From an uncultured Ruminococcus sp. (GTDB taxonomy: Bacteria > Bacillota > Clostridia > Oscillospirales > Acutalibacteraceae): a stretch of 24,000 nucleotides of DNA. Made by a program: the position numbers and the translations under genes. The stretch spans positions 8,498 through 32,497 of the forward strand of contig CADBSD010000086.1 in the NCBI GenBank assembly GCA_902797225.1. The letters are read 5' to 3'. A model generated the notes under the pieces. It did no database searches, had not been told where the DNA came from, and saw only the letters and a list, made by a program, of their open reading frames with translations. Positions within the stretch are counted from its first letter, which is position 1, and every line of letters starts with the position of its first letter. Shown piece after piece: positions 1 to 24,000 of the stretch.

Positions 1-1128
1 TTACCATTTTGATTTTTTGTTATTCTTGAGTTTTATTTTGGGACAATAGTTGTAACAAAGCGCATAGTTTTTGCCTCTTTTAGCGTAGCATTTGTTGTTC
101 TTAACAGTAGTCTTACCGAATTTAACTCCGTTATCGCTTGAGATATAAAGTCCGTATATTCCACCCTTTATAGTATTCTTTTCAAATACGTTTTTGTATT
201 TTGAGAGCTTGTTAAATCGTCCGCAGCTTAGAAGATAACAGCCGAGACTGTAATTCGGATCTTTACTCTTACATATTATTTTATTGCCTTTTACGGTTAC
301 GCCCGCGGCATTATGTAAGCAAAGCGCCTCCTGAGTGTAAGATGTAATCTTATTGTTAAGAATTTTTATTTTTTTGTGGTGTTTAGAAATGAATTTCTCG
401 TTTTTATTAGTACAAATACCCATTCCGCCCTTGATTGTGCAATTCTTAACGGTAATATTCTGACAGGTCTGGCCTTTTACGAATTTTTTACCGAATACCG
501 CTTCTGTAGGAGCTGTATCGGGAGAAGCGACATCAATTTGTAAGACCTCGTCTTTCTTATTTTTGTTTTTCTTACCTTTCGCGGTGAGCTTACACTTTTC
601 AACAGTAACATTTTTACATGCGATAAGCTCAAAAGCGTGGCTGAAATTATTGGTTTCAACTGTCATATTCCTGAACTTAAGATTGCTCGCGTGGGCAAGG
701 CGGAAATTTGAGGTCGAATGAGTGGTTTTCGTAAGACCTTTAATCCTCCATGTACCACCGTCAATTGTTACATTTTTTGTCGATTTGTATTTGAGCTTAC
801 AGCTCTCGTTCATTACTATAGGTATAAGGTTGTTTTGGATAATTGTTGTACCCTTAGCTATTATTTTTTTATTATTCCCTATTCTGATTACGCCGTAAAG
901 CTGTAAAGTCATCTTCGGAAGTACAATCGTGCGTTTTTCTTTATCCTGAACCAAGGACATCCAACAGGAGCGCGCGCCTTCCTTTGATAGAATAATTCTT
1001 CCGTCGTCATCAATTGTGCCGACTACTTCACCGTTATACACAAAATCTTTTTCCGCAGCGAATCCTGTAAAAGGAAGAGATGACAGAAGCAAAACAAAAG
1101 CCAATATTAATATAGCAGTTCTTTTCAT
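1..1128 (-). CDS. Secreted right-handed parallel beta-helix (PbH1 / pectin-lyase-fold) repeat protein
   Basis: Complete 375-aa ORF with its stop codon at 1-3. Signal peptide MKRTAILILAFVLLLSSLPFTGFA|AEK. Repeated beta-helix rungs: NVTIDGGTW, NLKFRNMTVE, KNVTVEKCKL, QNITVKNCTIKGG, GVTVKGNKI, FEKNTIKGG, TTVKNNKC. AAAGGA RBS lies 8 nt before the ATG. The gene starts only 55 nt downstream of the giant gene, so it is probably co-transcribed. Enzymatic versus adhesin role cannot be decided from sequence. Confidence 0.75.
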   Translation of the reverse strand: MKRTAILILAFVLLLSSLPFTGFAAEKDFVYNGEVVGTIDDDGRIILSKEGARSCWMSLVQDKEKRTIVLPKMTLQLYGVIRIGNNKKIIAKGTTIIQNNLIPIVMNESCKLKYKSTKNVTIDGGTWRIKGLTKTTHSTSNFRLAHASNLKFRNMTVETNNFSHAFELIACKNVTVEKCKLTAKGKKNKNKKDEVLQIDVASPDTAPTEAVFGKKFVKGQTCQNITVKNCTIKGGMGICTNKNEKFISKHHKKIKILNNKITSYTQEALCLHNAAGVTVKGNKIICKSKDPNYSLGCYLLSCGRFNKLSKYKNVFEKNTIKGGIYGLYISSDNGVKFGKTTVKNNKCYAKRGKNYALCYNYCPKIKLKNNKKSKW

Positions 1129-1183
1129 ATCAATAATCCTTTCATGTTTTGATGTTTAATGTTCTTCGCTCATTTCATCTGTA

Positions 1184-4100
1184 TTACTTAATCCTAAGCT
1201 TAATAGTCTTTGTAATTGTCTTCTTTTTGTACTTAGAATTACCTTTAGCGGTGATCATTACTTTAATCTTGTAATTGCCTTTCTCAGCCTTTTTCCATTT
1301 TTTAAATGTAATAACACCTTTCGAGTTAATCTTTACGAGCTTTTTAATACTCTTAGGAATCTTTGTAAGCTTGTAAGTTACCTTACCCTTTGCTTGCTTA
1401 ACCGTAATCGCCTTAACCTTCTGAGCTTTTTTCTTAAGCTTTTTAGCCTTAACCGTCTTAGCTTTTACCGTAACCTTAATCGGGTTAGCTTTTTTAGTGG
1501 TTATAACAGGAGAGGTTGTCGGTTCAACTTGCTCAACAGTTGTCGGTTCAACAGGCTCCGCTGTTGTAGAGGGTTCTGTCGGTTCTACGGTCGTTGCTTT
1601 AGTAGGTTCAACTGTCGTTGTTTCCGTCGGCGCAGCCGTTGTAGGTTCTACCGTTGGAGCTTCTGTCGTTTCAACAGGTTCTGTTGTTGTCGGAGCGGTT
1701 GTCTCAACAGGTTTTGTAGTTTCGGGCTCTGTCAAAGCGGCAGTAGTTTCCTCTGTCGGAACTTCAGTCGCTAATTCAGGCACTTCCTGATTAGGTCCGT
1801 AAACTACCGCGTAAGGGTTATCATCTCCGCCGGTTGAGGACGTGTCAAAGTATATCCTTACGGTAGAACCGATTTTTTCGACATAAGCACTAGCTTTTGT
1901 CTGATTATCCGGGAAAAATTCAGTTCTTCCGTCTTTGCTGATTTTCACAATTTTAAAGTAAAGCTGAGCTGGACAACCGTACTTGATATTACAATCTTTA
2001 TAGTAGAACGAAGTACCTGCCACTTTATGCATTTTCATTTCAGGTGAATCTTTTATTGACTCATCTAAGTTCAGAAGGGAGTTGCCTATTACATAATATC
2101 CGGGTTCAAATGAATTTCCGCCAGAGCTAAGCTTGTTTTCTGAGGTCGAGTAAACTGTTTTAATCGAACCGCTATCTGAACCTTTTAATATACCGGTGAT
2201 TTTATCACCCGAATTATCAAAAATTCTATATTGATAATAATTTTCACTATTAACATCATCAATATCAGCAGTGAAATCACCATCTTCATTCTTAATCATT
2301 GAATAAACTCTTCTGTAAGAAAAGCTGTCATTAATCTCTATGCATTTAACATCATCAAGTATATCATTTACGGTTTCACCGGGCTTATAAACTACAGTGT
2401 ATGTAACAATTCGTTCTCCTAACAGAGAAGTAATAATTCTTACCGTTGAGCCTTTTTCTTTTACGGTGACATAATTGAATTTATAAAAGTTGCTCAGCGC
2501 TGAATAATCATAATAATCTTCACTTAACTTCTGAACATTTATTGTTTGATAATTGTATGTTCCCGCATCAACGTTTTTAAAATCCTTATAAAAAACTTTA
2601 TTATCATCAGTTGCTTTCATAGGAGTAGTGTTTGCGTCAATTTTTCCGCAAAGTCCTTCATCACCGATTGCATAATTACTTGTTTGTTTTAATCCACTGA
2701 TATGAATTAAGTTTACATCATCTCCATAAGCATTAATTTCACAGGTTTCAGGGTTTATTACAAATCGTATATCCCCATCCTTTTTAACAGTCAGAAACTC
2801 TCGGGCATTCTTATCATAATTCGGTATGAAATGCTTAGGATAAACTTTTATAATGCAGTTTCCCGCTTGTACATTCTTCGCTACACCCACGTAATTTCCG
2901 TCATCGGCTTTAGTGAATTCTATATCTCTAAACTTGCTATAATCACCAGAAGAAATTTCTATATCAATACCGAAATCAATCGTAGCTTCTCCCGAATATG
3001 ATATTGTTTTTTCATTTGAATCATACGTAACCGTTAATTCACCATTTCCACATAAGTATAACAAGCTTGAAACAAATCTGTCATAAGAATTATTATTCGC
3101 GACGAAAACAAAAACTTCATAACCTTTGTCTTTTTCCATAGAAAGCTCAGTCGAATCTATACTCTTGGAATAAATTCCGTCACCTTTACTTTCCATTGGG
3201 GTATAATTCAAAACTAAATCATAGTTATCGTAATCTTTTGTTATTTTTAAATAGAACTCAGCGTCAGGGTTATCAAGATCAATAAACTTAAAGCTGTTTT
3301 TAATAACATAATCAAAAACTTTAGTACCCCTATGACAGCATATTATAATACCTGTATCCTTATTTATCGGTATTTCTGATTCAAAATCAGTATTAATGAC
3401 GAGTTTCTTAAGGTCTTTAGCTTCGGCATTACTTCTTTTTCCGAAAGCGTAACCGTCTATCGAAGTCAATGTATCAGGGAATACATATTCTTCGTCTGTT
3501 CTTGATATAGGATAATAAACAAGTTTGGTTACATCCTTATTATAAATAATACCGTCATCTGTATAGTAATTTTCATTCTCTTTAGAAAGTGTTATGCTTT
3601 TTAAAGCGGGGAACGATCTATATATACTATAAATATCATTATCAAATATAAAGCTCTTTCCAAAATACACATTCTCGATTGAGGATTCTGACTCAGAATA
3701 CCATTCCAGCATAAACGGATCGCTTCTAAAGCTTGTTATTTTTTCATTATATTTAAGAGTTTTTAAAGATTTAACACTTGCAAAAGCGTATTTATAAATG
3801 CTCTCTACCGTTTCGGGAATTGAGTATTCTTCTGAAGCTTGGTTAGCGGGATATTTAATAAGTGTGGTTTTATCTTTGTTAAACAACACCCCGTTAACGG
3901 ATGTATATTTCTCGTTCTTTTCATCAACATTAATATATTCTAAGCTATTGCAATTATCTAAAACCTTAAACGCCTCGCAGTCTTCATCCTGACGATCATA
4001 ATCACCGAAATGTCTTCCGAGTTCAATACGTTTAAGGGAAGAAAGTGTTGATAAACTATCAAAATTTGTTAATTTATCGGGAACAGAAAGCTCGATCAAA

Positions 4101-7100
4101 TGAAAGCAGTTATAGAAAACATCCGAACCCATTTCCTCAATTGAATTTGGTAAATCAATGCTCTCAAGGGATGTGCAATTCTGGAAAGCACATCTTCCTA
4201 TAGATGTAAGCGCGGCGTTTATTTTAACACTTTTGATTTTATCGTTTGAGCTGAAAGCGTTTTCGGCAATAGAAGTCACTTTATAATCATTAACGGTATC
4301 AGGAATTACTACATCTTCAGCTTCACCTTTATAAGCTGTAACACTTGCGGTTTTATTCCTGTTAAAGCTATATTCCAAATCACCGACAACCTCAGTGAAA
4401 GGATATTCACCCGGCTCACGCTCACCTTTTTCGTTTATGTAGTTAATATCCATTCTTTTTAACGGAGTTACATAGTATGTTTCACCGGCAGTTACACTAT
4501 ATCTGTAGTCATAATAAAAGTATGTTTCGTAGTAATCTTCCACCAATACTCTTTCGCTGCTTTTACTGGAACTACCTTCAAGAAGCTTTCCTGTTCCGTC
4601 ATATAAATTCACTGTCGGAGTAAACTCATAATCATCATGTTCATTTTCGGAAAGAGTAATGTAAAAAGATACAGTTCCGGTTTTACGCGGGGTAAATTTC
4701 AGGAAACGCTGGCTATAATTATCCAGACGAATAGTTCCCTCACCATCTACTACCGTTTCATATGCAGAATCCGAATTCAGCTTTAGTGAAACTTTTGTTT
4801 CGTAGTCATCCGAATCCCAGCCATCCGTATAACCTTTGATTAAATATGTCTGTCCCGCTTTAACCCTACTCTCGTAGCTATATTGCGCCTGATCATAATA
4901 TTCAGTCGAAAAATTTGGCATTAGGTTTTTTTCTGAATCATAAACAGAACAGTATCTGCTTGAATTCTTTGGCGTTTCTATTCTGATAATTCCGTTATCA
5001 GTAGCGACATATTTTAAATACTCGCCGTAATCTCCGCCGACATACTTTGATTCTCCGTCTTTAATCTCGATATATCCGTCAAACTTGTCGATTTTTATCG
5101 AGAATTCAGCATTATCATCTTCTGAGGAAACAGCTAAAAGATACTCGGTGTTCTTTTTAAACATCTTATTAATCTCAAAATTATGTCCGTCGGATGAAAC
5201 GTCGCTTTTACAATCGAGAGAATAAGAAACCTGTCCGTTTTCTTCATATTTCGTAACAATCTTACAGGATGTTTTTGAATCTCCCGTAGATTTTATTGTG
5301 TAAACTTTATCCTGATTAGGCGTAAATTTATAGTATTTATATTCGCCTTTTGAATCAATACTTACATTTTTCTCTTCATCATATGAGATACTCTGAATAT
5401 CGGATGTCTTAATAATGCTTAAACTTACCGCTCTTTCCCCTTCTTCATCACTGTAAATATCAATAATGTATTTTCCCGCGGCAATTTTTGTAATCAGATT
5501 CGCGTCCGATTCGCTCCAATTATAATCAAGACGATTATAATCAGTGTCATACAACGCAAGATGGGTTCCCTCTTTTGTAGTCAAATCAATATTTAACAAG
5601 CCTTCTTCAGCGCTGTCGAATACAAATCGCTTTTTCTGAGATGTGGATGTAAGTTGAACTTTTTTTGTTTCATTATTTCCGATAGTTTCGATATCGTCCA
5701 GCGATATAAACTTTACGGAAAGTGAATAATTCTCCTTTTTACTGCTATAACAGCAAAGATAGAGTGATTCGTCTTTTTCGAGAGAATATATCTCCTTTTC
5801 GGAGTCATATTTATAATCGGAACCGAGAATATAATAACCGATATAATTATCATTAGGTACAGTACATTCTACAGTACATTTTTTCGGAGCGGTTAGCTTA
5901 AATACTTTTAGTTTACCGTACTCGCCGTTTATGGTCTTTGTCGTATCTGAGTTTATCGACTCGAATGAATCCCGCGGATAGAAATTAAGACCTATAGTAT
6001 ATTCGGCGTCATCTTCAATAGAACCTGAATAATCTTCCACGGTAAAATACAGGTAATATGTTTTTCCTTTTTCAACTTTAAAATCATCGCTAAAGTTATA
6101 ATATGTATTTTCTTCTTTTGTTTCGTCATAAACATCTAAAGTAGGTGAATTAATAGTTATACTCTTAAATTCGCTGTCATATACGTTATTTCCGAAATAA
6201 TCATCTAAGCCCTTTGAATAATAATTCGCGAATCCGTCGCTTTCGGCGGTAAATTTATAATAACAATCCTTTTTTAAATCTTCGGCGTTAATAGTTTTGG
6301 TTTCACCTGGATTAATCACAGGTAAATCGGAGAAAGCGTAATAATCGAAGTTCACTGTGAAAGCAGTTTTGGAATATCTGCTCTTCATCTCGAAATAATA
6401 AGTCTCACCTGATTTAAGAACCAAATCGAAATCCTTATCCCAACCTTCATCTTTTTCAATTTCTATTTCATTCATAGATGAATCGTACGCTTTATAAATA
6501 CAATAACCGGAATCAGATTTAAATCTAAGCAAACCATCCTTATCGGGAGTAAAGCGGAATGTAGTCTTGTCATTACTGTCAATAAAGAACAGCCTCTGTT
6601 TCTTTCCGGTAACAAGATCGGTATATTCGGAAGTGTTTTTTTCGGTTAATGAAACCGAATAATTAATTAAATAATCATACGGCATCTTGCATCCGAAATA
6701 GTACGTTTTTCCCGCCTCGGCTGAAACACAGTAACAACGATTATCAAGTTGTATCGATTTATTTGTAATATCATTTTTCTCGGAATCATAAATTGTAATT
6801 CCTAGAGAAAATTCAGAACTACAATAAAAGAATACATCACAGCTTTTCTCAGCTTCATATTTAAATAACTGAGTTACATCGAAATCATTGGAATTAAGAT
6901 TCTTGTTTTCATTCAAGTTAATATCAATCGGATCAGGGGTTTCCTTATTAAGGGTAACCGATACTTCGATATCTCTTTCATTGTAATTAATGCATTTTAT
7001 ATAATATACTTTTCCCTTTTCAGGCGTAAAAATCAGCGCTCGGAAACCATCCTCACCACAAACAGTATAATCTACGTCCGGATAAGATATTTGGTTCATT

Positions 7101-8233
7101 TCCGAATCCAGAAGCTGTAAACTCATTTGTGAATTAAACGCGATAAATTTAAGAGATTCCGACACATCCGCGGAATACTTTAATAGCTGAGATTCATCCT
7201 CATCAATATCAACATTAAGAGTGTCATTAAGTTTAATCTCTTTTTCGCCCTTTAATACTTCGTTTGAAACAATCTTCACAGAAGCGTTTTTGTTTTTTGT
7301 TGTTTTAAATCCAAGATAATAAGTTTTTCCTTCTTCTACCTTTTCCTTAATTTTTATGTCTTTTCCGGAATAAGAATCAGACGCTATAAAACGTTCGTTA
7401 TATATTCCGACATCCAAATTGTAATCTGACACCATATTAAAAGCAACACGACAATTTTTATCAGCTGTAAACCTAATAAATGTCAGCTCATTTGTTACGC
7501 CTTCAATATTTTTGGTATCTCCGATATTAATTGACTCAACATCAAGTCCGGTCAAAAAAGCTGTAAACTCTTTATCTCCGTCATTACTTTTACACTCAAA
7601 ATAATATACATTATTTTTTTCAGCGTTAAACTTAGCACAAGAGTATTTGTACTCGACCGAATCAGTAATTTCCGCTTTTTTGGAGTCTAAAACCTTAACG
7701 GAAATATCAGCATCCTGAATATTGAACTGAAGCTTTTCTGTTTTATCAGCCGTATACTTAAAAATCTGAGGTTCATACTCATCCGCCTCAGCGTTGATAT
7801 ATGTATTTTTTTTAATCTCTTTTTCAGAATTAACGAACTCGCTCAGGCTTATTTTAAAGCTGCTTTCTTCGCCGTAATAGTTCTTACAACCAAGATAATA
7901 GGTTGAACCTGATTTAACCCTGTAGCTCACTTTAAAATCACTTTTTCCGCCGCCATCGTCATTGCTGGCAAGTTCCTCAAAGTTTTCATCATAAAGATAA
8001 CCGTACGTATCCACATCAGAATTTGATGTAAAAACAATTTTTGTATCTTTATCAGCTACAAACTTAAAGTAGATAGTTTCATCTGAATCAGTAACAACAT
8101 TTTTTGTCTCGCCGATACTGATTGTTTCATACTCCTTTTCATCGGCGTCAGCAGTAAACGGCAAAGCGCTAAACATACTTAAAAGCATCAACAAAGCCAA
8201 TACAAAGCTGACTGATTTTTTTACTTTTTTCAT
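1184..8233 (-). CDS. Giant (2349 aa) secreted multi-domain surface protein: about 12 PPC-like beta-sandwich repeats, BspA-type LRR domain, beta-rich modules, Thr/Pro/Glu linker, Lys-rich Ig-like C-terminus
   Basis: Uninterrupted ORF with a GGAGG RBS (plus-strand tcctcc at about 8241-8246). Signal peptide MKKVKKSVSFVLALLMLLSMFSALPFTADA. About a dozen ~100-aa repeats each end in a G-[KSE]-T-Y-Y-[LF] motif (STYYLGC, KTYYLGF, KVYYIKC, KTYYFGC, ETYYFEM, KTYYLYF, ETYYVTP and others), resembling bacterial pre-peptidase C-terminal (PPC) domains. An LRR block (IPDTVNDYKVTSIAENAFSSNDKIKSVKINAALTSIGRCAFQNCTSLESIDLPNSIEEMG...) maps to roughly nt 3290-4400. No LPXTG motif and no C-terminal TM helix. Confidence 0.92.
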   Translation of the reverse strand: MKKVKKSVSFVLALLMLLSMFSALPFTADADEKEYETISIGETKNVVTDSDETIYFKFVADKDTKIVFTSNSDVDTYGYLYDENFEELASNDDGGGKSDFKVSYRVKSGSTYYLGCKNYYGEESSFKISLSEFVNSEKEIKKNTYINAEADEYEPQIFKYTADKTEKLQFNIQDADISVKVLDSKKAEITDSVEYKYSCAKFNAEKNNVYYFECKSNDGDKEFTAFLTGLDVESINIGDTKNIEGVTNELTFIRFTADKNCRVAFNMVSDYNLDVGIYNERFIASDSYSGKDIKIKEKVEEGKTYYLGFKTTKNKNASVKIVSNEVLKGEKEIKLNDTLNVDIDEDESQLLKYSADVSESLKFIAFNSQMSLQLLDSEMNQISYPDVDYTVCGEDGFRALIFTPEKGKVYYIKCINYNERDIEVSVTLNKETPDPIDINLNENKNLNSNDFDVTQLFKYEAEKSCDVFFYCSSEFSLGITIYDSEKNDITNKSIQLDNRCYCVSAEAGKTYYFGCKMPYDYLINYSVSLTEKNTSEYTDLVTGKKQRLFFIDSNDKTTFRFTPDKDGLLRFKSDSGYCIYKAYDSSMNEIEIEKDEGWDKDFDLVLKSGETYYFEMKSRYSKTAFTVNFDYYAFSDLPVINPGETKTINAEDLKKDCYYKFTAESDGFANYYSKGLDDYFGNNVYDSEFKSITINSPTLDVYDETKEENTYYNFSDDFKVEKGKTYYLYFTVEDYSGSIEDDAEYTIGLNFYPRDSFESINSDTTKTINGEYGKLKVFKLTAPKKCTVECTVPNDNYIGYYILGSDYKYDSEKEIYSLEKDESLYLCCYSSKKENYSLSVKFISLDDIETIGNNETKKVQLTSTSQKKRFVFDSAEEGLLNIDLTTKEGTHLALYDTDYNRLDYNWSESDANLITKIAAGKYIIDIYSDEEGERAVSLSIIKTSDIQSISYDEEKNVSIDSKGEYKYYKFTPNQDKVYTIKSTGDSKTSCKIVTKYEENGQVSYSLDCKSDVSSDGHNFEINKMFKKNTEYLLAVSSEDDNAEFSIKIDKFDGYIEIKDGESKYVGGDYGEYLKYVATDNGIIRIETPKNSSRYCSVYDSEKNLMPNFSTEYYDQAQYSYESRVKAGQTYLIKGYTDGWDSDDYETKVSLKLNSDSAYETVVDGEGTIRLDNYSQRFLKFTPRKTGTVSFYITLSENEHDDYEFTPTVNLYDGTGKLLEGSSSKSSERVLVEDYYETYFYYDYRYSVTAGETYYVTPLKRMDINYINEKGEREPGEYPFTEVVGDLEYSFNRNKTASVTAYKGEAEDVVIPDTVNDYKVTSIAENAFSSNDKIKSVKINAALTSIGRCAFQNCTSLESIDLPNSIEEMGSDVFYNCFHLIELSVPDKLTNFDSLSTLSSLKRIELGRHFGDYDRQDEDCEAFKVLDNCNSLEYINVDEKNEKYTSVNGVLFNKDKTTLIKYPANQASEEYSIPETVESIYKYAFASVKSLKTLKYNEKITSFRSDPFMLEWYSESESSIENVYFGKSFIFDNDIYSIYRSFPALKSITLSKENENYYTDDGIIYNKDVTKLVYYPISRTDEEYVFPDTLTSIDGYAFGKRSNAEAKDLKKLVINTDFESEIPINKDTGIIICCHRGTKVFDYVIKNSFKFIDLDNPDAEFYLKITKDYDNYDLVLNYTPMESKGDGIYSKSIDSTELSMEKDKGYEVFVFVANNNSYDRFVSSLLYLCGNGELTVTYDSNEKTISYSGEATIDFGIDIEISSGDYSKFRDIEFTKADDGNYVGVAKNVQAGNCIIKVYPKHFIPNYDKNAREFLTVKKDGDIRFVINPETCEINAYGDDVNLIHISGLKQTSNYAIGDEGLCGKIDANTTPMKATDDNKVFYKDFKNVDAGTYNYQTINVQKLSEDYYDYSALSNFYKFNYVTVKEKGSTVRIITSLLGERIVTYTVVYKPGETVNDILDDVKCIEINDSFSYRRVYSMIKNEDGDFTADIDDVNSENYYQYRIFDNSGDKITGILKGSDSGSIKTVYSTSENKLSSGGNSFEPGYYVIGNSLLNLDESIKDSPEMKMHKVAGTSFYYKDCNIKYGCPAQLYFKIVKISKDGRTEFFPDNQTKASAYVEKIGSTVRIYFDTSSTGGDDNPYAVVYGPNQEVPELATEVPTEETTAALTEPETTKPVETTAPTTTEPVETTEAPTVEPTTAAPTETTTVEPTKATTVEPTEPSTTAEPVEPTTVEQVEPTTSPVITTKKANPIKVTVKAKTVKAKKLKKKAQKVKAITVKQAKGKVTYKLTKIPKSIKKLVKINSKGVITFKKWKKAEKGNYKIKVMITAKGNSKYKKKTITKTIKLRIK
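1497..1790 (-). repeat. Degenerate Thr/Pro/Glu/Val-rich linker repeat (VEPTT-like) inside the giant CDS
   Basis: Protein stretch EVPTEETTAALTEPETTKPVETTAPTTTEPVETTEAPTVEPTTAAPTETTTVEPTKATTVEPTEPSTTAEPVEPTTVEQVEPTT. The DNA shows reiterated gttgtcggttcaac / ggttctac units. This periodicity generates the spurious plus-strand ORFs 1394-1774 and 1497-1790. Confidence 0.8.
4440..8143 (-). repeat. Tandem array of about 12 divergent PPC-like domain repeats (protein-level repeats; boundaries approximate)
   Basis: Recurring pattern I-x-x-G-[ED]-T-K ... F-K-[FY]-T-A-[DE]-K ... D-x-x-[GI]-x-[LI]-Y-D ... G-K-T-Y-Y, read by eye along aa 31 to about 1265. The copies are diverged at the DNA level. Confidence 0.55.
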
Positions 8234-8274
8234 AAATACATCCTCCTTTTTCAGCTAATTGCTGTATACACTAT

Positions 8275-8283
8275 ATTGTATCA
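8275..8283 (-). promoter_or_regulatory. Candidate extended -10 promoter (TGaTACAAT) of the giant surface-protein gene
   Basis: The minus strand reads TGATACAAT (plus attgtatca, 8275-8283). It lies 24 nt downstream of the proximal 12-mer of repeat site C and about 40 nt upstream of the ATG at 8233. No good -35 is present, as expected for an extended -10 or activator-dependent promoter. Confidence 0.4.
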
Positions 8284-8304
8284 TATATTTTATATAAAAA
8301 ATTT

Positions 8305-8336
8305 GTTGTTTATTACATTATTATGTTAATTATTAC
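8305..8336 (-). promoter_or_regulatory. Repeat site C: tandem direct-repeat operator (LytTR-type candidate)
   Basis: The minus strand reads GTAATAATTAAC-ATAATAAT-GTAATAAACAAC. These are two 12-mers 20 bp apart (8325-8336 and 8305-8316). The site is near-identical in layout to site B and site A. Confidence 0.55.
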
Positions 8337-8351
8337 ATCTTAACGCTGTTT

Positions 8352-8392
8352 TTTGCAAAAGAAAACCGACCGAGTGTTAGCTCGATCGGTTT
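8352..8392 (-). terminator. Rho-independent terminator, minus orientation, with no upstream CDS
   Basis: Minus-strand RNA: AAACCGAUCGAG-cuaaca-CUCGGUCGGUUU followed by UCUUUUG. The stem is 12 bp with one G-U pair. In plus orientation the same position is a C-A mismatch and the tail is not U-rich. Confidence 0.55.
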
Positions 8393-8447
8393 CCTTAACT
8401 GAAGTTTTGAAATATAGAAGATTATTCTGAAAACATCCTCATACTTC
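8356..8447 (-). ncRNA. Candidate ~90-nt small RNA (predicted promoter plus strong intrinsic terminator, no ORF)
   Basis: An extended -10 TGtTACAAT lies on the minus strand (plus 8454-8462), with the TSS predicted near 8447. The unit ends at the 12-bp-stem terminator at 8363-8392 plus a U tract. Only a 6-codon ORF without RBS lies inside. This rests purely on sequence logic. Confidence 0.3.
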
Positions 8448-8465
8448 GTATTTATTGTAACATAA

Positions 8466-8518
8466 TAAAAAGAAAAAATAAACGCTATTTTTATGTTACT
8501 TTTTACAATATAGCGTTT
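8466..8518 (-). terminator. Second minus-orientation terminator-like hairpin (weaker, large loop)
   Basis: AAACGCTAT (8480-8488) pairs with ATAGCGTTT (8510-8518), giving a 9-bp stem and a 21-nt loop. On the minus strand it is followed by AUUUUUUCUUUUU (plus 8466-8479). It overlaps degenerate repeat site D, so it may be a by-product of that site. Confidence 0.3.
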
Positions 8519-8526
8519 GTTATTAC
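8495..8526 (-). promoter_or_regulatory. Repeat site D: degenerate copy of the tandem 12-mer element, back-to-back with site A
   Basis: The minus strand reads GTAATAACAAAC-gctatatt-GTAAAAAGTAAC, again with 20-bp spacing. The first 12-mer is a good match. The spacer and second 12-mer are poorer. The junction with site A forms the perfect palindrome ATTACGTAAT (8522-8531). Confidence 0.3.
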
Positions 8527-8535
8527 GTAATGGTC

Positions 8536-8567
8536 GTAACAAAAGACATCGCAATGTAACAACATGC
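8536..8567 (+). promoter_or_regulatory. Repeat site A: tandem direct-repeat operator (LytTR-type candidate) upstream of the exporter operon
   Basis: The plus strand reads GTAACAAAAGAC-ATCGCAAT-GTAACAACATGC (12-mers at 8536-8547 and 8556-8567, 20 bp apart). It aligns with site B, tcGTAATAAAAAAC-ATAACAAT-GTAATAAAAAAC, including the flanking tc and the AT..CAAT spacer. Confidence 0.55.
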
Positions 8568-8619
8568 AAATAATTCTATCCCTTTTTTTGAATTGCAGAA
8601 TTATTAAACTGTGAAAAAA

Positions 8620-8632
8620 TGTATAATATAAT
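8620..8632 (+). promoter_or_regulatory. Candidate -10 region (TGTATAATATAAT) of the plus-strand exporter operon
   Basis: Two overlapping TATAAT hexamers at 8622-8627 and 8627-8632, preceded by TG. No convincing -35 is present (aattat or ttaaac). It lies 54 nt downstream of site A and about 40-70 nt upstream of the first start codons. Confidence 0.3.
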
Positions 8633-8670
8633 AGAATAAATAATATTTTGGAGCAGAATGTCATTCTGTC

Positions 8671-9528
8671 GTGAATGAACTGACAGGTTTTATTATGAAC
8701 GGTATTTACAGAAAAAAAGCTATAAAAAACGCGTATTCGACAGAACAGCTTGACAAAGCTATTGTAATATCTTCCCCTCTTTCGTGGCTTGGGATAATCG
8801 GCGTTTTGGTGTTTATTACCGCGGTTATCACCTGGTCTGTTTTTACAACAATTCCGACGGTAGTTAACACAAAAGGAGTATACACCGAAAAGGCGGATTT
8901 ACTTGCAGTTAATTCAGATTGTTCGGGAATTATACAGAAATACTTTATTCATTCGGGCAGCATTGTCAAAAAAGGCGATGTTATCGCTGAAGTTAAAACA
9001 AACACGGGGGAACTAAGAAAGCTAAAATCAAGTTACGACGGTACAATCAGTAGTGTTTTACTAAATGATAATGATGTTGTATATTCTTCGGACGAGCTTA
9101 TCAGAATAACTCCCGAGGACATCCCCGAAAACTGCGTCGTATGTTATCTGCCTTTATCGCAAGCCGAATATATTAAAGAAGGAATGAGCGTTACGCTTTA
9201 CCCAAACCTTAATTATTCCGTTAACGACGCTCATCTGAACGGTGAAATCAAGTATATTGCAAAGTATCCCGCCGACGAGAAAAACACATCTTTAATTCTA
9301 GGCAAAAACAGCGGTCTAAAAAGAATGCTTCTGAAAGATGAGGCGGTTATTGAAGCCGTATGTAAGATAAATAACAAACACGATAAAGATAAATATATTA
9401 CCAATGACAATAAAAGAATTATACTAAAAAACAAATCCGTTCTCTCTTTAAGAATCGTTACCGAAAACACTCCGCCTATTAACAAGCTTTTTAGTTTTAG
9501 TGAAAACCGTGGTGGCGACAATGAGTAA
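8671..9528 (+). CDS. HlyD-family membrane-fusion/secretion adaptor of the NHLM (NHLP/Nif11) bacteriocin export system (TIGR03794-like)
   Basis: The N-terminus MNGIYRKKAIKNAYSTEQLDKAIVISSPLSWLGIIGVLVFITAVITWSVF matches the family pattern: F-R-K-x-A-l-x ... S-x-E-q-L-D, then a single TM helix. A lipoyl-like hairpin is present (GIIQKYFIHSGSIVKKGDVIAEV). The ORF opens at GTG 8671, but ATG 8695 (MNGIYRKK) is the more likely start. It is short (277-285 aa) for a HlyD protein and has little coiled coil. Confidence 0.85.
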   Translation: MNELTGFIMNGIYRKKAIKNAYSTEQLDKAIVISSPLSWLGIIGVLVFITAVITWSVFTTIPTVVNTKGVYTEKADLLAVNSDCSGIIQKYFIHSGSIVKKGDVIAEVKTNTGELRKLKSSYDGTISSVLLNDNDVVYSSDELIRITPEDIPENCVVCYLPLSQAEYIKEGMSVTLYPNLNYSVNDAHLNGEIKYIAKYPADEKNTSLILGKNSGLKRMLLKDEAVIEAVCKINNKHDKDKYITNDNKRIILKNKSVLSLRIVTENTPPINKLFSFSENRGGDNE

Positions 9529-11659
9529 CTACGTTAAGACGCCTGTCGTTTTTCAGAGCGAAGCTTGCGAGTGCGGAGCGGCTGCGCTGACTTGTGTGCT
9601 GTACTATTTTGGCAGATACACGCCTTTGGAAAAGGTACGCGAGGATATCGGAATATCAAGAGACGGATGCAGCGCTGGAAGTATAATGAGAACGGCGAAA
9701 AGCTACAACTTACACTGTCACGGATACCGAAAAGAAACAGAAGATTTAAAAACAATTAAAACACCCTGTATTCTGCATTGGAATCTCAACCATTTTGTGG
9801 TTTTTGAGGGCTTTAAAGGGAAATTCGCCTACATAAACGATCCCGCGCTCGGGAATCGAAAGCTTAGCTTTGAAGAACTTGACAACTCGTTCACGGGAAT
9901 AGTGCTGACCTTTTCCCCTAACGCGGAGTTTAAAAAAAGCAAAAAGCCTCATACATTCTTTAAATTCGCTAAAGAACAGCTTAATACAAATTCAGAAACT
10001 GTTGCAAAGCTGTTTATTATAAACGCGTACCTGGTATTCACGGGGTTAACCCTTCCATTGTTATCAAGAGTATTTATCGACGATGTTCTTGTAAGCAAGA
10101 GCTATGAAGTATTTTCTTGGATAGCGTTTATTATCATCTCCTGCATTATTTTGCAGTTTATTCTTAACATTTACCAAACGACTTTACTTGCAAAATTCAG
10201 AAAAAAGCTTGTACTTTTAACGAGCAAAAAATTTCTTACGCGCTTGTTTGATTTACCGCTTAATTTTTTTGAATACAGATTCGCGGGAGATTTAGCTCAG
10301 AGAGTAAAGAATATTCAAGCCGCCTGTTCTTTTGTTTCAGACGAAACGGCGAGTATATTTTTTGATATAATTATCGCGGTTTTTTATTTTATTGTAATGA
10401 TTATATACAGCCCTATTCTCAGCTTAGCGGCTCTTTTATGCGCGGCTGTAAATTTTATCATTATTAAAACATCGTCAAATTCGCTTTCGGAAAAATCAAT
10501 CAGATTACAAAAAGATACGGGAGTTTTATTAGGCGTATTGTATTCGGGAATTAATTCAATAAAAAATGTAAAAGCGTCGGGGATTGAGCCTGATCTAACC
10601 AAAAAAATCCTCGGATATAACGCTGAACTTCCTCAATCACGCCAAAAATTAGCTCGTACGCAAAACATAATTGACACTTTAACAGAATTCAACAAAAACC
10701 TTTTTGACGTTATCGTTTTAACCGCGGGAGGAATAATTGTAATAAACGGTAATATGAGTATAGGAACACTCGCTGCGTTCGGTATACTTTTAACCCTGTT
10801 TAATCAGCCGATAAGCAGACTTATTTCTGTTTTACAAAAAGTTCAAACGGTAAAATCAGATATTAACCGTACAGACGATATAATGAATTGTAAATCAACC
10901 GGCGATATTGATTTCCCTATAAAAAACGACTTTTTAAAAACAATCAACGGTAACGTCGAACTAAAAAACGTATCATTCGGCTATAGAAAAAACTCAAATG
11001 CTGTGGTATCTGATATAAGCATTGATATAGAATGCGGTTCAAGCGTCGCCATAGTAGGAAAATCGGGCTCAGGAAAATCCACAATCATTAATCTTATAAG
11101 CGGTCTTTATACGCCTTGGAACGGCGAGATTAAATATGACAACATAAACATTAAAGCGTTAAATAAAGAAACTAAGAGCGTTAATGTTTCGGTAGTAAGT
11201 CAGAGCGCTTCCCTATTTCCGTATACAATAAAAGAAAACATTAAAATGTTCAACGAAAGTATAAGCGAGGTGGATATGGTAAGGGCGGCGAAAGACGCGT
11301 GTATTCACGACGAAATACTTAATAAACGCGGGGGATACAATTACCCGCTAAGCGAAAACGGGTCAAACCTCTCGGGAGGTCAGCGCCAAAGACTAATGAT
11401 AGCACGCGCGCTCGCTTCTAATCCCGCTGTCCTTATTATGGACGAAGCGACAAGCTCAATTGACGCTGATACGGAAAAAGAAATACTAAAGAATATAAAA
11501 AGACGCGGTTGTACATTTATATCAGCGGCGCACAGACTAAGCGCTATTAAAAACTGCGATAGAATCATAGTAATCTCCAACGGTAAGATTGTTGGAGAAG
11601 GAACTCACAGCGAGCTTTACAAATCCAACGAGTATTATCAAAAACTTATCAAAAACTAA
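9500..11659 (+). CDS. C39-peptidase-domain ABC exporter (double-glycine leader-cleaving peptidase/permease/ATPase; TIGR03796-like)
   Basis: C39 motifs: oxyanion Gln and catalytic Cys in VVFQSEACECGAAALTCVL, His in HWNLNHFVVFEG, Asp in INDPA. Six-TM ABC exporter core. Walker A GKSGSGKST, signature LSGGQRQR, Walker B LIMDEATSSID, H-loop SAAHRLS. The probable true start is ATG 9521 (MSNYVKTPVVFQ), overlapping the upstream stop by 8 nt. The ORF-track start at 9500 is a GTG. Confidence 0.95.
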   Translation: MKTVVATMSNYVKTPVVFQSEACECGAAALTCVLYYFGRYTPLEKVREDIGISRDGCSAGSIMRTAKSYNLHCHGYRKETEDLKTIKTPCILHWNLNHFVVFEGFKGKFAYINDPALGNRKLSFEELDNSFTGIVLTFSPNAEFKKSKKPHTFFKFAKEQLNTNSETVAKLFIINAYLVFTGLTLPLLSRVFIDDVLVSKSYEVFSWIAFIIISCIILQFILNIYQTTLLAKFRKKLVLLTSKKFLTRLFDLPLNFFEYRFAGDLAQRVKNIQAACSFVSDETASIFFDIIIAVFYFIVMIIYSPILSLAALLCAAVNFIIIKTSSNSLSEKSIRLQKDTGVLLGVLYSGINSIKNVKASGIEPDLTKKILGYNAELPQSRQKLARTQNIIDTLTEFNKNLFDVIVLTAGGIIVINGNMSIGTLAAFGILLTLFNQPISRLISVLQKVQTVKSDINRTDDIMNCKSTGDIDFPIKNDFLKTINGNVELKNVSFGYRKNSNAVVSDISIDIECGSSVAIVGKSGSGKSTIINLISGLYTPWNGEIKYDNINIKALNKETKSVNVSVVSQSASLFPYTIKENIKMFNESISEVDMVRAAKDACIHDEILNKRGGYNYPLSENGSNLSGGQRQRLMIARALASNPAVLIMDEATSSIDADTEKEILKNIKRRGCTFISAAHRLSAIKNCDRIIVISNGKIVGEGTHSELYKSNEYYQKLIKN

Positions 11660-11670
11660 GAGCGGTATTT

Positions 11671-14241
11671 ATGGACAATAAAACTATACTTCTCGAAAGC
11701 GGGAAGAATTATATTAGTACAAATGAATATGACGCTTTCAGAGTTAAAAGCGGTACAGTTCTCGTTTATATCGTTCCTGTTAAAAACGGTAAATCAGGGA
11801 GGAAAAAGCTTATTTACGAGGCAATTGAGGGTGATGTTATCCCCTCTTATGTTTACAAAGACCTTGAGTATAATAGTTTCAGGTTTTGTTTTTCCGCTTT
11901 AGACTCAGCGCAATTAGATGTTATGAGCAACTGCTCAACCAATATATTACGGGAAAAATTCGCAAAAAAAATCGGCTTGGATATTTCGAGCGCCTCACAG
12001 TTTTACGAGGCTCTTGCCGAAAGCTACAGGATGTCCTCCGTTTTGGAGATGGGAGCGGTTAAACGCAAAGAGAATAATAATCAAAGCGTTAAAAAAGGAA
12101 TTATTTCTTCAATAATAAACGCATTTAAAAAGAACCGCAAATACTATACGATACCCAACACCGAAAATGAGCTATATAATGCCGCGGCTTTAATATGCAA
12201 ACAAGAAAACATACCTATAGCAAGTTATGAAGCGGTTAAGTCCTATACGGATAAAAACGTTAGAATTGACGATATAGCAAACAGCTCGGGTTTTGTATAC
12301 AGAGAAATATCGCTCAATAAAAACTGGTACAAAGAGAATATGGGTTCTTTTATCGCCTTTAATAAATCAGGAAAGCCTATAGCCTGTATTTCTAAATCCG
12401 CTAATTCTCACGTCTTTTATAACAAAGAGAATAATAAATTTCAAAAAGCGGATAAAAGCTTCGCCGAAACAATAGAAACAAAAGCATATATACTGTACCG
12501 TCCTTTACCGCCCGAAAGGCTTCAAAAAAGCGATTTAATAAAATTCTGTATAAAAAGCTTAAAGCAATCGGAATTAATCAGACTAATACTTTTATCTATG
12601 ATAATAGCGGTAATCGGACTTTCTCTTCCTGTTTTTTCACAGATTATTTACGATGATCTCATACCGCTTGAAATGAAAAACAATTTACTTAAAATTGGAT
12701 TTACTCTCGCGGTGTTCGCGATAGCAAGCGCGGCGCTGTCGCTTGTTAAAAGGTTTTCGCTTTTCACAACGACTTACAAAATCGCGCTTGATTTTCAAAA
12801 CGCTGTATTTCATAGGCTTATTAATCTGCCTCAAAGTTTTTTTGATAAAAATAATACGACAAAATGTGCTGTCGGAGCTTTTAACTCGGGAGCTTTAGCC
12901 GAAACAATATCGGGCGAAATAATATACTCAGTTATCTGTATTCTTTTTGCCGTTATTTATTTTATTTCGATGATAACCGTCTCCCCTGTTTTAAGCTTTA
13001 CCGCTGTTCCCGCTGTTATTGTTTACATACTGCTGTATTCAATTATTTCCAAAGCTTTTATAAATGAAGAAAAACAAATAGAAAAATACGAAACTCAAAA
13101 CAACTCAATAATATATCAATTTATTCTTTCAATTTCGGAAATAAAAAATTCCGAAGCAAAAGAAAAAGCTATTCTTAAATATTTAAAATCTTATATTACG
13201 GAAGCTAATCACAGAGAAAAAGCAAGCCGGATAAAAGGCGTATCCATAGCTGTTACACTTGCGTTCAACGGGTTGATTACTCTTTGTTTTTACACGGTAT
13301 GTACAGTGTTAAGGATTGATATAAGCGCGGGCTCTTTTATATCTTCTACGACGTTATTCGGCGTATTCTCGGCTTATGTCACACAGATTATAAACAGCAT
13401 AGTAAATATAAAGGCTCAAACACCTTATATGCAGCGCACAAAAATAATTCTGGACGAACTCCCCGAAAATGAAAACGATAAAATAATCCCGCATAATTTA
13501 AGCGGAGATATTTATATTAATAATCTTAGCTTCCGCTATTACGGTGAAAATGACAAAACGCTTAAGAACATAAGTATAAATATTAAAAGCGGTGAATATC
13601 TCGGCATAGCGGGAGCTTCGGGAAGCGGTAAATCTACTCTTATCAATCTTTTGCTCGGCTTTTACAGCGACTATAACGGCGAAATACGTTATGACGGTTA
13701 TAATATTAAAGAGTTGAACAAACAAAAACTTAGAAAAAATATGGGCATTGTTCTTCAAAACGATACACTTTTACCTGACACGATTCTCCGTAATATATCC
13801 GTGAATTCTCCCGAAGCTTCAATAAACGATGTGAATAAAATCACGGATGAACTGGGATTATCGGAAGATATTAAAAAAATGCCTATGGGATTATACACAT
13901 TACTTAACGAAAACTCTACCACAATTTCCGAAGGGCAAAAGCAAAGAATATTACTGTGCAAAGCATTATTATCTAATCCCAAAATAATAATACTTGATGA
14001 ATCCACATCTTCACTCGATAACGAATCTCAACAGCTTATTCTGAATGCCCTTAAAAAAAGAACAGCTACAAAAATTGTAGTCGCGCAAAGACTAAATACA
14101 CTTATTGACTGCGACCGAATAATCGTTATAAAAGACGGCGAAATAACGGAAACAGGACGCTATAAGGATTTAATTAATAATAAATCAGGCGAGTTTTATA
14201 AACTGGCACAAAATCAGATTGACGATATTGATGAAAGGTAA
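11671..14241 (+). CDS. Second NHLM-system ABC exporter permease/ATPase lacking the peptidase domain (TIGR03797-like), with ~300-aa N-terminal extension
   Basis: 856 aa. TM exporter core from about aa 300. Walker A GASGSGKST and Walker B IILDESTSSLD are canonical. The signature is ISEGQKQR (not LSGGQ) and the H-loop reads VVAQRLN (Gln where His is expected). The N-terminal part (FRVKSGTVLVYIVPVKNGKSGRKKLIYEAIEGDVIP) looks like a cNMP-binding-type beta-barrel by eye. An 11-nt gap separates it from the upstream gene. Confidence 0.92.
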   Translation: MDNKTILLESGKNYISTNEYDAFRVKSGTVLVYIVPVKNGKSGRKKLIYEAIEGDVIPSYVYKDLEYNSFRFCFSALDSAQLDVMSNCSTNILREKFAKKIGLDISSASQFYEALAESYRMSSVLEMGAVKRKENNNQSVKKGIISSIINAFKKNRKYYTIPNTENELYNAAALICKQENIPIASYEAVKSYTDKNVRIDDIANSSGFVYREISLNKNWYKENMGSFIAFNKSGKPIACISKSANSHVFYNKENNKFQKADKSFAETIETKAYILYRPLPPERLQKSDLIKFCIKSLKQSELIRLILLSMIIAVIGLSLPVFSQIIYDDLIPLEMKNNLLKIGFTLAVFAIASAALSLVKRFSLFTTTYKIALDFQNAVFHRLINLPQSFFDKNNTTKCAVGAFNSGALAETISGEIIYSVICILFAVIYFISMITVSPVLSFTAVPAVIVYILLYSIISKAFINEEKQIEKYETQNNSIIYQFILSISEIKNSEAKEKAILKYLKSYITEANHREKASRIKGVSIAVTLAFNGLITLCFYTVCTVLRIDISAGSFISSTTLFGVFSAYVTQIINSIVNIKAQTPYMQRTKIILDELPENENDKIIPHNLSGDIYINNLSFRYYGENDKTLKNISINIKSGEYLGIAGASGSGKSTLINLLLGFYSDYNGEIRYDGYNIKELNKQKLRKNMGIVLQNDTLLPDTILRNISVNSPEASINDVNKITDELGLSEDIKKMPMGLYTLLNENSTTISEGQKQRILLCKALLSNPKIIILDESTSSLDNESQQLILNALKKRTATKIVVAQRLNTLIDCDRIIVIKDGEITETGRYKDLINNKSGEFYKLAQNQIDDIDER

Positions 14242-14244
14242 GGA

Positions 14245-14562
14245 TTGTTTATGAGAAGTGATAATAAGCTTTTAGAATTAACGGGTAAGGTATTGTCGAA
14301 TAACGACAGCGCAGAGAAACTGACTAAAGTAAAATCTATATCGGATATTAAAAAAATATTCGAAAATAACGAAATCAAAATAACGTCCGAAGAAGTTGAG
14401 CGAATCGGCATTCTTCTGAATAACGATGAGCTAAACGAAGAAATGCTTGATACTGTAAACGGCGGCGGCGCTGTGGAGATGATTATTCTCGGCGGAGTTT
14501 TAGTCAGCTTAGCGGCAGTCGGCGCGTGCAGAGCGGCTTATTTGAGCATAAAAAAGGATTAA
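14245..14562 (+). CDS. Nif11-like leader, double-glycine precursor peptide (TIGR03798-like) with hydrophobic 31-aa core
   Basis: The likely start is ATG 14251 (AGGA RBS at 14241-14244, 6-nt spacer). The track start at 14245 is a TTG. The 72-aa leader MRSDNKLLELTGKVLSNNDSAEKLTKVKSISDIKKIFENNEIKITSEEVERIGILLNNDELNEEMLDTVNGG follows the Nif11 leader pattern, ending in (E/D)-L-x-E-E-x-L-x-x-V-x-G-G. The predicted core (nt 14467-14559) is GAVEMIILGGVLVSLAAVGACRAAYLSIKKD. The gene sits directly after its cognate three-gene exporter. Confidence 0.85.
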   Translation: MFMRSDNKLLELTGKVLSNNDSAEKLTKVKSISDIKKIFENNEIKITSEEVERIGILLNNDELNEEMLDTVNGGGAVEMIILGGVLVSLAAVGACRAAYLSIKKD

Positions 14563-14571
14563 TGTAAACTT

Positions 14572-14934
14572 ATGGAAAGAAATTACGAAAAAAACTCTCT
14601 TATAATCAGAGATAGCAACGGAGATTTTAAGCTAAGCATTTCAACAAAATACAATAATGATTCATCGCTGATTAAAGTATCGGGCGAGTTAAGTTCTGAT
14701 GTTTCTCACGATTTTGAGGATGAGCTTATGGCGGTTGTCACCGTACGCGATAATATAGATTTGGATTTATCTGATGTCACAAAAATATCGTCAGTCGCTT
14801 TAAGAGCGCTGTTATCAGCTCAACAGATTATTGACGAGAGAGATAACGCGTCGCTTAGAATACTAAATATGAGAAAAGAAGTTTTAGGCTTTTTTGAGGA
14901 AAAGGGCTTTGACGATCTTTTTATTATTGTCTGA
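14572..14934 (+). CDS. STAS-domain protein (SpoIIAA/RsbV-like anti-sigma-factor-antagonist fold)
   Basis: 120 aa. IKVSGELSSDVSHDFEDELMAVV...IDLDLSDVTKISSVALRALLSAQQII...LRILNMRKEVLGFFEEKGFDDLFII matches the STAS layout. Ser73 (nt 14788-14790) aligns by eye with the phosphorylated Ser of the SpoIIAA D-S-S-G motif. No RsbW/SpoIIAB-type kinase or sigma factor is nearby. Confidence 0.8.
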   Translation: MERNYEKNSLIIRDSNGDFKLSISTKYNNDSSLIKVSGELSSDVSHDFEDELMAVVTVRDNIDLDLSDVTKISSVALRALLSAQQIIDERDNASLRILNMRKEVLGFFEEKGFDDLFIIV

Positions 14935-14961
14935 CAAAAGATTTAACAGGAAAATATAAAA

Positions 14962-15846
14962 ATGAACCAATACAATCCATATAAAATATATGAAGGAAAT
15001 GAAAACTACATATTCTCAAGCTACTCACACAAGGACGAAGACAGAGTCATCAGGATATTAGAACAGCTCGCGAAACACGGATGCCGATTATGGTATGACA
15101 ACGGTATTAACGCGGGAAGCAACTGGCCCGAGGTTATCGCTGGACATCTGAATAATTGTAAGGTGTTTTTATCTTTTATTTCTAAAAACGCGGTTAATTC
15201 TCATAACTGCAGACGGGAAATAAACTTTGCCGTACTTAAGAAAAAAACTATTATAACCGTCTTTTTGGAAGATACGGTTTTATCCCCCGGTATGGAAATG
15301 CAGCTTTCAACTATGCAGTTTATAGAAAAGTACAAGCTCTCGGACGAGGAGTTTTACGAAAAACTTTTAGATAACAAAAAGATAAAAGAATGTATCGGAA
15401 AGCCTGATAAGAATATAAAAATTCCTAAAGGTATAAATCACGAGCCGCAAAAAAGCTATGATAACCTATGGCTTAGTAAAGAATACACAGGCGAAAAAGA
15501 TTTTTATTTTATAAAAAATACTGTTTTCTATTTAATACGAAAAAATACAGGCGAAAAGATAAGAATAAATCCCGAGGGATTTAACATAGGCAGAAAATCG
15601 GAATTTTGTGATTATACAATCAACGGCAACAAAACCATAAGCCGACTTCACGCCACAATGAAAATCAGAAATGAAAAATGTATTATTTATGACCACGATT
15701 CGCTTAACGGCGTATATGTAAACGGCGAGGCTATAACGCCGAATACCGAAACAGAGCTTATCGCTCACGATGAAATCAGGCTGGGAAGCGAAAAATTTAT
15801 ACTTGTTTCAGATGAAGAAGAAAGCATAGAAAACACGGAGGAATAG
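14962..15846 (+). CDS. TIR-domain / FHA-domain fusion protein
   Basis: N-terminal TIR_2-type domain (aa ~15-104): YIFSSYSHKDEDRVIRILEQLAKHGCRLWYDNGINAGSNWPEVIAGHLNNCKVFLSFISKNAVNSHNCRREINFAV. The glutamate at the usual catalytic position is E86, nt 15217-15219. C-terminal FHA domain (aa ~188-282): G210-R211, S227-R228-x-H230, N249-G250 (FNIGRKSEFCDYTINGNKTISRLHATM...DSLNGVYVNGEAI...IRLGSEKFILV). No TM helix or signal peptide. AGGAAA RBS. Confidence 0.88.
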   Translation: MNQYNPYKIYEGNENYIFSSYSHKDEDRVIRILEQLAKHGCRLWYDNGINAGSNWPEVIAGHLNNCKVFLSFISKNAVNSHNCRREINFAVLKKKTIITVFLEDTVLSPGMEMQLSTMQFIEKYKLSDEEFYEKLLDNKKIKECIGKPDKNIKIPKGINHEPQKSYDNLWLSKEYTGEKDFYFIKNTVFYLIRKNTGEKIRINPEGFNIGRKSEFCDYTINGNKTISRLHATMKIRNEKCIIYDHDSLNGVYVNGEAITPNTETELIAHDEIRLGSEKFILVSDEEESIENTEE

Positions 15847-15847
15847 A

Positions 15848-17782
15848 TTGGGTAGATTCTGTTTTAATTGTATGATGCCCGTAAACAAAGATAAATGCGG
15901 ACATTGCGGATATACACAATTTAATAAAACTCCAGCGCATCATTTACTCCCCTCCACCATACTTAACAACCGTTATTATATAGGCAACGCTATAGGACAG
16001 GGCGGTTTCGGAATTACATATATAGGACGAGATTTAAACCTTGATATGACAGTTGCGGTTAAGGAGTTTTTTCCTAACGGATACGCAAACCGCAACAATA
16101 ACGCTTCACCGGAAGTGGAAGTATCAGGGGCTAAAAACATAGAGTTTTTTAATTCTGGAAAAGAAAAATTTATACGCGAAGCAAAGCTTCTTGCAAAGTT
16201 CTCAGGCAACAAAAGCATTGTTTACGTAAGAGATTATTTTGAAGAAAATAATACCGGATATATTGTAATGGAATATGTAAGCGGTGAAACTCTTACAAAG
16301 CACATTAAAACTCAAGGAAGATTCAATCCAAATAATCTCCTGGATAAAATGCTTCCGCTGTTCAGCGCGCTCGGCAAAATCCACAAAAGCGGACTTATAC
16401 ACAGAGATATCAGTCCCGACAACATTATGCTGCTGAGCGACGGCACATTAAAGCTTATGGATTTCGGAGCGGCAAGGTATATTAATTTTCTCGACAATCA
16501 CACAATGTCGATTATGTTTAAACCCGGTTACGCTCCCGAGGAACAGTATCGTCAAAAAGGCTCCCAGGGCTCCTGGACGGATGTTTACGCGATTTGCGCG
16601 ACTATGTACAAGTGTATAACAGGAGAAACTCCCGATGATTCTATGGAACGAGCTTTTAAGGATAATTTTAAAAAGCCGTCATTATTGCGCCCTGATATTT
16701 CAAAAGAATACGAGGAAGTTCTTCTTAAGGGAATGGCGGTTTATAAAGAAAACAGATTCCAGACTATGGAGGAATTATCCGCGGCGTTTTTAAAAGCTAC
16801 GGGAAAACACTACTCTGATTTGTCAGAAAACAATTCACAAAACTCCTACTCCCCTATAGATTTCGAAAATGATAAAACAGAGTTTTATTCAGCGGACGAG
16901 GACGATGATACCGAATACTACGAAGAAACCATAAATAAACAATCCGATGAAGAAATAAGTAATTCAAAAGAATCTACATCAGAAAAGAGAATTAAAAAAA
17001 GCAGAAAAAAGCTTTACATAATACTAATCGTGATTATAATCACAGCTTTTATCGGATTCTATTATCAATATGAGAAATCCACATATGTAAAAACACCTAA
17101 TCTCGTAGGTTTAGAAAAAGCGAAAGCGGAAAACAAATTAAAAGCAAAAGAGCTTAAATTCATAGAAAAGCTTGACTATTCCGATACTGCTGAAAAGGGC
17201 GATGTTATTTCGCAAAGCCCTCAGAAATTCAGGCAGATTAAAAAGGGCTCAACCGTAGTATTAGTTATCAGCAACGGAAAGCTGGTTACGGTTTCCGATT
17301 ACAAAAATCTTTCTTTATCAAAAGCAAAAAAGCTCATATCAAATTCAGGGCTAAAGATAAAAGTTACGAAAAGAACGTTTTCGGAGAAGATTAATAAAAA
17401 TCATATTTTAACACAATCTCCTAAAGGCGGAACGGCTTTACCCGAGGGCAGTACTGTTTCAGTCGAAATAAGCAGGGGCAAAAGAAAATATAAAGTTCCT
17501 AACCTTATAGGAAAGAATTATAAATCCGCTTTAAAAGCGTTAAAAATCTTTAGAACAGAAATTGTATATGAATACAGCAGTGAAACGGAAAATACCGTTA
17601 TAAAACAATCTCCCGAAAAAAACACCAGGCTTACAAAAAATTCAAAAATTACCCTAACAGTAAGCAAAGGCCCCGCTCCGACTACACCTCCTGCTACAGC
17701 GACAGTTCCGCGGGTTCGTTACACCACACCAACGAAAAAGAATACACAAAAATCTTTCAGCGGTTTAAATATTGACTCATAA
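15848..17782 (+). CDS. Hanks-type Ser/Thr protein kinase with N-terminal zinc ribbon, one TM helix and three extracellular PASTA domains
   Basis: The TTG start sits 1 nt after the upstream stop, with GGAGG 6 nt upstream. Zn ribbon CFNC-x9-CGHC. Kinase motifs GQGGFG, VAVK (K72), HRDISPDN (D187), DFG (D205), GYAPEE. TM helix LYIILIVIIITAFIGFYYQY (aa ~389-407). Three PASTA repeats (VKTPNLVGLEKAKAENKL..., VTVSDYKNLSLSKAKKLI..., YKVPNLIGKNYKSALKAL...). Thr/Pro-rich tail. No PP2C phosphatase gene is adjacent. Confidence 0.93.
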   Translation: MGRFCFNCMMPVNKDKCGHCGYTQFNKTPAHHLLPSTILNNRYYIGNAIGQGGFGITYIGRDLNLDMTVAVKEFFPNGYANRNNNASPEVEVSGAKNIEFFNSGKEKFIREAKLLAKFSGNKSIVYVRDYFEENNTGYIVMEYVSGETLTKHIKTQGRFNPNNLLDKMLPLFSALGKIHKSGLIHRDISPDNIMLLSDGTLKLMDFGAARYINFLDNHTMSIMFKPGYAPEEQYRQKGSQGSWTDVYAICATMYKCITGETPDDSMERAFKDNFKKPSLLRPDISKEYEEVLLKGMAVYKENRFQTMEELSAAFLKATGKHYSDLSENNSQNSYSPIDFENDKTEFYSADEDDDTEYYEETINKQSDEEISNSKESTSEKRIKKSRKKLYIILIVIIITAFIGFYYQYEKSTYVKTPNLVGLEKAKAENKLKAKELKFIEKLDYSDTAEKGDVISQSPQKFRQIKKGSTVVLVISNGKLVTVSDYKNLSLSKAKKLISNSGLKIKVTKRTFSEKINKNHILTQSPKGGTALPEGSTVSVEISRGKRKYKVPNLIGKNYKSALKALKIFRTEIVYEYSSETENTVIKQSPEKNTRLTKNSKITLTVSKGPAPTTPPATATVPRVRYTTPTKKNTQKSFSGLNIDS

Positions 17783-17796
17783 AAAAGGAGTTTTAA

Positions 17797-20235
17797 ATGA
17801 AAAACTTAAAAAGAGTAATATGTATCTTTATTTGCACACTGATACTTTCATCACTTTTTACAATGAATTATTACGCGCTTGAACAGAACGAAACATACAG
17901 CGGTACTACAGGCGATTGCGCCTGGGAATATAATCCCGATACAACAACAATTACCATATCAGGCGCAGGCAATATGGCTGATTATACGGGAGCTGATTTA
18001 CCGCCTTGGAATTGTTTTAGAGAAGAAGTGAAAAATGTTATTATTAATAACGGAGTAAAAAGCCTTGGGGGATATTCCTTTTATATGTTTTCAGCTCTGG
18101 AAAACGTATCCTTTCCCGATACTTTGGAAGAGATACACTCGTCAGCTTTCAGAGCCTGTTCATCGCTTAAAGAACTAAATATTAATAACAAAGTCCATTT
18201 TATTGAATACGGAGCGTTTTCGGATTGCGATAATCTGGAATCCATTCATTTGCCTGTTAATTTATCTACTCTGCAAAACGGTGTGTTTTTCAATCTTCCA
18301 AAACTGAAATCCATCTATATTCCCTATAACGTCAACGCTCTTTATACTACTTTCAATAACTGTCCTTCGCTTACAACCGTACATTTATCCTCTAAAACAG
18401 CGCTTACAAACAACGAAAACCAAAAGGTTTTTATGAATTGTAATAATATAAGAGATGTATATTATTACGGTAAACTAACTGAGCTGAGAAAAGAACAGTT
18501 AGCAAATGAACCTGATTTCGCAAACGCGACATTTCATTACATCAATGATATACAATACGAGGATGAGGGTGACTCGGCAAGCGGTACAACAGGCGACTGC
18601 GTATGGGAATATGATTCAAAGACAAGAACGCTGACCATATCTGGAAACGGTCGAATGGAGGATTATGACGAACTGGAAACAAGACCATGGAATGACTATG
18701 AAATGAAAATAATAAAAGTAGTTTTCAAAGAAGGCGTTAAACATATCGGACGAAATTCATTCACATTCTTTTCAAATATAGAAAACGTCAGATTTTCAGA
18801 CAGTGTAGAAAGTATAGGAGAATACGCTTTCCAATCATGCTCGTCTTTGGAATATATTAAAATCACAGAAAATATTACACAAATTGACAACGGAGCGTTT
18901 ATGTGGTCGGGAATAAAAAAAGTTGACCTTCCTGATAACATAGAATTTTTTGGAAACTGGTTTGAAGGATGTTCCAATCTTAAAACCTTTAAGATACCAA
19001 ATAGTTTAAACTGCATTCCCTGTGATTCTTTTCAGTATTGCCGTGGTCTTAAAGCTATTTCTTTTGGCAATAACATAAAGAATATAGGTAATAACGCTTT
19101 TGGCAACTGCACCTCACTCACAGATATTTACTTTATGGGTACAGAGGAAGATTGGGATAATATCGAAATAGAGGAATCGGAAAACGAATACTTTTTAAAC
19201 TCAACTGTACATTTCAATGAGGAGATGCCTACTGAGTTTATTCCTATCGAAACAACATCAGCCGCACCTGAAACAGTAGAAAATACAACTAACGCTTCTG
19301 AAACAACTACTTCTCTTGAAACTACTACAGAATATATAACAGAACCTCCTGAAAGCACTGTACCTGAAACAACGTTTAATTTCGTAACCGATCCTTTAGA
19401 AACCACCGTTATCGAAACTACCGCGGAAATTGTTACCGAACCCGAGGAAACCACAATAGAGTTTATTCCCACAACCCCCACGACAACCACTGAAATCACC
19501 ACTTCACCTGTAATAAGCACTGAAGCACCGACAATTTTTACAGAACCGAACACCTCCTATGTTTCCAAGGAATTAACAACAGCTTTTGAGCAAACTACTT
19601 CGCCTGTAATAATCCCTACAGAAAGCTTTACAACGATAGTTCCTACGTTGCCGATTATAACCGAACCTGTTGAAACTAAACCGTATACCATCGCTCCAAA
19701 GAACAAAACGGTTAAAAAGAAAACACAAAGCATTATCGCGAAATCGTATTCGGCTGTACCAAAGAGCAAGCCGTTCACAATAAAAGCGAAAGCAAAAGGT
19801 AAGATTAGCTTTTCTACAAAATCAAAAAAAATAATTACGCTTACGAAAAACGGTAAGGTAACTGTCAAAGCTATAGGCATAGCATATATCAAGATTCATG
19901 CCGCGGGTAATAAGCTTTACAAATCCGCCGATAAAACAATTAAGGTAATTGTAAGGCCGCCACAGCTTAAACTGCTTTCTAAATCGGGTGGAACAAACAA
20001 GAAATACACGATTTATTTCAAGAAAATACCGAATGTTTCGGGGTATGAACTTCTCTATAAAGCAAAGGGTGAAAAGAAATATAAAAGAATTCTCGCAAAT
20101 AAAAACGACAATAAATTTGTCATTAAAAATCTTAAATATACAAAACATACAATAAAATCAAGAGCATATAAAAAAATATCAAAGATTAAATTATACGGCG
20201 CGTTTACTAAAGCGTCCTTTGGTCCGTCGGCATAA
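17797..20235 (+). CDS. Secreted BspA-type leucine-rich-repeat surface protein with Thr/Glu/Pro linker and Lys-rich Ig-like plus FN3-like C-terminal modules
   Basis: AAGGAG RBS, and a 14-nt gap after the kinase gene. Signal peptide MKNLKRVICIFICTLILSSLFTMNYYA. Two duplicated ~230-aa LRR modules each open with SGTTGDC[AV]WEY...T[IL]TISG.G.M.DY. Linker ETTSAAPETVENTTNASETTTSLETTTEY... (nt ~19240-19700). C-terminal KGKISFSTKSKKIITLTKNGKVTVKAIGIAYIKIHAAGN (Ig-like), then an FN3-like segment. No LPXTG motif. Confidence 0.9.
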   Translation: MKNLKRVICIFICTLILSSLFTMNYYALEQNETYSGTTGDCAWEYNPDTTTITISGAGNMADYTGADLPPWNCFREEVKNVIINNGVKSLGGYSFYMFSALENVSFPDTLEEIHSSAFRACSSLKELNINNKVHFIEYGAFSDCDNLESIHLPVNLSTLQNGVFFNLPKLKSIYIPYNVNALYTTFNNCPSLTTVHLSSKTALTNNENQKVFMNCNNIRDVYYYGKLTELRKEQLANEPDFANATFHYINDIQYEDEGDSASGTTGDCVWEYDSKTRTLTISGNGRMEDYDELETRPWNDYEMKIIKVVFKEGVKHIGRNSFTFFSNIENVRFSDSVESIGEYAFQSCSSLEYIKITENITQIDNGAFMWSGIKKVDLPDNIEFFGNWFEGCSNLKTFKIPNSLNCIPCDSFQYCRGLKAISFGNNIKNIGNNAFGNCTSLTDIYFMGTEEDWDNIEIEESENEYFLNSTVHFNEEMPTEFIPIETTSAAPETVENTTNASETTTSLETTTEYITEPPESTVPETTFNFVTDPLETTVIETTAEIVTEPEETTIEFIPTTPTTTTEITTSPVISTEAPTIFTEPNTSYVSKELTTAFEQTTSPVIIPTESFTTIVPTLPIITEPVETKPYTIAPKNKTVKKKTQSIIAKSYSAVPKSKPFTIKAKAKGKISFSTKSKKIITLTKNGKVTVKAIGIAYIKIHAAGNKLYKSADKTIKVIVRPPQLKLLSKSGGTNKKYTIYFKKIPNVSGYELLYKAKGEKKYKRILANKNDNKFVIKNLKYTKHTIKSRAYKKISKIKLYGAFTKASFGPSA

Positions 20236-20236
20236 G

Positions 20237-20271
20237 AAAATCTCGGAACAATTCAATGTTCCGAGATTTTT
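20237..20271. terminator. Bidirectional rho-independent terminator between convergent operons
   Basis: Perfect 14-bp stem AAAATCTCGGAACA (20237-20250) / TGTTCCGAGATTTT (20257-20270) with the 6-nt loop attcaa. A-run and T-run flanks give a U tail in both orientations. It starts 1 nt after the LRR gene stop and ends 9 nt before the histidine-kinase stop. Confidence 0.85.
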
Positions 20272-20279
20272 CTATTTAT

Positions 20280-21587
20280 CTATAAACCTGTACTTAAGGA
20301 AACGATAACCGAAAAATCATCTCCGTTTAACTCCGTCGCAACCTCTCCGTTATATTTTTCACTAATGTCCTTTAATATTTTTAGTCCGTTTCCTCTTCCT
20401 TTTTGTTTAGGTTTATTTTCTATCGGGTTGGTTTTATTAATTGTTTTAATGTATATAATTCCGTCGCTTTCCCGACACGAGATTATTAAACTCTTTTTAT
20501 CTCCGTGATAGTTTTCCAGAGCTTCAATACTGTTATCAATCAGATTAACGAAAACTCTGCACAAATCAATATCATCTATTCCGCAATTATCCCGCAAAAT
20601 TATATTGTATGTTACGGAAATATTATTTTCATACGCGGAAGTCAACTTATCGTAAATGATAAGATTTACGAGCTTGTTTTCACAAACCGCGGGAATCCTT
20701 GTTTTTTCCGTGGTTTCCTTAAGCTGTTTAGTAAGCTCTTTTGCTTCTTTACCGCTCGTTTCATTACCCTCAGCTACAAGCGCCTCAACAACCGAAATAA
20801 GATTATTTATATCATGTCTGAGCTTTACTGTATCATCAACACTTTTTTGAATCTTCGCGTAATACTTAGCTTGTATTCTGTTTTCGGCTAAAAGCACCTC
20901 ATTTTCGGCTTTAATTCTCTCAAGCTTACTGTTATTGCGTGTAAAAACAAATGACATTATATCAAGAAAAACAAAACCAGATAATGTAGCGGCTATTATA
21001 CTTAACTTAGAAATCAAAGCCATATTATTATTGCGTTCAAACAAGATTAGAAAAATAACCGAAAGAATAATTATCTGGGCGTAAATTATCGTAAGAAAGG
21101 CGGAGCTGTTTGTAAAAAGAGTATCACTCACTTTTTCAGAATTTGCTTTCAACCAAATGATTGTTATCACGGACATAATAAAAAGCATCATAAAAAAGTA
21201 AAACGCGCAAACATAATACTGTTTAAAATAATCTTCAACTTCTAAGCCCAGCGAAAAAACAGAATAAGTAATTAAATCCGTTATAAACCAAGAAAAAATC
21301 GCGAGAGCCGAAAAAACAAGTTTTCTTATAATATTATCTTTAAAACATATTATTACCCAAACGGCAAATAAATAAAACTCAACGAACTCAAGTATTTCGC
21401 TTTTAAAATCAAGACGCATATGAATGGTACTGAAAAACCAGACAGAAACCGATGAAACAATAATTATATACTTGTTACACCTCGGCTTTAACACCATAGT
21501 AGCAGCAGTCGCCATAAAAAGAAAGACAATTAACAGCAAAAAGCCCTCGTTTTTTACGCTTTGAGTATTTTGTAAAAAAGTATGCAT
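20280..21587 (-). CDS. AgrC-like (HPK10 family, GHKL) membrane sensor histidine kinase
   Basis: 435 aa. About six or seven N-terminal TM helices. H-box TVKLRHDINNLISVVEAL, N-box VFVNLIDNSIEAL, G-box KGRGNGLKILKDISEKY. It lies immediately downstream of a LytTR response regulator, the typical peptide-sensing pairing. Confidence 0.88.
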   Translation of the reverse strand: MHTFLQNTQSVKNEGFLLLIVFLFMATAATMVLKPRCNKYIIIVSSVSVWFFSTIHMRLDFKSEILEFVEFYLFAVWVIICFKDNIIRKLVFSALAIFSWFITDLITYSVFSLGLEVEDYFKQYYVCAFYFFMMLFIMSVITIIWLKANSEKVSDTLFTNSSAFLTIIYAQIIILSVIFLILFERNNNMALISKLSIIAATLSGFVFLDIMSFVFTRNNSKLERIKAENEVLLAENRIQAKYYAKIQKSVDDTVKLRHDINNLISVVEALVAEGNETSGKEAKELTKQLKETTEKTRIPAVCENKLVNLIIYDKLTSAYENNISVTYNIILRDNCGIDDIDLCRVFVNLIDNSIEALENYHGDKKSLIISCRESDGIIYIKTINKTNPIENKPKQKGRGNGLKILKDISEKYNGEVATELNGDDFSVIVSLSTGL

Positions 21588-21598
21588 CTTATAGTCAT

Positions 21599-21655
21599 CG
21601 CCTTTCTGCCCGCAATGTTCTTTTCGCTACACCTTTATCGCGGGCGGATAAGGCG
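21599..21655 (-). other. GC-rich intercistronic stem-loop between response-regulator and kinase genes
   Basis: Two nested 6-bp GC-rich stems: CGCCTT (21599-21604) with AAGGCG (21650-21655), and GCCCGC (21608-21613) with GCGGGC (21640-21645). They fill almost the whole 69-nt gap. On the mRNA the 3' arm (GAAAGGCG) contains the only SD-like purine run before the kinase ATG. Confidence 0.4.
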
Positions 21656-21656
21656 C

Positions 21657-22364
21657 TTACATGCCCAGACTCTGTGATTTTAATGTGAGGTATCTTGCTC
21701 TGGCGTTATCGCCGTACAAACGACTTACGGATATTTCCGTATTGTCAAAAAGAACAACTTTATCTTTGTCAAATTTTTTGATATGAGTATAATTAACCGC
21801 AAAGCTTTTATGACATCTTATAAAACCTATTTTCAATTTATCCAGAGCATCACTCATTTTTGAATATTCTTCAAAGAGTCCCGATTTAGTATGATAGATA
21901 ATTTTTCTTTTATCGCTTTCAATATACATAATATCGTTTAGCTTAAGAGAGTGGCTTTCTTTCCCGAGAGTAACGCTTATAGTTATATCCTTTTGTCCAC
22001 TTTCCGCGTTAAGCTTATCGGTATAATAGTAAAGCTTATTCATATTAATTGGTTTGGTAAGCAATCCATAGGGCGTAAAATCAATAAAAATATCCTGACA
22101 GTATTCGGGATAACCTGTTACAAATATAACAGGAATACTCGCGGATTCAGCAAGCATTCTTCTTATCTCGGAAATACCATTTCTATCACCGACACAAATA
22201 TCCATTAATATGCAATCAGGCACTCTTTTATAATCTATATATGTTTTTAATTTGTCAGGTTCACTAAAACAAACGACCTCGCATTTATTGCCATAACGCT
22301 TTTTTAGCGCGTCTGAAAACAAAGTATGTATTTGCGGGTTATCGTCACAAATCGCAACAAGCAT
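21657..22364 (-). CDS. LytTR-family (AgrA/ComE-like) response regulator
   Basis: 235 aa. Receiver domain with D7-D8, phospho-acceptor D55 (CILMD), T in FVTGY and K in LLTKP. C-terminal LytTR DNA-binding domain (LNDIMYIESDKRKIIYHTKSG...FIRCHKSFAVNYTHIKKF). GGAG RBS. Confidence 0.93.
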   Translation of the reverse strand: MLVAICDDNPQIHTLFSDALKKRYGNKCEVVCFSEPDKLKTYIDYKRVPDCILMDICVGDRNGISEIRRMLAESASIPVIFVTGYPEYCQDIFIDFTPYGLLTKPINMNKLYYYTDKLNAESGQKDITISVTLGKESHSLKLNDIMYIESDKRKIIYHTKSGLFEEYSKMSDALDKLKIGFIRCHKSFAVNYTHIKKFDKDKVVLFDNTEISVSRLYGDNARARYLTLKSQSLGM

Positions 22365-22388
22365 TATTATCTCCTATAAAAGTAATTA

Positions 22389-22418
22389 ATTATATTATAA
22401 CCTCTATTAATATTTCAA
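22389..22418 (-). promoter_or_regulatory. Sigma-A-type promoter of the response-regulator/kinase operon (TTGAAA-18-TATAAT)
   Basis: The minus strand has -35 TTGAAA (plus 22413-22418), an 18-nt spacer and -10 TATAAT (plus 22389-22394). The predicted TSS is about 20 nt upstream of the ATG at 22364. The -35 lies 11 bp from repeat site B. Confidence 0.55.
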
Positions 22419-22429
22419 TCATTATATTC

Positions 22430-22461
22430 GTAATAAAAAACATAACAATGTAATAAAAAAC
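22430..22461 (+). promoter_or_regulatory. Repeat site B: perfect tandem direct repeat (LytTR-type candidate) next to the regulator's own promoter
   Basis: GTAATAAAAAAC-ATAACAAT-GTAATAAAAAAC. The two 12-mers are identical, at 22430-22441 and 22450-22461, with 20-bp periodicity. Confidence 0.6.
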
Positions 22462-22773
22462 TTTATTCATTCCGGTTTTAATCTTTAGTAACGCTTAAGC
22501 TTGTTTTTTATCATCATATCCTTTAAATCCGTTTTTTTCCGCGTGATAACAGGTATTTTGTATAATTCTCAACCGTTTGTAATGTTACGCAGTTTTGCTT
22601 CTTTAAATGTTGTTAATGCCATAGAAACACATTCTTCAAAAATAACTATAAATATACCTTGATTTTTTGTCAAGTTAATTATAAGTGTATTTGTATTATT
22701 TTCGGTAACTACATAAGCTTTTTTTATATTCATTTAAATTATTCCGCATGGGAAATCAGCAGGCGTATTCGCG

Positions 22774-22806
22774 AAAAACGCGGCCATCGAATAACGACGA
22801 CCGCGT
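22774..22806 (-). terminator. Probable rho-independent terminator of the flavodoxin operon
   Basis: Minus-strand RNA ACGCGG-(17-nt loop with an inner UCG/CGA pairing)-CCGCGU followed by UUUU. It lies 36 nt downstream of the flavodoxin stop codon. Confidence 0.5.
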
Positions 22807-22842
22807 CTTTCTATAAGGGATTAGTAAATGGCAAAATGAAAA

Positions 22843-23265
22843 CTAATTAACCAGCGATTTACCGAGCGCCTCGCACGCGGTAACCGCTTCTTCATTGGAA
22901 GCTTCGTTGCAGATTACTGGCTCAGACGTCAAAACCACGCCCACGCTTTCGCATTCGTCCTGCCAGTTGCGCATCCATTCTCCGTCGCCCCAGCCGTAAG
23001 AGCCGAACAGCGCGATTTTCTTTCCGCCGAGCTTCGGGGCGCACGCGCTGAACATCGGCTCGAATTCATCTTCCTCGAGCTGTTCCGCTCCCATAGAGGG
23101 ACAACCAAAGGCGATAGCGTCGTAATCGTCTATCATAGTTTCGTTGAAATTAGCGCAGGTTAATATTTCCACATCAGCTCCCGCGGCTTTAGCGCCCTCA
23201 ACTACAGCCTGAGCCATAGCCTCGGTGTTACCCGTACCGCTCCAGAATACAATTGCTGTTTTCAT
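22843..23265 (-). CDS. Short-chain flavodoxin
   Basis: 140 aa. FMN phosphate-binding loop MKTAIVFWSGTGNTEAMA, later FGSYGWGDGEWM. GAAAGGAAG RBS. Markedly GC-richer than the genes to its left. Confidence 0.93.
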   Translation of the reverse strand: MKTAIVFWSGTGNTEAMAQAVVEGAKAAGADVEILTCANFNETMIDDYDAIAFGCPSMGAEQLEEDEFEPMFSACAPKLGGKKIALFGSYGWGDGEWMRNWQDECESVGVVLTSEPVICNEASNEEAVTACEALGKSLVN

Positions 23266-23323
23266 ATAAAATCTTCCTTTCAGTATATCAAGTATATATA
23301 AATATAATCAGCCAAGGCTGTTA

Positions 23324-23875
23324 TCAGCTCGCTACCGCTAATTTTGTAAGCGGTTTTCCCTCACACCATTGTTTTTCATAAACACGTGTGCATTTTCTGT
23401 ATTGATTGAACAGTCGGCGTGCTTTTTCCTCGTCGCCGTAAACCTTCCAGCAGCCTACGCATTTCGCGCGTGCCGCCTTGTTATTAATGAAGCCTTTTAC
23501 ATCCTCAACAGGATAACCGAGAAACAGTCCTATCTCGTGAGGGAACTCCTCCCCCTCGTCAAGACGTTTCATTAAACGAGCCAGACACTTACCGCAGTTA
23601 TCAGTATAATAACCGCGCTCTGTAAGCAATCCGCGGACTTCTTTATTCTTTAAGTCGGAAAAAAGCTTTGAAGGACGGAAAGCATAAATCAACGCCTTTT
23701 TATTCTTTAAGCGCAGAGGTAAAAAACGCATCCCCTTACATCCCAAGCTGAGATTTAACTCTCTTAAAAAAGCTAACAGCTCATTCTGATTATCATAGGA
23801 ACAGCTGAACAGACTGCCTGTTTTAAGTCCCGCCAAGGTCGGCGAGCAATATTTTACTATTACTTCTTCTGACAT
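23324..23875 (-). CDS. DUF3793-family protein (commonly found next to flavodoxin in Clostridia)
   Basis: 183 aa. The N-terminal motif KYCSPTLAGLKTGSLFSC, and later FPHEIGLFLGYPVEDVKGFI, match my recollection of DUF3793. AAGGAG RBS. It lies upstream of flavodoxin and in the same orientation. Confidence 0.75.
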   Translation of the reverse strand: MSEEVIVKYCSPTLAGLKTGSLFSCSYDNQNELLAFLRELNLSLGCKGMRFLPLRLKNKKALIYAFRPSKLFSDLKNKEVRGLLTERGYYTDNCGKCLARLMKRLDEGEEFPHEIGLFLGYPVEDVKGFINNKAARAKCVGCWKVYGDEEKARRLFNQYRKCTRVYEKQWCEGKPLTKLAVAS

Positions 23876-23891
23876 AGAATCTCCTTATATT

Positions 23892-23948
23892 TTAGTTAGC
23901 TTGCGCTAACTAACAGTTCTAAAAAATAGCGGTTAGTTACCACTAACC
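23892..23948. promoter_or_regulatory. Two related palindromes (RGTTAGY-N4-RCTAACY): candidate operator pair or leader hairpins
   Basis: IR1 is TTAGTTAGC-ttgc-GCTAACTAA (23892-23913, 9-bp arms). IR2 is GGTTAGT-tacc-ACTAACC (23931-23948, 7-bp arms). IR2 overlaps the predicted TSS. IR1 sits in the leader just before the RBS. Centres are 37 bp apart. Confidence 0.45.
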
Positions 23949-23951
23949 TGT

Positions 23952-23980
23952 ATTATATACTACTTTTTTTTATTTGTCAA
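23952..23980 (-). promoter_or_regulatory. Consensus sigma-A promoter TTGACA-17-TATAAT driving DUF3793-flavodoxin
   Basis: The minus strand has -35 TTGACA (plus tgtcaa, 23975-23980), an exactly 17-nt A-rich spacer and -10 TATAAT (plus attata, 23952-23957). The TSS is predicted near 23945, about 70 nt upstream of the ATG at 23875. Confidence 0.7.
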
Positions 23981-24000
23981 GAATTAATTTATAATTTCAA

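Follow-up and report, generated by a model that had tools for sequence, protein, structure and literature searches.

LytTR operators in described systems

LytTR response regulators bind imperfect direct repeats of 8-13 bp that lie about 12 bp apart (PMC4064291). In the VirS/VirR system of Clostridium perfringens, the repeats of the VirR box are 7-8 nt apart, and the box lies directly upstream of the -35 element and acts in a phasing-dependent manner (PMC2838878). Its core of ~34-50 bp occupies a fixed position and helical phase directly upstream of the promoters (PMC2838878), and the regulon comprises secreted proteins and small regulatory RNA genes, VR-RNA (PMC2838878, PMC4877802). The agr P2-P3 region of Staphylococcus aureus carries two back-to-back direct-repeat pairs in one divergent intergenic region, where one pair serves the signalling operon (positive feedback) and the other the regulatory RNA, RNAIII, from promoters with suboptimal core elements. 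AgrA binds 9-bp repeats separated by 12-13 bp, of which the proximal one has its centre at about -60, and the signal is a thiolactone peptide made by AgrB. In streptococci and lactobacilli, the ComE, BlpR and PlnC/D systems combine a double-glycine precursor with a C39-peptidase ABC exporter and its accessory protein, a polytopic kinase and a LytTR regulator, with tandem repeats before both the exporter and the regulator operons (PMC4005675, PMC4064291).

The DNA analysed here is a stretch of 24 kb (the window), in which a tandem repeat matches the architecture of LytTR boxes, with VirR boxes as the closest fit. Like the VirR box, it stands at fixed position and phase upstream of promoters, its predicted targets include secreted proteins and a small RNA, and its host belongs to the Clostridia. 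It differs from VirR in that the box sequence, ATGTAAYAAnnAAC, is unrelated, that there are three spacing classes, one of them reversed and one distal, that the regulator gene carries its own box, and that the targets are LRR/dockerin surface proteins and a peptide exporter, not toxins. With agr, the window shares two back-to-back pairs in a divergent region, one directed at a signalling operon and the other at a regulatory RNA (here a predicted one), as well as suboptimal promoters and a LytTR domain detectably related to AgrA (PMC4227749). However, AgrB is absent here, and the predicted RNA, unlike RNAIII, is ~90 nt long, has no Rfam match and is lost in some strains. The component set of the ComE, BlpR and PlnC/D systems is likewise present, whereas the exporter, which has two ABC proteins, belongs to the NHLP/NHLM type, the leader of the precursor is long (~70 aa), genes for STAS, TIR-FHA and PASTA-kinase proteins are part of the operon, the repeats have a period of 20 rather than 21 bp, and the regulon consists mainly of large surface proteins, not of bacteriocin or competence genes.

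A LytTR direct-repeat box with autoregulation is of a textbook kind; the example described here is new. The published LytTR consensus sequences are ACAGTTAAG for AgrA and CCAGTT..CAC for VirR. To our knowledge, the box resembles no published LytTR consensus (AgrA and VirR were compared), and its assignment to a LytTR protein is therefore a presumptive one, drawn from its architecture and its gene neighbourhood.

The tandem repeat element

A comparison of 19 sites defines the box unit as the 14-mer ATGTAAYAAnnAAC, which occurs in two copies with a period of 20 bp. The four sites of the window are as follows:

8536-8567 (8534-8567 as 14-mers), plus strand: site A, GTAACAAAAGAC-ATCGCAAT-GTAACAACATGC, forward toward the exporter operon
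22430-22461, plus strand: site B, GTAATAAAAAAC-ATAACAAT-GTAATAAAAAAC, a perfect pair of 12-mers in reversed orientation to the regulator gene
8305-8336 (core; 8305-8338 as 14-mers), minus strand: site C, GTAATAATTAAC-ATAATAAT-GTAATAAACAAC, forward toward the giant gene; its 14-mer units are atGTAATAATTAAC and atGTAATAAACAAC, with a period of 20 bp
8495-8526, minus strand: site D, GTAATAACAAAC-GCTATATT-GTAAAAAGTAAC, degenerate, with one core mismatch, back to back with A

A preliminary description of this DNA had reported a 32-bp tandem direct repeat common to three control regions and a degenerate site D abutting A, and all four sites read exactly as it gave them, with 9 bp between D and A. 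It had also singled out the 20-bp period. This period is exact at all sites, but it is not new for the family, given the 7-8 nt between the repeats of VirR boxes (PMC2838878). The 12- or 14-mer units recur at exactly 20 bp in 15 further sites besides A, B, C and D, and two imperfect direct repeats about two helical turns apart fall within the range given for LytTR operators (8-13 bp; PMC4064291, PMC2838878).

The pattern GTAAYAA-N13-GTAAYAA has three exact matches in the 24-kb window (A, B and C) against a mean of 0.00 in 100 dinucleotide-preserving shuffles, and eight matches against 1.55 expected when up to two mismatches are allowed; both comparisons are optimistic, since the pair pattern was defined after the sites had been seen. 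A pattern-free repeat search recovers the 12-mer pair of B at 20-bp spacing. A weight matrix of 34 nt, derived from the 19 sites and used with a cut-off of 14 bits, finds in the 24 kb only A (30.4 bits), B (43.0 bits), C (43.8 bits) and D (32.9 bits), together with a shifted reading of C. The lone heptamer GTAAYAA is frequent, with 31 copies on both strands of the window, and the distinctive feature is the pairing at exactly 20 bp, not the heptamer itself. Several positions that were never used for site choice are near-invariant (T-1 in 15/19 sites, C12 in 18/19, T20 in 19/19 and C32 in 18/19), and spacer positions 13-17 carry at most 0.6 bit across the 19 sites.

Promoters and target genes of sites C and A

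The boxes stand at fixed position and phase upstream of promoters with a weak -35 or none, the transcription start sites being predicted. In the C/D type, the box is forward and lies 24 nt from an extended -10, TGnTAxxAT (9/9 sites of other lineages). Site C belongs to this type:

8275-8283, minus strand: TGaTACAAT, extended -10 of promoter C, 24 nt past the end of C
1184-8233, minus strand: gene for a secreted LRR_5 (BspA-type) surface protein of 2349 aa with a signal-peptide-like N-terminus, the predicted target of promoter C
8345-8356, minus strand: possible weak third unit upstream of C, GCAAAAAACAGC, a shifted matrix match of 24.9 bits

The C promoter has no recognizable -35. Orthologues of C are found in L016, L017, L054/L019 and L146. 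Three-unit arrays are clear in L016 and L150, and the third unit is weak in the window.

In the A type, the box is also forward and lies 53-54 nt from TATAAT in 5/5 lineages, with orthologues of A in L016, L017, L019 and L146:

8622-8627, plus strand: TATAAT -10 of the exporter-operon promoter, 54 nt past A
8695-20235, plus strand: operon of nine genes, characterized by the domain content of the genes, with gene order conserved across lineages

The genes encode a HlyD-like adaptor, a C39-peptidase ABC exporter, a second ABC protein and a 103-aa double-glycine peptide precursor, and further STAS, TIR-FHA and PASTA Ser/Thr kinase proteins and an 812-aa LRR protein; their order is conserved in L011/L016, L014, L021, L025 and L146. 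The Peptidase_C39, ABC_membrane and ABC_tran domains, together with the HlyD-like accessory protein, represent the exporter part of a double-glycine peptide three-component module, for which NHLM_micro_ABC1, ABC2 and HlyD are the best NCBIfam models, all scoring below their equivalog cut-offs. The 103-aa protein shows a conserved ...EEMLDTVxGG followed by a conserved hydrophobic core of ~30 aa in seven lineages; its match to Pfam Bacteriocin_IIc is weak and below cut-off.

As proposed in the preliminary description, A is directed at the exporter operon and C at the giant surface-protein gene. The distance of A is fixed but further upstream than usual for LytTR boxes, exceeding that of the C/D-type sites by ~30 bp in 5/5 lineages. 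Candidates for a canonical -10 at 24 nt after A (ATTGCA, ATAAGG, ATACGG, ATACAG and TACAGA) were rejected, as the conserved final T is missing. A conserved GAATwATT block occupies the -35 position between A and its -10. This block might be a degenerate third half-site, though it aligns poorly to the consensus and its position fits neither class; it could also mean that another factor acts between A and its -10.

Site D and a predicted short transcript

In the preliminary description, D was thought to point toward the giant gene. We revise this reading, as D has its own extended -10 and a conserved intrinsic terminator lies before C and the gene, so that D would drive a short transcript of its own:

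8454-8462, minus strand: extended -10 of the D promoter, TGtTACAAT, 35 nt past D
8357-8447, minus strand: predicted non-coding transcript of ~90 nt, its ends deduced from the -10 and the terminator
8402-8411, minus strand: invariant 10-nt box TTCAAAACTT, close to the 5' side of the terminator
8359-8396, minus strand: intrinsic terminator hairpin, followed by a U-tract at 8365-8357

At the level of structure, D thus heads a stand-alone unit of box, -10, short non-coding region and intrinsic terminator. Orthologues of D occur in L017, L019 and L146, and the transcript region, with a fold z-score of -5.7, is kept in four lineages. In these four (the window, L017, L019 and L146) the UUCAAAACUU box is invariant, making it a candidate single-stranded seed or protein site, and the terminator covaries (AU/UA/CG at one pair, UG/CG at another). 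Small ORFs within the transcript (MRMFSE, MH and MFLLNFKTSTV) are not conserved and were rejected. A search of Rfam returned no family at gathering score and only chance-level matches at E of 1 or below, and no curated RNA family, RNAIII and VR-RNA included, proved homologous in sequence or structure. Complementary matches to the invariant box show no enrichment within the window (5 observed, 7.8 expected), and duplex energies of the small RNA against start regions gave no consistent target. The peptide gene was rejected as a target, its apparent match not involving the conserved box.

It is possible, if somewhat doubtful, that the unit is not a small-RNA gene but a duplicated C promoter and leader in decay, or a hairpin that insulates the divergent operons from antisense read-through. 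The regions of C and D form a diverged duplicate pair, with D, its -10 and its first 20 nt as paralogues of C, its -10 and the giant gene's ribosome-binding region. D of the window is degenerate and 35 nt from its -10, compared with 24 nt in three other lineages, and the 11 extra nt coincide with a 9-bp inverted repeat. The unit is also absent from L016 and strain L150, apparently through recombination between boxes, and the search for targets by complement matches in the window and duplex energies came up empty. On the other hand, a decaying remnant accords poorly with a unit retained by four lineages, three of which have a perfect box as well as the extended -10, with the invariant block and the covarying terminator, and with its survival in L146, where the C-driven gene is gone. 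We therefore continue to read D as the promoter box of a putative small RNA.

Site B and the regulator-kinase operon

Site B lies 14 kb from the other sites, upstream of a two-gene signalling operon:

22394-22399, minus strand: TATAAT, the -10 element of the regulator-kinase operon, at exactly 30 nt from B
21657-22364, minus strand: LytTR response regulator gene (Pfam LytTR and Response_reg)
20280-21587, minus strand: polytopic GHKL histidine kinase gene (Pfam HATPase_c_5)

The presence of a LytTR regulator in the window, noted earlier, is confirmed by these Pfam domains, and its LytTR domain matches the AgrA structure 3bs1 (E 2.8e-7). The regulator has no close similarity to any named family, its NCBIfam matches lying far below cut-off. 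With ~6 hydrophobic segments and an HDINN H-box, its partner is a polytopic kinase of the AgrC/ComD type. The cognate regulator is encoded with the sites and a box lies upstream of the regulator gene in six lineages, which points to autoregulation. L011/L012 and L013 keep B in the same orientation; in L014, L021 and L025 it is kept as ATGTAAT pairs. In this B type, the box is reversed and lies 30 nt from TATAAT in 3/3 cases and ~28-30 nt from it in L014, L021 and L025; the distance of 30 nt is identical in L011 and L013.

The TTGAAA that had been taken as the -35 next to B is not conserved; the conserved element is the -10 at 22399-22394. The earlier caveat that no single orientation rule fits all sites holds, with B reversed, but the reversal is no anomaly, being conserved before the regulator gene in every lineage examined. 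The sites are thus not uniform in orientation, a trait whose use to define the family is our own assumption and not a cited rule. We know of no citable precedent for a reversed box before the regulator gene among tandem-binding LytTR proteins. A divergent promoter served by B in its forward direction (TAGTAA, TAATAT or ATTTAA) was rejected, having no TG, no conservation and no gene downstream.

Being reversed, B might be a site of repression instead of activation. More generally, the LytTR regulator may bind as proposed and yet repress or roadblock at some promoters, the reversed B-type and the distal A-type sites being the clearest candidates, which we consider fairly unlikely. The reversal of B is seen in all lineages, the site is overlapped by a promoter-like pair on the minus strand (TTGTTA-16-TATAAT), and transcription from a strong promoter further upstream (TTGACA-17-TATAGT, 22673-22645) could pass through B into the regulator gene. 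Site A lies far from a perfect TATAAT, and for AgrA, repression of bsaA has been reported to act through a site that lies downstream of the bsaA promoter (PMC4227749). No -35, however, accompanies the conserved TATAAT at 30 nt from B, which suggests dependence on an activator, and the reversed sites of L021, L025 and L026, found at the spacing of B, precede LRR genes, a class driven by forward sites elsewhere. Moreover, peptide-sensing LytTR systems are generally auto-activating. Activation of the regulator-kinase operon from B hence stays our preferred reading.

Conservation of the element and its association with the regulator

The exporter control region was compared in five lineages, whose HlyD-like proteins are 53-85% identical and whose C39 transporters are down to 55% identical. 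In all five, position and orientation of the boxes are kept while the intervening spacers and other intergenic DNA diverge; the intergenic DNA of the window and L019 is beyond blastn similarity, and the boxes are still present in both. In ~150 kb of related loci, exact or one-mismatch pairs are located only in exporter-upstream regions, and in a first set of related loci only directly upstream of the regulator gene. The comparison of sequences confirms the repeated element as real and as conserved among uncultured relatives, Ruminococcus-like bacteria of the gut. The NCBI labels on the related proteins are Ruminococcus sp. or Acutalibacteraceae.

Box and regulator also vary together. The LytTR regulator and the HATPase_c_5 kinase adjoin the cluster in all lineages; where the regulator is at least 65% identical, the box reads ATGTAAYAAnnAAC, and at 52-54% identity only the ATGTAAT core and the 20-bp period persist. 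Boxes with the 24-nt geometry additionally precede secreted-protein genes in L098 (LRR_5), L092 (beta-helix-like) and L054 (1143 aa). These three loci belong to genome JAHKZS01, where their contigs lack the regulator and the linkage is by genome only. In L016, a box of the same geometry lies before the gene of an LRR-plus-dockerin protein. A scan of a genome collection with the 32-nt pattern gave, among the matches listed, mostly chance or unrelated hits, only the three JAHKZS01 loci being informative. Metagenome scans with an alignment of the HlyD-like protein and with a DNA pattern of box plus extended -10 returned no matches. The idea of a shared LytTR-type cis element that marks the regulon of the local regulator is strongly supported by the recurring position and orientation, the variable spacers and the fixed -10 distances, from which we infer binding by the regulator.

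Alternatively, the boxes might be genuine operators of another protein, global or lineage-specific and encoded elsewhere, with the LytTR regulator merely one of its targets. This would explain why the box is unlike known LytTR consensus sequences and why the JAHKZS01 boxes occur on contigs without the regulator, and a candidate could be seen in the HTH_3 protein encoded directly upstream of B in L011. The HTH_3 gene is missing in other lineages, however, and tandem direct repeats with a two-turn period at activator-dependent promoters are a hallmark of LytTR proteins (PMC4064291, PMC2838878). A regulator-kinase pair furthermore accompanies the boxed operon in every lineage, and the drift of the box parallels the divergence of the regulator, which makes a foreign binding protein distinctly improbable and favours the local LytTR regulator. 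That the repeats are functionless, arising by chance in AT-rich DNA (36% G+C in the window, ~29% in intergenic DNA) in which the heptamer is common, or as remnants of the local duplication behind C and D, is effectively refuted by the comparative data and hardly credible, with no pairs expected from shuffles, conservation across five lineages despite variable spacers and with fixed -10 distances, and site B well outside the duplication.

Proposed circuit

From these results taken jointly, the element is likely to act as operator for the local LytTR regulator, in a peptide-sensing circuit that would serve four promoters. The six-helix GHKL kinase would sense a secreted peptide, for which the ~30-residue C-terminal part of the conserved 103-aa double-glycine precursor is the likeliest source, which the C39-peptidase ABC system encoded in the same operon would cleave and export. 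The kinase would then phosphorylate the regulator. With half-sites 20 bp apart from centre to centre, two LytTR domains could bind in tandem on one face of the helix and recruit RNA polymerase to promoters that have no usable -35.

Each promoter would have its own part. At P_C, the box 24 nt before the extended -10 would place the proximal core at about -47 and drive the 2349-aa LRR surface protein; P_D, of similar design, would drive the ~90-nt terminator-ended small RNA. At P_A, the box 54 nt before TATAAT, with cores at about -77 and -97, would drive the operon of exporter, peptide and kinase genes, which would close a positive feedback loop. The reversed box 30 nt before TATAAT at P_B would provide autoregulation of the regulator-kinase operon.

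The predicted targets, which are giant LRR (BspA-type)/dockerin surface proteins, the peptide exporter operon and a small RNA, suggest that surface display may be under peptide-signal control. The analysis provides a testable operator consensus, ATGTAAYAAnnAAC twice with a 20-bp period in three promoter geometries, and a first map of a two-component regulon in uncultured gut bacteria of the Ruminococcus/Acutalibacteraceae type, in which gene regulation is almost unstudied. More tentatively, Ruminococcus-like starch and fibre degraders of the gut might run an undescribed peptide quorum-sensing circuit, in which a box that works at a fixed position in either orientation co-switches large LRR/dockerin surface proteins, an NHLP-type exporter operon wired to a PASTA Ser/Thr kinase and TIR-FHA protein, and an RNAIII-like small RNA as an effector. 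If so, the surface architecture and adhesion of keystone degraders would be controlled by density. The reversed sites, being conserved, are a natural setting for testing if activation by tandem-binding LytTR regulators is possible in both orientations. The gene neighbourhood of these degraders also includes dockerin-bearing amylases.

Tandem boxes in the window

A search of the window for GTAAYAA-N13-GTAAYAA gives three exact matches, against none in any of 100 dinucleotide-preserving shuffles. If up to two mismatches are allowed, eight matches are found versus 1.55 expected, among them site D (one mismatch; 8526-8500, minus strand) and C in a shifted register. Because the lone GTAAYAA heptamer is common (31 copies, both strands counted), it is the pairing at 20 bp that constitutes the signal. 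The B pair was also recovered by a pattern-free repeat search, and a weight matrix made after the pattern searches and run over all 24 kb (cut-off 14 bits) matched nothing but the four sites and the shifted C. A chance origin of the boxes is excluded. All four sites agree exactly with their wording in the preliminary description, whose reading of them as a regulon of the local LytTR regulator we consider essentially right. The exact matches and the genes around them are as follows.

8336-8310, minus strand: site C
8536-8562, plus strand: site A
22430-22456, plus strand: site B
1184-8233, minus strand: secreted LRR_5 protein of 2349 aa (giant gene), downstream of C and D
8695-20235, plus strand: nine-gene exporter operon, downstream of A
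20280-21587, minus strand: kinase with about six hydrophobic segments, an HDINN H-box and a HATPase_c_5 domain, downstream of B
21657-22364, minus strand: LytTR response regulator, downstream of B

Conservation in related lineages

The entire gene cluster is kept across related lineages, whose proteins NCBI labels Ruminococcus sp. or Acutalibacteraceae, with graded identities for the regulator (82, 66, 52-54 and 47%), the HlyD-like protein (85, 75 and 53%) and the C39 exporter (89, 79 and 55%). Exact look-up located the window proteins in contigs from metagenomes, ERZ28613037 scaffold_923 being one. A dockerin-bearing alpha-amylase about 2 kb past the right end of the window (L001, 6463-8169) suggests an amylosome-type Ruminococcus relative as the host.

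Counterparts of B lie upstream of the regulator gene in the related loci L011/L012 (regulator 82% identical) and L013 (66%), all in the same reversed orientation; the 12-mers are near-identical to those of the window, while the spacers differ (ATAACAAT, AATACGTT, TTTAGAAT). Site A recurs upstream of the exporter operon in L016, L017, L019 and L146. D, hairpin and C occur together in L017, L019 and L146, and this region of L016 holds C and A only. Between L019 and the window, the intergenic DNA around the boxes is too divergent for any blastn alignment. Across 19 tabulated sites, positions not used in site selection are near-invariant (T-1 in 15, C12 and C32 in 18 each, T20 in all) and positions 13-17 are essentially free. 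This defines the unit as the 14-mer ATGTAAYAAnnAAC with 6 variable bp behind it. Pairs with at most one mismatch are confined to exporter-upstream regions over the roughly 150 kb of related loci scanned.

The 47% identical regulator-kinase pair (L023/L024, 9900-9935 and flanks; an Acutalibacteraceae MAG according to NCBI) is probably located on a mobile element, since three serine recombinase genes surround it. The exporter cluster is absent there, and the upstream region carries two TGTAAAA copies with a 21-bp period in forward orientation.

Promoter geometry

In the forward class, the AAC end (3') of the second unit is followed after exactly 24 nt by TGnTAxxAT at nine of nine sites (C of the window, L016 and L017; D of L017, L019 and L146; and the boxes of L054, L092 and L098), and none of these nine promoters has a -35 element. 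With the -10 element counted as -12 to -7, this places the two cores near -47 (proximal) and -67 (distal). In the exporter class, A precedes a perfect TATAAT by 53-54 nt in five of five lineages, with a conserved GAATwATT block at the -35 position. In the reversed class, B has its G1 end toward the regulator gene, and in the window, L011 and L013 exactly 30 nt separate that end from ggtTATAAT. Lineages with a 52-54% identical regulator, co-linear behind the LRR gene, carry a reversed pair of ATGTAAT cores with a 20-bp period about 28-30 nt from a -10. L021, L025 and L026 have a second reversed pair before the gene following the kinase, which in L025 encodes an LRR_5 protein. It follows from the 24-nt forward and 30-nt reversed spacings that the proximal core takes about the same place (about -44 to -47) in either orientation. 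The orientation of B had been raised as a caveat; B is indeed reversed, but its conservation in other lineages shows that this is not an anomaly.

A candidate small RNA at site D

Downstream of D on the minus strand come TGtTACAAT (8462-8454), then about 60 nt that lack a conserved ORF and end in an invariant TTCAAAACTT (8411-8402), and then a strong hairpin (8396-8359) with U-tract. Only beyond these do C and the giant gene begin, and the earlier proposal that D is aimed at the giant gene is not upheld. We read the D unit as a putative small, box-dependent RNA gene with predicted transcript ends. Its extended -10, 10-nt box and hairpin are the conserved blocks in a four-lineage alignment, one hairpin pair covaries (AU/UA/CG), and L146 retains the unit though no giant gene lies beyond C. 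The predicted D transcript had no match in Rfam, and searches for its targets gave no consistent candidate.

It is possible, if doubtful, that D is a decaying duplicate or an insulator and not an RNA gene. D with its leader and C with the giant-gene leader/ribosome-binding region are diverged direct duplicates, with 71-92% identity in three blocks (8317-8354 vs 8487-8524; 8235-8252 vs 8430-8447; 8274-8285 vs 8453-8464). In the window D is degenerate, with its -10 at 35 rather than 24 nt, a displacement that coincides with a 9-bp inverted duplication. The stretch made up of the second repeat unit (D2), the putative small RNA and the terminator is missing in L016 (5792-5843) and L150 (about 1640-1760); L150 is a strain with an identical C39 protein, and the loss there is strain-level. 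Both carry D1 joined to C1-C2 as a tandem array of three 20-bp units, as would fit recombination between the 12-mers of D2 and C1, which are nearly identical (GTAATAATTAAC).

An inverted repeat (8474-8491/8507-8524; core AAACGCTAT/ATAGCGTTT) flanks the second unit of D on both sides and coincides with 11 extra nt, the -10 of D lying one helical turn farther than in other lineages. In the widespread lineage L146 (8606-8681, plus; 8813-8844, minus), the C box is intact and its expected gene lost; in its place the box faces a gene for tRNA-Met, encoded on the other strand.

A putative peptide-sensing circuit

The exporter operon encodes a HlyD-like adaptor, a C39-peptidase ABC exporter, a second ABC protein, a 103-aa protein, STAS, TIR-FHA, a PASTA Ser/Thr kinase and an 812-aa LRR protein. 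The top NCBIfam models of the exporter ABC proteins are the NHLP/NHLM bacteriocin export set, every one below cut-off. In seven lineages the long leader of the 103-aa protein closes with a conserved ...EEMLDTVxGG, and a hydrophobic core of about 30 residues (AVGACRAAYL), also conserved, comes next. The protein looks like a double-glycine precursor and is hence the predicted substrate of the C39 exporter. Gene order is kept in L011/L016, L014, L021, L025 and L146, an unusual conserved coupling of NHLP-type exporter and 103-aa precursor with STAS, TIR-FHA, PASTA Ser/Thr kinase and large LRR protein in one operon; the L014 version of the TIR-FHA protein has FHA only, with no TIR domain.

A mini-ORF (MALTTFKEAKLRNITNG*ELYKIPVITRKKTDLKDMMIKNKLKRY*; 22485-22622, minus) with a promoter-like TTGACA-17-TATAGT (22673-22645, minus) directly precedes B and the regulator gene, in the usual place of comC-type pheromone genes. 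Its N-terminus is leader-like, with hydrophobic residues spaced as in double-glycine leaders, and an in-frame TGA at the exact second-Gly position (GGT TGA) precedes a cationic 27-residue tail. A possible reading of this ORF, which is absent from L011 and L013, is a dead or recoded gene for a pheromone.

The best explanation of the boxes is that they serve a peptide-sensing two-component circuit. We posit that a double-glycine peptide, the likely inducer, would be made and secreted by the exporter operon and sensed by the polytopic kinase. The phosphorylated LytTR regulator would then occupy the boxes as a tandem pair and activate the -35-less promoters, its own gene and the exporter operon included, which would result in positive feedback. 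We consider it unlikely that the regulator instead represses at the reversed or the distal sites. Binding by a protein other than the LytTR regulator is more improbable still. The LytTR domain of the regulator has a match in AgrA structure 3bs1 (E 2.8e-7). LytTR targets are imperfect direct repeats of 8-13 bp about 12 bp apart (PMC4064291).

The element belongs to an already known kind. Its nearest architectural match, the VirR box pair of C. perfringens, has phase-dependent repeats 7-8 nt apart, is modelled as a 34-nt matrix and lies in the 50 bp or so just before the -35 (PMC2838878); small RNAs belong to the VirR regulon (PMC2838878, PMC4877802). As in agr P2/P3, one arm of the back-to-back A/D leads to a signalling operon and the other to an RNA, here putative (PMC4227749), and the double-glycine peptide and C39 exporter follow the logic of ComE, BlpR and PlnC/D (PMC4005675). 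Unlike these systems, ours has its own box sequence, three spacing classes of which one is reversed, an NHLP-type exporter with kinase and TIR-FHA genes, and a predicted surface-protein regulon. The conserved reversed orientation, the distal class and the dispensable putative small RNA are unusual. A literature search found no paper on this system.

Putative regulon and look-alike elements

Among the listed matches of a pattern scan of the genome collection, most were unrelated, and three were contigs of MAG JAHKZS01, which is of the L018-L020 lineage because L019 overlaps L054 at 100% identity. In each, a perfect box is followed after 24 nt by an extended -10 and a secreted-protein gene.

L054: 1143-aa protein
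L092: 392-aa beta-helix-like protein
L098: LRR_5 protein

The C box of L016 precedes the gene for a 401-aa LRR protein with dockerin-like repeats. Judging from these box-preceded genes, the regulon looks like one of surface and secreted proteins, the signalling/export operon and the regulator.

Flavobacteriaceae genomes contain many copies of a three-unit array (catGTAAYAAACGGCcatttgac x3, then aaaa; L035, L041, L046, L049, L057, L066, L072 with three copies, L073, L077, L089, L091, L102, L121, L126, L130, L135, L138, L145), which has the GTAAYAA core and 20-bp period in common with the window box and may be the operator of another regulator or a repeat element. Geobacter and other deltaproteobacterial genomes (L048, L064, L080, L090, L127, L139) carry a conserved GTAATAAATTAC-ctatatcg-GTAATAAATTAC-ttatatacggaaac element, also with a 20-bp period.

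What the first reader, a model, noticed from the sequence alone, without database searches (positions are those of the whole stretch)
8671..20271. Nif11-leader peptide export operon joined to a STAS / TIR-FHA / Zn-ribbon PASTA-kinase module: candidate undescribed system
Eight plus-strand genes run from 8671 to 20235. The junctions are an 8-nt overlap followed by gaps of 11, 9, 9, 27, 1 and 14 nt. No internal hairpin terminator is visible, and a perfect 14-bp bidirectional terminator appears only at 20237, so they read as one operon.

The first four genes are the canonical NHLM/Nif11 transport cassette plus one precursor. That family association is established knowledge (TIGR03794/03796/03797/03798, defined bioinformatically for NHLP/Nif11 precursors).

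The unusual part is what follows. There is no LanM, cyclodehydratase, radical-SAM or other maturase. There is no small membrane immunity protein.

Instead the downstream genes form a complete-looking phospho-signalling set:
- a STAS protein that retains the phosphorylatable Ser position;
- a cytosolic TIR-FHA fusion;
- a catalytically intact Hanks kinase with extracellular PASTA domains, translationally coupled to the TIR-FHA gene (stop, 1 nt, TTG start with GGAGG).

Three hypotheses follow by inference:
- (a) A phosphothreonine checkpoint gates peptide export, analogous to the PpkA/Fha1 threonine-phosphorylation pathway that gates type VI secretion.
- (b) An envelope-damage sensor (PASTA domains bind muropeptide or lipid II ligands in PrkC/PknB/Stk1) controls a TIR NADase effector. 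That would produce a growth-arrest or abortive response, as in TIR-based defence systems such as Thoeris.
- (c) The module provides self-protection or feedback against the cell's own membrane-active peptide.

I know of no characterised system with this combination.
Basis: partly seen in the sequence, partly recalled or inferred. Interest (0 to 1): 0.9.

Follow-up and report, generated by a model that had tools for sequence, protein, structure and literature searches.

The report
Peptide exporter wired to TIR sensor
A peptide-secretion gene cluster from a gut or rumen Clostridium always travels with a STAS protein and a TIR enzyme linked to a cell-surface sensor, a conserved and apparently undescribed combination suggesting that peptide export, or a NAD-based response, is switched by an outside cue.

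Summary
Eight tightly packed plus-strand genes (8671-20235) end at one strong terminator. All domain calls hold: short HlyD-like protein, C39-ABC, second ABC, GG-leader peptide, STAS, TIR-FHA, Zn-ribbon/PASTA Hanks kinase, BspA-LRR surface protein.

The linkage is not accidental.
- About 20 species-level genomes of Ruminococcaceae, Oscillospiraceae and Lachnospiraceae carry ABC1-ABC2-(peptides)-STAS-TIR in this order, down to 33-40% identity.
- Searches started from STAS (6/6) or from ABC2 (3/3) recover the same neighbours.

The invariant core is the exporter plus STAS plus TIR, not the kinase.
- The TIR reaches a surface sensor either by fusion (TIR-TM-LRR) or, as here, through FHA and a receptor kinase.
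- The kinase domain is PpkA-like rather than PrkC-like, and its ectodomain varies (PASTA, LRR, lectin).

ABC2 begins with a CAP/cNMP-binding-like domain that Pfam does not detect. The putative catalytic Glu of the TIR is conserved.

In this clade an AgrC-like kinase and a LytTR regulator travel with the cassette. Other clades carry an ECF sigma factor and a second conserved peptide instead.

No paper or defence-system model describes this combination. The function is inferred; sensor-gated peptide export is the favoured reading.

The parts
8536..8627 (+). Putative promoter region of the operon. It holds two GTAACAA direct repeats (8536-8542 and 8556-8562, 20-bp period) and TATAAT at 8622-8627.
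   Evidence: The repeats and the -10 box are invariant in the alignment of the upstream regions of window, L001, L002, L009 and L100 (sequence read). Assignment as a LytTR-type binding site is an inference.
8671..9528 (+). g1: short HlyD-like membrane-fusion/accessory protein (285 aa; the alternative ATG start is 8695).
   Evidence: Pfam HlyD_3 and Biotin_lipoyl; best NCBIfam TIGR03794 at 95.5 bits, below the 156.2 cut-off. Orthologues sit in the same position in at least 13 loci.
9521..11659 (+). g2 (ABC1): C39-peptidase ABC exporter. The C39 domain spans about 9539-9925.
   Evidence: Peptidase_C39 3.1e-33, ABC_membrane, ABC_tran; TIGR03796 811.6 bits vs cut-off 853.3. The catalytic Cys (QSEACECG) and His (NHFVV) motifs are present.
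11671..14241 (+). g3 (ABC2): second ABC half-transporter without a peptidase. Its N-terminus has a CAP/cNMP-binding-like beta-barrel plus helices (aa 1-151, 11671-12123) and a second alpha/beta domain (aa 167-296, 12169-12558).
   Evidence: TIGR03797 587 bits vs cut-off 709. Pfam finds nothing in the first 300 aa. The AF2 model has pLDDT 84.7. The top 50 Foldseek PDB hits are almost all CAP/CRP-family regulators and cNMP-binding domains.
14251..14562 (+). g4: precursor peptide. A long Nif11-like leader (aa 1-72) ends in ...LDTVNGG. The 31-aa hydrophobic core with a basic tail is at 14467-14559.
   Evidence: Bacteriocin_IIc 25.1 bits, below the 27.1 cut-off. TIGR03798 14.4 bits and TIGR03949 13.2 bits, both below cut-off. 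It is homologous to L005 precursors that pass TIGR03798. The core is 77-97% identical in the clade, the leader 49-68%.
14572..14934 (+). g5: STAS protein of SpoIIAA/RsbV type. S74 (14791-14793) sits at the phospho-Ser position. The family motif is H-D/E-F-E-D-E-L.
   Evidence: STAS_2 7.5e-10. The profile hits SpoIIAA/RsbV structures at 3e-9 to 6e-7, and S74 aligns with the phospho-Ser. It lies directly upstream of the TIR gene in all but one (L027) of the related loci that carry it.
14962..15846 (+). g6: cytosolic TIR-FHA protein. TIR about 15010-15369 (putative catalytic E86 at 15217-15219), disordered linker aa 158-184, FHA about 15541-15813.
   Evidence: TIR_2 2.4e-20, FHA 3.1e-14. The AF2 model has pLDDT 80, and the FHA fold matches at E 1e-11. 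E86 aligns with the Glu of the WCxxE motif of Cat1, annotated as a CRISPR-associated TIR protein and, from my own knowledge, an NADase; MyD88 has Gln there. The Glu is conserved in 12/12 loci found independently of the TIR motif.
15848..17782 (+). g7: receptor Ser/Thr kinase. N-terminal Zn-ribbon, PpkA-like kinase domain (about 15980-16759), acidic Thr-rich juxtamembrane segment, TM helix (17012-17068), 3 PASTA domains (about 17075-17668).
   Evidence: Pkinase 1.3e-33, PASTA 1.4e-42. Best solved relative is PpkA 5hnv, 176 bits, vs PknB 104 bits. NF033483 348 bits, below the 450 cut-off. Motifs; TM helix.
17797..20235 (+). g8: secreted or surface BspA-type LRR protein (812 aa) with Thr/Pro-rich linkers and a basic C-terminal region.
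   Evidence: LRR_5 7.8e-58 in 3 stretches. Signal-peptide-like N-terminal hydrophobic segment. The same gene follows the kinase in L001, L002, L005, L009 and L100. LRR_5 is fused to the TIR through a TM helix in L020.
20236..20271 (.). Bidirectional intrinsic terminator closing the operon and the convergent HK gene.
   Evidence: 15-pair stem, 6-nt loop, then a T-rich tail; it is the top-ranked terminator-like site in 8000-22600.
20280..21587 (-). AgrC/ComD-like multi-TM histidine kinase (HATPase_c_5); probable transcriptional sensor of the cassette.
   Evidence: HATPase_c_5 1.3e-13. It travels with the eight genes in L001, L009, L096 and L100 although the flanking genes differ.
21657..22364 (-). 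LytTR-family response regulator, partner of the histidine kinase.
   Evidence: Response_reg + LytTR. Same co-conservation as the HK.

Best explanation
The eight genes, together with the convergent HK/LytTR pair, form one conserved cassette found in gut and rumen Clostridia.

Its secretion half is a divergent NHLM-type machine. A long-leader GG peptide (g4), unmodified in this window, is cleaved by the C39 domain of ABC1. It is exported by an ABC1/ABC2 heterodimer helped by a short HlyD-like protein.

Its obligatory partner is a STAS protein plus a TIR enzyme wired to an extracytoplasmic sensor.
- In relatives the wiring is covalent: TIR-TM-LRR.
- Here it is non-covalent. A PpkA-like receptor kinase with a PASTA ectodomain, probably working with the secreted LRR protein g8, autophosphorylates on Thr. 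The FHA domain of TIR-FHA then docks on phospho-Thr.

Docking would cluster and activate the TIR, which keeps the NADase-type catalytic Glu. The most likely output is post-translational gating of the exporter. This would be a 'fire on cue' checkpoint like PpkA/Fha for type VI secretion or PknF/FHA for Rv1747. The signal would be received by STAS and/or by the CAP-like ligand-binding domain at the N-terminus of ABC2.

Transcription in this clade is probably driven by the LytTR regulator through conserved direct repeats upstream of g1.

Shown: gene content, domain identities, catalytic and binding motifs, synteny, and bidirectional co-occurrence.

Inferred: co-transcription, who phosphorylates whom, TIR activity, and what the TIR/STAS output acts on.
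For: Conserved order.
- HlyD-ABC1-ABC2-(peptides)-STAS-TIR recurs in L001, L002, L005, L008 and L100-L102, and in about 20 of 79 GTDB species-representative loci carrying this TIR subfamily.

Reverse tests.
- The STAS profile retrieved 8 metagenome loci. The TIR gene follows STAS directly in all 6 where downstream DNA exists.
- ABC2 orthologues at 47%, 39% and 33% identity all have STAS + TIR-FHA next to them.

FHA and kinase co-vary.
- Most loci with FHA-bearing TIR genes have a Hanks kinase nearby.
- L020, L021, L033, L059 and L027, where the TIR is fused to a TM helix and ectodomain, have none.
- Kinase ectodomains vary (PASTA, LRR, C-type lectin, Flg_new) while the kinase domain stays about 1e-100 similar.
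- The kinase domain is closest to the T6SS kinase PpkA. Stp1-like PP2C genes are present in about 10 related loci.

FHA near NHLM-type exporters elsewhere.
- In L099 two FHA domains are fused to ABC2, next to STAS, FHA-PP2C and HATPase_c_2 genes.
- In L101 an FHA-FHA-ABC gene follows the cassette.
- Precedents are Rv1747/PknF (PMC3138270) and Fha-pThr-TssL (PMC3953482).

Other points.
- ABC2 has a CAP-like domain, matching the cNMP_binding-C39-ABC layout of P0191.
- The TIR Glu is conserved and aligns with the Glu of Cat1.
- The window clade keeps STAS, TIR-FHA and kinase although it lacks the ECF sigma factor of the other clades. This argues that their role is not purely transcriptional.
Against: - There is no experiment of any kind. 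Co-transcription, phosphorylation targets, TIR activity and any effect on export are all inferred.
- The same TIR subfamily occurs in about 55 loci as stand-alone TIR-TM-LRR genes, sometimes in tandem arrays, with no exporter. The TIR therefore has an exporter-independent output.
- The STAS phospho-Ser is replaced by A, N or G in about 10 of 27 homologues, so Ser phosphorylation cannot be the universal switch.
- L017 has STAS-TIR-FHA-kinase with no ABC within 6.8 kb upstream. L012 has only TIR-FHA + kinase.
- L102 has no peptide gene between ABC2 and STAS.
- No conserved Thr was found in the HlyD N-terminus.
- Ascertainment: the GTDB loci were found with TIR motif patterns, most are MAG contigs, and only +/-10 kb was seen.
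Confidence: 0.4

Rival explanations
1. Surface-triggered TIR effector. The receptor (PASTA kinase + LRR, or fused TIR-TM-LRR) detects an external threat such as a phage, a competitor or envelope damage. It then activates the TIR as an NAD+-depleting or signal-producing effector that arrests or kills the cell, in the manner of TLR, SARM1 or Thoeris. The peptide exporter is a co-regulated weapon, and STAS is a brake on the TIR.
For: - The NADase-type Glu is conserved and aligns with the Glu of Cat1.
- The same TIR subfamily forms stand-alone, tandemly duplicated TIR-TM-LRR genes with variable ectodomains (L052, L061, L064, L041, L076, L086). That pattern is typical of recognition receptors.
- Kinase ectodomains are likewise diverse.
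- L005 and L101 lie next to integrases.
- There are weak ThsB-type TIR hits.
Against: - No Thoeris ThsA or other known effector partner is present.
- STAS, g1 and g8 have no PADLOC hits, and the rest of the cassette has only generic ones.
- No relatives were found in 2.9 million viral contigs.
- Neighbourhoods are mostly housekeeping rather than defence islands.
- This reading does not explain the strict linkage of STAS and TIR with one ABC2 clade that carries its own sensor domain.
Confidence: 0.2
2. Autocrine or quorum signal transduction to transcription. The exported peptide(s) are sensed outside by the LRR or PASTA receptor. The TIR/FHA/kinase module together with STAS, acting as a partner-switching antagonist, controls a transcription factor that drives the operon.
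For: - STAS is of the SpoIIAA/RsbV type.
- An ECF sigma gene opens the operon in 17 related loci. It co-occurs with a conserved second peptide ('type B') that has a GG-type leader ending in AA and a 14-22-aa hydrophilic mature part.
- PP2C and kinase genes are present.
- The core of g4 is more conserved than its leader or any protein of the cassette, as expected for a ligand.
Against: - The window clade has no sigma factor and no type B peptide. It has an HK/LytTR pair instead, yet keeps STAS, TIR-FHA and the kinase.
- No anti-sigma factor or HATPase-type STAS kinase is present in any of these loci.
- The STAS phospho-Ser is not universally conserved.
Confidence: 0.15
3. Self-protection. The module senses membrane or wall perturbation caused by the cell's own hydrophobic peptide and mounts a protective response. 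It would stand in for the missing class II immunity protein.
For: - No small membrane immunity gene is present in the window.
- The core peptides look like class IIb bacteriocin helices with Gly-rich (GxxxG-like) stretches and basic tails.
- From general knowledge of PrkC/PknB/Stk1 (not tested here), PASTA domains bind cell-wall ligands.
Against: - PASTA is not conserved in the family.
- L023, L026, L028 and L030 carry a separate 156-aa multi-TM ORF that could be an immunity protein, in addition to STAS and TIR.
- L102 has STAS and TIR without any peptide gene in the operon.
- No known immunity mechanism uses TIR or STAS.
Confidence: 0.07
4. Unrelated neighbours. A housekeeping PASTA kinase (the PrkC orthologue), a stray TIR gene and an anti-sigma antagonist merely lie downstream of a bacteriocin export operon.
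For: - The gene combination is unusual, and no experiment links the two halves.
- PASTA kinases are near-universal housekeeping genes in Firmicutes (general knowledge).
Against: - The order is conserved down to 33-40% identity in many species, with different flanking genes.
- Co-occurrence holds in both directions.
- The kinase domain is PpkA-like and below the Stk1-family cut-off. It has no adjacent PP2C in the window, and no other annotated gene lies between the cassette genes.
- Junctions of 1-27 nt with no internal terminator.
Confidence: 0.02

Closest known systems
NHLP/Nif11 three-gene export cluster (TIGR03794 HlyD-like, TIGR03796 C39-ABC, TIGR03797 ABC; Haft et al. 2010, PMC2887384)
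   Same: Same three-protein layout, with a long-leader precursor cleaved at a GG motif. These are the best-scoring NCBIfam models for g1-g3. A related precursor passes TIGR03798.
   Different: All three window proteins score below the equivalog cut-offs. The HlyD-like protein is a third shorter. ABC2 has a clade-specific N-terminal CAP-like domain. No maturase is present in the window. STAS and TIR are always attached, which is not described for the family. There is a sharp drop in score to the cyanobacterial members (1e-139 to 1e-95).
Class II bacteriocin / peptide-pheromone loci of Gram-positives (Blp, Com, Pln: GG-leader peptide, C39-ABC exporter, accessory protein, AgrC/ComD-like HK + LytTR regulator)
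   Same: GG-leader peptide with an unmodified hydrophobic, Gly-rich (GxxxG-like) core. C39 exporter and accessory protein. Adjacent HATPase_c_5 kinase and LytTR regulator. Direct repeats upstream of the operon.
   Different: There are two ABC subunits instead of one, the leader is Nif11-like and long, and no immunity gene or separate pheromone gene was found in the window. Four extra genes (STAS, TIR-FHA, kinase, LRR) have no counterpart.
Threonine-phosphorylation pathway of type VI secretion (PpkA kinase, PppA PP2C phosphatase, Fha1/Fha; PMC3953482, PMC6082577)
   Same: The kinase domain of g7 is most similar to PpkA among solved structures (176 bits). An FHA protein is encoded immediately upstream. 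A PP2C gene is present in about 10 related loci. All are attached to a secretion machine.
   Different: The secretion machine is an ABC peptide exporter, not a T6SS. The FHA protein carries a TIR enzyme domain. The kinase ectodomain is PASTA, LRR or lectin instead of vWA. The window has no PP2C.
Rv1747/PknF of Mycobacterium tuberculosis (ABC exporter with two N-terminal FHA domains, activated by its operon kinase; PMC3138270)
   Same: A Hanks kinase and an FHA domain are encoded with an ABC exporter. FHA-FHA-ABC fusions occur in related contexts (L099, L101).
   Different: In the window the FHA domain is on a separate TIR protein rather than on the transporter. The substrate is a ribosomal peptide. 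STAS and TIR are absent from Rv1747.
Enzymatic TIR systems (Thoeris ThsB/ThsA, CRISPR-associated Cat1, SARM1) and Toll-like receptor topology
   Same: TIR_2 domain with the WCxxE-type Glu. Relatives have an LRR ectodomain, one TM helix and a cytoplasmic TIR, the same three-part plan as TLRs.
   Different: The order is inverted (N-terminal TIR). There is no ThsA, CARF or ARM partner. The TIR is linked to STAS and an ABC exporter. Its activity is untested.
STAS partner-switching (SpoIIAA/RsbV) and STAS as an ABC accessory subunit (MlaB-MlaF; own knowledge, not tested here)
   Same: STAS fold, with Ser at the phospho-site. PP2C genes in relatives and an ECF sigma gene in other clades. The gene sits next to an ABC transporter.
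   Different: No HATPase-type anti-sigma kinase is present, and the window has no sigma factor. The phospho-Ser is lost in about a third of homologues. The constant neighbour is a TIR gene.

Membership tests
NHLP/Nif11 bacteriocin export cassette (TIGR03794/03796/03797) | Each of the three proteins reaches the curated equivalog score | tested here: not met
   95.5 vs 156.2, 811.6 vs 853.3 and 587.2 vs 709.4 bits. These are nonetheless the best-scoring models for each protein.
NHLP/Nif11 bacteriocin export cassette (TIGR03794/03796/03797) | Three-gene layout: HlyD-like protein, C39-ABC and a peptidase-less ABC next to GG-leader precursors | tested here: met
   Gene order g1-g4. Pfam finds C39 only in g2. 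GG motif in g4. The layout is defined in PMC2887384.
Nif11-like leader peptide (TIGR03798 / PF07862) | Precursor reaches the family score | tested here: not met
   The window g4 scores 14.4 bits vs 32.3, although it aligns to model positions 6-68 of 68. The homologous L005 precursor scores 33.8 bits and passes. An L101 precursor has a weak PF07862 hit.
Class II double-glycine bacteriocin (PF10439, TIGR03949) | GG-leader plus a core matching the family model | tested here: inconclusive
   PF10439 25.1 bits vs 27.1; TIGR03949 13.2 bits vs 21.5. The leader keeps L-12, L-7, V-4 and GG (sequence). Antimicrobial activity cannot be tested here.
Stk1/PrkC/PknB housekeeping PASTA kinase (NF033483) | Reaches the equivalog score, with a kinase domain of the PknB/Stk1 clade | tested here: not met
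   348 bits vs 450. PpkA scores 176 bits vs PknB 104, Stk1 92 and StkP 85. An extra N-terminal Zn-ribbon is present.
Stk1/PrkC/PknB housekeeping PASTA kinase (NF033483) | Conserved neighbourhood with the Stp PP2C phosphatase (own knowledge of the family) | tested here: not met
   No PP2C gene lies in the 24-kb window. The neighbours are TIR-FHA and the LRR protein. Whether the genome has another PASTA kinase could not be tested.
T6SS threonine-phosphorylation pathway (PpkA/PppA/Fha) | PpkA-like kinase + FHA protein + PP2C, encoded within a T6SS gene cluster | tested here: not met
   The kinase and FHA protein are present and PP2C is present in relatives. No T6SS genes are in the window or the related loci.
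Thoeris (ThsB TIR + ThsA effector) | ThsB-type TIR next to a ThsA (SIR2/Macro-SLOG) effector | tested here: not met
   Only weak ThsB hits: PF08937 6.6e-5, PADLOC ThsB 2.8e-6. No ThsA-like gene is present.
Enzymatic (NAD-cleaving) TIR domains | Conserved catalytic Glu in the (S)xWCxxE motif of helix C | tested here: met
   SHNCRRE with E86. It aligns with the Glu of Cat1, where MyD88 has Gln. It is conserved in 19/20 and 12/12 homologues.
Enzymatic (NAD-cleaving) TIR domains | Demonstrated NAD+ hydrolase or cyclase activity | not testable with these tools
   This requires a biochemical assay.
SpoIIAA/RsbV anti-sigma-factor antagonist (partner switching) | STAS fold with a phosphorylatable Ser | tested here: met
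   STAS_2 and STAS. S74 aligns with the phospho-Ser.
SpoIIAA/RsbV anti-sigma-factor antagonist (partner switching) | Cognate HATPase-type anti-sigma kinase and a sigma factor in the locus | tested here: not met
   Neither is in the window. Relatives have an ECF sigma factor but no anti-sigma kinase.
LytTR-regulated peptide loci (Agr/Com/Blp type) | HATPase_c_5 histidine kinase + LytTR regulator adjacent to the exporter, with direct repeats in the promoter | tested here: met
   for the domains. Co-conservation with the cassette. Conserved 20-bp-spaced repeats; binding is not tested.
CAP/cNMP-binding domain superfamily (N-terminus of ABC2) | Eight-stranded beta-barrel followed by a long helix; sequence match to PF00027 | tested here: inconclusive
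   Fold match to CAP, CRP, PKG and CprK at E about 1e-4, prob 1.0, over about 130 aligned columns. No PF00027 sequence hit, even at E = 10. The ligand is unknown.

The most novel reading that the evidence does not exclude
A TIR-based transmembrane signalling pathway in bacteria. An extracellular receptor is coupled to the TIR either by fusion (TIR-TM-LRR, the Toll-like receptor plan in reverse order) or through FHA docking on a PpkA-like receptor kinase. Once activated, the TIR makes an NAD-derived nucleotide. That nucleotide is read by the CAP-like domain of ABC2, and/or by STAS, to open a peptide exporter. This would be a second-messenger-gated secretion system and a non-defence use of bacterial TIR enzymes.
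Probability: 0.15. Interest if true: 0.95.

Novelty: new variant of a known kind. Interest (0 to 1): 0.75.

Why it matters
Bacterial TIR enzymes are so far known from anti-phage defence (Thoeris, CRISPR-associated Cat1 and others) and from virulence factors. Here a large TIR family lacking source annotation in this collection (about 3,000 clusters at 50% identity with E <= 1e-30) is tied to surface receptors and, in one branch, strictly to a peptide-secretion machine and a STAS protein.

If the TIR output gates export, this would be a new regulatory logic for ABC peptide exporters. Those exporters deliver bacteriocins and signalling peptides that shape gut and rumen communities. It would also be a bacterial counterpart of receptor-to-TIR signalling.

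If the TIR is instead a suicide or arrest effector, these would be defence-like receptors that sense from outside the cell.

Either way the cassette gives a compact, testable set of genes. It also gives natural 'fusion versus split' variants that show which parts talk to which.

Tried and rejected
- PADLOC scan of all eight proteins: only generic TIR-like and Ser/Thr-kinase hits, none for STAS, g1 or g8.
- Rfam scan of the window: nothing.
- Viral contig scan with the TIR-FHA profile: no relatives.
- Literature searches for TIR-FHA, TIR+STAS+Nif11 and bacterial TIR+LRR+TM: nothing relevant. Kaur et al. 2020 mentions FHA and STAS only in other contexts.
- Search for a second GG-leader peptide or pheromone gene in the window: none.
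- Looked for a conserved phospho-acceptor Thr in the cytosolic N-terminus of the HlyD-like protein: the Thr is unique to the window, and others have Pro.
- Pfam on the ABC2 N-terminus and on type B peptides, even at E = 10: nothing.
- Homologue search with the ABC2 N-terminus alone gave only 2 hits. The full-length search worked.
- hhalign of the N-terminal alignment against P0191 aligned only the TM region.
A 10-sequence alignment worked.
A dockerin-bearing amylase just downstream in L096, and the closest genome hit to a Ruminococcaceae MAG, suggest a Ruminococcus-like organism.

Full report
**1. Observation**

The window has 35-40% G+C throughout. Eight plus-strand ORFs run from 8671 to 20235. 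The junctions are exactly as reported: an 8-nt overlap, then gaps of 11, 9, 9, 27, 1 and 14 nt. g7 starts at TTG, one base after the g6 stop, with GGAGG 8 nt upstream.

The only convincing + strand terminator is the 15-pair hairpin at 20236-20271. It also closes the convergent histidine-kinase gene. Terminator-like and promoter-like consensus hits inside the operon are no more frequent than in shuffled sequence. Co-transcription is therefore plausible but not shown.

**2. What the genes are**

Pfam and NCBIfam confirm every domain call.
- g1 is a short HlyD-like protein.
- g2 is a C39-peptidase ABC exporter with its catalytic Cys and His motifs.
- g3 is a second ABC half-transporter.
- g5 is a STAS protein.
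- g6 is TIR_2 + FHA with no membrane segment.
- g7 has a Zn-ribbon, an intact Hanks kinase domain (K72, HRD185, DFG205, APE229), one TM helix and three PASTA domains.
- g8 is a BspA-type LRR protein with a signal-peptide-like N-terminus.

g1-g3 match TIGR03794, TIGR03796 and TIGR03797 best, but all three fall below the curated cut-offs.

g4 has a 72-residue leader ending in LDTVNGG and a 31-residue hydrophobic core with a basic tail. It matches the Nif11 leader model only weakly (14.4 vs 32.3 bits). It matches class II bacteriocin models just below threshold. A homologous precursor in L005 passes TIGR03798. The cassette is therefore a divergent branch of the NHLP/Nif11 export family defined by Haft et al. 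(PMC2887384). In this window it exports a peptide with no maturase encoded nearby.

Downstream on the minus strand lie an AgrC/ComD-like histidine kinase and a LytTR response regulator.

**3. Is the combination conserved?**

The TIR-FHA protein has many relatives. A profile search gives about 3,000 cluster representatives at E <= 1e-30.

Contexts of individual relatives:
- At 88%, 68% and 47% identity the whole arrangement recurs (L001, L002, L005).
- At 41% identity, L008 keeps sigma-HlyD-ABC1-ABC2-peptide-STAS-TIR-FHA without a kinase.
- At 44% identity, L006/L007 keep only TIR-FHA + kinase.

A scan of one genome per GTDB species gave 79 loci, almost all rumen or gut Clostridia MAGs. I scored their six-frame ORFs with the window proteins.
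- About 20 loci carry C39-ABC1 and ABC2 with the same N-terminal domain, plus STAS. In all of these except L027, STAS lies directly upstream of the TIR gene.
- Three more have STAS + TIR with no exporter in view.
- The rest are stand-alone TIR genes.

Reverse tests agree.
- A STAS profile retrieved 8 metagenome loci. In all 6 with downstream DNA the next gene is the TIR. Upstream, where visible, are precursors and ABC2.
- A full-length ABC2 search shows an orthologue block down to 32% identity, then a sharp drop to the cyanobacterial NHLM proteins.
- Three orthologues at 47%, 39% and 33% identity all have STAS + TIR-FHA attached.

The flanking genes differ between window, L001 and L100, while the eight genes plus HK/LytTR stay together. 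The linkage is real and bidirectional.

**4. What is core and what is variable**

The invariant set is ABC1, ABC2, STAS and a TIR of one subfamily. Its motifs are SHNCRREINFA and GMEMQLS.

The C-terminal partner of the TIR varies.
- FHA, as in the window.
- Two FHA domains (L102).
- A TM helix followed by LRR_5 (L020), LRR_4/8 (L033) or RCC1 repeats (L030).

Loci with FHA-bearing TIR genes nearly always have a Hanks kinase close by. L020, L021, L033, L059 and L027, where the TIR is fused to its own TM helix and ectodomain, have none.

The kinases share a very similar catalytic domain (about 1e-100 to the window's) but carry different ectodomains: PASTA, LRR, C-type lectin + fn3, Flg_new or TPR. 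In L101 the kinase itself carries LRRs.

The simplest reading is that the TIR must be coupled to an extracytoplasmic sensor, either covalently or through FHA-phosphothreonine docking on a receptor kinase. g8 (LRR_5) follows the kinase in the window clade and in L005. The same domain is fused to the TIR in L020. g8 is therefore probably part of the sensor.

**5. The kinase is not a misplaced PrkC**

- Among solved structures its domain is closest to PpkA, the T6SS threonine kinase (176 bits, E 8e-51). PknB scores 104 bits, Stk1 92 and StkP 85.
- It is below the Stk1-family equivalog cut-off.
- It has an extra Zn-ribbon.
- It has no PP2C neighbour in the window.

Stp1-like PP2C genes are present in about ten related loci. 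That completes a PpkA/PppA/Fha-like triad.

**6. TIR, STAS and ABC2**

TIR. The AF2 model of g6 (pLDDT 80) shows two folded domains joined by a disordered linker. The FHA fold is confirmed. In a TIR-only profile search the best solved relative is the CRISPR-associated TIR protein Cat1. E86 aligns with the Glu of Cat1's WCxxE motif, whereas the adaptor MyD88 has Gln there. That Cat1 is an NADase, and that this Glu is the catalytic residue of enzymatic TIRs, is my own knowledge rather than a tool result. The Glu is kept in 19/20 homologues. It is also kept in 12/12 loci found independently of the TIR motif.

STAS. It resembles SpoIIAA/RsbV, and S74 is at the phospho-Ser position. That Ser is replaced in about a third of homologues.

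ABC2. The first 300 residues have no Pfam hit. An AF2 model (pLDDT 84.7) shows a beta-barrel plus long helix. Its top 50 Foldseek PDB matches are almost all CAP/CRP-family regulators and cNMP-binding domains. A second alpha/beta domain follows. A distant ABC protein, P0191, has the explicit layout cNMP_binding-C39-ABC. ABC2 therefore looks like the regulatory subunit of the exporter, with a ligand-binding domain of unknown specificity.

**7. Phospho-signalling and these exporters elsewhere**

In L099, an unrelated lineage with a LanM gene, the NHLM-type ABC2 carries two N-terminal FHA domains. Its neighbours are cNMP_binding-FHA, FHA, STAS, FHA-GAF-PP2C and HATPase_c_2 genes. L101 has an FHA-FHA-ABC gene after the kinase.

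This matches two known precedents. Rv1747 is activated by its operon kinase PknF through FHA domains (PMC3138270). Fha binds phospho-TssL to activate type VI secretion (PMC3953482).

**8. Regulation**

Upstream of g1, two GTAACAA repeats 20 bp apart (8536-8562) and a TATAAT box (8622-8627) are invariant across window, L001, L002, L009 and L100. That fits control by the co-conserved LytTR regulator, but this is an inference.

Other clades have no HK/LytTR pair. They open with an ECF sigma gene in 17 loci. They also carry, just before STAS, a conserved small ORF ('type B') whose leader fits the double-glycine spacing but ends in AA. Both are absent from the window clade. STAS, TIR-FHA and the kinase persist through this swap of transcriptional regulators. 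Their role is therefore probably not only transcriptional.

**9. Explanation chosen**

I favour sensor-gated control of the exporter (confidence 0.4). An outside cue reaches the receptor kinase, or the fused receptor. The TIR is recruited and activated. The output is read by STAS and/or by the CAP-like domain of ABC2.

This accounts for four things: the strict ABC2-STAS-TIR linkage, the FHA-kinase co-variation, the PpkA-like kinase, and the FHA-ABC fusions.

Evidence against it is also clear.
- The same TIR subfamily works without any exporter in about 55 loci, sometimes as tandem arrays (L052, L064). That fits a receptor-triggered NAD-consuming effector, which is rival 1 (0.2).
- A transcriptional partner-switch (0.15) and self-immunity (0.07) are weaker.
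- Chance adjacency is practically excluded (0.02).

**10. Novelty**

I found no paper and no curated model describing TIR-FHA proteins, a STAS-TIR pair, or either of them joined to a peptide exporter.

All parts are known domains, and the secretion half belongs to a known kind. I therefore rate it a new variant of a known kind. A minority reading, TIR second-messenger gating of secretion, would be categorically new.

**Limits**

All evidence is comparative. Most loci are MAG contigs seen over +/-10 kb. The GTDB scan used TIR motif patterns. It is probably Ruminococcus-like: a dockerin amylase lies nearby, and the closest genome hit is a Ruminococcaceae MAG.

Noticed in passing
L005 9414-9596; L008 9317-9529; also L011, L014, L015, L019-L021, L023, L026, L028-L033, L058, L059 (absent from the window): A conserved 43-107-aa ORF ('type B') sits immediately upstream of STAS. 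Its motif is F..DDRLSxLI...ELSxDELDxVxAA, so the spacing is that of a double-glycine leader but it ends in AA. A 14-22-aa hydrophilic part with D[FY]xxF[LM][RK] follows. It co-occurs with an ECF sigma gene at the head of the operon in all 17 loci where that gene is seen. It has no Pfam or NCBIfam family. It could be a pheromone or an exported regulator.
   Followed up: partly
L052 9983-15423; L064 355-4992; L061 8668-12700; L041, L076, L086: These are tandem arrays of 2-4 paralogous genes of the same TIR subfamily. Where examined, members of this subfamily (L022, L034, L074) have a single TM helix and a variable ectodomain, often LRR. They have no STAS or ABC genes nearby. The plan is TIR-TM-LRR, a Toll-like receptor layout in reverse order, and it is widespread in gut and rumen Clostridia.
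   Followed up: partly
L099 1-23744 (GCA_973470565.1): A distant NHLM cassette whose ABC2 carries two N-terminal FHA domains. It is flanked by cNMP_binding-FHA, FHA, STAS, FHA-GAF-SpoIIE and HATPase_c_2 genes, and by a LanM gene with precursors. This is a second, independent link between FHA/STAS signalling and this exporter family.
   Followed up: partly
window 14467-14559 (core of g4): The 31-aa mature part is 77-97% identical across the clade. The leader is 49-68% identical, and ABC2, STAS and TIR-FHA are 47-68%. Such strong constraint on a core peptide is unusual for a bacteriocin and hints at a specific partner.
   Followed up: partly
window 1184-8233 (-) and 1-1128 (-): A 2349-aa protein with a BspA-type LRR_5 region lies divergently upstream of the operon, and a beta-helix protein lies beyond it. 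It is also present in L096-L098 but not in L001 or L100, so it is probably not part of the cassette.
   Followed up: partly
window 8359-8396: A G+C-rich inverted repeat (AAACCGACCGAG / CTCGATCGGTTT) sits upstream of the operon promoter. A hairpin at the equivalent place is conserved in L002, L009 and L100. On the minus strand it is followed by a T-run. It may be a terminator marking the left edge of the cassette.
   Followed up: no
L101 12062-15491: In this relative, Nif11-type precursors are interleaved with two radical-SAM genes between ABC2 and STAS. Some members of the system therefore export modified peptides. The kinase there has an LRR ectodomain, and an integrase lies just upstream, as in L005.
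   Followed up: no
L023 8115-8588; L026 8668-9138; L028 8651-9124; L030 8808-9281: A conserved 156-aa multi-TM ORF lies between ABC2 and the type B peptide. It has no family hit and could be an immunity protein. The window has no counterpart.
   Followed up: no
L009 4691-6746: ABC1 is split into two ORFs (347 + 343 aa) in the closest GTDB genome (Ruminococcaceae UBA2854). This is either a frameshift or pseudogene, or an assembly error.
   Followed up: no
L096 22526-22571, just beyond the right end of the window's region: An alpha-amylase with a dockerin domain lies next to the locus. This suggests an amylosome-forming Ruminococcus-like host.
   Followed up: no

Follow-up and report, generated by a model that had tools for sequence, protein, structure and literature searches.

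Nif11-like precursors (TIGR03798; N11P, Haft et al. 2010), including the prochlorosin ProcA and LahA, possess an acidic helical leader of about 70 aa which ends in ELxEExLDxVxGG. These precursors adjoin a three-gene HlyD/C39-ABC/ABC export cassette (PMC2887384). The cassette is defined by the NHLP/Nif11 families TIGR03794/TIGR03796/TIGR03797 and includes the cyanobacterial 'cyclic nucleotide-regulated ABC bacteriocin/lantibiotic exporters'; its second ABC subunit has no active peptidase, and the N-terminal domain of that subunit is of a regulatory type. Class IIb/IIc bacteriocins (PF10439; TIGR03949, lactobin A/cerein 7B) are Gly/Ala-rich helices with small-xxx-small motifs and a cationic end. 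They have leaders of 15-30 aa and no modification enzymes, are exported by a C39-ABC exporter with an accessory protein, and are regulated by an AgrC-like kinase and a LytTR regulator with direct repeats. Bacteriocins of class IIb need two peptides. Phospho-threonine control of secretion is known from the type VI components PpkA/PppA/Fha1 and from the mycobacterial FHA-containing ABC exporter Rv1747 with PknF.

The locus considered here lies in a window of 24 kb, by which the whole stretch of analysed DNA is meant. As in the NHLP/Nif11 cassette, the same three export genes occur in the same order, and the double-glycine precursor adjoins them as Nif11-like precursors do (Table 1). With a probability of roughly 0.55, the precursor would yield an unmodified, class-II-like membrane-active peptide that is cut by the C39 peptidase after G72 and exported by the HlyD-like protein, the C39-ABC subunit (ABC1) and the second ABC subunit (ABC2). 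The operon would be controlled by the AgrC-like kinase and the LytTR regulator, and the STAS, TIR-FHA and kinase proteins would gate export.

Table 1. Coordinates of the features of the locus within the window
Feature	Position	Strand	Details
LytTR-type direct-repeat box	8310..8336	+	TTATTAC-N13-TTATTAC, 20-bp period; in the gap that separates the exporter operon from the divergent surface-protein gene
Second LytTR-type box	8500..8526	+	1 mismatch; about 170 bp 5' of the HlyD-like gene
HlyD-like accessory/adaptor	8695..9528	+	277 aa from ATG 8695; mechanical ORF from GTG 8671
C39 peptidase/permease/ATPase exporter subunit, PCAT-type (ABC1)	9500..11659	+	likely start ATG 9521
Second ABC subunit without active peptidase (ABC2)	11671..14241	+	CRP/cNMP-binding-like N-terminal fold (predicted)
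Precursor gene	14251..14562	+	103 aa: 72-aa leader, 31-aa core, stop
Precursor leader	14251..14466	+	M1-G72, distant Nif11-like helical domain (by profile comparison), double-glycine site G71-G72 at its end
Precursor core	14467..14562	+	G73-D103, 31 aa and stop, GAVEMIILGGVLVSLAAVGACRAAYLSIKKD; coding 14467-14559
STAS-domain protein, anti-sigma-antagonist fold	14572..14934	+	9 nt 3' of the precursor; STAS_2 and STAS
Soluble TIR and FHA protein	14962..15846	+	TIR_2 E 2e-20, FHA E 3e-14; no transmembrane segment
Hanks-type Ser/Thr kinase	15848..17782	+	N-terminal Cys-rich motif, Pkinase, transmembrane 389-407, extracellular PASTA x3
Secreted BspA-type LRR_5 protein	17797..20235	+	last operon gene; LRR_5 E 8e-58; signal-peptide-like N-terminus
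Terminator-like hairpin, strong	20236..20271	+	15-bp stem; ends the HlyD-to-LRR operon, facing the convergent kinase gene
AgrC/ComD-like histidine kinase	20280..21587	-	multi-transmembrane N-terminus, GHKL HATPase_c_5; H-box LRHDINN (hydrophobic segments and H-box by reading the sequence)
LytTR-family response regulator	21657..22364	-	Response_reg and LytTR
LytTR-type box	22430..22456	-	5' of the regulator/kinase operon; near-identical to 8310-8336, spacer included

Precursor gene, leader and predicted cleavage site

The original prediction, made from the DNA letters, placed a single precursor with a 72-aa leader and a 31-aa core in the ORF at 14245-14562. The mechanical ORF begins with TTG 14245. 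The likely start is ATG 14251, with an AAGGA ribosome-binding site 6 nt 5' of it, and the resulting 103 aa is the length reported by gene callers for all orthologues of the precursor. These comprise seven protein clusters with 60-100% identity, and dN/dS is 0.16-0.20 in the leader and 0.04-0.23 in the core (all <0.25). Because orthologues exist and dN/dS stays below 0.25, the precursor is, on these sequence grounds, a genuine gene under purifying selection and not a chance ORF. HMM searches of the 24-kb window found one precursor-like ORF (n = 1). The gene, its division and its singleness were thus as predicted.

The leader had also been assigned to Nif11, and this assignment held in part. Scoring against the TIGR03798 HMM, which had been proposed as a check, gave 14.4 bits (E 0.034); unlike the described Nif11-like precursors, the leader is therefore below the curated cutoff of 32.3 bits, yet it aligns with the profile end to end (6-68 of 68). 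A profile search over 1.84 billion proteins returned 82 matches at E <= 1e-3, and 77 relatives, close orthologues included, were aligned. TIGR03798 is matched by 65 of these 77 at E <= 1e-3, and TIGR03949 by 14. Two proteins, P0017 and P0076, were discarded as relatives, being repeat-driven false positives of the profile search. In hhalign the precursor family is related to Nif11 with 99.5% probability (E 3.8e-22), and the broader family profile (A2) matches PDB entry 9zn4, a 'Nif11 domain-containing protein', at E 1.2e-7. The subfamily profile A1 had no Nif11 match among PDB sequences. The whole precursor model, which is dominated by the long core helix, found nothing better than E = 2 in the PDB with Foldseek. 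The profile-profile and transitive evidence supports homology, by which the leader would be a distant relative of Nif11: the distant kinship stood, and membership by the curated TIGR03798 cutoff did not.

The leader is acidic, and its C-terminal residues are ...EEMLDTVNGG; ELNEEMLDTVNGG. C39 domains read positions -4, -7 and -12 of double-glycine leaders (PMC6363468). In this leader these positions are V69, L66 and L61, respectively. G71 and G72 are invariant in the 77 aligned relatives, and E60, L66 and V69 are nearly invariant in the same 77 sequences. The original prediction considered the exact cut ambiguous owing to the NGGG sequence. Since G71 and G72 are invariant and the third Gly is variable (Ala, Met or Val in relatives), the cut is placed after G72 and not after the third Gly. 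Very likely the precursor is cleaved after G71-G72 by its dedicated exporter and then exported. The fit of V-4, L-7 and L-12, together with the adjoining C39-ABC exporter, bears out both the proposed C39-type site and the proposed cognate exporter.

The order of GG, hydrophobic helix and KK has a superficial tripartite likeness to C-terminal sorting signals of the GlyGly-CTERM or LPXTG kind (motif, transmembrane helix and basic cluster), for which the Nif11-like domain would be the cargo. This explanation is extremely improbable. The GG lies within a full C39-type recognition helix with a C39 exporter adjoining, and the core is the better conserved part of the precursor. Furthermore, the precursor has no N-terminal signal peptide or hydrophobic segment, and the window encodes no sortase, rhombosortase or exosortase; the reading was rejected for want of a signal peptide and a sorting enzyme.

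Core peptide and its possible modification

The core contains no Thr, two Ser and one Cys, as had been noted from the letters. It is a Gly/Ala-rich hydrophobic helix with small-xxx-small motifs and a basic tail. The Kyte-Doolittle maximum is 2.4 (17-residue window), and AF2 predicts a helix at residues 75-102 of the precursor. Three signatures were narrowly missed: PF10439 (25.2 bits over residues 57-93, gathering score 27.1), TIGR03949 (13.2 bits, threshold 21.5) and the TIGR01847 leader signature (14.0 bits, threshold 15.7). The first value and the weak TIGR03949 match agree with the class II likeness stated in the original prediction. When the core and the leader end were searched against the PDB, the sole match, which was not significant, was the MrpG transmembrane helix. 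The core would fold as a single membrane-spanning or membrane-inserting helix, and its resemblance to class IIb/IIc bacteriocins suggests that it may act in the membrane as they do.

A membrane-helix-like core is present in 53 of the 77 relatives, with a basic tail in 52 of those 53. The hydrophobic core is consequently not atypical for this kind of leader, contrary to what had been supposed. A single Cys near the basic tail recurs across the precursor family, and the core motif C-R-x-A-Y-L is retained at down to 35% overall identity.

Several observations bear on the bacteriocin function. Related loci have 2-5 paralogous precursors each with very different cores, a bacteriocin-like diversification that was counted in its favour. 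The locus itself has one peptide only, which counts against it. The locus differs from those of class IIb/IIc bacteriocins in the leader of 72 aa, in scores just under the thresholds, in the single peptide without an immunity gene, and in the presence of STAS, TIR-FHA and Ser/Thr-kinase genes in the operon. No immunity-like small membrane protein is encoded beside the precursor, the next gene being that of the soluble STAS protein; some related loci have a 157-aa multi-transmembrane protein. In bacteriocins and RiPPs the leader is usually conserved above the core. Here the identity among orthologues is 77-97% in the core and 50-78% in the leader. Such conservation fits a peptide that would have a fixed protein partner, and it was counted against the bacteriocin reading.

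No maturase domain was found in any ORF of the 24-kb window, in agreement with the original prediction, nor was a maturase found in the orthologous or related loci L001, L009, L011, L013 and L016. This distinguishes the locus from those of the described Nif11-like precursors: the core is not Cys/Ser/Thr-rich, and neither a LanM nor a cyclodehydratase or radical SAM gene lies close by. The Ser/Thr kinase of the operon was considered as a lanthipeptide synthetase and rejected, since its LanL/LanKC match is confined to the kinase domain; the protein has no lyase or cyclase, is membrane-anchored and bears PASTA repeats.

The precursor could nevertheless belong to a true RiPP whose maturase is encoded elsewhere in the genome, for example a radical SAM/SPASM enzyme cross-linking the single Cys. 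Nif11-type leaders usually serve maturases (PMC2887384), and radical SAM/SPASM genes adjoin some relatives of this precursor class (L040 and L096). The recurrence of the single Cys by the basic tail points in the same direction. This explanation is very unlikely, given that a maturase is absent within 24 kb here and from the five loci named above, and that a core with no Thr and just two Ser offers little for modification. The core is most likely released without enzymatic modification, as the membrane-active reading has it, and the unmodified 31-aa peptide has a predicted monoisotopic mass of 3087.72 Da.

Probable export and LytTR-type regulation

The exporter proteins are most similar to the NHLP/Nif11 families, although all three score under the equivalog cutoffs. 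The HlyD-like protein has HlyD_3 and Biotin_lipoyl domains and one N-terminal transmembrane segment. Its best match is TIGR03794 (95.5 bits, cutoff 156.2); the adaptor falls short of the 421-position profile by about 145 residues, and its orthologues are 271-285 aa long. ABC1 matches TIGR03796 best, end to end (811.6 bits, cutoff 853.3), and contains a full-length Peptidase_C39 domain (E 3e-33) with the motifs Q..CG, HFVV and DP. ABC2 matches TIGR03797 best, over residues 166-850 (587.2 bits, cutoff 709.4).

Like its counterparts in the NHLP/Nif11 cassette, ABC2 appears to carry a regulatory-type domain at the N-terminus. In the AF2 model of residues 1-300 (mean pLDDT 65), Foldseek recognised a predicted fold of the CRP/FNR/PKA-R type (prob 1.0, E about 1e-4). 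The domain has no Pfam match and, as a difference from the described exporters, no sequence-level cNMP signature; one ABC2 homologue has Pfam cNMP_binding. A degenerate C39-like domain possibly follows the CRP-like fold, as the alpha/beta pattern of the model loosely suggests. When the ABC1 peptidase domain was compared by BLASTP with residues 154-310 of ABC2, only GAAALTC and NAAALIC aligned, at the position of the catalytic Cys, and the match was not significant. From the domain content and the motif fit, the C39 domain of the adjoining exporter would cut the precursor after G72, and the complex of two ABC subunits and the HlyD-like protein would release the 31-residue core.

The genes from 8695 to 20235 are spaced by 1-27 nt. 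Generic promoter and terminator scans of the window gave chance-level results, save for the hairpin at 20236-20271, and Rfam had no match over the window. LytTR-type boxes are found three times in the window, with 0.02 expected, and at the same places in the orthologous loci L001-L003, L009, L011, L018 and L024. The exporter operon is farther from the box at 8310-8336 than the divergent surface-protein gene is, a point against the main reading. The sharing of boxes 5' of the exporter and kinase/regulator operons suggests pheromone-type control, and the 11.6-kb operon is probably driven through these direct repeats by the AgrC-like kinase and the LytTR regulator. Loci for class II bacteriocins and pheromones follow the same regulatory logic, so the peptide might in addition serve as the inducer in a feedback.

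The same arrangement could mean that the peptide is mainly an autoinducing pheromone without a killing role, which is sensed by the AgrC-like kinase and, through the LytTR regulator, switches on both operons in a positive feedback. It is the only double-glycine peptide of the locus, a peptide-sensing multi-transmembrane HATPase_c_5 kinase and a LytTR regulator are at hand, conserved boxes precede both operons, and the strongly conserved core without an immunity gene would be accounted for. However, pheromones known from this class are shorter, dissolve in water and are amphipathic, whereas the core is a near-continuous hydrophobic helix. The precursor lies outside the kinase/regulator operon, namely in the exporter operon, 5.7 kb from the kinase/regulator pair and on the other strand. 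More distant cassettes have precursors without the kinase/LytTR pair and the boxes, and related loci have several divergent precursors. A mainly pheromonal role appears unlikely.

Signalling genes of the conserved cassette

The genes that follow the precursor encode signalling proteins with largely preserved motifs. In the STAS family alignment the EDE motif is invariant and the I-S-S site is mostly conserved. The putative catalytic Glu of the TIR-FHA protein (E86) is found in five of six sequences, and the FHA residues GR/SR.H/NG are invariant. The Ser/Thr kinase scores 348 bits against NF033483 (cutoff 450). The LRR_5 gene is retained in orthologous loci.

At least 18 species-level Clostridia genomes have the exporter, precursor, STAS, TIR(-FHA or -LRR) and Hanks-kinase genes together. 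The ABC pair is present in 18 of 23 loci with STAS adjoining TIR, versus 2 of 54 TIR loci without STAS (Fisher p = 3e-11). Relatives have a TIR protein that crosses the membrane once and bears LRR or RCC1 repeats outside the cell; the sensor domains of their kinase are LRR, Flg_new or PASTA. A PP2C phosphatase and a small, leader-like 'double-alanine' peptide belong to the cassette as well in many lineages. PADLOC recognised no known defence system in the window: the TIR domain gave only weak ThsB-like matches (E about 1e-6) with partner genes unmatched, and neither the STAS and LRR proteins nor the precursor and the two-component genes had a match. The literature searched contained no description of the cassette, and this conserved gene set is apparently undescribed. 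The original prediction mentioned neither the cassette nor the LytTR-type boxes, nor the conservation of the core above the leader.

The nearest parallel is the phospho-threonine control of type VI secretion and of Rv1747/PknF. Here as there, an export machine is encoded alongside a Hanks kinase and an FHA reader, to which relatives add a PP2C phosphatase. In an unrelated NHLP/LanM cluster, homologues of ABC2 bear two fused FHA domains, in which they resemble Rv1747, and adjoin genes for STAS, PP2C and FHA proteins. The present system differs in that FHA is fused to TIR, STAS is always present and the cargo is a double-glycine peptide. Gene neighbourhood and domain fusion point to the STAS, TIR-FHA and PASTA-kinase proteins as most likely gating or monitoring export through phospho-dependent protein interactions.

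The coupling of exporter, precursors, STAS, TIR and kinase in these species could also be explained if the peptide were a component or ligand of the signalling module. Once processed, the peptide would remain in a membrane, or enter one again, as a small helix; this helix would be recognised by the kinase or TIR receptors, or would perturb an envelope that they sense, in kin recognition, damage sensing or controlled cell death. The extracellular LRR/RCC1 repeats of the single-pass TIR proteins, the LRR, Flg_new and PASTA sensors of the kinases and the retention of C-R-x-A-Y-L are in line with this. Across the cassette family, however, STAS, TIR and kinase are conserved but the cores vary strongly, which argues against sequence-specific recognition. 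Such a role is quite unlikely.

A broader proposal is tentative and rather doubtful: the exporter, the hydrophobic double-glycine peptides, STAS, TIR and the receptor-type kinase, in many lineages with PP2C and the 'double-alanine' peptide, might together constitute a single system, undescribed so far, by which gut and rumen Clostridia use peptides for surface signalling or conflict. Export would then be under the control of an extracellular sensor via phospho-threonine/FHA docking, and maybe also via a TIR-made nucleotide read by the CRP-like domain of ABC2; otherwise, the envelope effect of the peptide would trigger TIR.

The peptide type is common in gut Clostridia, and the novelty of the locus lies in the gene context. 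By itself the peptide adds to a large class, little studied so far, with long Nif11-like leaders and unmodified membrane-helix-like cores, which is abundant in gut and rumen Clostridia and largely missing from the bacteriocin literature searched. Until now TIR domains have been familiar chiefly from defence against phages. Through the cassette, bacterial TIR domains would be linked, together with FHA/Hanks-kinase signalling and STAS partner-switching proteins, to the sensing of the peptide or to the control of its export. The single-pass TIR proteins with extracellular leucine-rich repeats found in the cassette represent a Toll-like-receptor-like layout in bacteria. The cassette thereby yields testable hypotheses on how producers may gate the release of a self-toxic hydrophobic peptide and on the role of the regulatory N-terminal domains in NHLP-type exporters.

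Precursor, leader and cleavage site

The double-glycine precursor gene is real and constrained. Its mechanical start is a TTG, and the ATG at 14251 is preceded by an AAGGA ribosome-binding site and yields 103 aa, the length called by gene callers for all orthologues. The product, MRSDNKLL...ELNEEMLDTVNGG (leader) followed by GAVEMIILGGVLVSLAAVGACRAAYLSIKKD (core), agrees exactly with the 72-aa leader and 31-aa core containing no Thr, two Ser and one Cys of the original prediction. In public data the precursor forms seven 90%-identity clusters that are 60-100% identical. The dN/dS ratio (Nei-Gojobori) is 0.16-0.20 for the leader and 0.04-0.23 for the core. Between lineages the core is conserved better than the leader (77-97% vs 50-78% identity), which is the opposite of the pattern usual in RiPPs and bacteriocins. 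HMM searches in six frames revealed no further precursor in the window.

Distant homology of the leader to the Nif11-leader superfamily is well supported by profile comparison. The leader gives an end-to-end alignment with TIGR03798 (Nif11-like leader, NCBIfam) at 14.4 bits, below the cutoff of 32.3; the proposed Nif11 assignment therefore holds as remote kinship but not as strict membership of that family. Searching 1.84 billion representative proteins with a seven-orthologue profile (E <= 1e-3) gave 82 matches, nearly all of about 100 aa. Among 77 aligned relatives, close orthologues included, TIGR03798 matched 65 and the class IIb lactobin A/cerein 7B model TIGR03949 matched 14. When the orthologue set was compared, profile to profile, with 71 remote relatives, the probability was 99.5% (E 3.8e-22). 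The broad family profile matched the solved 'Nif11 domain-containing protein' 9zn4 (E 1.2e-7); no match to 9zn4 was obtained with the narrow subfamily profile. The AlphaFold2 model built on the family alignment (mean pLDDT 77) comprises five short leader helices, a low-confidence hinge near Gly-Gly and a long helix at residues 75-102.

A C39-type double-glycine site adjoins a C39 exporter. The three genes upstream of the precursor have as their best matches the models of the NHLP/Nif11 export cassette that Haft et al. described (PMC2887384), each scoring under its equivalog cutoff. The HlyD-like adaptor is about 277 aa long in all orthologues, compared with 421 profile positions in TIGR03794, of which mainly the ends are matched; such a short adaptor would be consistent with a cell envelope lacking an outer membrane. 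None of the 77 sequences deviates at G71 or G72, and E60, L66 and V69 are near-invariant. Relative to the cleavage site, V69, L66 and L61 lie at -4, -7 and -12, the positions that dock into the protease groove in the LahT C39 crystal structure (PMC6363468). The ambiguity earlier seen in NGGG and an internal LGG is settled in favour of G72: relatives have Ala, Met or Val in place of the third Gly, and the LGG lies within the hydrophobic core and lacks the leader consensus. The precursor would be cut after G72 and exported, and a 31-mer of 3087.72 Da (monoisotopic, calculated) is expected.

Features of the window and of related loci (L handles)
Feature	Position	Strand	Remarks
2349-aa surface protein, LRR_5 repeats	1184-8233	-	divergent from exporter operon, beside LytTR-type box
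Repeat box	8310-8336		upstream of exporter operon
GC-rich inverted repeat AAACCGACCGAG...CTCGATCGGTTT	8355-8395		intergenic; T-rich run after, minus strand
Repeat box	8500-8526		upstream of exporter operon
Short HlyD-like protein	8695-9528		TIGR03794, 95.5 bits
C39-peptidase ABC protein			TIGR03796, 811.6 bits; Peptidase_C39 E 3e-33
Second ABC protein (ABC2)			TIGR03797, 587 bits
ABC2 predicted beta-barrel	11671-11970		residues 1-100
Precursor ORF	14245-14562	+	mechanical start TTG 14245
STAS protein gene			directly downstream of precursor, same operon
Soluble TIR+FHA protein gene			downstream of precursor, same operon
Hanks-type Ser/Thr kinase gene, PASTA repeats			downstream of precursor, same operon
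Zinc-ribbon-like CxxC...CxxC motif (CFNCMMPVNKDKCGHCG)	15848-15930		kinase N-terminus, before kinase domain
Secreted LRR_5 protein gene (812 aa)	17797-20235	+	same operon as precursor
Hairpin	20236-20271		15-bp stem, operon end
Repeat box	22430-22456		upstream of regulator gene; spacer nearly identical to 8310-8336 copy
Double-alanine family	L016:8096-8281, L020:9344-9568, L027:9332-9508, L034:9341-9523, L042:9328-9516, L047:13748-13960		about 10 more loci
~157-aa multi-transmembrane protein	L031:7989-8588, L034:8668-9138, L035:8651-9124, L037:8808-9281		candidate immunity protein
TIR receptor-like proteins	L027:9983-12619, L028:9980-12328, L037:9983-12670, L042:9909-12626		STAS-adjacent
LRR receptor kinases	L026:8705-11938, L047:15447-17831		as cassette kinases
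Radical SAM/SPASM genes	L040:4131-5186, L096:1886-2902		amid multiple Nif11-like precursors with hydrophobic cores
NHLP-type ABC2 homologue	L097:10001-13744		GCA_973470565.1

Core type and modification

Kyte-Doolittle hydropathy of the core peaks at 2.4 (17 residues), and its tail is positively charged overall. PF10439, the Pfam model for class II bacteriocins that have a double-glycine leader, scores 25.2 bits on residues 57-93 against a gathering score of 27.1. A hydrophobic core had been considered atypical for Nif11 leaders; in this branch the type is common, since 53/77 relatives carry a membrane-helix-like core, with a basic tail in 52 of them and frequently one Cys close to the C-terminal end.

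As predicted, none of the ORFs of the 24 kb has a maturase domain, nor was one found in the orthologous and related loci L001, L009, L011, L013 and L016. L040 and L096, more distant loci that each have several precursors, contain radical SAM/SPASM genes, from which it follows that some precursors of this class are probably enzymatically modified. Modification of the window peptide by a maturase encoded at an unlinked place is possible for the same reason, although no linked maturase occurs in the window or in the five loci. The mature peptide would be unmodified and membrane-inserting, with bacteriocin-like and/or inducer activity.

Operon structure and control

Intergenic gaps across the operon (8695-20235) are 1-27 nt. 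Beyond its end lie a convergent AgrC/ComD-like histidine kinase and a LytTR response regulator. Boxes of the LytTR-regulator type are shared: three copies of TTATTAC-N13-TTATTAC lie in the window, where 0.02 would be expected, and orthologous loci have them at the same positions; related cassettes lacking the kinase/LytTR pair have no such boxes. The two-component system would thereby control the exporter/precursor operon. Regulons for class II bacteriocins and for competence are built in this way, and a pheromone role of the single peptide, alternative or additional, is therefore a serious rival. The absence of an immunity gene, the presence of one peptide only and the unusually conserved core keep this reading alive, as they do that of a signalling ligand. 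A caveat on the boxes is that 8310-8336 is nearer to the divergent surface-protein gene than to the exporter operon.

The divergent gene varies from one orthologous locus to another, encoding X25_BaPul_like proteins or a protein of 401 aa. The 2349-aa and 812-aa LRR proteins share a linker rich in Thr and Pro and a C-terminal module rich in Lys. The intergenic region holding the GC-rich inverted repeat is about 150 bp longer in the window than in orthologous loci.

The STAS/TIR/kinase cassette

The exporter/precursor/STAS/TIR/kinase neighbourhood is conserved. The four-gene arrangement after the precursor is kept in the 60%-identity orthologue, with differing flanks beyond the block, and the cassette also surrounds the closest remote homologues, P0008 (47% identical; core ...AVGACRAAYLRVEKE) and P0010 (35% identical; core ...VCVCRRAYLKLKKR). 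The P0010 locus has four more small ORFs (104, 101, 102 and 61 aa, the last of the 'double-alanine' type), a PP2C phosphatase and an ECF sigma factor. In a TIR-FHA family scan with one genome per species (77 loci), the STAS gene stood immediately upstream of the TIR gene in 23. The C39-ABC/ABC2 pair was found in the flanks of 18 of these 23 (four of the five exceptions on short contigs) versus 2/54 TIR loci without STAS (Fisher p = 3e-11, the genomes being of different species yet phylogenetically non-independent). Across cassette loci conservation is seen in STAS, TIR and kinase; the precursor cores are highly variable, frequently with 2-5 copies per locus.

Two forms of the TIR protein occur, an FHA fusion and a single-pass membrane protein whose extracellular part bears LRR_5, LRR_4 or RCC1-like repeats; the modules of the kinase are of the PASTA, LRR, Flg_new or TPR type. 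In the membrane form one transmembrane segment separates the N-terminal TIR domain from the C-terminal repeats, a layout resembling Toll-like receptors. The double-alanine proteins (43-77 aa), a conserved family encoded directly upstream of STAS in many loci and having no member in the window, combine a leader-like ELSxxELDxVxAA, with invariant AA in place of GG, and a short hydrophilic tail that contains D[FY]xxF. The exporter may accept them as a second substrate, or they may serve as a decoy or regulator that cannot be cleaved. The ~157-aa protein, encoded between ABC2 and the double-alanine peptide, has no Pfam match and is not found in the window.

ABC2 has about 165 additional N-terminal residues with no Pfam match. 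AlphaFold2 (low-depth, 3-sequence alignment; mean pLDDT 65) predicts, with modest confidence, a beta-barrel there, for which Foldseek returned CRP/FNR/PKA-R cyclic-nucleotide-binding domains (probability 1.0, E ~1e-4). In ABC2 homologues this position is occupied by either a Pfam cNMP_binding domain or two FHA domains, and the exporter class as a whole appears to have a regulatory module at the N-terminus. The homologue with two fused FHA domains, at L097, is flanked by STAS, FHA, cNMP+FHA, FHA-GAF-PP2C (SpoIIE) and HATPase_c_2 genes and by a lanthipeptide cluster of the NHLP/LanM type. This unrelated, GC-rich locus independently links the exporter class to phospho-signalling.

PADLOC recognized no known defence system in the window, NCBIfam has no model for the cassette gene set, and full-text searches found no description of the cassette in the literature. 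The STAS/TIR-FHA/kinase module would gate or monitor export in a phospho-dependent manner. The precursor is a new, divergent form of a known type, in a genomic setting that is new for a double-glycine peptide export locus.

Follow-up and report, generated by a model that had tools for sequence, protein, structure and literature searches.

A TIR-FHA fusion protein encoded with a receptor Ser/Thr kinase in a peptide-export operon of an uncultured Ruminococcus sp.

The window analyzed in this study is a 24,000-nt stretch of DNA from an uncultured Ruminococcus sp. (contig CADBSD010000086.1, positions 8,498 to 32,497). It contains an operon of eight genes, in which a putative NHLP/Nif11-type ABC export cassette is combined with genes for a double-glycine peptide, a STAS protein, a TIR-FHA protein, a kinase and an LRR protein, followed by a single terminator. 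The genes and features are listed below with their coordinates in the window.

8671..9528, + strand: HlyD-like membrane-fusion/adaptor protein, first gene of the operon (Pfam HlyD_3 and Biotin_lipoyl)
9500..11659, + strand: C39-peptidase ABC exporter (PCAT) acting on double-glycine peptides, which it cleaves and exports (Pfam Peptidase_C39, ABC_membrane and ABC_tran)
11671..14241, + strand: second ABC exporter subunit, ABC2 (TIGR03797 match)
14245..14562, + strand: double-glycine precursor peptide (weak Pfam Bacteriocin_IIc match; homologous peptides in the corresponding place of related loci)
14572..14934, + strand: STAS-domain protein, directly upstream of the TIR-FHA gene (Pfam STAS_2 and STAS)
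14962..15846, + strand: TIR-FHA protein of 294 amino acid residues (ATG open reading frame; Pfam, homologues, AlphaFold2)
15010..15387, + strand: TIR domain, residues 17-142 (Pfam TIR_2, AlphaFold2 model, Foldseek)
15505..15831, + strand: FHA domain, residues 182-290 (Pfam FHA, Foldseek, PDB profile match)
15838..15842, + strand: GGAGG ribosome-binding site (Shine-Dalgarno) of the kinase gene, within the 3' end of the TIR-FHA open reading frame (direct sequence reading)
15848..17782, + strand: receptor Ser/Thr kinase (Pfam Pkinase and three PASTA matches; weak DZR match)
17797..20235, + strand: BspA-type LRR surface protein, last gene of the operon (Pfam LRR_5; syntenic position in the related loci L005 and L084)
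20236..20271, + strand: intrinsic-terminator-like hairpin with a 15-bp stem and a T-run, which closes the operon (sequence)

Similar to the NHLP/Nif11 cassette (TIGR03794/TIGR03796/TIGR03797), the operon encodes an HlyD-like protein, a C39-ABC exporter and a second ABC exporter beside a long-leader double-glycine peptide. These three models scored best, yet all matches were below their curated cut-offs. The HlyD-like protein matched TIGR03794 (NHLP secretion protein) partially with 95.5 bits (cut-off 156), PCAT matched TIGR03796 with 811.6 bits, slightly under the cut-off of 853, and residues 166-850 of ABC2 matched TIGR03797 with 587 bits (cut-off 709). Different from the NHLP/Nif11 cassette, ABC2 possesses an extra N-terminal beta-rich domain (approximately residues 1-120). 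A C39-like domain lies ahead of its transmembrane domain. The N-terminal domain was kept in all cassette loci and had neither a Pfam nor a PDB sequence match. In a profile comparison with the cNMP-binding domain of E. coli CRP, the expected barrel region was aligned at a probability of 0.5%, which is not significant; a cNMP-like receptor for a TIR product is a speculative role for it. The precursor peptide contains a long Nif11-like leader that ends with LDTVNGG and a hydrophobic, cationic core of about 30 amino acid residues. It did not match TIGR03798; its homologues in the related locus L004 include one peptide that weakly matches Pfam Nif11. No modification enzyme was found in the export cassette, and an ECF-type sigma factor is encoded at the head of the cassette in some relatives only. 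The addition of STAS, TIR and kinase genes was not described in the account of NHLP/Nif11 export (Haft et al., 2010; PMC2887384).

The context of the TIR-FHA gene is a bacteriocin-type peptide-export operon, not a phage-defence locus or island. A preliminary description of this DNA, made from its letters alone, had missed the peptide-export genes. The invariant residues of the STAS protein were E49-D50-E51, Q84 and G38, and no Ser or Thr that could serve as a conserved phospho-acceptor was invariant across its relatives. Partner switching of the SpoIIAA/RsbV type was rejected, as the operon contains no GHKL anti-sigma kinase and the STAS protein lacks an invariant Ser/Thr. When the STAS protein or the alignment of the ABC2 N-terminal domain was used as query, homologue searches returned almost no matches.

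In the TIR-FHA protein, Pfam TIR_2 matched residues 17-136 (E = 2.4e-20; 73.7 bits, gathering score 28) and Pfam FHA matched residues 208-275 (E = 3.1e-14; 53.6 bits, cut-off 20.7). AlphaFold2 predicted two confident domains, TIR at residues 17-142 and FHA at residues 182-290, with a disordered linker (residues 153-185) between them. The model of the TIR domain by itself had a pLDDT of 87 and a pTM of 0.85, and its strands (residues 17-20, 43-45, 68-73, 96-101 and 119-122) with helices between them form a flavodoxin-like fold. Foldseek matched this model to the TIR domains of SPARTA, SARM1, TLR15, MyD88 and RPS4; the query-normalized TM scores were 0.69-0.75 for the SPARTA TIR chains and 0.52-0.63 for SARM1. 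Cat1 was the top PDB profile match of the TIR domain (E = 3e-9), followed by BtTir (7UXR). Both Pfam domains were present in all 120 of the best homologues listed, and a chance co-occurrence of motifs was rejected. The preliminary description had read the protein as a genuine TIR-FHA fusion and had proposed structure prediction and superposition as a check; the Pfam matches, the homologues and the predicted folds all bear it out, with the TIR model matching SPARTA and SARM1 and the FHA half matching known FHA domains. The motifs that it quoted, Y16-IFSSYSHKD25, W44-Y-D46, C83-R-R-E86-INFA, G210-R211, S227-R-L-H230 and N249-G250, are all present. The best explanation of this two-domain fusion is, tentatively, a soluble adaptor-effector.

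The pocket residues of the TIR domain are S20, D46, G52, W55, S80 and E86. In ungapped profile alignments, E86 (codon 15217-15219) was aligned with the catalytic Glu of Cat1 (E74 in CWDE74L) and of BtTir (E230 in TEYE230L), which agrees with the catalytic position proposed for it before. Profile alignment and published residue roles placed S20, D46 and S80 at the positions of Cat1 S7, D33 and S68, respectively, and G52 corresponds to the BB-loop Gly of AbTir (G174), an essential residue. Among 42 TIR-FHA proteins, S20, D46, G52 and S80 were invariant or conserved in at least 97% (41/42), and E86 was kept in 41. E86 was also found in all 24 TIR domains of the wider subfamily, in which C83 and S80 were likewise invariant. 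The TIR domain has in common with Cat1 (CARF-TIR), SPARTA TIR-APAZ, SARM1 and AbTir/BtTir the fold, the Glu at the catalytic position and the Ser, Asp and Gly of the pocket. It is a member of a Clostridia-specific subfamily in which the NAD+ pocket known from proven TIR NADases is retained, and is probably NAD-cleaving. Against an enzymatic role, TLR15 aligns as CQYEL, so that TLR TIRs, which are not known as NADases, also keep the Glu. A motif search of the supplements of Weagley et al. (2022) identified one member of the subfamily, a TIR-TM-LRR protein listed for human gut metagenomes in Table S1. The searched file of TIR domains with group assignments gave no member, and no assayed member was found in these supplements.

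The previous claim of intact catalytic residues held for the Glu and for the pocket Ser, Asp and Gly, but not for the aromatic residue four positions before E86. This position, W204 in AbTir and W638 in SARM1 (the WxxxE motif), is occupied by N82 (codon 15205-15207), and was Asn in 41 of the 42 sequences. The alpha-C aromatic residue is found in all cyclase TIRs and is needed for cyclization to cADPR isomers; mutation of the Trp lowered the NADase activity of AbTir and SARM1 and abolished that of the plant TIRs L6 and ROQ1 (Manik et al., preprint). Because the cyclization aromatic is replaced by N82, at most NAD+ hydrolysis, and no cyclase activity, is predicted for the TIR domain.

The TIR domain also possesses a family-specific invariant helix, G110-M-E112-M-Q-L, and the invariant polar residues H81, N82, R84, R85, E112 and Q114, which are family-specific and not found in characterized NADase TIRs. 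An enzyme of another chemistry or substrate would account for these unusual S-H-N-C-R-R-E and G-M-E-M-Q-L motifs; it might be an N-glycosidase acting on another nucleotide, a 2',3'-cNMP synthetase or nuclease, a base-exchange enzyme or a transferase of ADP-ribose to the peptide or the STAS protein. The loss of the Trp also argues against standard cyclase chemistry, and three nucleotide N-glycosidases (BcmB, MilB and DNPH1) scored close to the TIRs when the TIR model was searched with Foldseek. However, these N-glycosidases have the same superfold as TIRs, so the fold matches do not discriminate, and the sequence profile groups the protein with bona fide TIRs rather than with deoxyribosyltransferase-like enzymes. 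As no alternative substrate has direct support either, we consider a different chemistry improbable.

The phosphothreonine-binding residues of the FHA half are R211 (15592), S227 (15640), R228, H230 (15649), S247 and N249 (15706). G210, R211, H230, S247 and N249 were present in all 42 TIR-FHA sequences. Of the FHA signature reported earlier, R211, S227, H230 and N249 are thus in place, but the Ser is not a constant of the family: the position of S227 was Ser in 24 and Gly in 17 of the 42 sequences, which counts against phosphothreonine reading, and the Gly of the NG pair (G250 here) was mostly Lys in relatives. Foldseek matched the FHA domain to FhaA/Rv0020c, GarA, EmbR, DgcB and CEP170 (target-normalized TM 0.75-0.90; rmsd 1.1-2 A), in line with the 11-strand beta-sandwich of FHA domains; structures with a phosphopeptide were among these matches. 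The FHA domain of DgcB (6hc0/6hc1) was its top PDB profile match (E = 5.5e-13), and those of Rv1747 were also among the PDB matches. The FHA domain is predicted to read phosphothreonine.

The stop codon of the TIR-FHA gene ends at 15846, one base before the TTG start codon of the kinase gene at 15848, and the ribosome-binding site of the kinase lies inside the TIR-FHA open reading frame; the kinase is translationally coupled to TIR-FHA. It consists of an N-terminal CxxC..CxxC zinc ribbon, a Hanks domain, an acidic juxtamembrane segment, a transmembrane helix at about residues 389-406 and three PASTA repeats. Its catalytic loop is an atypical HRDISPDN (residues 185-192), for which a literature search on the HRDISP loop returned nothing relevant; the canonical catalytic-loop Lys is missing from it, so that the kinase is a putative enzyme, which counts against a phosphorylation-based model. 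The juxtamembrane segment contains T344 (16877) and T355 (16910) in the motifs DK-T344-EFY and DDD-T355-EYY, respectively, which are the predicted ligands of the FHA domain. Acidic juxtamembrane T-x-[FY]-[YIM] motifs are common to close relatives and recognizable in the closer relatives only. The Thr of the nearly invariant T90-x-x-L93 in the ABC2 N-terminal domain was rejected as an FHA site; it is also kept in cassettes without a TIR-fused FHA and was read as structural. Identity of the kinase with the housekeeping PrkC/Stk1/PknB was rejected as well, given its score of 348 bits against NCBIfam PknB_PASTA_kin (NF033483; cut-off 450), its HRDISPDN loop in place of HRDxKxxN and its neighbors, which are TIR-FHA and LRR genes and not the PrpC phosphatase.

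Local HMM typing of 256 fetched relatives identified 146 TIR-FHA, 75 TIR-FHA-FHA and one TIR-FHA-FHA-FHA proteins, so that the survey for the same architecture proposed in the preliminary description gave at least 220 fusion sequences among those fetched, a lower bound of family size; 3,384 clusters (50% identity) scored E <= 1e-30. A Hanks kinase gene was found within the fetched flank of 14 of 17 TIR-FHA loci and of 4 of 63 loci with an FHA-less TIR (Fisher p = 1.2e-9). No kinase was nearby in the other 3 TIR-FHA loci or in the related locus L086. Four more metagenomic loci were consistent, with the kinase adjacent in three. A PP2C phosphatase gene was found in 8 of the 17 TIR-FHA loci and not in the 24,000-nt window. 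This conserved neighborhood, along with the translational coupling, upholds the functional link that had been proposed from the one-nucleotide spacing. Moreover, the partner kinases all belong to one family, with a zinc ribbon, G[EQ]GGFGITY, HRDISPDN and GYAPE motifs and swapped ectodomains, which argues that TIR-FHA and the kinase are a dedicated pair. A STAS gene lay directly upstream of the TIR gene in 14 of the 17 TIR-FHA loci and in 10 cassette loci with an FHA-less TIR. In addition, FHA-ABC fusions adjoin TIR-FHA in L004 and L039, and TIR and FHA are separate neighboring genes with a PP2C gene alongside in three loci. The FHA-less members of the subfamily consist of an N-terminal TIR, one transmembrane helix and an LRR, RCC1 or TPR ectodomain. 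In about 50 of them, stand-alone TIR-TM-LRR proteins with no cassette, STAS gene or second TIR nearby, the TIR is the sole cytoplasmic domain. This architecture suggests that the TIR receives extracellular input either by direct fusion or via kinase, phosphothreonine and FHA. TIR-FHA is a large, uncharacterized family, and its wiring is widespread and conserved.

We propose that TIR-FHA is a phosphothreonine-recruited, proximity-activated TIR at an activated kinase, and assign this model as a whole a probability of about 0.45. The co-translated receptor kinase would sense an extracellular cue via its ectodomain, which is PASTA here and LRR in relatives; the PASTA ectodomain suggests a cell-wall or muropeptide signal. 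The kinase would then phosphorylate Thr residues, the best candidates being T344 and T355 of its own juxtamembrane segment, and the FHA domain would dock onto the resulting phosphothreonines. Docking would concentrate the TIR domains at the membrane, where self-association may complete a two-subunit active site and allow NAD+ hydrolysis. This hydrolysis would be expected to release ADP-ribose and nicotinamide, not a cyclic ADPR isomer, since Asn occupies the position required for cyclization. In relatives, the PP2C phosphatase may reset the switch. Finally, the module would be tied to the double-glycine peptide exporter through the adjacent STAS protein, and such wiring makes it most likely that the output controls, or responds to, envelope stress and the export of bacteriocin-type peptides; phage defence is a less likely output. 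The model offers no explanation for the role of the STAS protein, which counts against it, as does the lack of a conserved phospho-acceptor in that protein.

In Cat1, SPARTA, SARM1 and the AbTir/BtTir class, a sensor domain drives TIR oligomerization into a composite active site. The sensor is CARF, Argonaute or ARM in known TIR NADases and an FHA phosphothreonine reader here. Other differences are the Asn in place of the alpha-C Trp (AbTir W204), the extra invariant G-M-E-M-Q-L helix and the location in a peptide-export operon instead of a defence locus; the activity of the TIR domain is a prediction. Similar to the arrangement proposed for TIR-FHA, DgcB of Bdellovibrio joins an FHA domain to a nucleotide-processing enzyme, which is regulated when the FHA domain binds a phosphorylated peptide. 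In DgcB, however, the output domain is GGDEF rather than TIR, the FHA domain is N-terminal, and there is no operon with an exporter, STAS protein or receptor kinase.

In type VI secretion, the membrane Hanks kinase PpkA, the PP2C phosphatase PppA and the FHA scaffold Fha1 are encoded with the machine for antibacterial cargo. The related loci of this study appear to share this gene grammar of kinase, PP2C, FHA and secretion, by analogy. Different from type VI secretion, the machine is a PCAT/ABC peptide exporter of Gram-positive Clostridia, a TIR is part of the FHA protein, and STAS is an additional constant partner. The threonine phosphorylation pathway of type VI secretion was itself rejected for the window, which has the kinase and FHA but no PP2C and encodes an ABC/PCAT apparatus. 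Relays from a Hanks kinase to an FHA domain are also found in Rv1747 of M. tuberculosis (kinase PknF), GarA/OdhI, EmbR and FhaA, whose FHA domains are close structural matches. One of these relays controls an ABC exporter, Rv1747 itself, in which the FHA is fused to the transporter. None of these proteins has a TIR.

With the matching type VI grammar, and Rv1747 as a precedent for FHA-regulated ABC export, the TIR domain might alternatively be a non-enzymatic assembly scaffold, TIR-FHA working like Fha1. The kinase and PP2C would set its phospho-dependent docking, and TIR-TIR or TIR-STAS contacts would assemble or gate the PCAT/ABC exporter, which would switch peptide export post-translationally. 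The position of the gene within the exporter operon, straight after the STAS gene, and the WxxxE motif without its Trp are consistent with such a scaffold, and many TIR domains are pure adaptors (PMC7075850). However, a scaffold hardly explains why the invariant Glu, Ser, Asp and Gly lie exactly at the NAD-pocket positions of Cat1/AbTir. As the sole cytoplasmic domain of the stand-alone TIR-TM-LRR relatives, the TIR there must itself be the output, and the window contains no second TIR protein. We therefore regard a scaffold as unlikely, although less so than a different chemistry.

Anti-phage abortive infection, in which the kinase would sense infection and depletion of NAD+ by the TIR would kill the cell or stop its growth, appears improbable. 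TIR NADases are typical defence effectors, and the nearest neighbors of this TIR in sequence or fold are Cat1, SPARTA, SARM1 and ThsB. In PADLOC, the kinase matched the PD-T4-6 and MADS6 kinase models and the TIR weakly matched the ThsB and PDC-S66 models; Pfam ThsB_TIR was also matched weakly (23.7 bits). The kinase matches, however, are generic Hanks-domain similarity. As for ThsB of Thoeris, the TIR here is fused to FHA and lacks the aromatic needed for a cyclic signal, and membership in Thoeris was rejected, as no ThsA (SIR2/SLOG or Macro) was found in the open reading frames of the window (Pfam, PADLOC and NCBIfam) or in related loci. No ThsA-like partner, other defence gene or defence island was found in the window or in 21 related loci; the neighbors are exporter, peptide, STAS and housekeeping genes. 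Moreover, the sensors, PASTA or LRR past a transmembrane helix, are extracellular, and an external cue fits them better than an intracellular phage. Finally, 50,697 phage and 72,556 plasmid records contained no full-length homologue, with partial single-domain matches only.

The preliminary description had held that this wiring differs from that of known TIR systems, and our literature searches agree: none such was described, the strings TIR-FHA and FHA-TIR did not occur in a full-text search, and nothing relevant was found on TIR-FHA fusions or on combinations of STAS, TIR or Nif11. As far as could be found, the kinase-linked TIR-FHA wiring is apparently undescribed; its components are known and their combination here is new. 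The triggers of bacterial TIR enzymes known so far are nucleotides, nucleic-acid-guided complexes or the sensing of phage proteins. If the phosphothreonine-recruited TIR model is true, a surface receptor kinase acting by Ser/Thr phosphorylation would be a new input to TIRs. The model would link three well-studied modules, Hanks kinases with FHA domains, TIRs and PCAT exporters, and would bear on the first coupling of TIRs to receptors and kinases. It also points to a possible role of TIRs outside phage defence, in peptide export and envelope sensing of abundant uncultured gut and rumen Clostridia. A bolder extension, which we consider a long shot, is that STAS, TIR-FHA and kinase form a new non-immune TIR pathway. 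Thr phosphorylation would turn an extracellular cue into local TIR activity; the STAS protein or the extra N-terminal beta-barrel of ABC2 would then sense an ADP-ribose-type product or the consumption of NAD+ itself, which would gate the secretion of bacteriocin-like peptides. Taken with the sister TIR-TM-LRR proteins, this would imply that surface receptors of gut Clostridia signal into the cytoplasm through TIR domains, as in Toll-like receptor logic but in bacteria and with a kinase and an FHA domain placed in between.

The ORF at 14962–15846 (+) encodes 294 amino acid residues, in which Pfam identified a TIR_2 domain at residues 17–136 (E = 2.4e-20, 73.7 bits) and an FHA domain at residues 208–275 (E = 3.1e-14, 53.6 bits), both far over the curated cut-offs. 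The TIR-FHA fusion proposed in a preliminary description was thus confirmed, and all the sequence strings quoted there were found in the protein with the same numbering. AlphaFold2, run with 42 homologues, predicted both domains confidently, separated by a disordered linker (residues 153–185); the TIR-only model had a pLDDT of 87 and a pTM of 0.85. The TIR model matched SPARTA TIR-APAZ (TM 0.69–0.75), SARM1, TLR15, ThsB and MyD88, and the FHA model superposed on the solved FHA domains of FhaA/Rv0020c, GarA, EmbR, DgcB and CEP170 with rmsd values of 1.1–2 Å. A transmembrane (TM) helix is absent from all TIR-FHA proteins. Residues G210, R211, H230, S247 and N249 of the FHA domain were found in 42/42 sequences. 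The protein itself possesses the full canonical set of phosphothreonine-binding residues attributed to it; across the family, 24 of the 42 sequences have Ser at position 227 and 17 have Gly, and the Gly of the 'NG' pair is mainly Lys.

When PDB sequences were searched with a profile built from 24 TIR domains of the protein's subfamily, the matches were Cat1 (E = 3e-9), BtTir (7UXR, 3e-6), TLRs, MyD88 and AbTir, with no gaps around helix alpha-C. S80-H-N82-C-R-R-E86 was aligned with S68-D-W-C-W-D-E74 of Cat1 and K-N-W-T-E-Y-E230 of BtTir, placing E86 at the position of the catalytic Glu (E230 in BtTir, E208 in AbTir), as had been suggested. By these sequence-profile alignments, which are not superposed coordinates, S20, H23, D46, S80 and E86 are the putative counterparts of S7, N10, D33, S68 and E74 that line the NADase site of Cat1, and G52 that of the essential G174 of AbTir. 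All six were invariant or almost so across the relatives aligned. The family also has its own invariant helix, G110-M-E112-M-Q-L. The aromatic position four residues before the Glu (W204 in AbTir, W638 in SARM1), however, is N82 in 41 of the 42 sequences. The earlier claim of apparently intact catalytic residues therefore stands for E86, S20, D46, S80 and G52, but not for the alpha-C aromatic residue. An aromatic residue is present at this position in every cyclase TIR; W204A lowers cyclisation by AbTir, and the corresponding plant TIR mutants are inactive (Manik et al.). Given N82, the TIR is predicted to be at best a plain NAD+ hydrolase that makes no cADPR isomer. W55, at the position of AbTir L177, likewise a base contact, might make up for N82. 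That the TIR of TIR-FHA proteins carries out a different chemistry is improbable.

A word-indexed sequence search returned 237 matches, of which the best 120 all contained both Pfam domains, originated in gut and rumen metagenomes and bore, if the source named them at all, no other name than 'TIR domain-containing protein'. When 1.84 billion cluster representatives were searched exhaustively with HMMER, 3,384 of them matched at E ≤ 1e-30. Typing of 256 fetched sequences with local TIR and FHA HMMs identified 146 TIR-FHA, 75 TIR-FHA-FHA and 1 TIR-FHA-FHA-FHA proteins, some 15 TIR proteins that have a TM helix and about 15 proteins with 2–5 tandem TIR domains. The tandem copies belong to the same TIR subfamily (P0134, P0158, P0234, P0255 and others), and some of these polypeptides have a TM helix. 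When each species was represented by a single genome, scanning found 79 loci, nearly all in Clostridia MAGs (Ruminococcaceae, Oscillospiraceae and Lachnospiraceae) with a few in Coriobacteriia. The nearest relative, from Ruminococcaceae bacterium UBA2854, was 69% identical.

The TIR-FHA gene is part of an operon at 8671–20235 whose genes share a strand, are separated by short gaps and are followed by a single strong terminator-like hairpin (20236–20271). The operon genes, in order, and the downstream regulators are:

Gene 1, +, HlyD-like adaptor
Gene 2, +, C39-peptidase ABC exporter
Gene 3, from 11671, +, second ABC exporter (ABC2)
Gene 4, 14245–14562, +, double-glycine (GG) peptide, 105 aa
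Gene 5, +, STAS protein
Gene 6, 14962–15846, +, TIR-FHA
Gene 7, 15848–17782, +, PASTA receptor kinase
Gene 8, 17797–20235, +, BspA-type LRR surface protein, 812 aa
Downstream, 20280–21587, −, AgrC-like histidine kinase
Downstream, 21657–22364, −, LytTR response regulator

The kinase starts at TTG 15848, one base past the TAG stop of TIR-FHA as previously noted, and its ribosome-binding site (GGAGG, 15838–15842) lies within the TIR-FHA ORF. The NHLP/Nif11 export cassette models (Haft et al.) scored best on the three transport genes, under their trusted cut-offs. Residues 1–165 of ABC2 (11671–12165) form an extra beta-rich N-terminal domain outside the coverage of TIGR03797 that is kept in every cassette locus. 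Its pattern F-x-V-x-x-G-x-V-x-V-Y...G-R...Y-E-A..G-x-V-I-P resembles a cNMP-binding barrel; Pfam, PDB and hhalign searches gave no significant match. The peptide core past the GG site (AVEMIILGGVLVSLAAVGACRAAYLSIKKD, encoded within 14245–14562) is almost identical in loci L005 and L006, and other loci have similar leaders with quite different hydrophobic, cationic cores. No modification enzyme was found near the precursor gene, so the products are likely to be class II-like peptides or signals that stay unmodified. LRR surface proteins are plentiful in the region: besides gene 8, a giant ORF of 2,349 aa with BspA-type LRRs (1184–8233, −) diverges from the operon. Domain scans of the window ORFs found no PP2C, second TIR or ThsA-like gene. 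Thoeris was ruled out, as ThsA is lacking.

ORFs were called in all loci and searched with the window proteins. The recurring order was HlyD-like, C39-ABC, ABC2 (again with the extra domain), between one and three Nif11-like GG peptides, STAS, TIR-FHA, often PP2C, and kinase (L004, L005, L007, L010, L011, L015, L027); shorter contigs held the cassette in part, and Pfam-annotated metagenomic contigs were consistent. Among 17 distinct TIR-FHA loci, a Hanks kinase lay within 3 kb in 14, STAS directly upstream in 14, PP2C in 8 and the ABC2 cassette in 8 (several contigs being too short to tell). The kinase was found in only 4 of 63 loci in which the TIR carries no FHA (Fisher p = 1.2e-9), which extends the kinase linkage noticed in the window to the family. 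Neighbours were detected by single-sequence phmmer (E ≤ 1e-4), which makes all these counts lower bounds, and many contigs are short. In L004 (152–670), L086 (2145–2666) and L087 (1262–1789), the first gene of the cassette, in one operon with STAS, encodes an ECF-type sigma factor (Sigma70_r2/r4); the window and L084 have the AgrC-like kinase and LytTR regulator downstream instead. Such a pair frequently regulates peptide-bacteriocin loci. Transcriptional control thus varies between loci while the STAS/TIR core stays. FHA-ABC_tran fusion genes similar to Rv1747 adjoin TIR-FHA and kinase in L004 (12693–14207) and L039 (2935–5262), a second FHA-to-ABC link.

The partner kinases form one family with an N-terminal CxxC..CxxC zinc ribbon, G[EQ]GGFGITY, HRDISPDN, DFG and GYAPE in common; the window kinase was rejected as housekeeping PrkC. 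Ribbon and catalytic loop are kept across loci, while the ectodomain is exchanged, being PASTA in the window, L005 and L084 and LRR in L004 and L087. The loop (residues 185–192, nt 16400–16423) has Ser for the Lys of canonical HRDxKxxN, and with this Lys missing the kinase may not be fully active. An acidic juxtamembrane motif, D-x-T-x-[FY]-[YIM] (T344 and T355 in the window), is common to the closer relatives (L005, L006, L001, L004). FHA domains commonly prefer a hydrophobic residue at +3, which fits T344 and T355 as candidate docking phosphosites.

A further 50 or so members of the TIR subfamily begin with the TIR, followed by one TM helix (within residues 170–400) and a large C-terminal region (L016:9983–12622, L018:2123–4495, L020:5880–8327, L029:9909–12629, L033:9941–12094, L073:9980–11569 and about 45 further loci among L030–L083). 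The subfamily, marked by S-x-N-C-R-R-E ... G-M-E-M-Q-L, takes this form in most cases, and the form is common in gut and rumen Clostridia MAGs. LRR (internalin-/BspA-type), RCC1 or TPR repeats formed the C-terminal region in 8 of the 10 proteins scanned; of the other two, one had a C-terminal region without any recognised domain, and L025 had FHA without a TM helix. The TIR-TM-LRR layout resembles that of Toll-like receptors in reverse order, with the cytoplasmic TIR N-terminal; no description of it was found in the literature searched, and one member is included without comment in a table of TIRs from gut metagenomes. Some of these TIR-TM proteins lie in the same STAS and ABC cassette, where no kinase accompanies them (L016, L017, L029, L055), and L019, L022 and L024 combine a short membrane-anchored TIR with a separate FHA gene and PP2C.

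The best-supported model, with a probability of about 0.45, is a kinase-FHA-TIR relay with NAD+ hydrolysis. A ligand, in the PASTA version a cell-wall fragment, would switch on the receptor kinase, which would phosphorylate its juxtamembrane Thr residues; the FHA domain would dock there, and the locally concentrated TIRs would assemble and complete an active site made up by two subunits, as those of AbTir, Cat1, SARM1 and SPARTA do. The assembled TIR would hydrolyse NAD+, and PP2C would reset the system. The combination of kinase, PP2C, FHA and secretion appears closest to the T6SS threonine-phosphorylation pathway, and a non-enzymatic scaffold gating export, similar to Fha1/PpkA/PppA, is an unlikely but appreciable alternative. 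In stand-alone TIR-TM-LRR proteins, however, TIR is the sole cytoplasmic domain and must itself be the output, which speaks for an enzyme rather than a passive adaptor. Phage abortive infection, slightly less probable even than a different TIR chemistry, is weakened by the extracellular sensors, the non-defence neighbourhoods and the absence of full-length homologues from the phage and plasmid collections searched.

STAS is a constant neighbour of the TIR gene wherever the cassette occurs and is missing from stand-alone TIR-TM-LRR loci. Thus, it is more likely a link between TIR and exporter than a general TIR inhibitor. E49-D50-E51, Q84 and G38 are invariant, and no conserved phospho-acceptor was found in the STAS proteins compared. 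The locus does not fit classical partner switching, as GHKL anti-sigma kinase and conserved phospho-Ser are both lacking.

The closest known relatives are Cat1, SPARTA, SARM1 and AbTir for the TIR half, DgcB, GarA, FhaA and Rv1747 for the FHA half and the NHLP/Nif11 cassette for the exporter. Full-text literature searches turned up no account of a TIR-FHA fusion in bacteria or of this cassette. The comparative evidence for linkage is strong, and that for TIR catalysis and physiological output is indirect. The parts are all known; their wiring is new. Together with the TIR-TM proteins, it reads as the same cytoplasmic TIR being fed an extracellular signal in two ways, by ectodomain fusion or by a receptor kinase-phosphothreonine-FHA relay.
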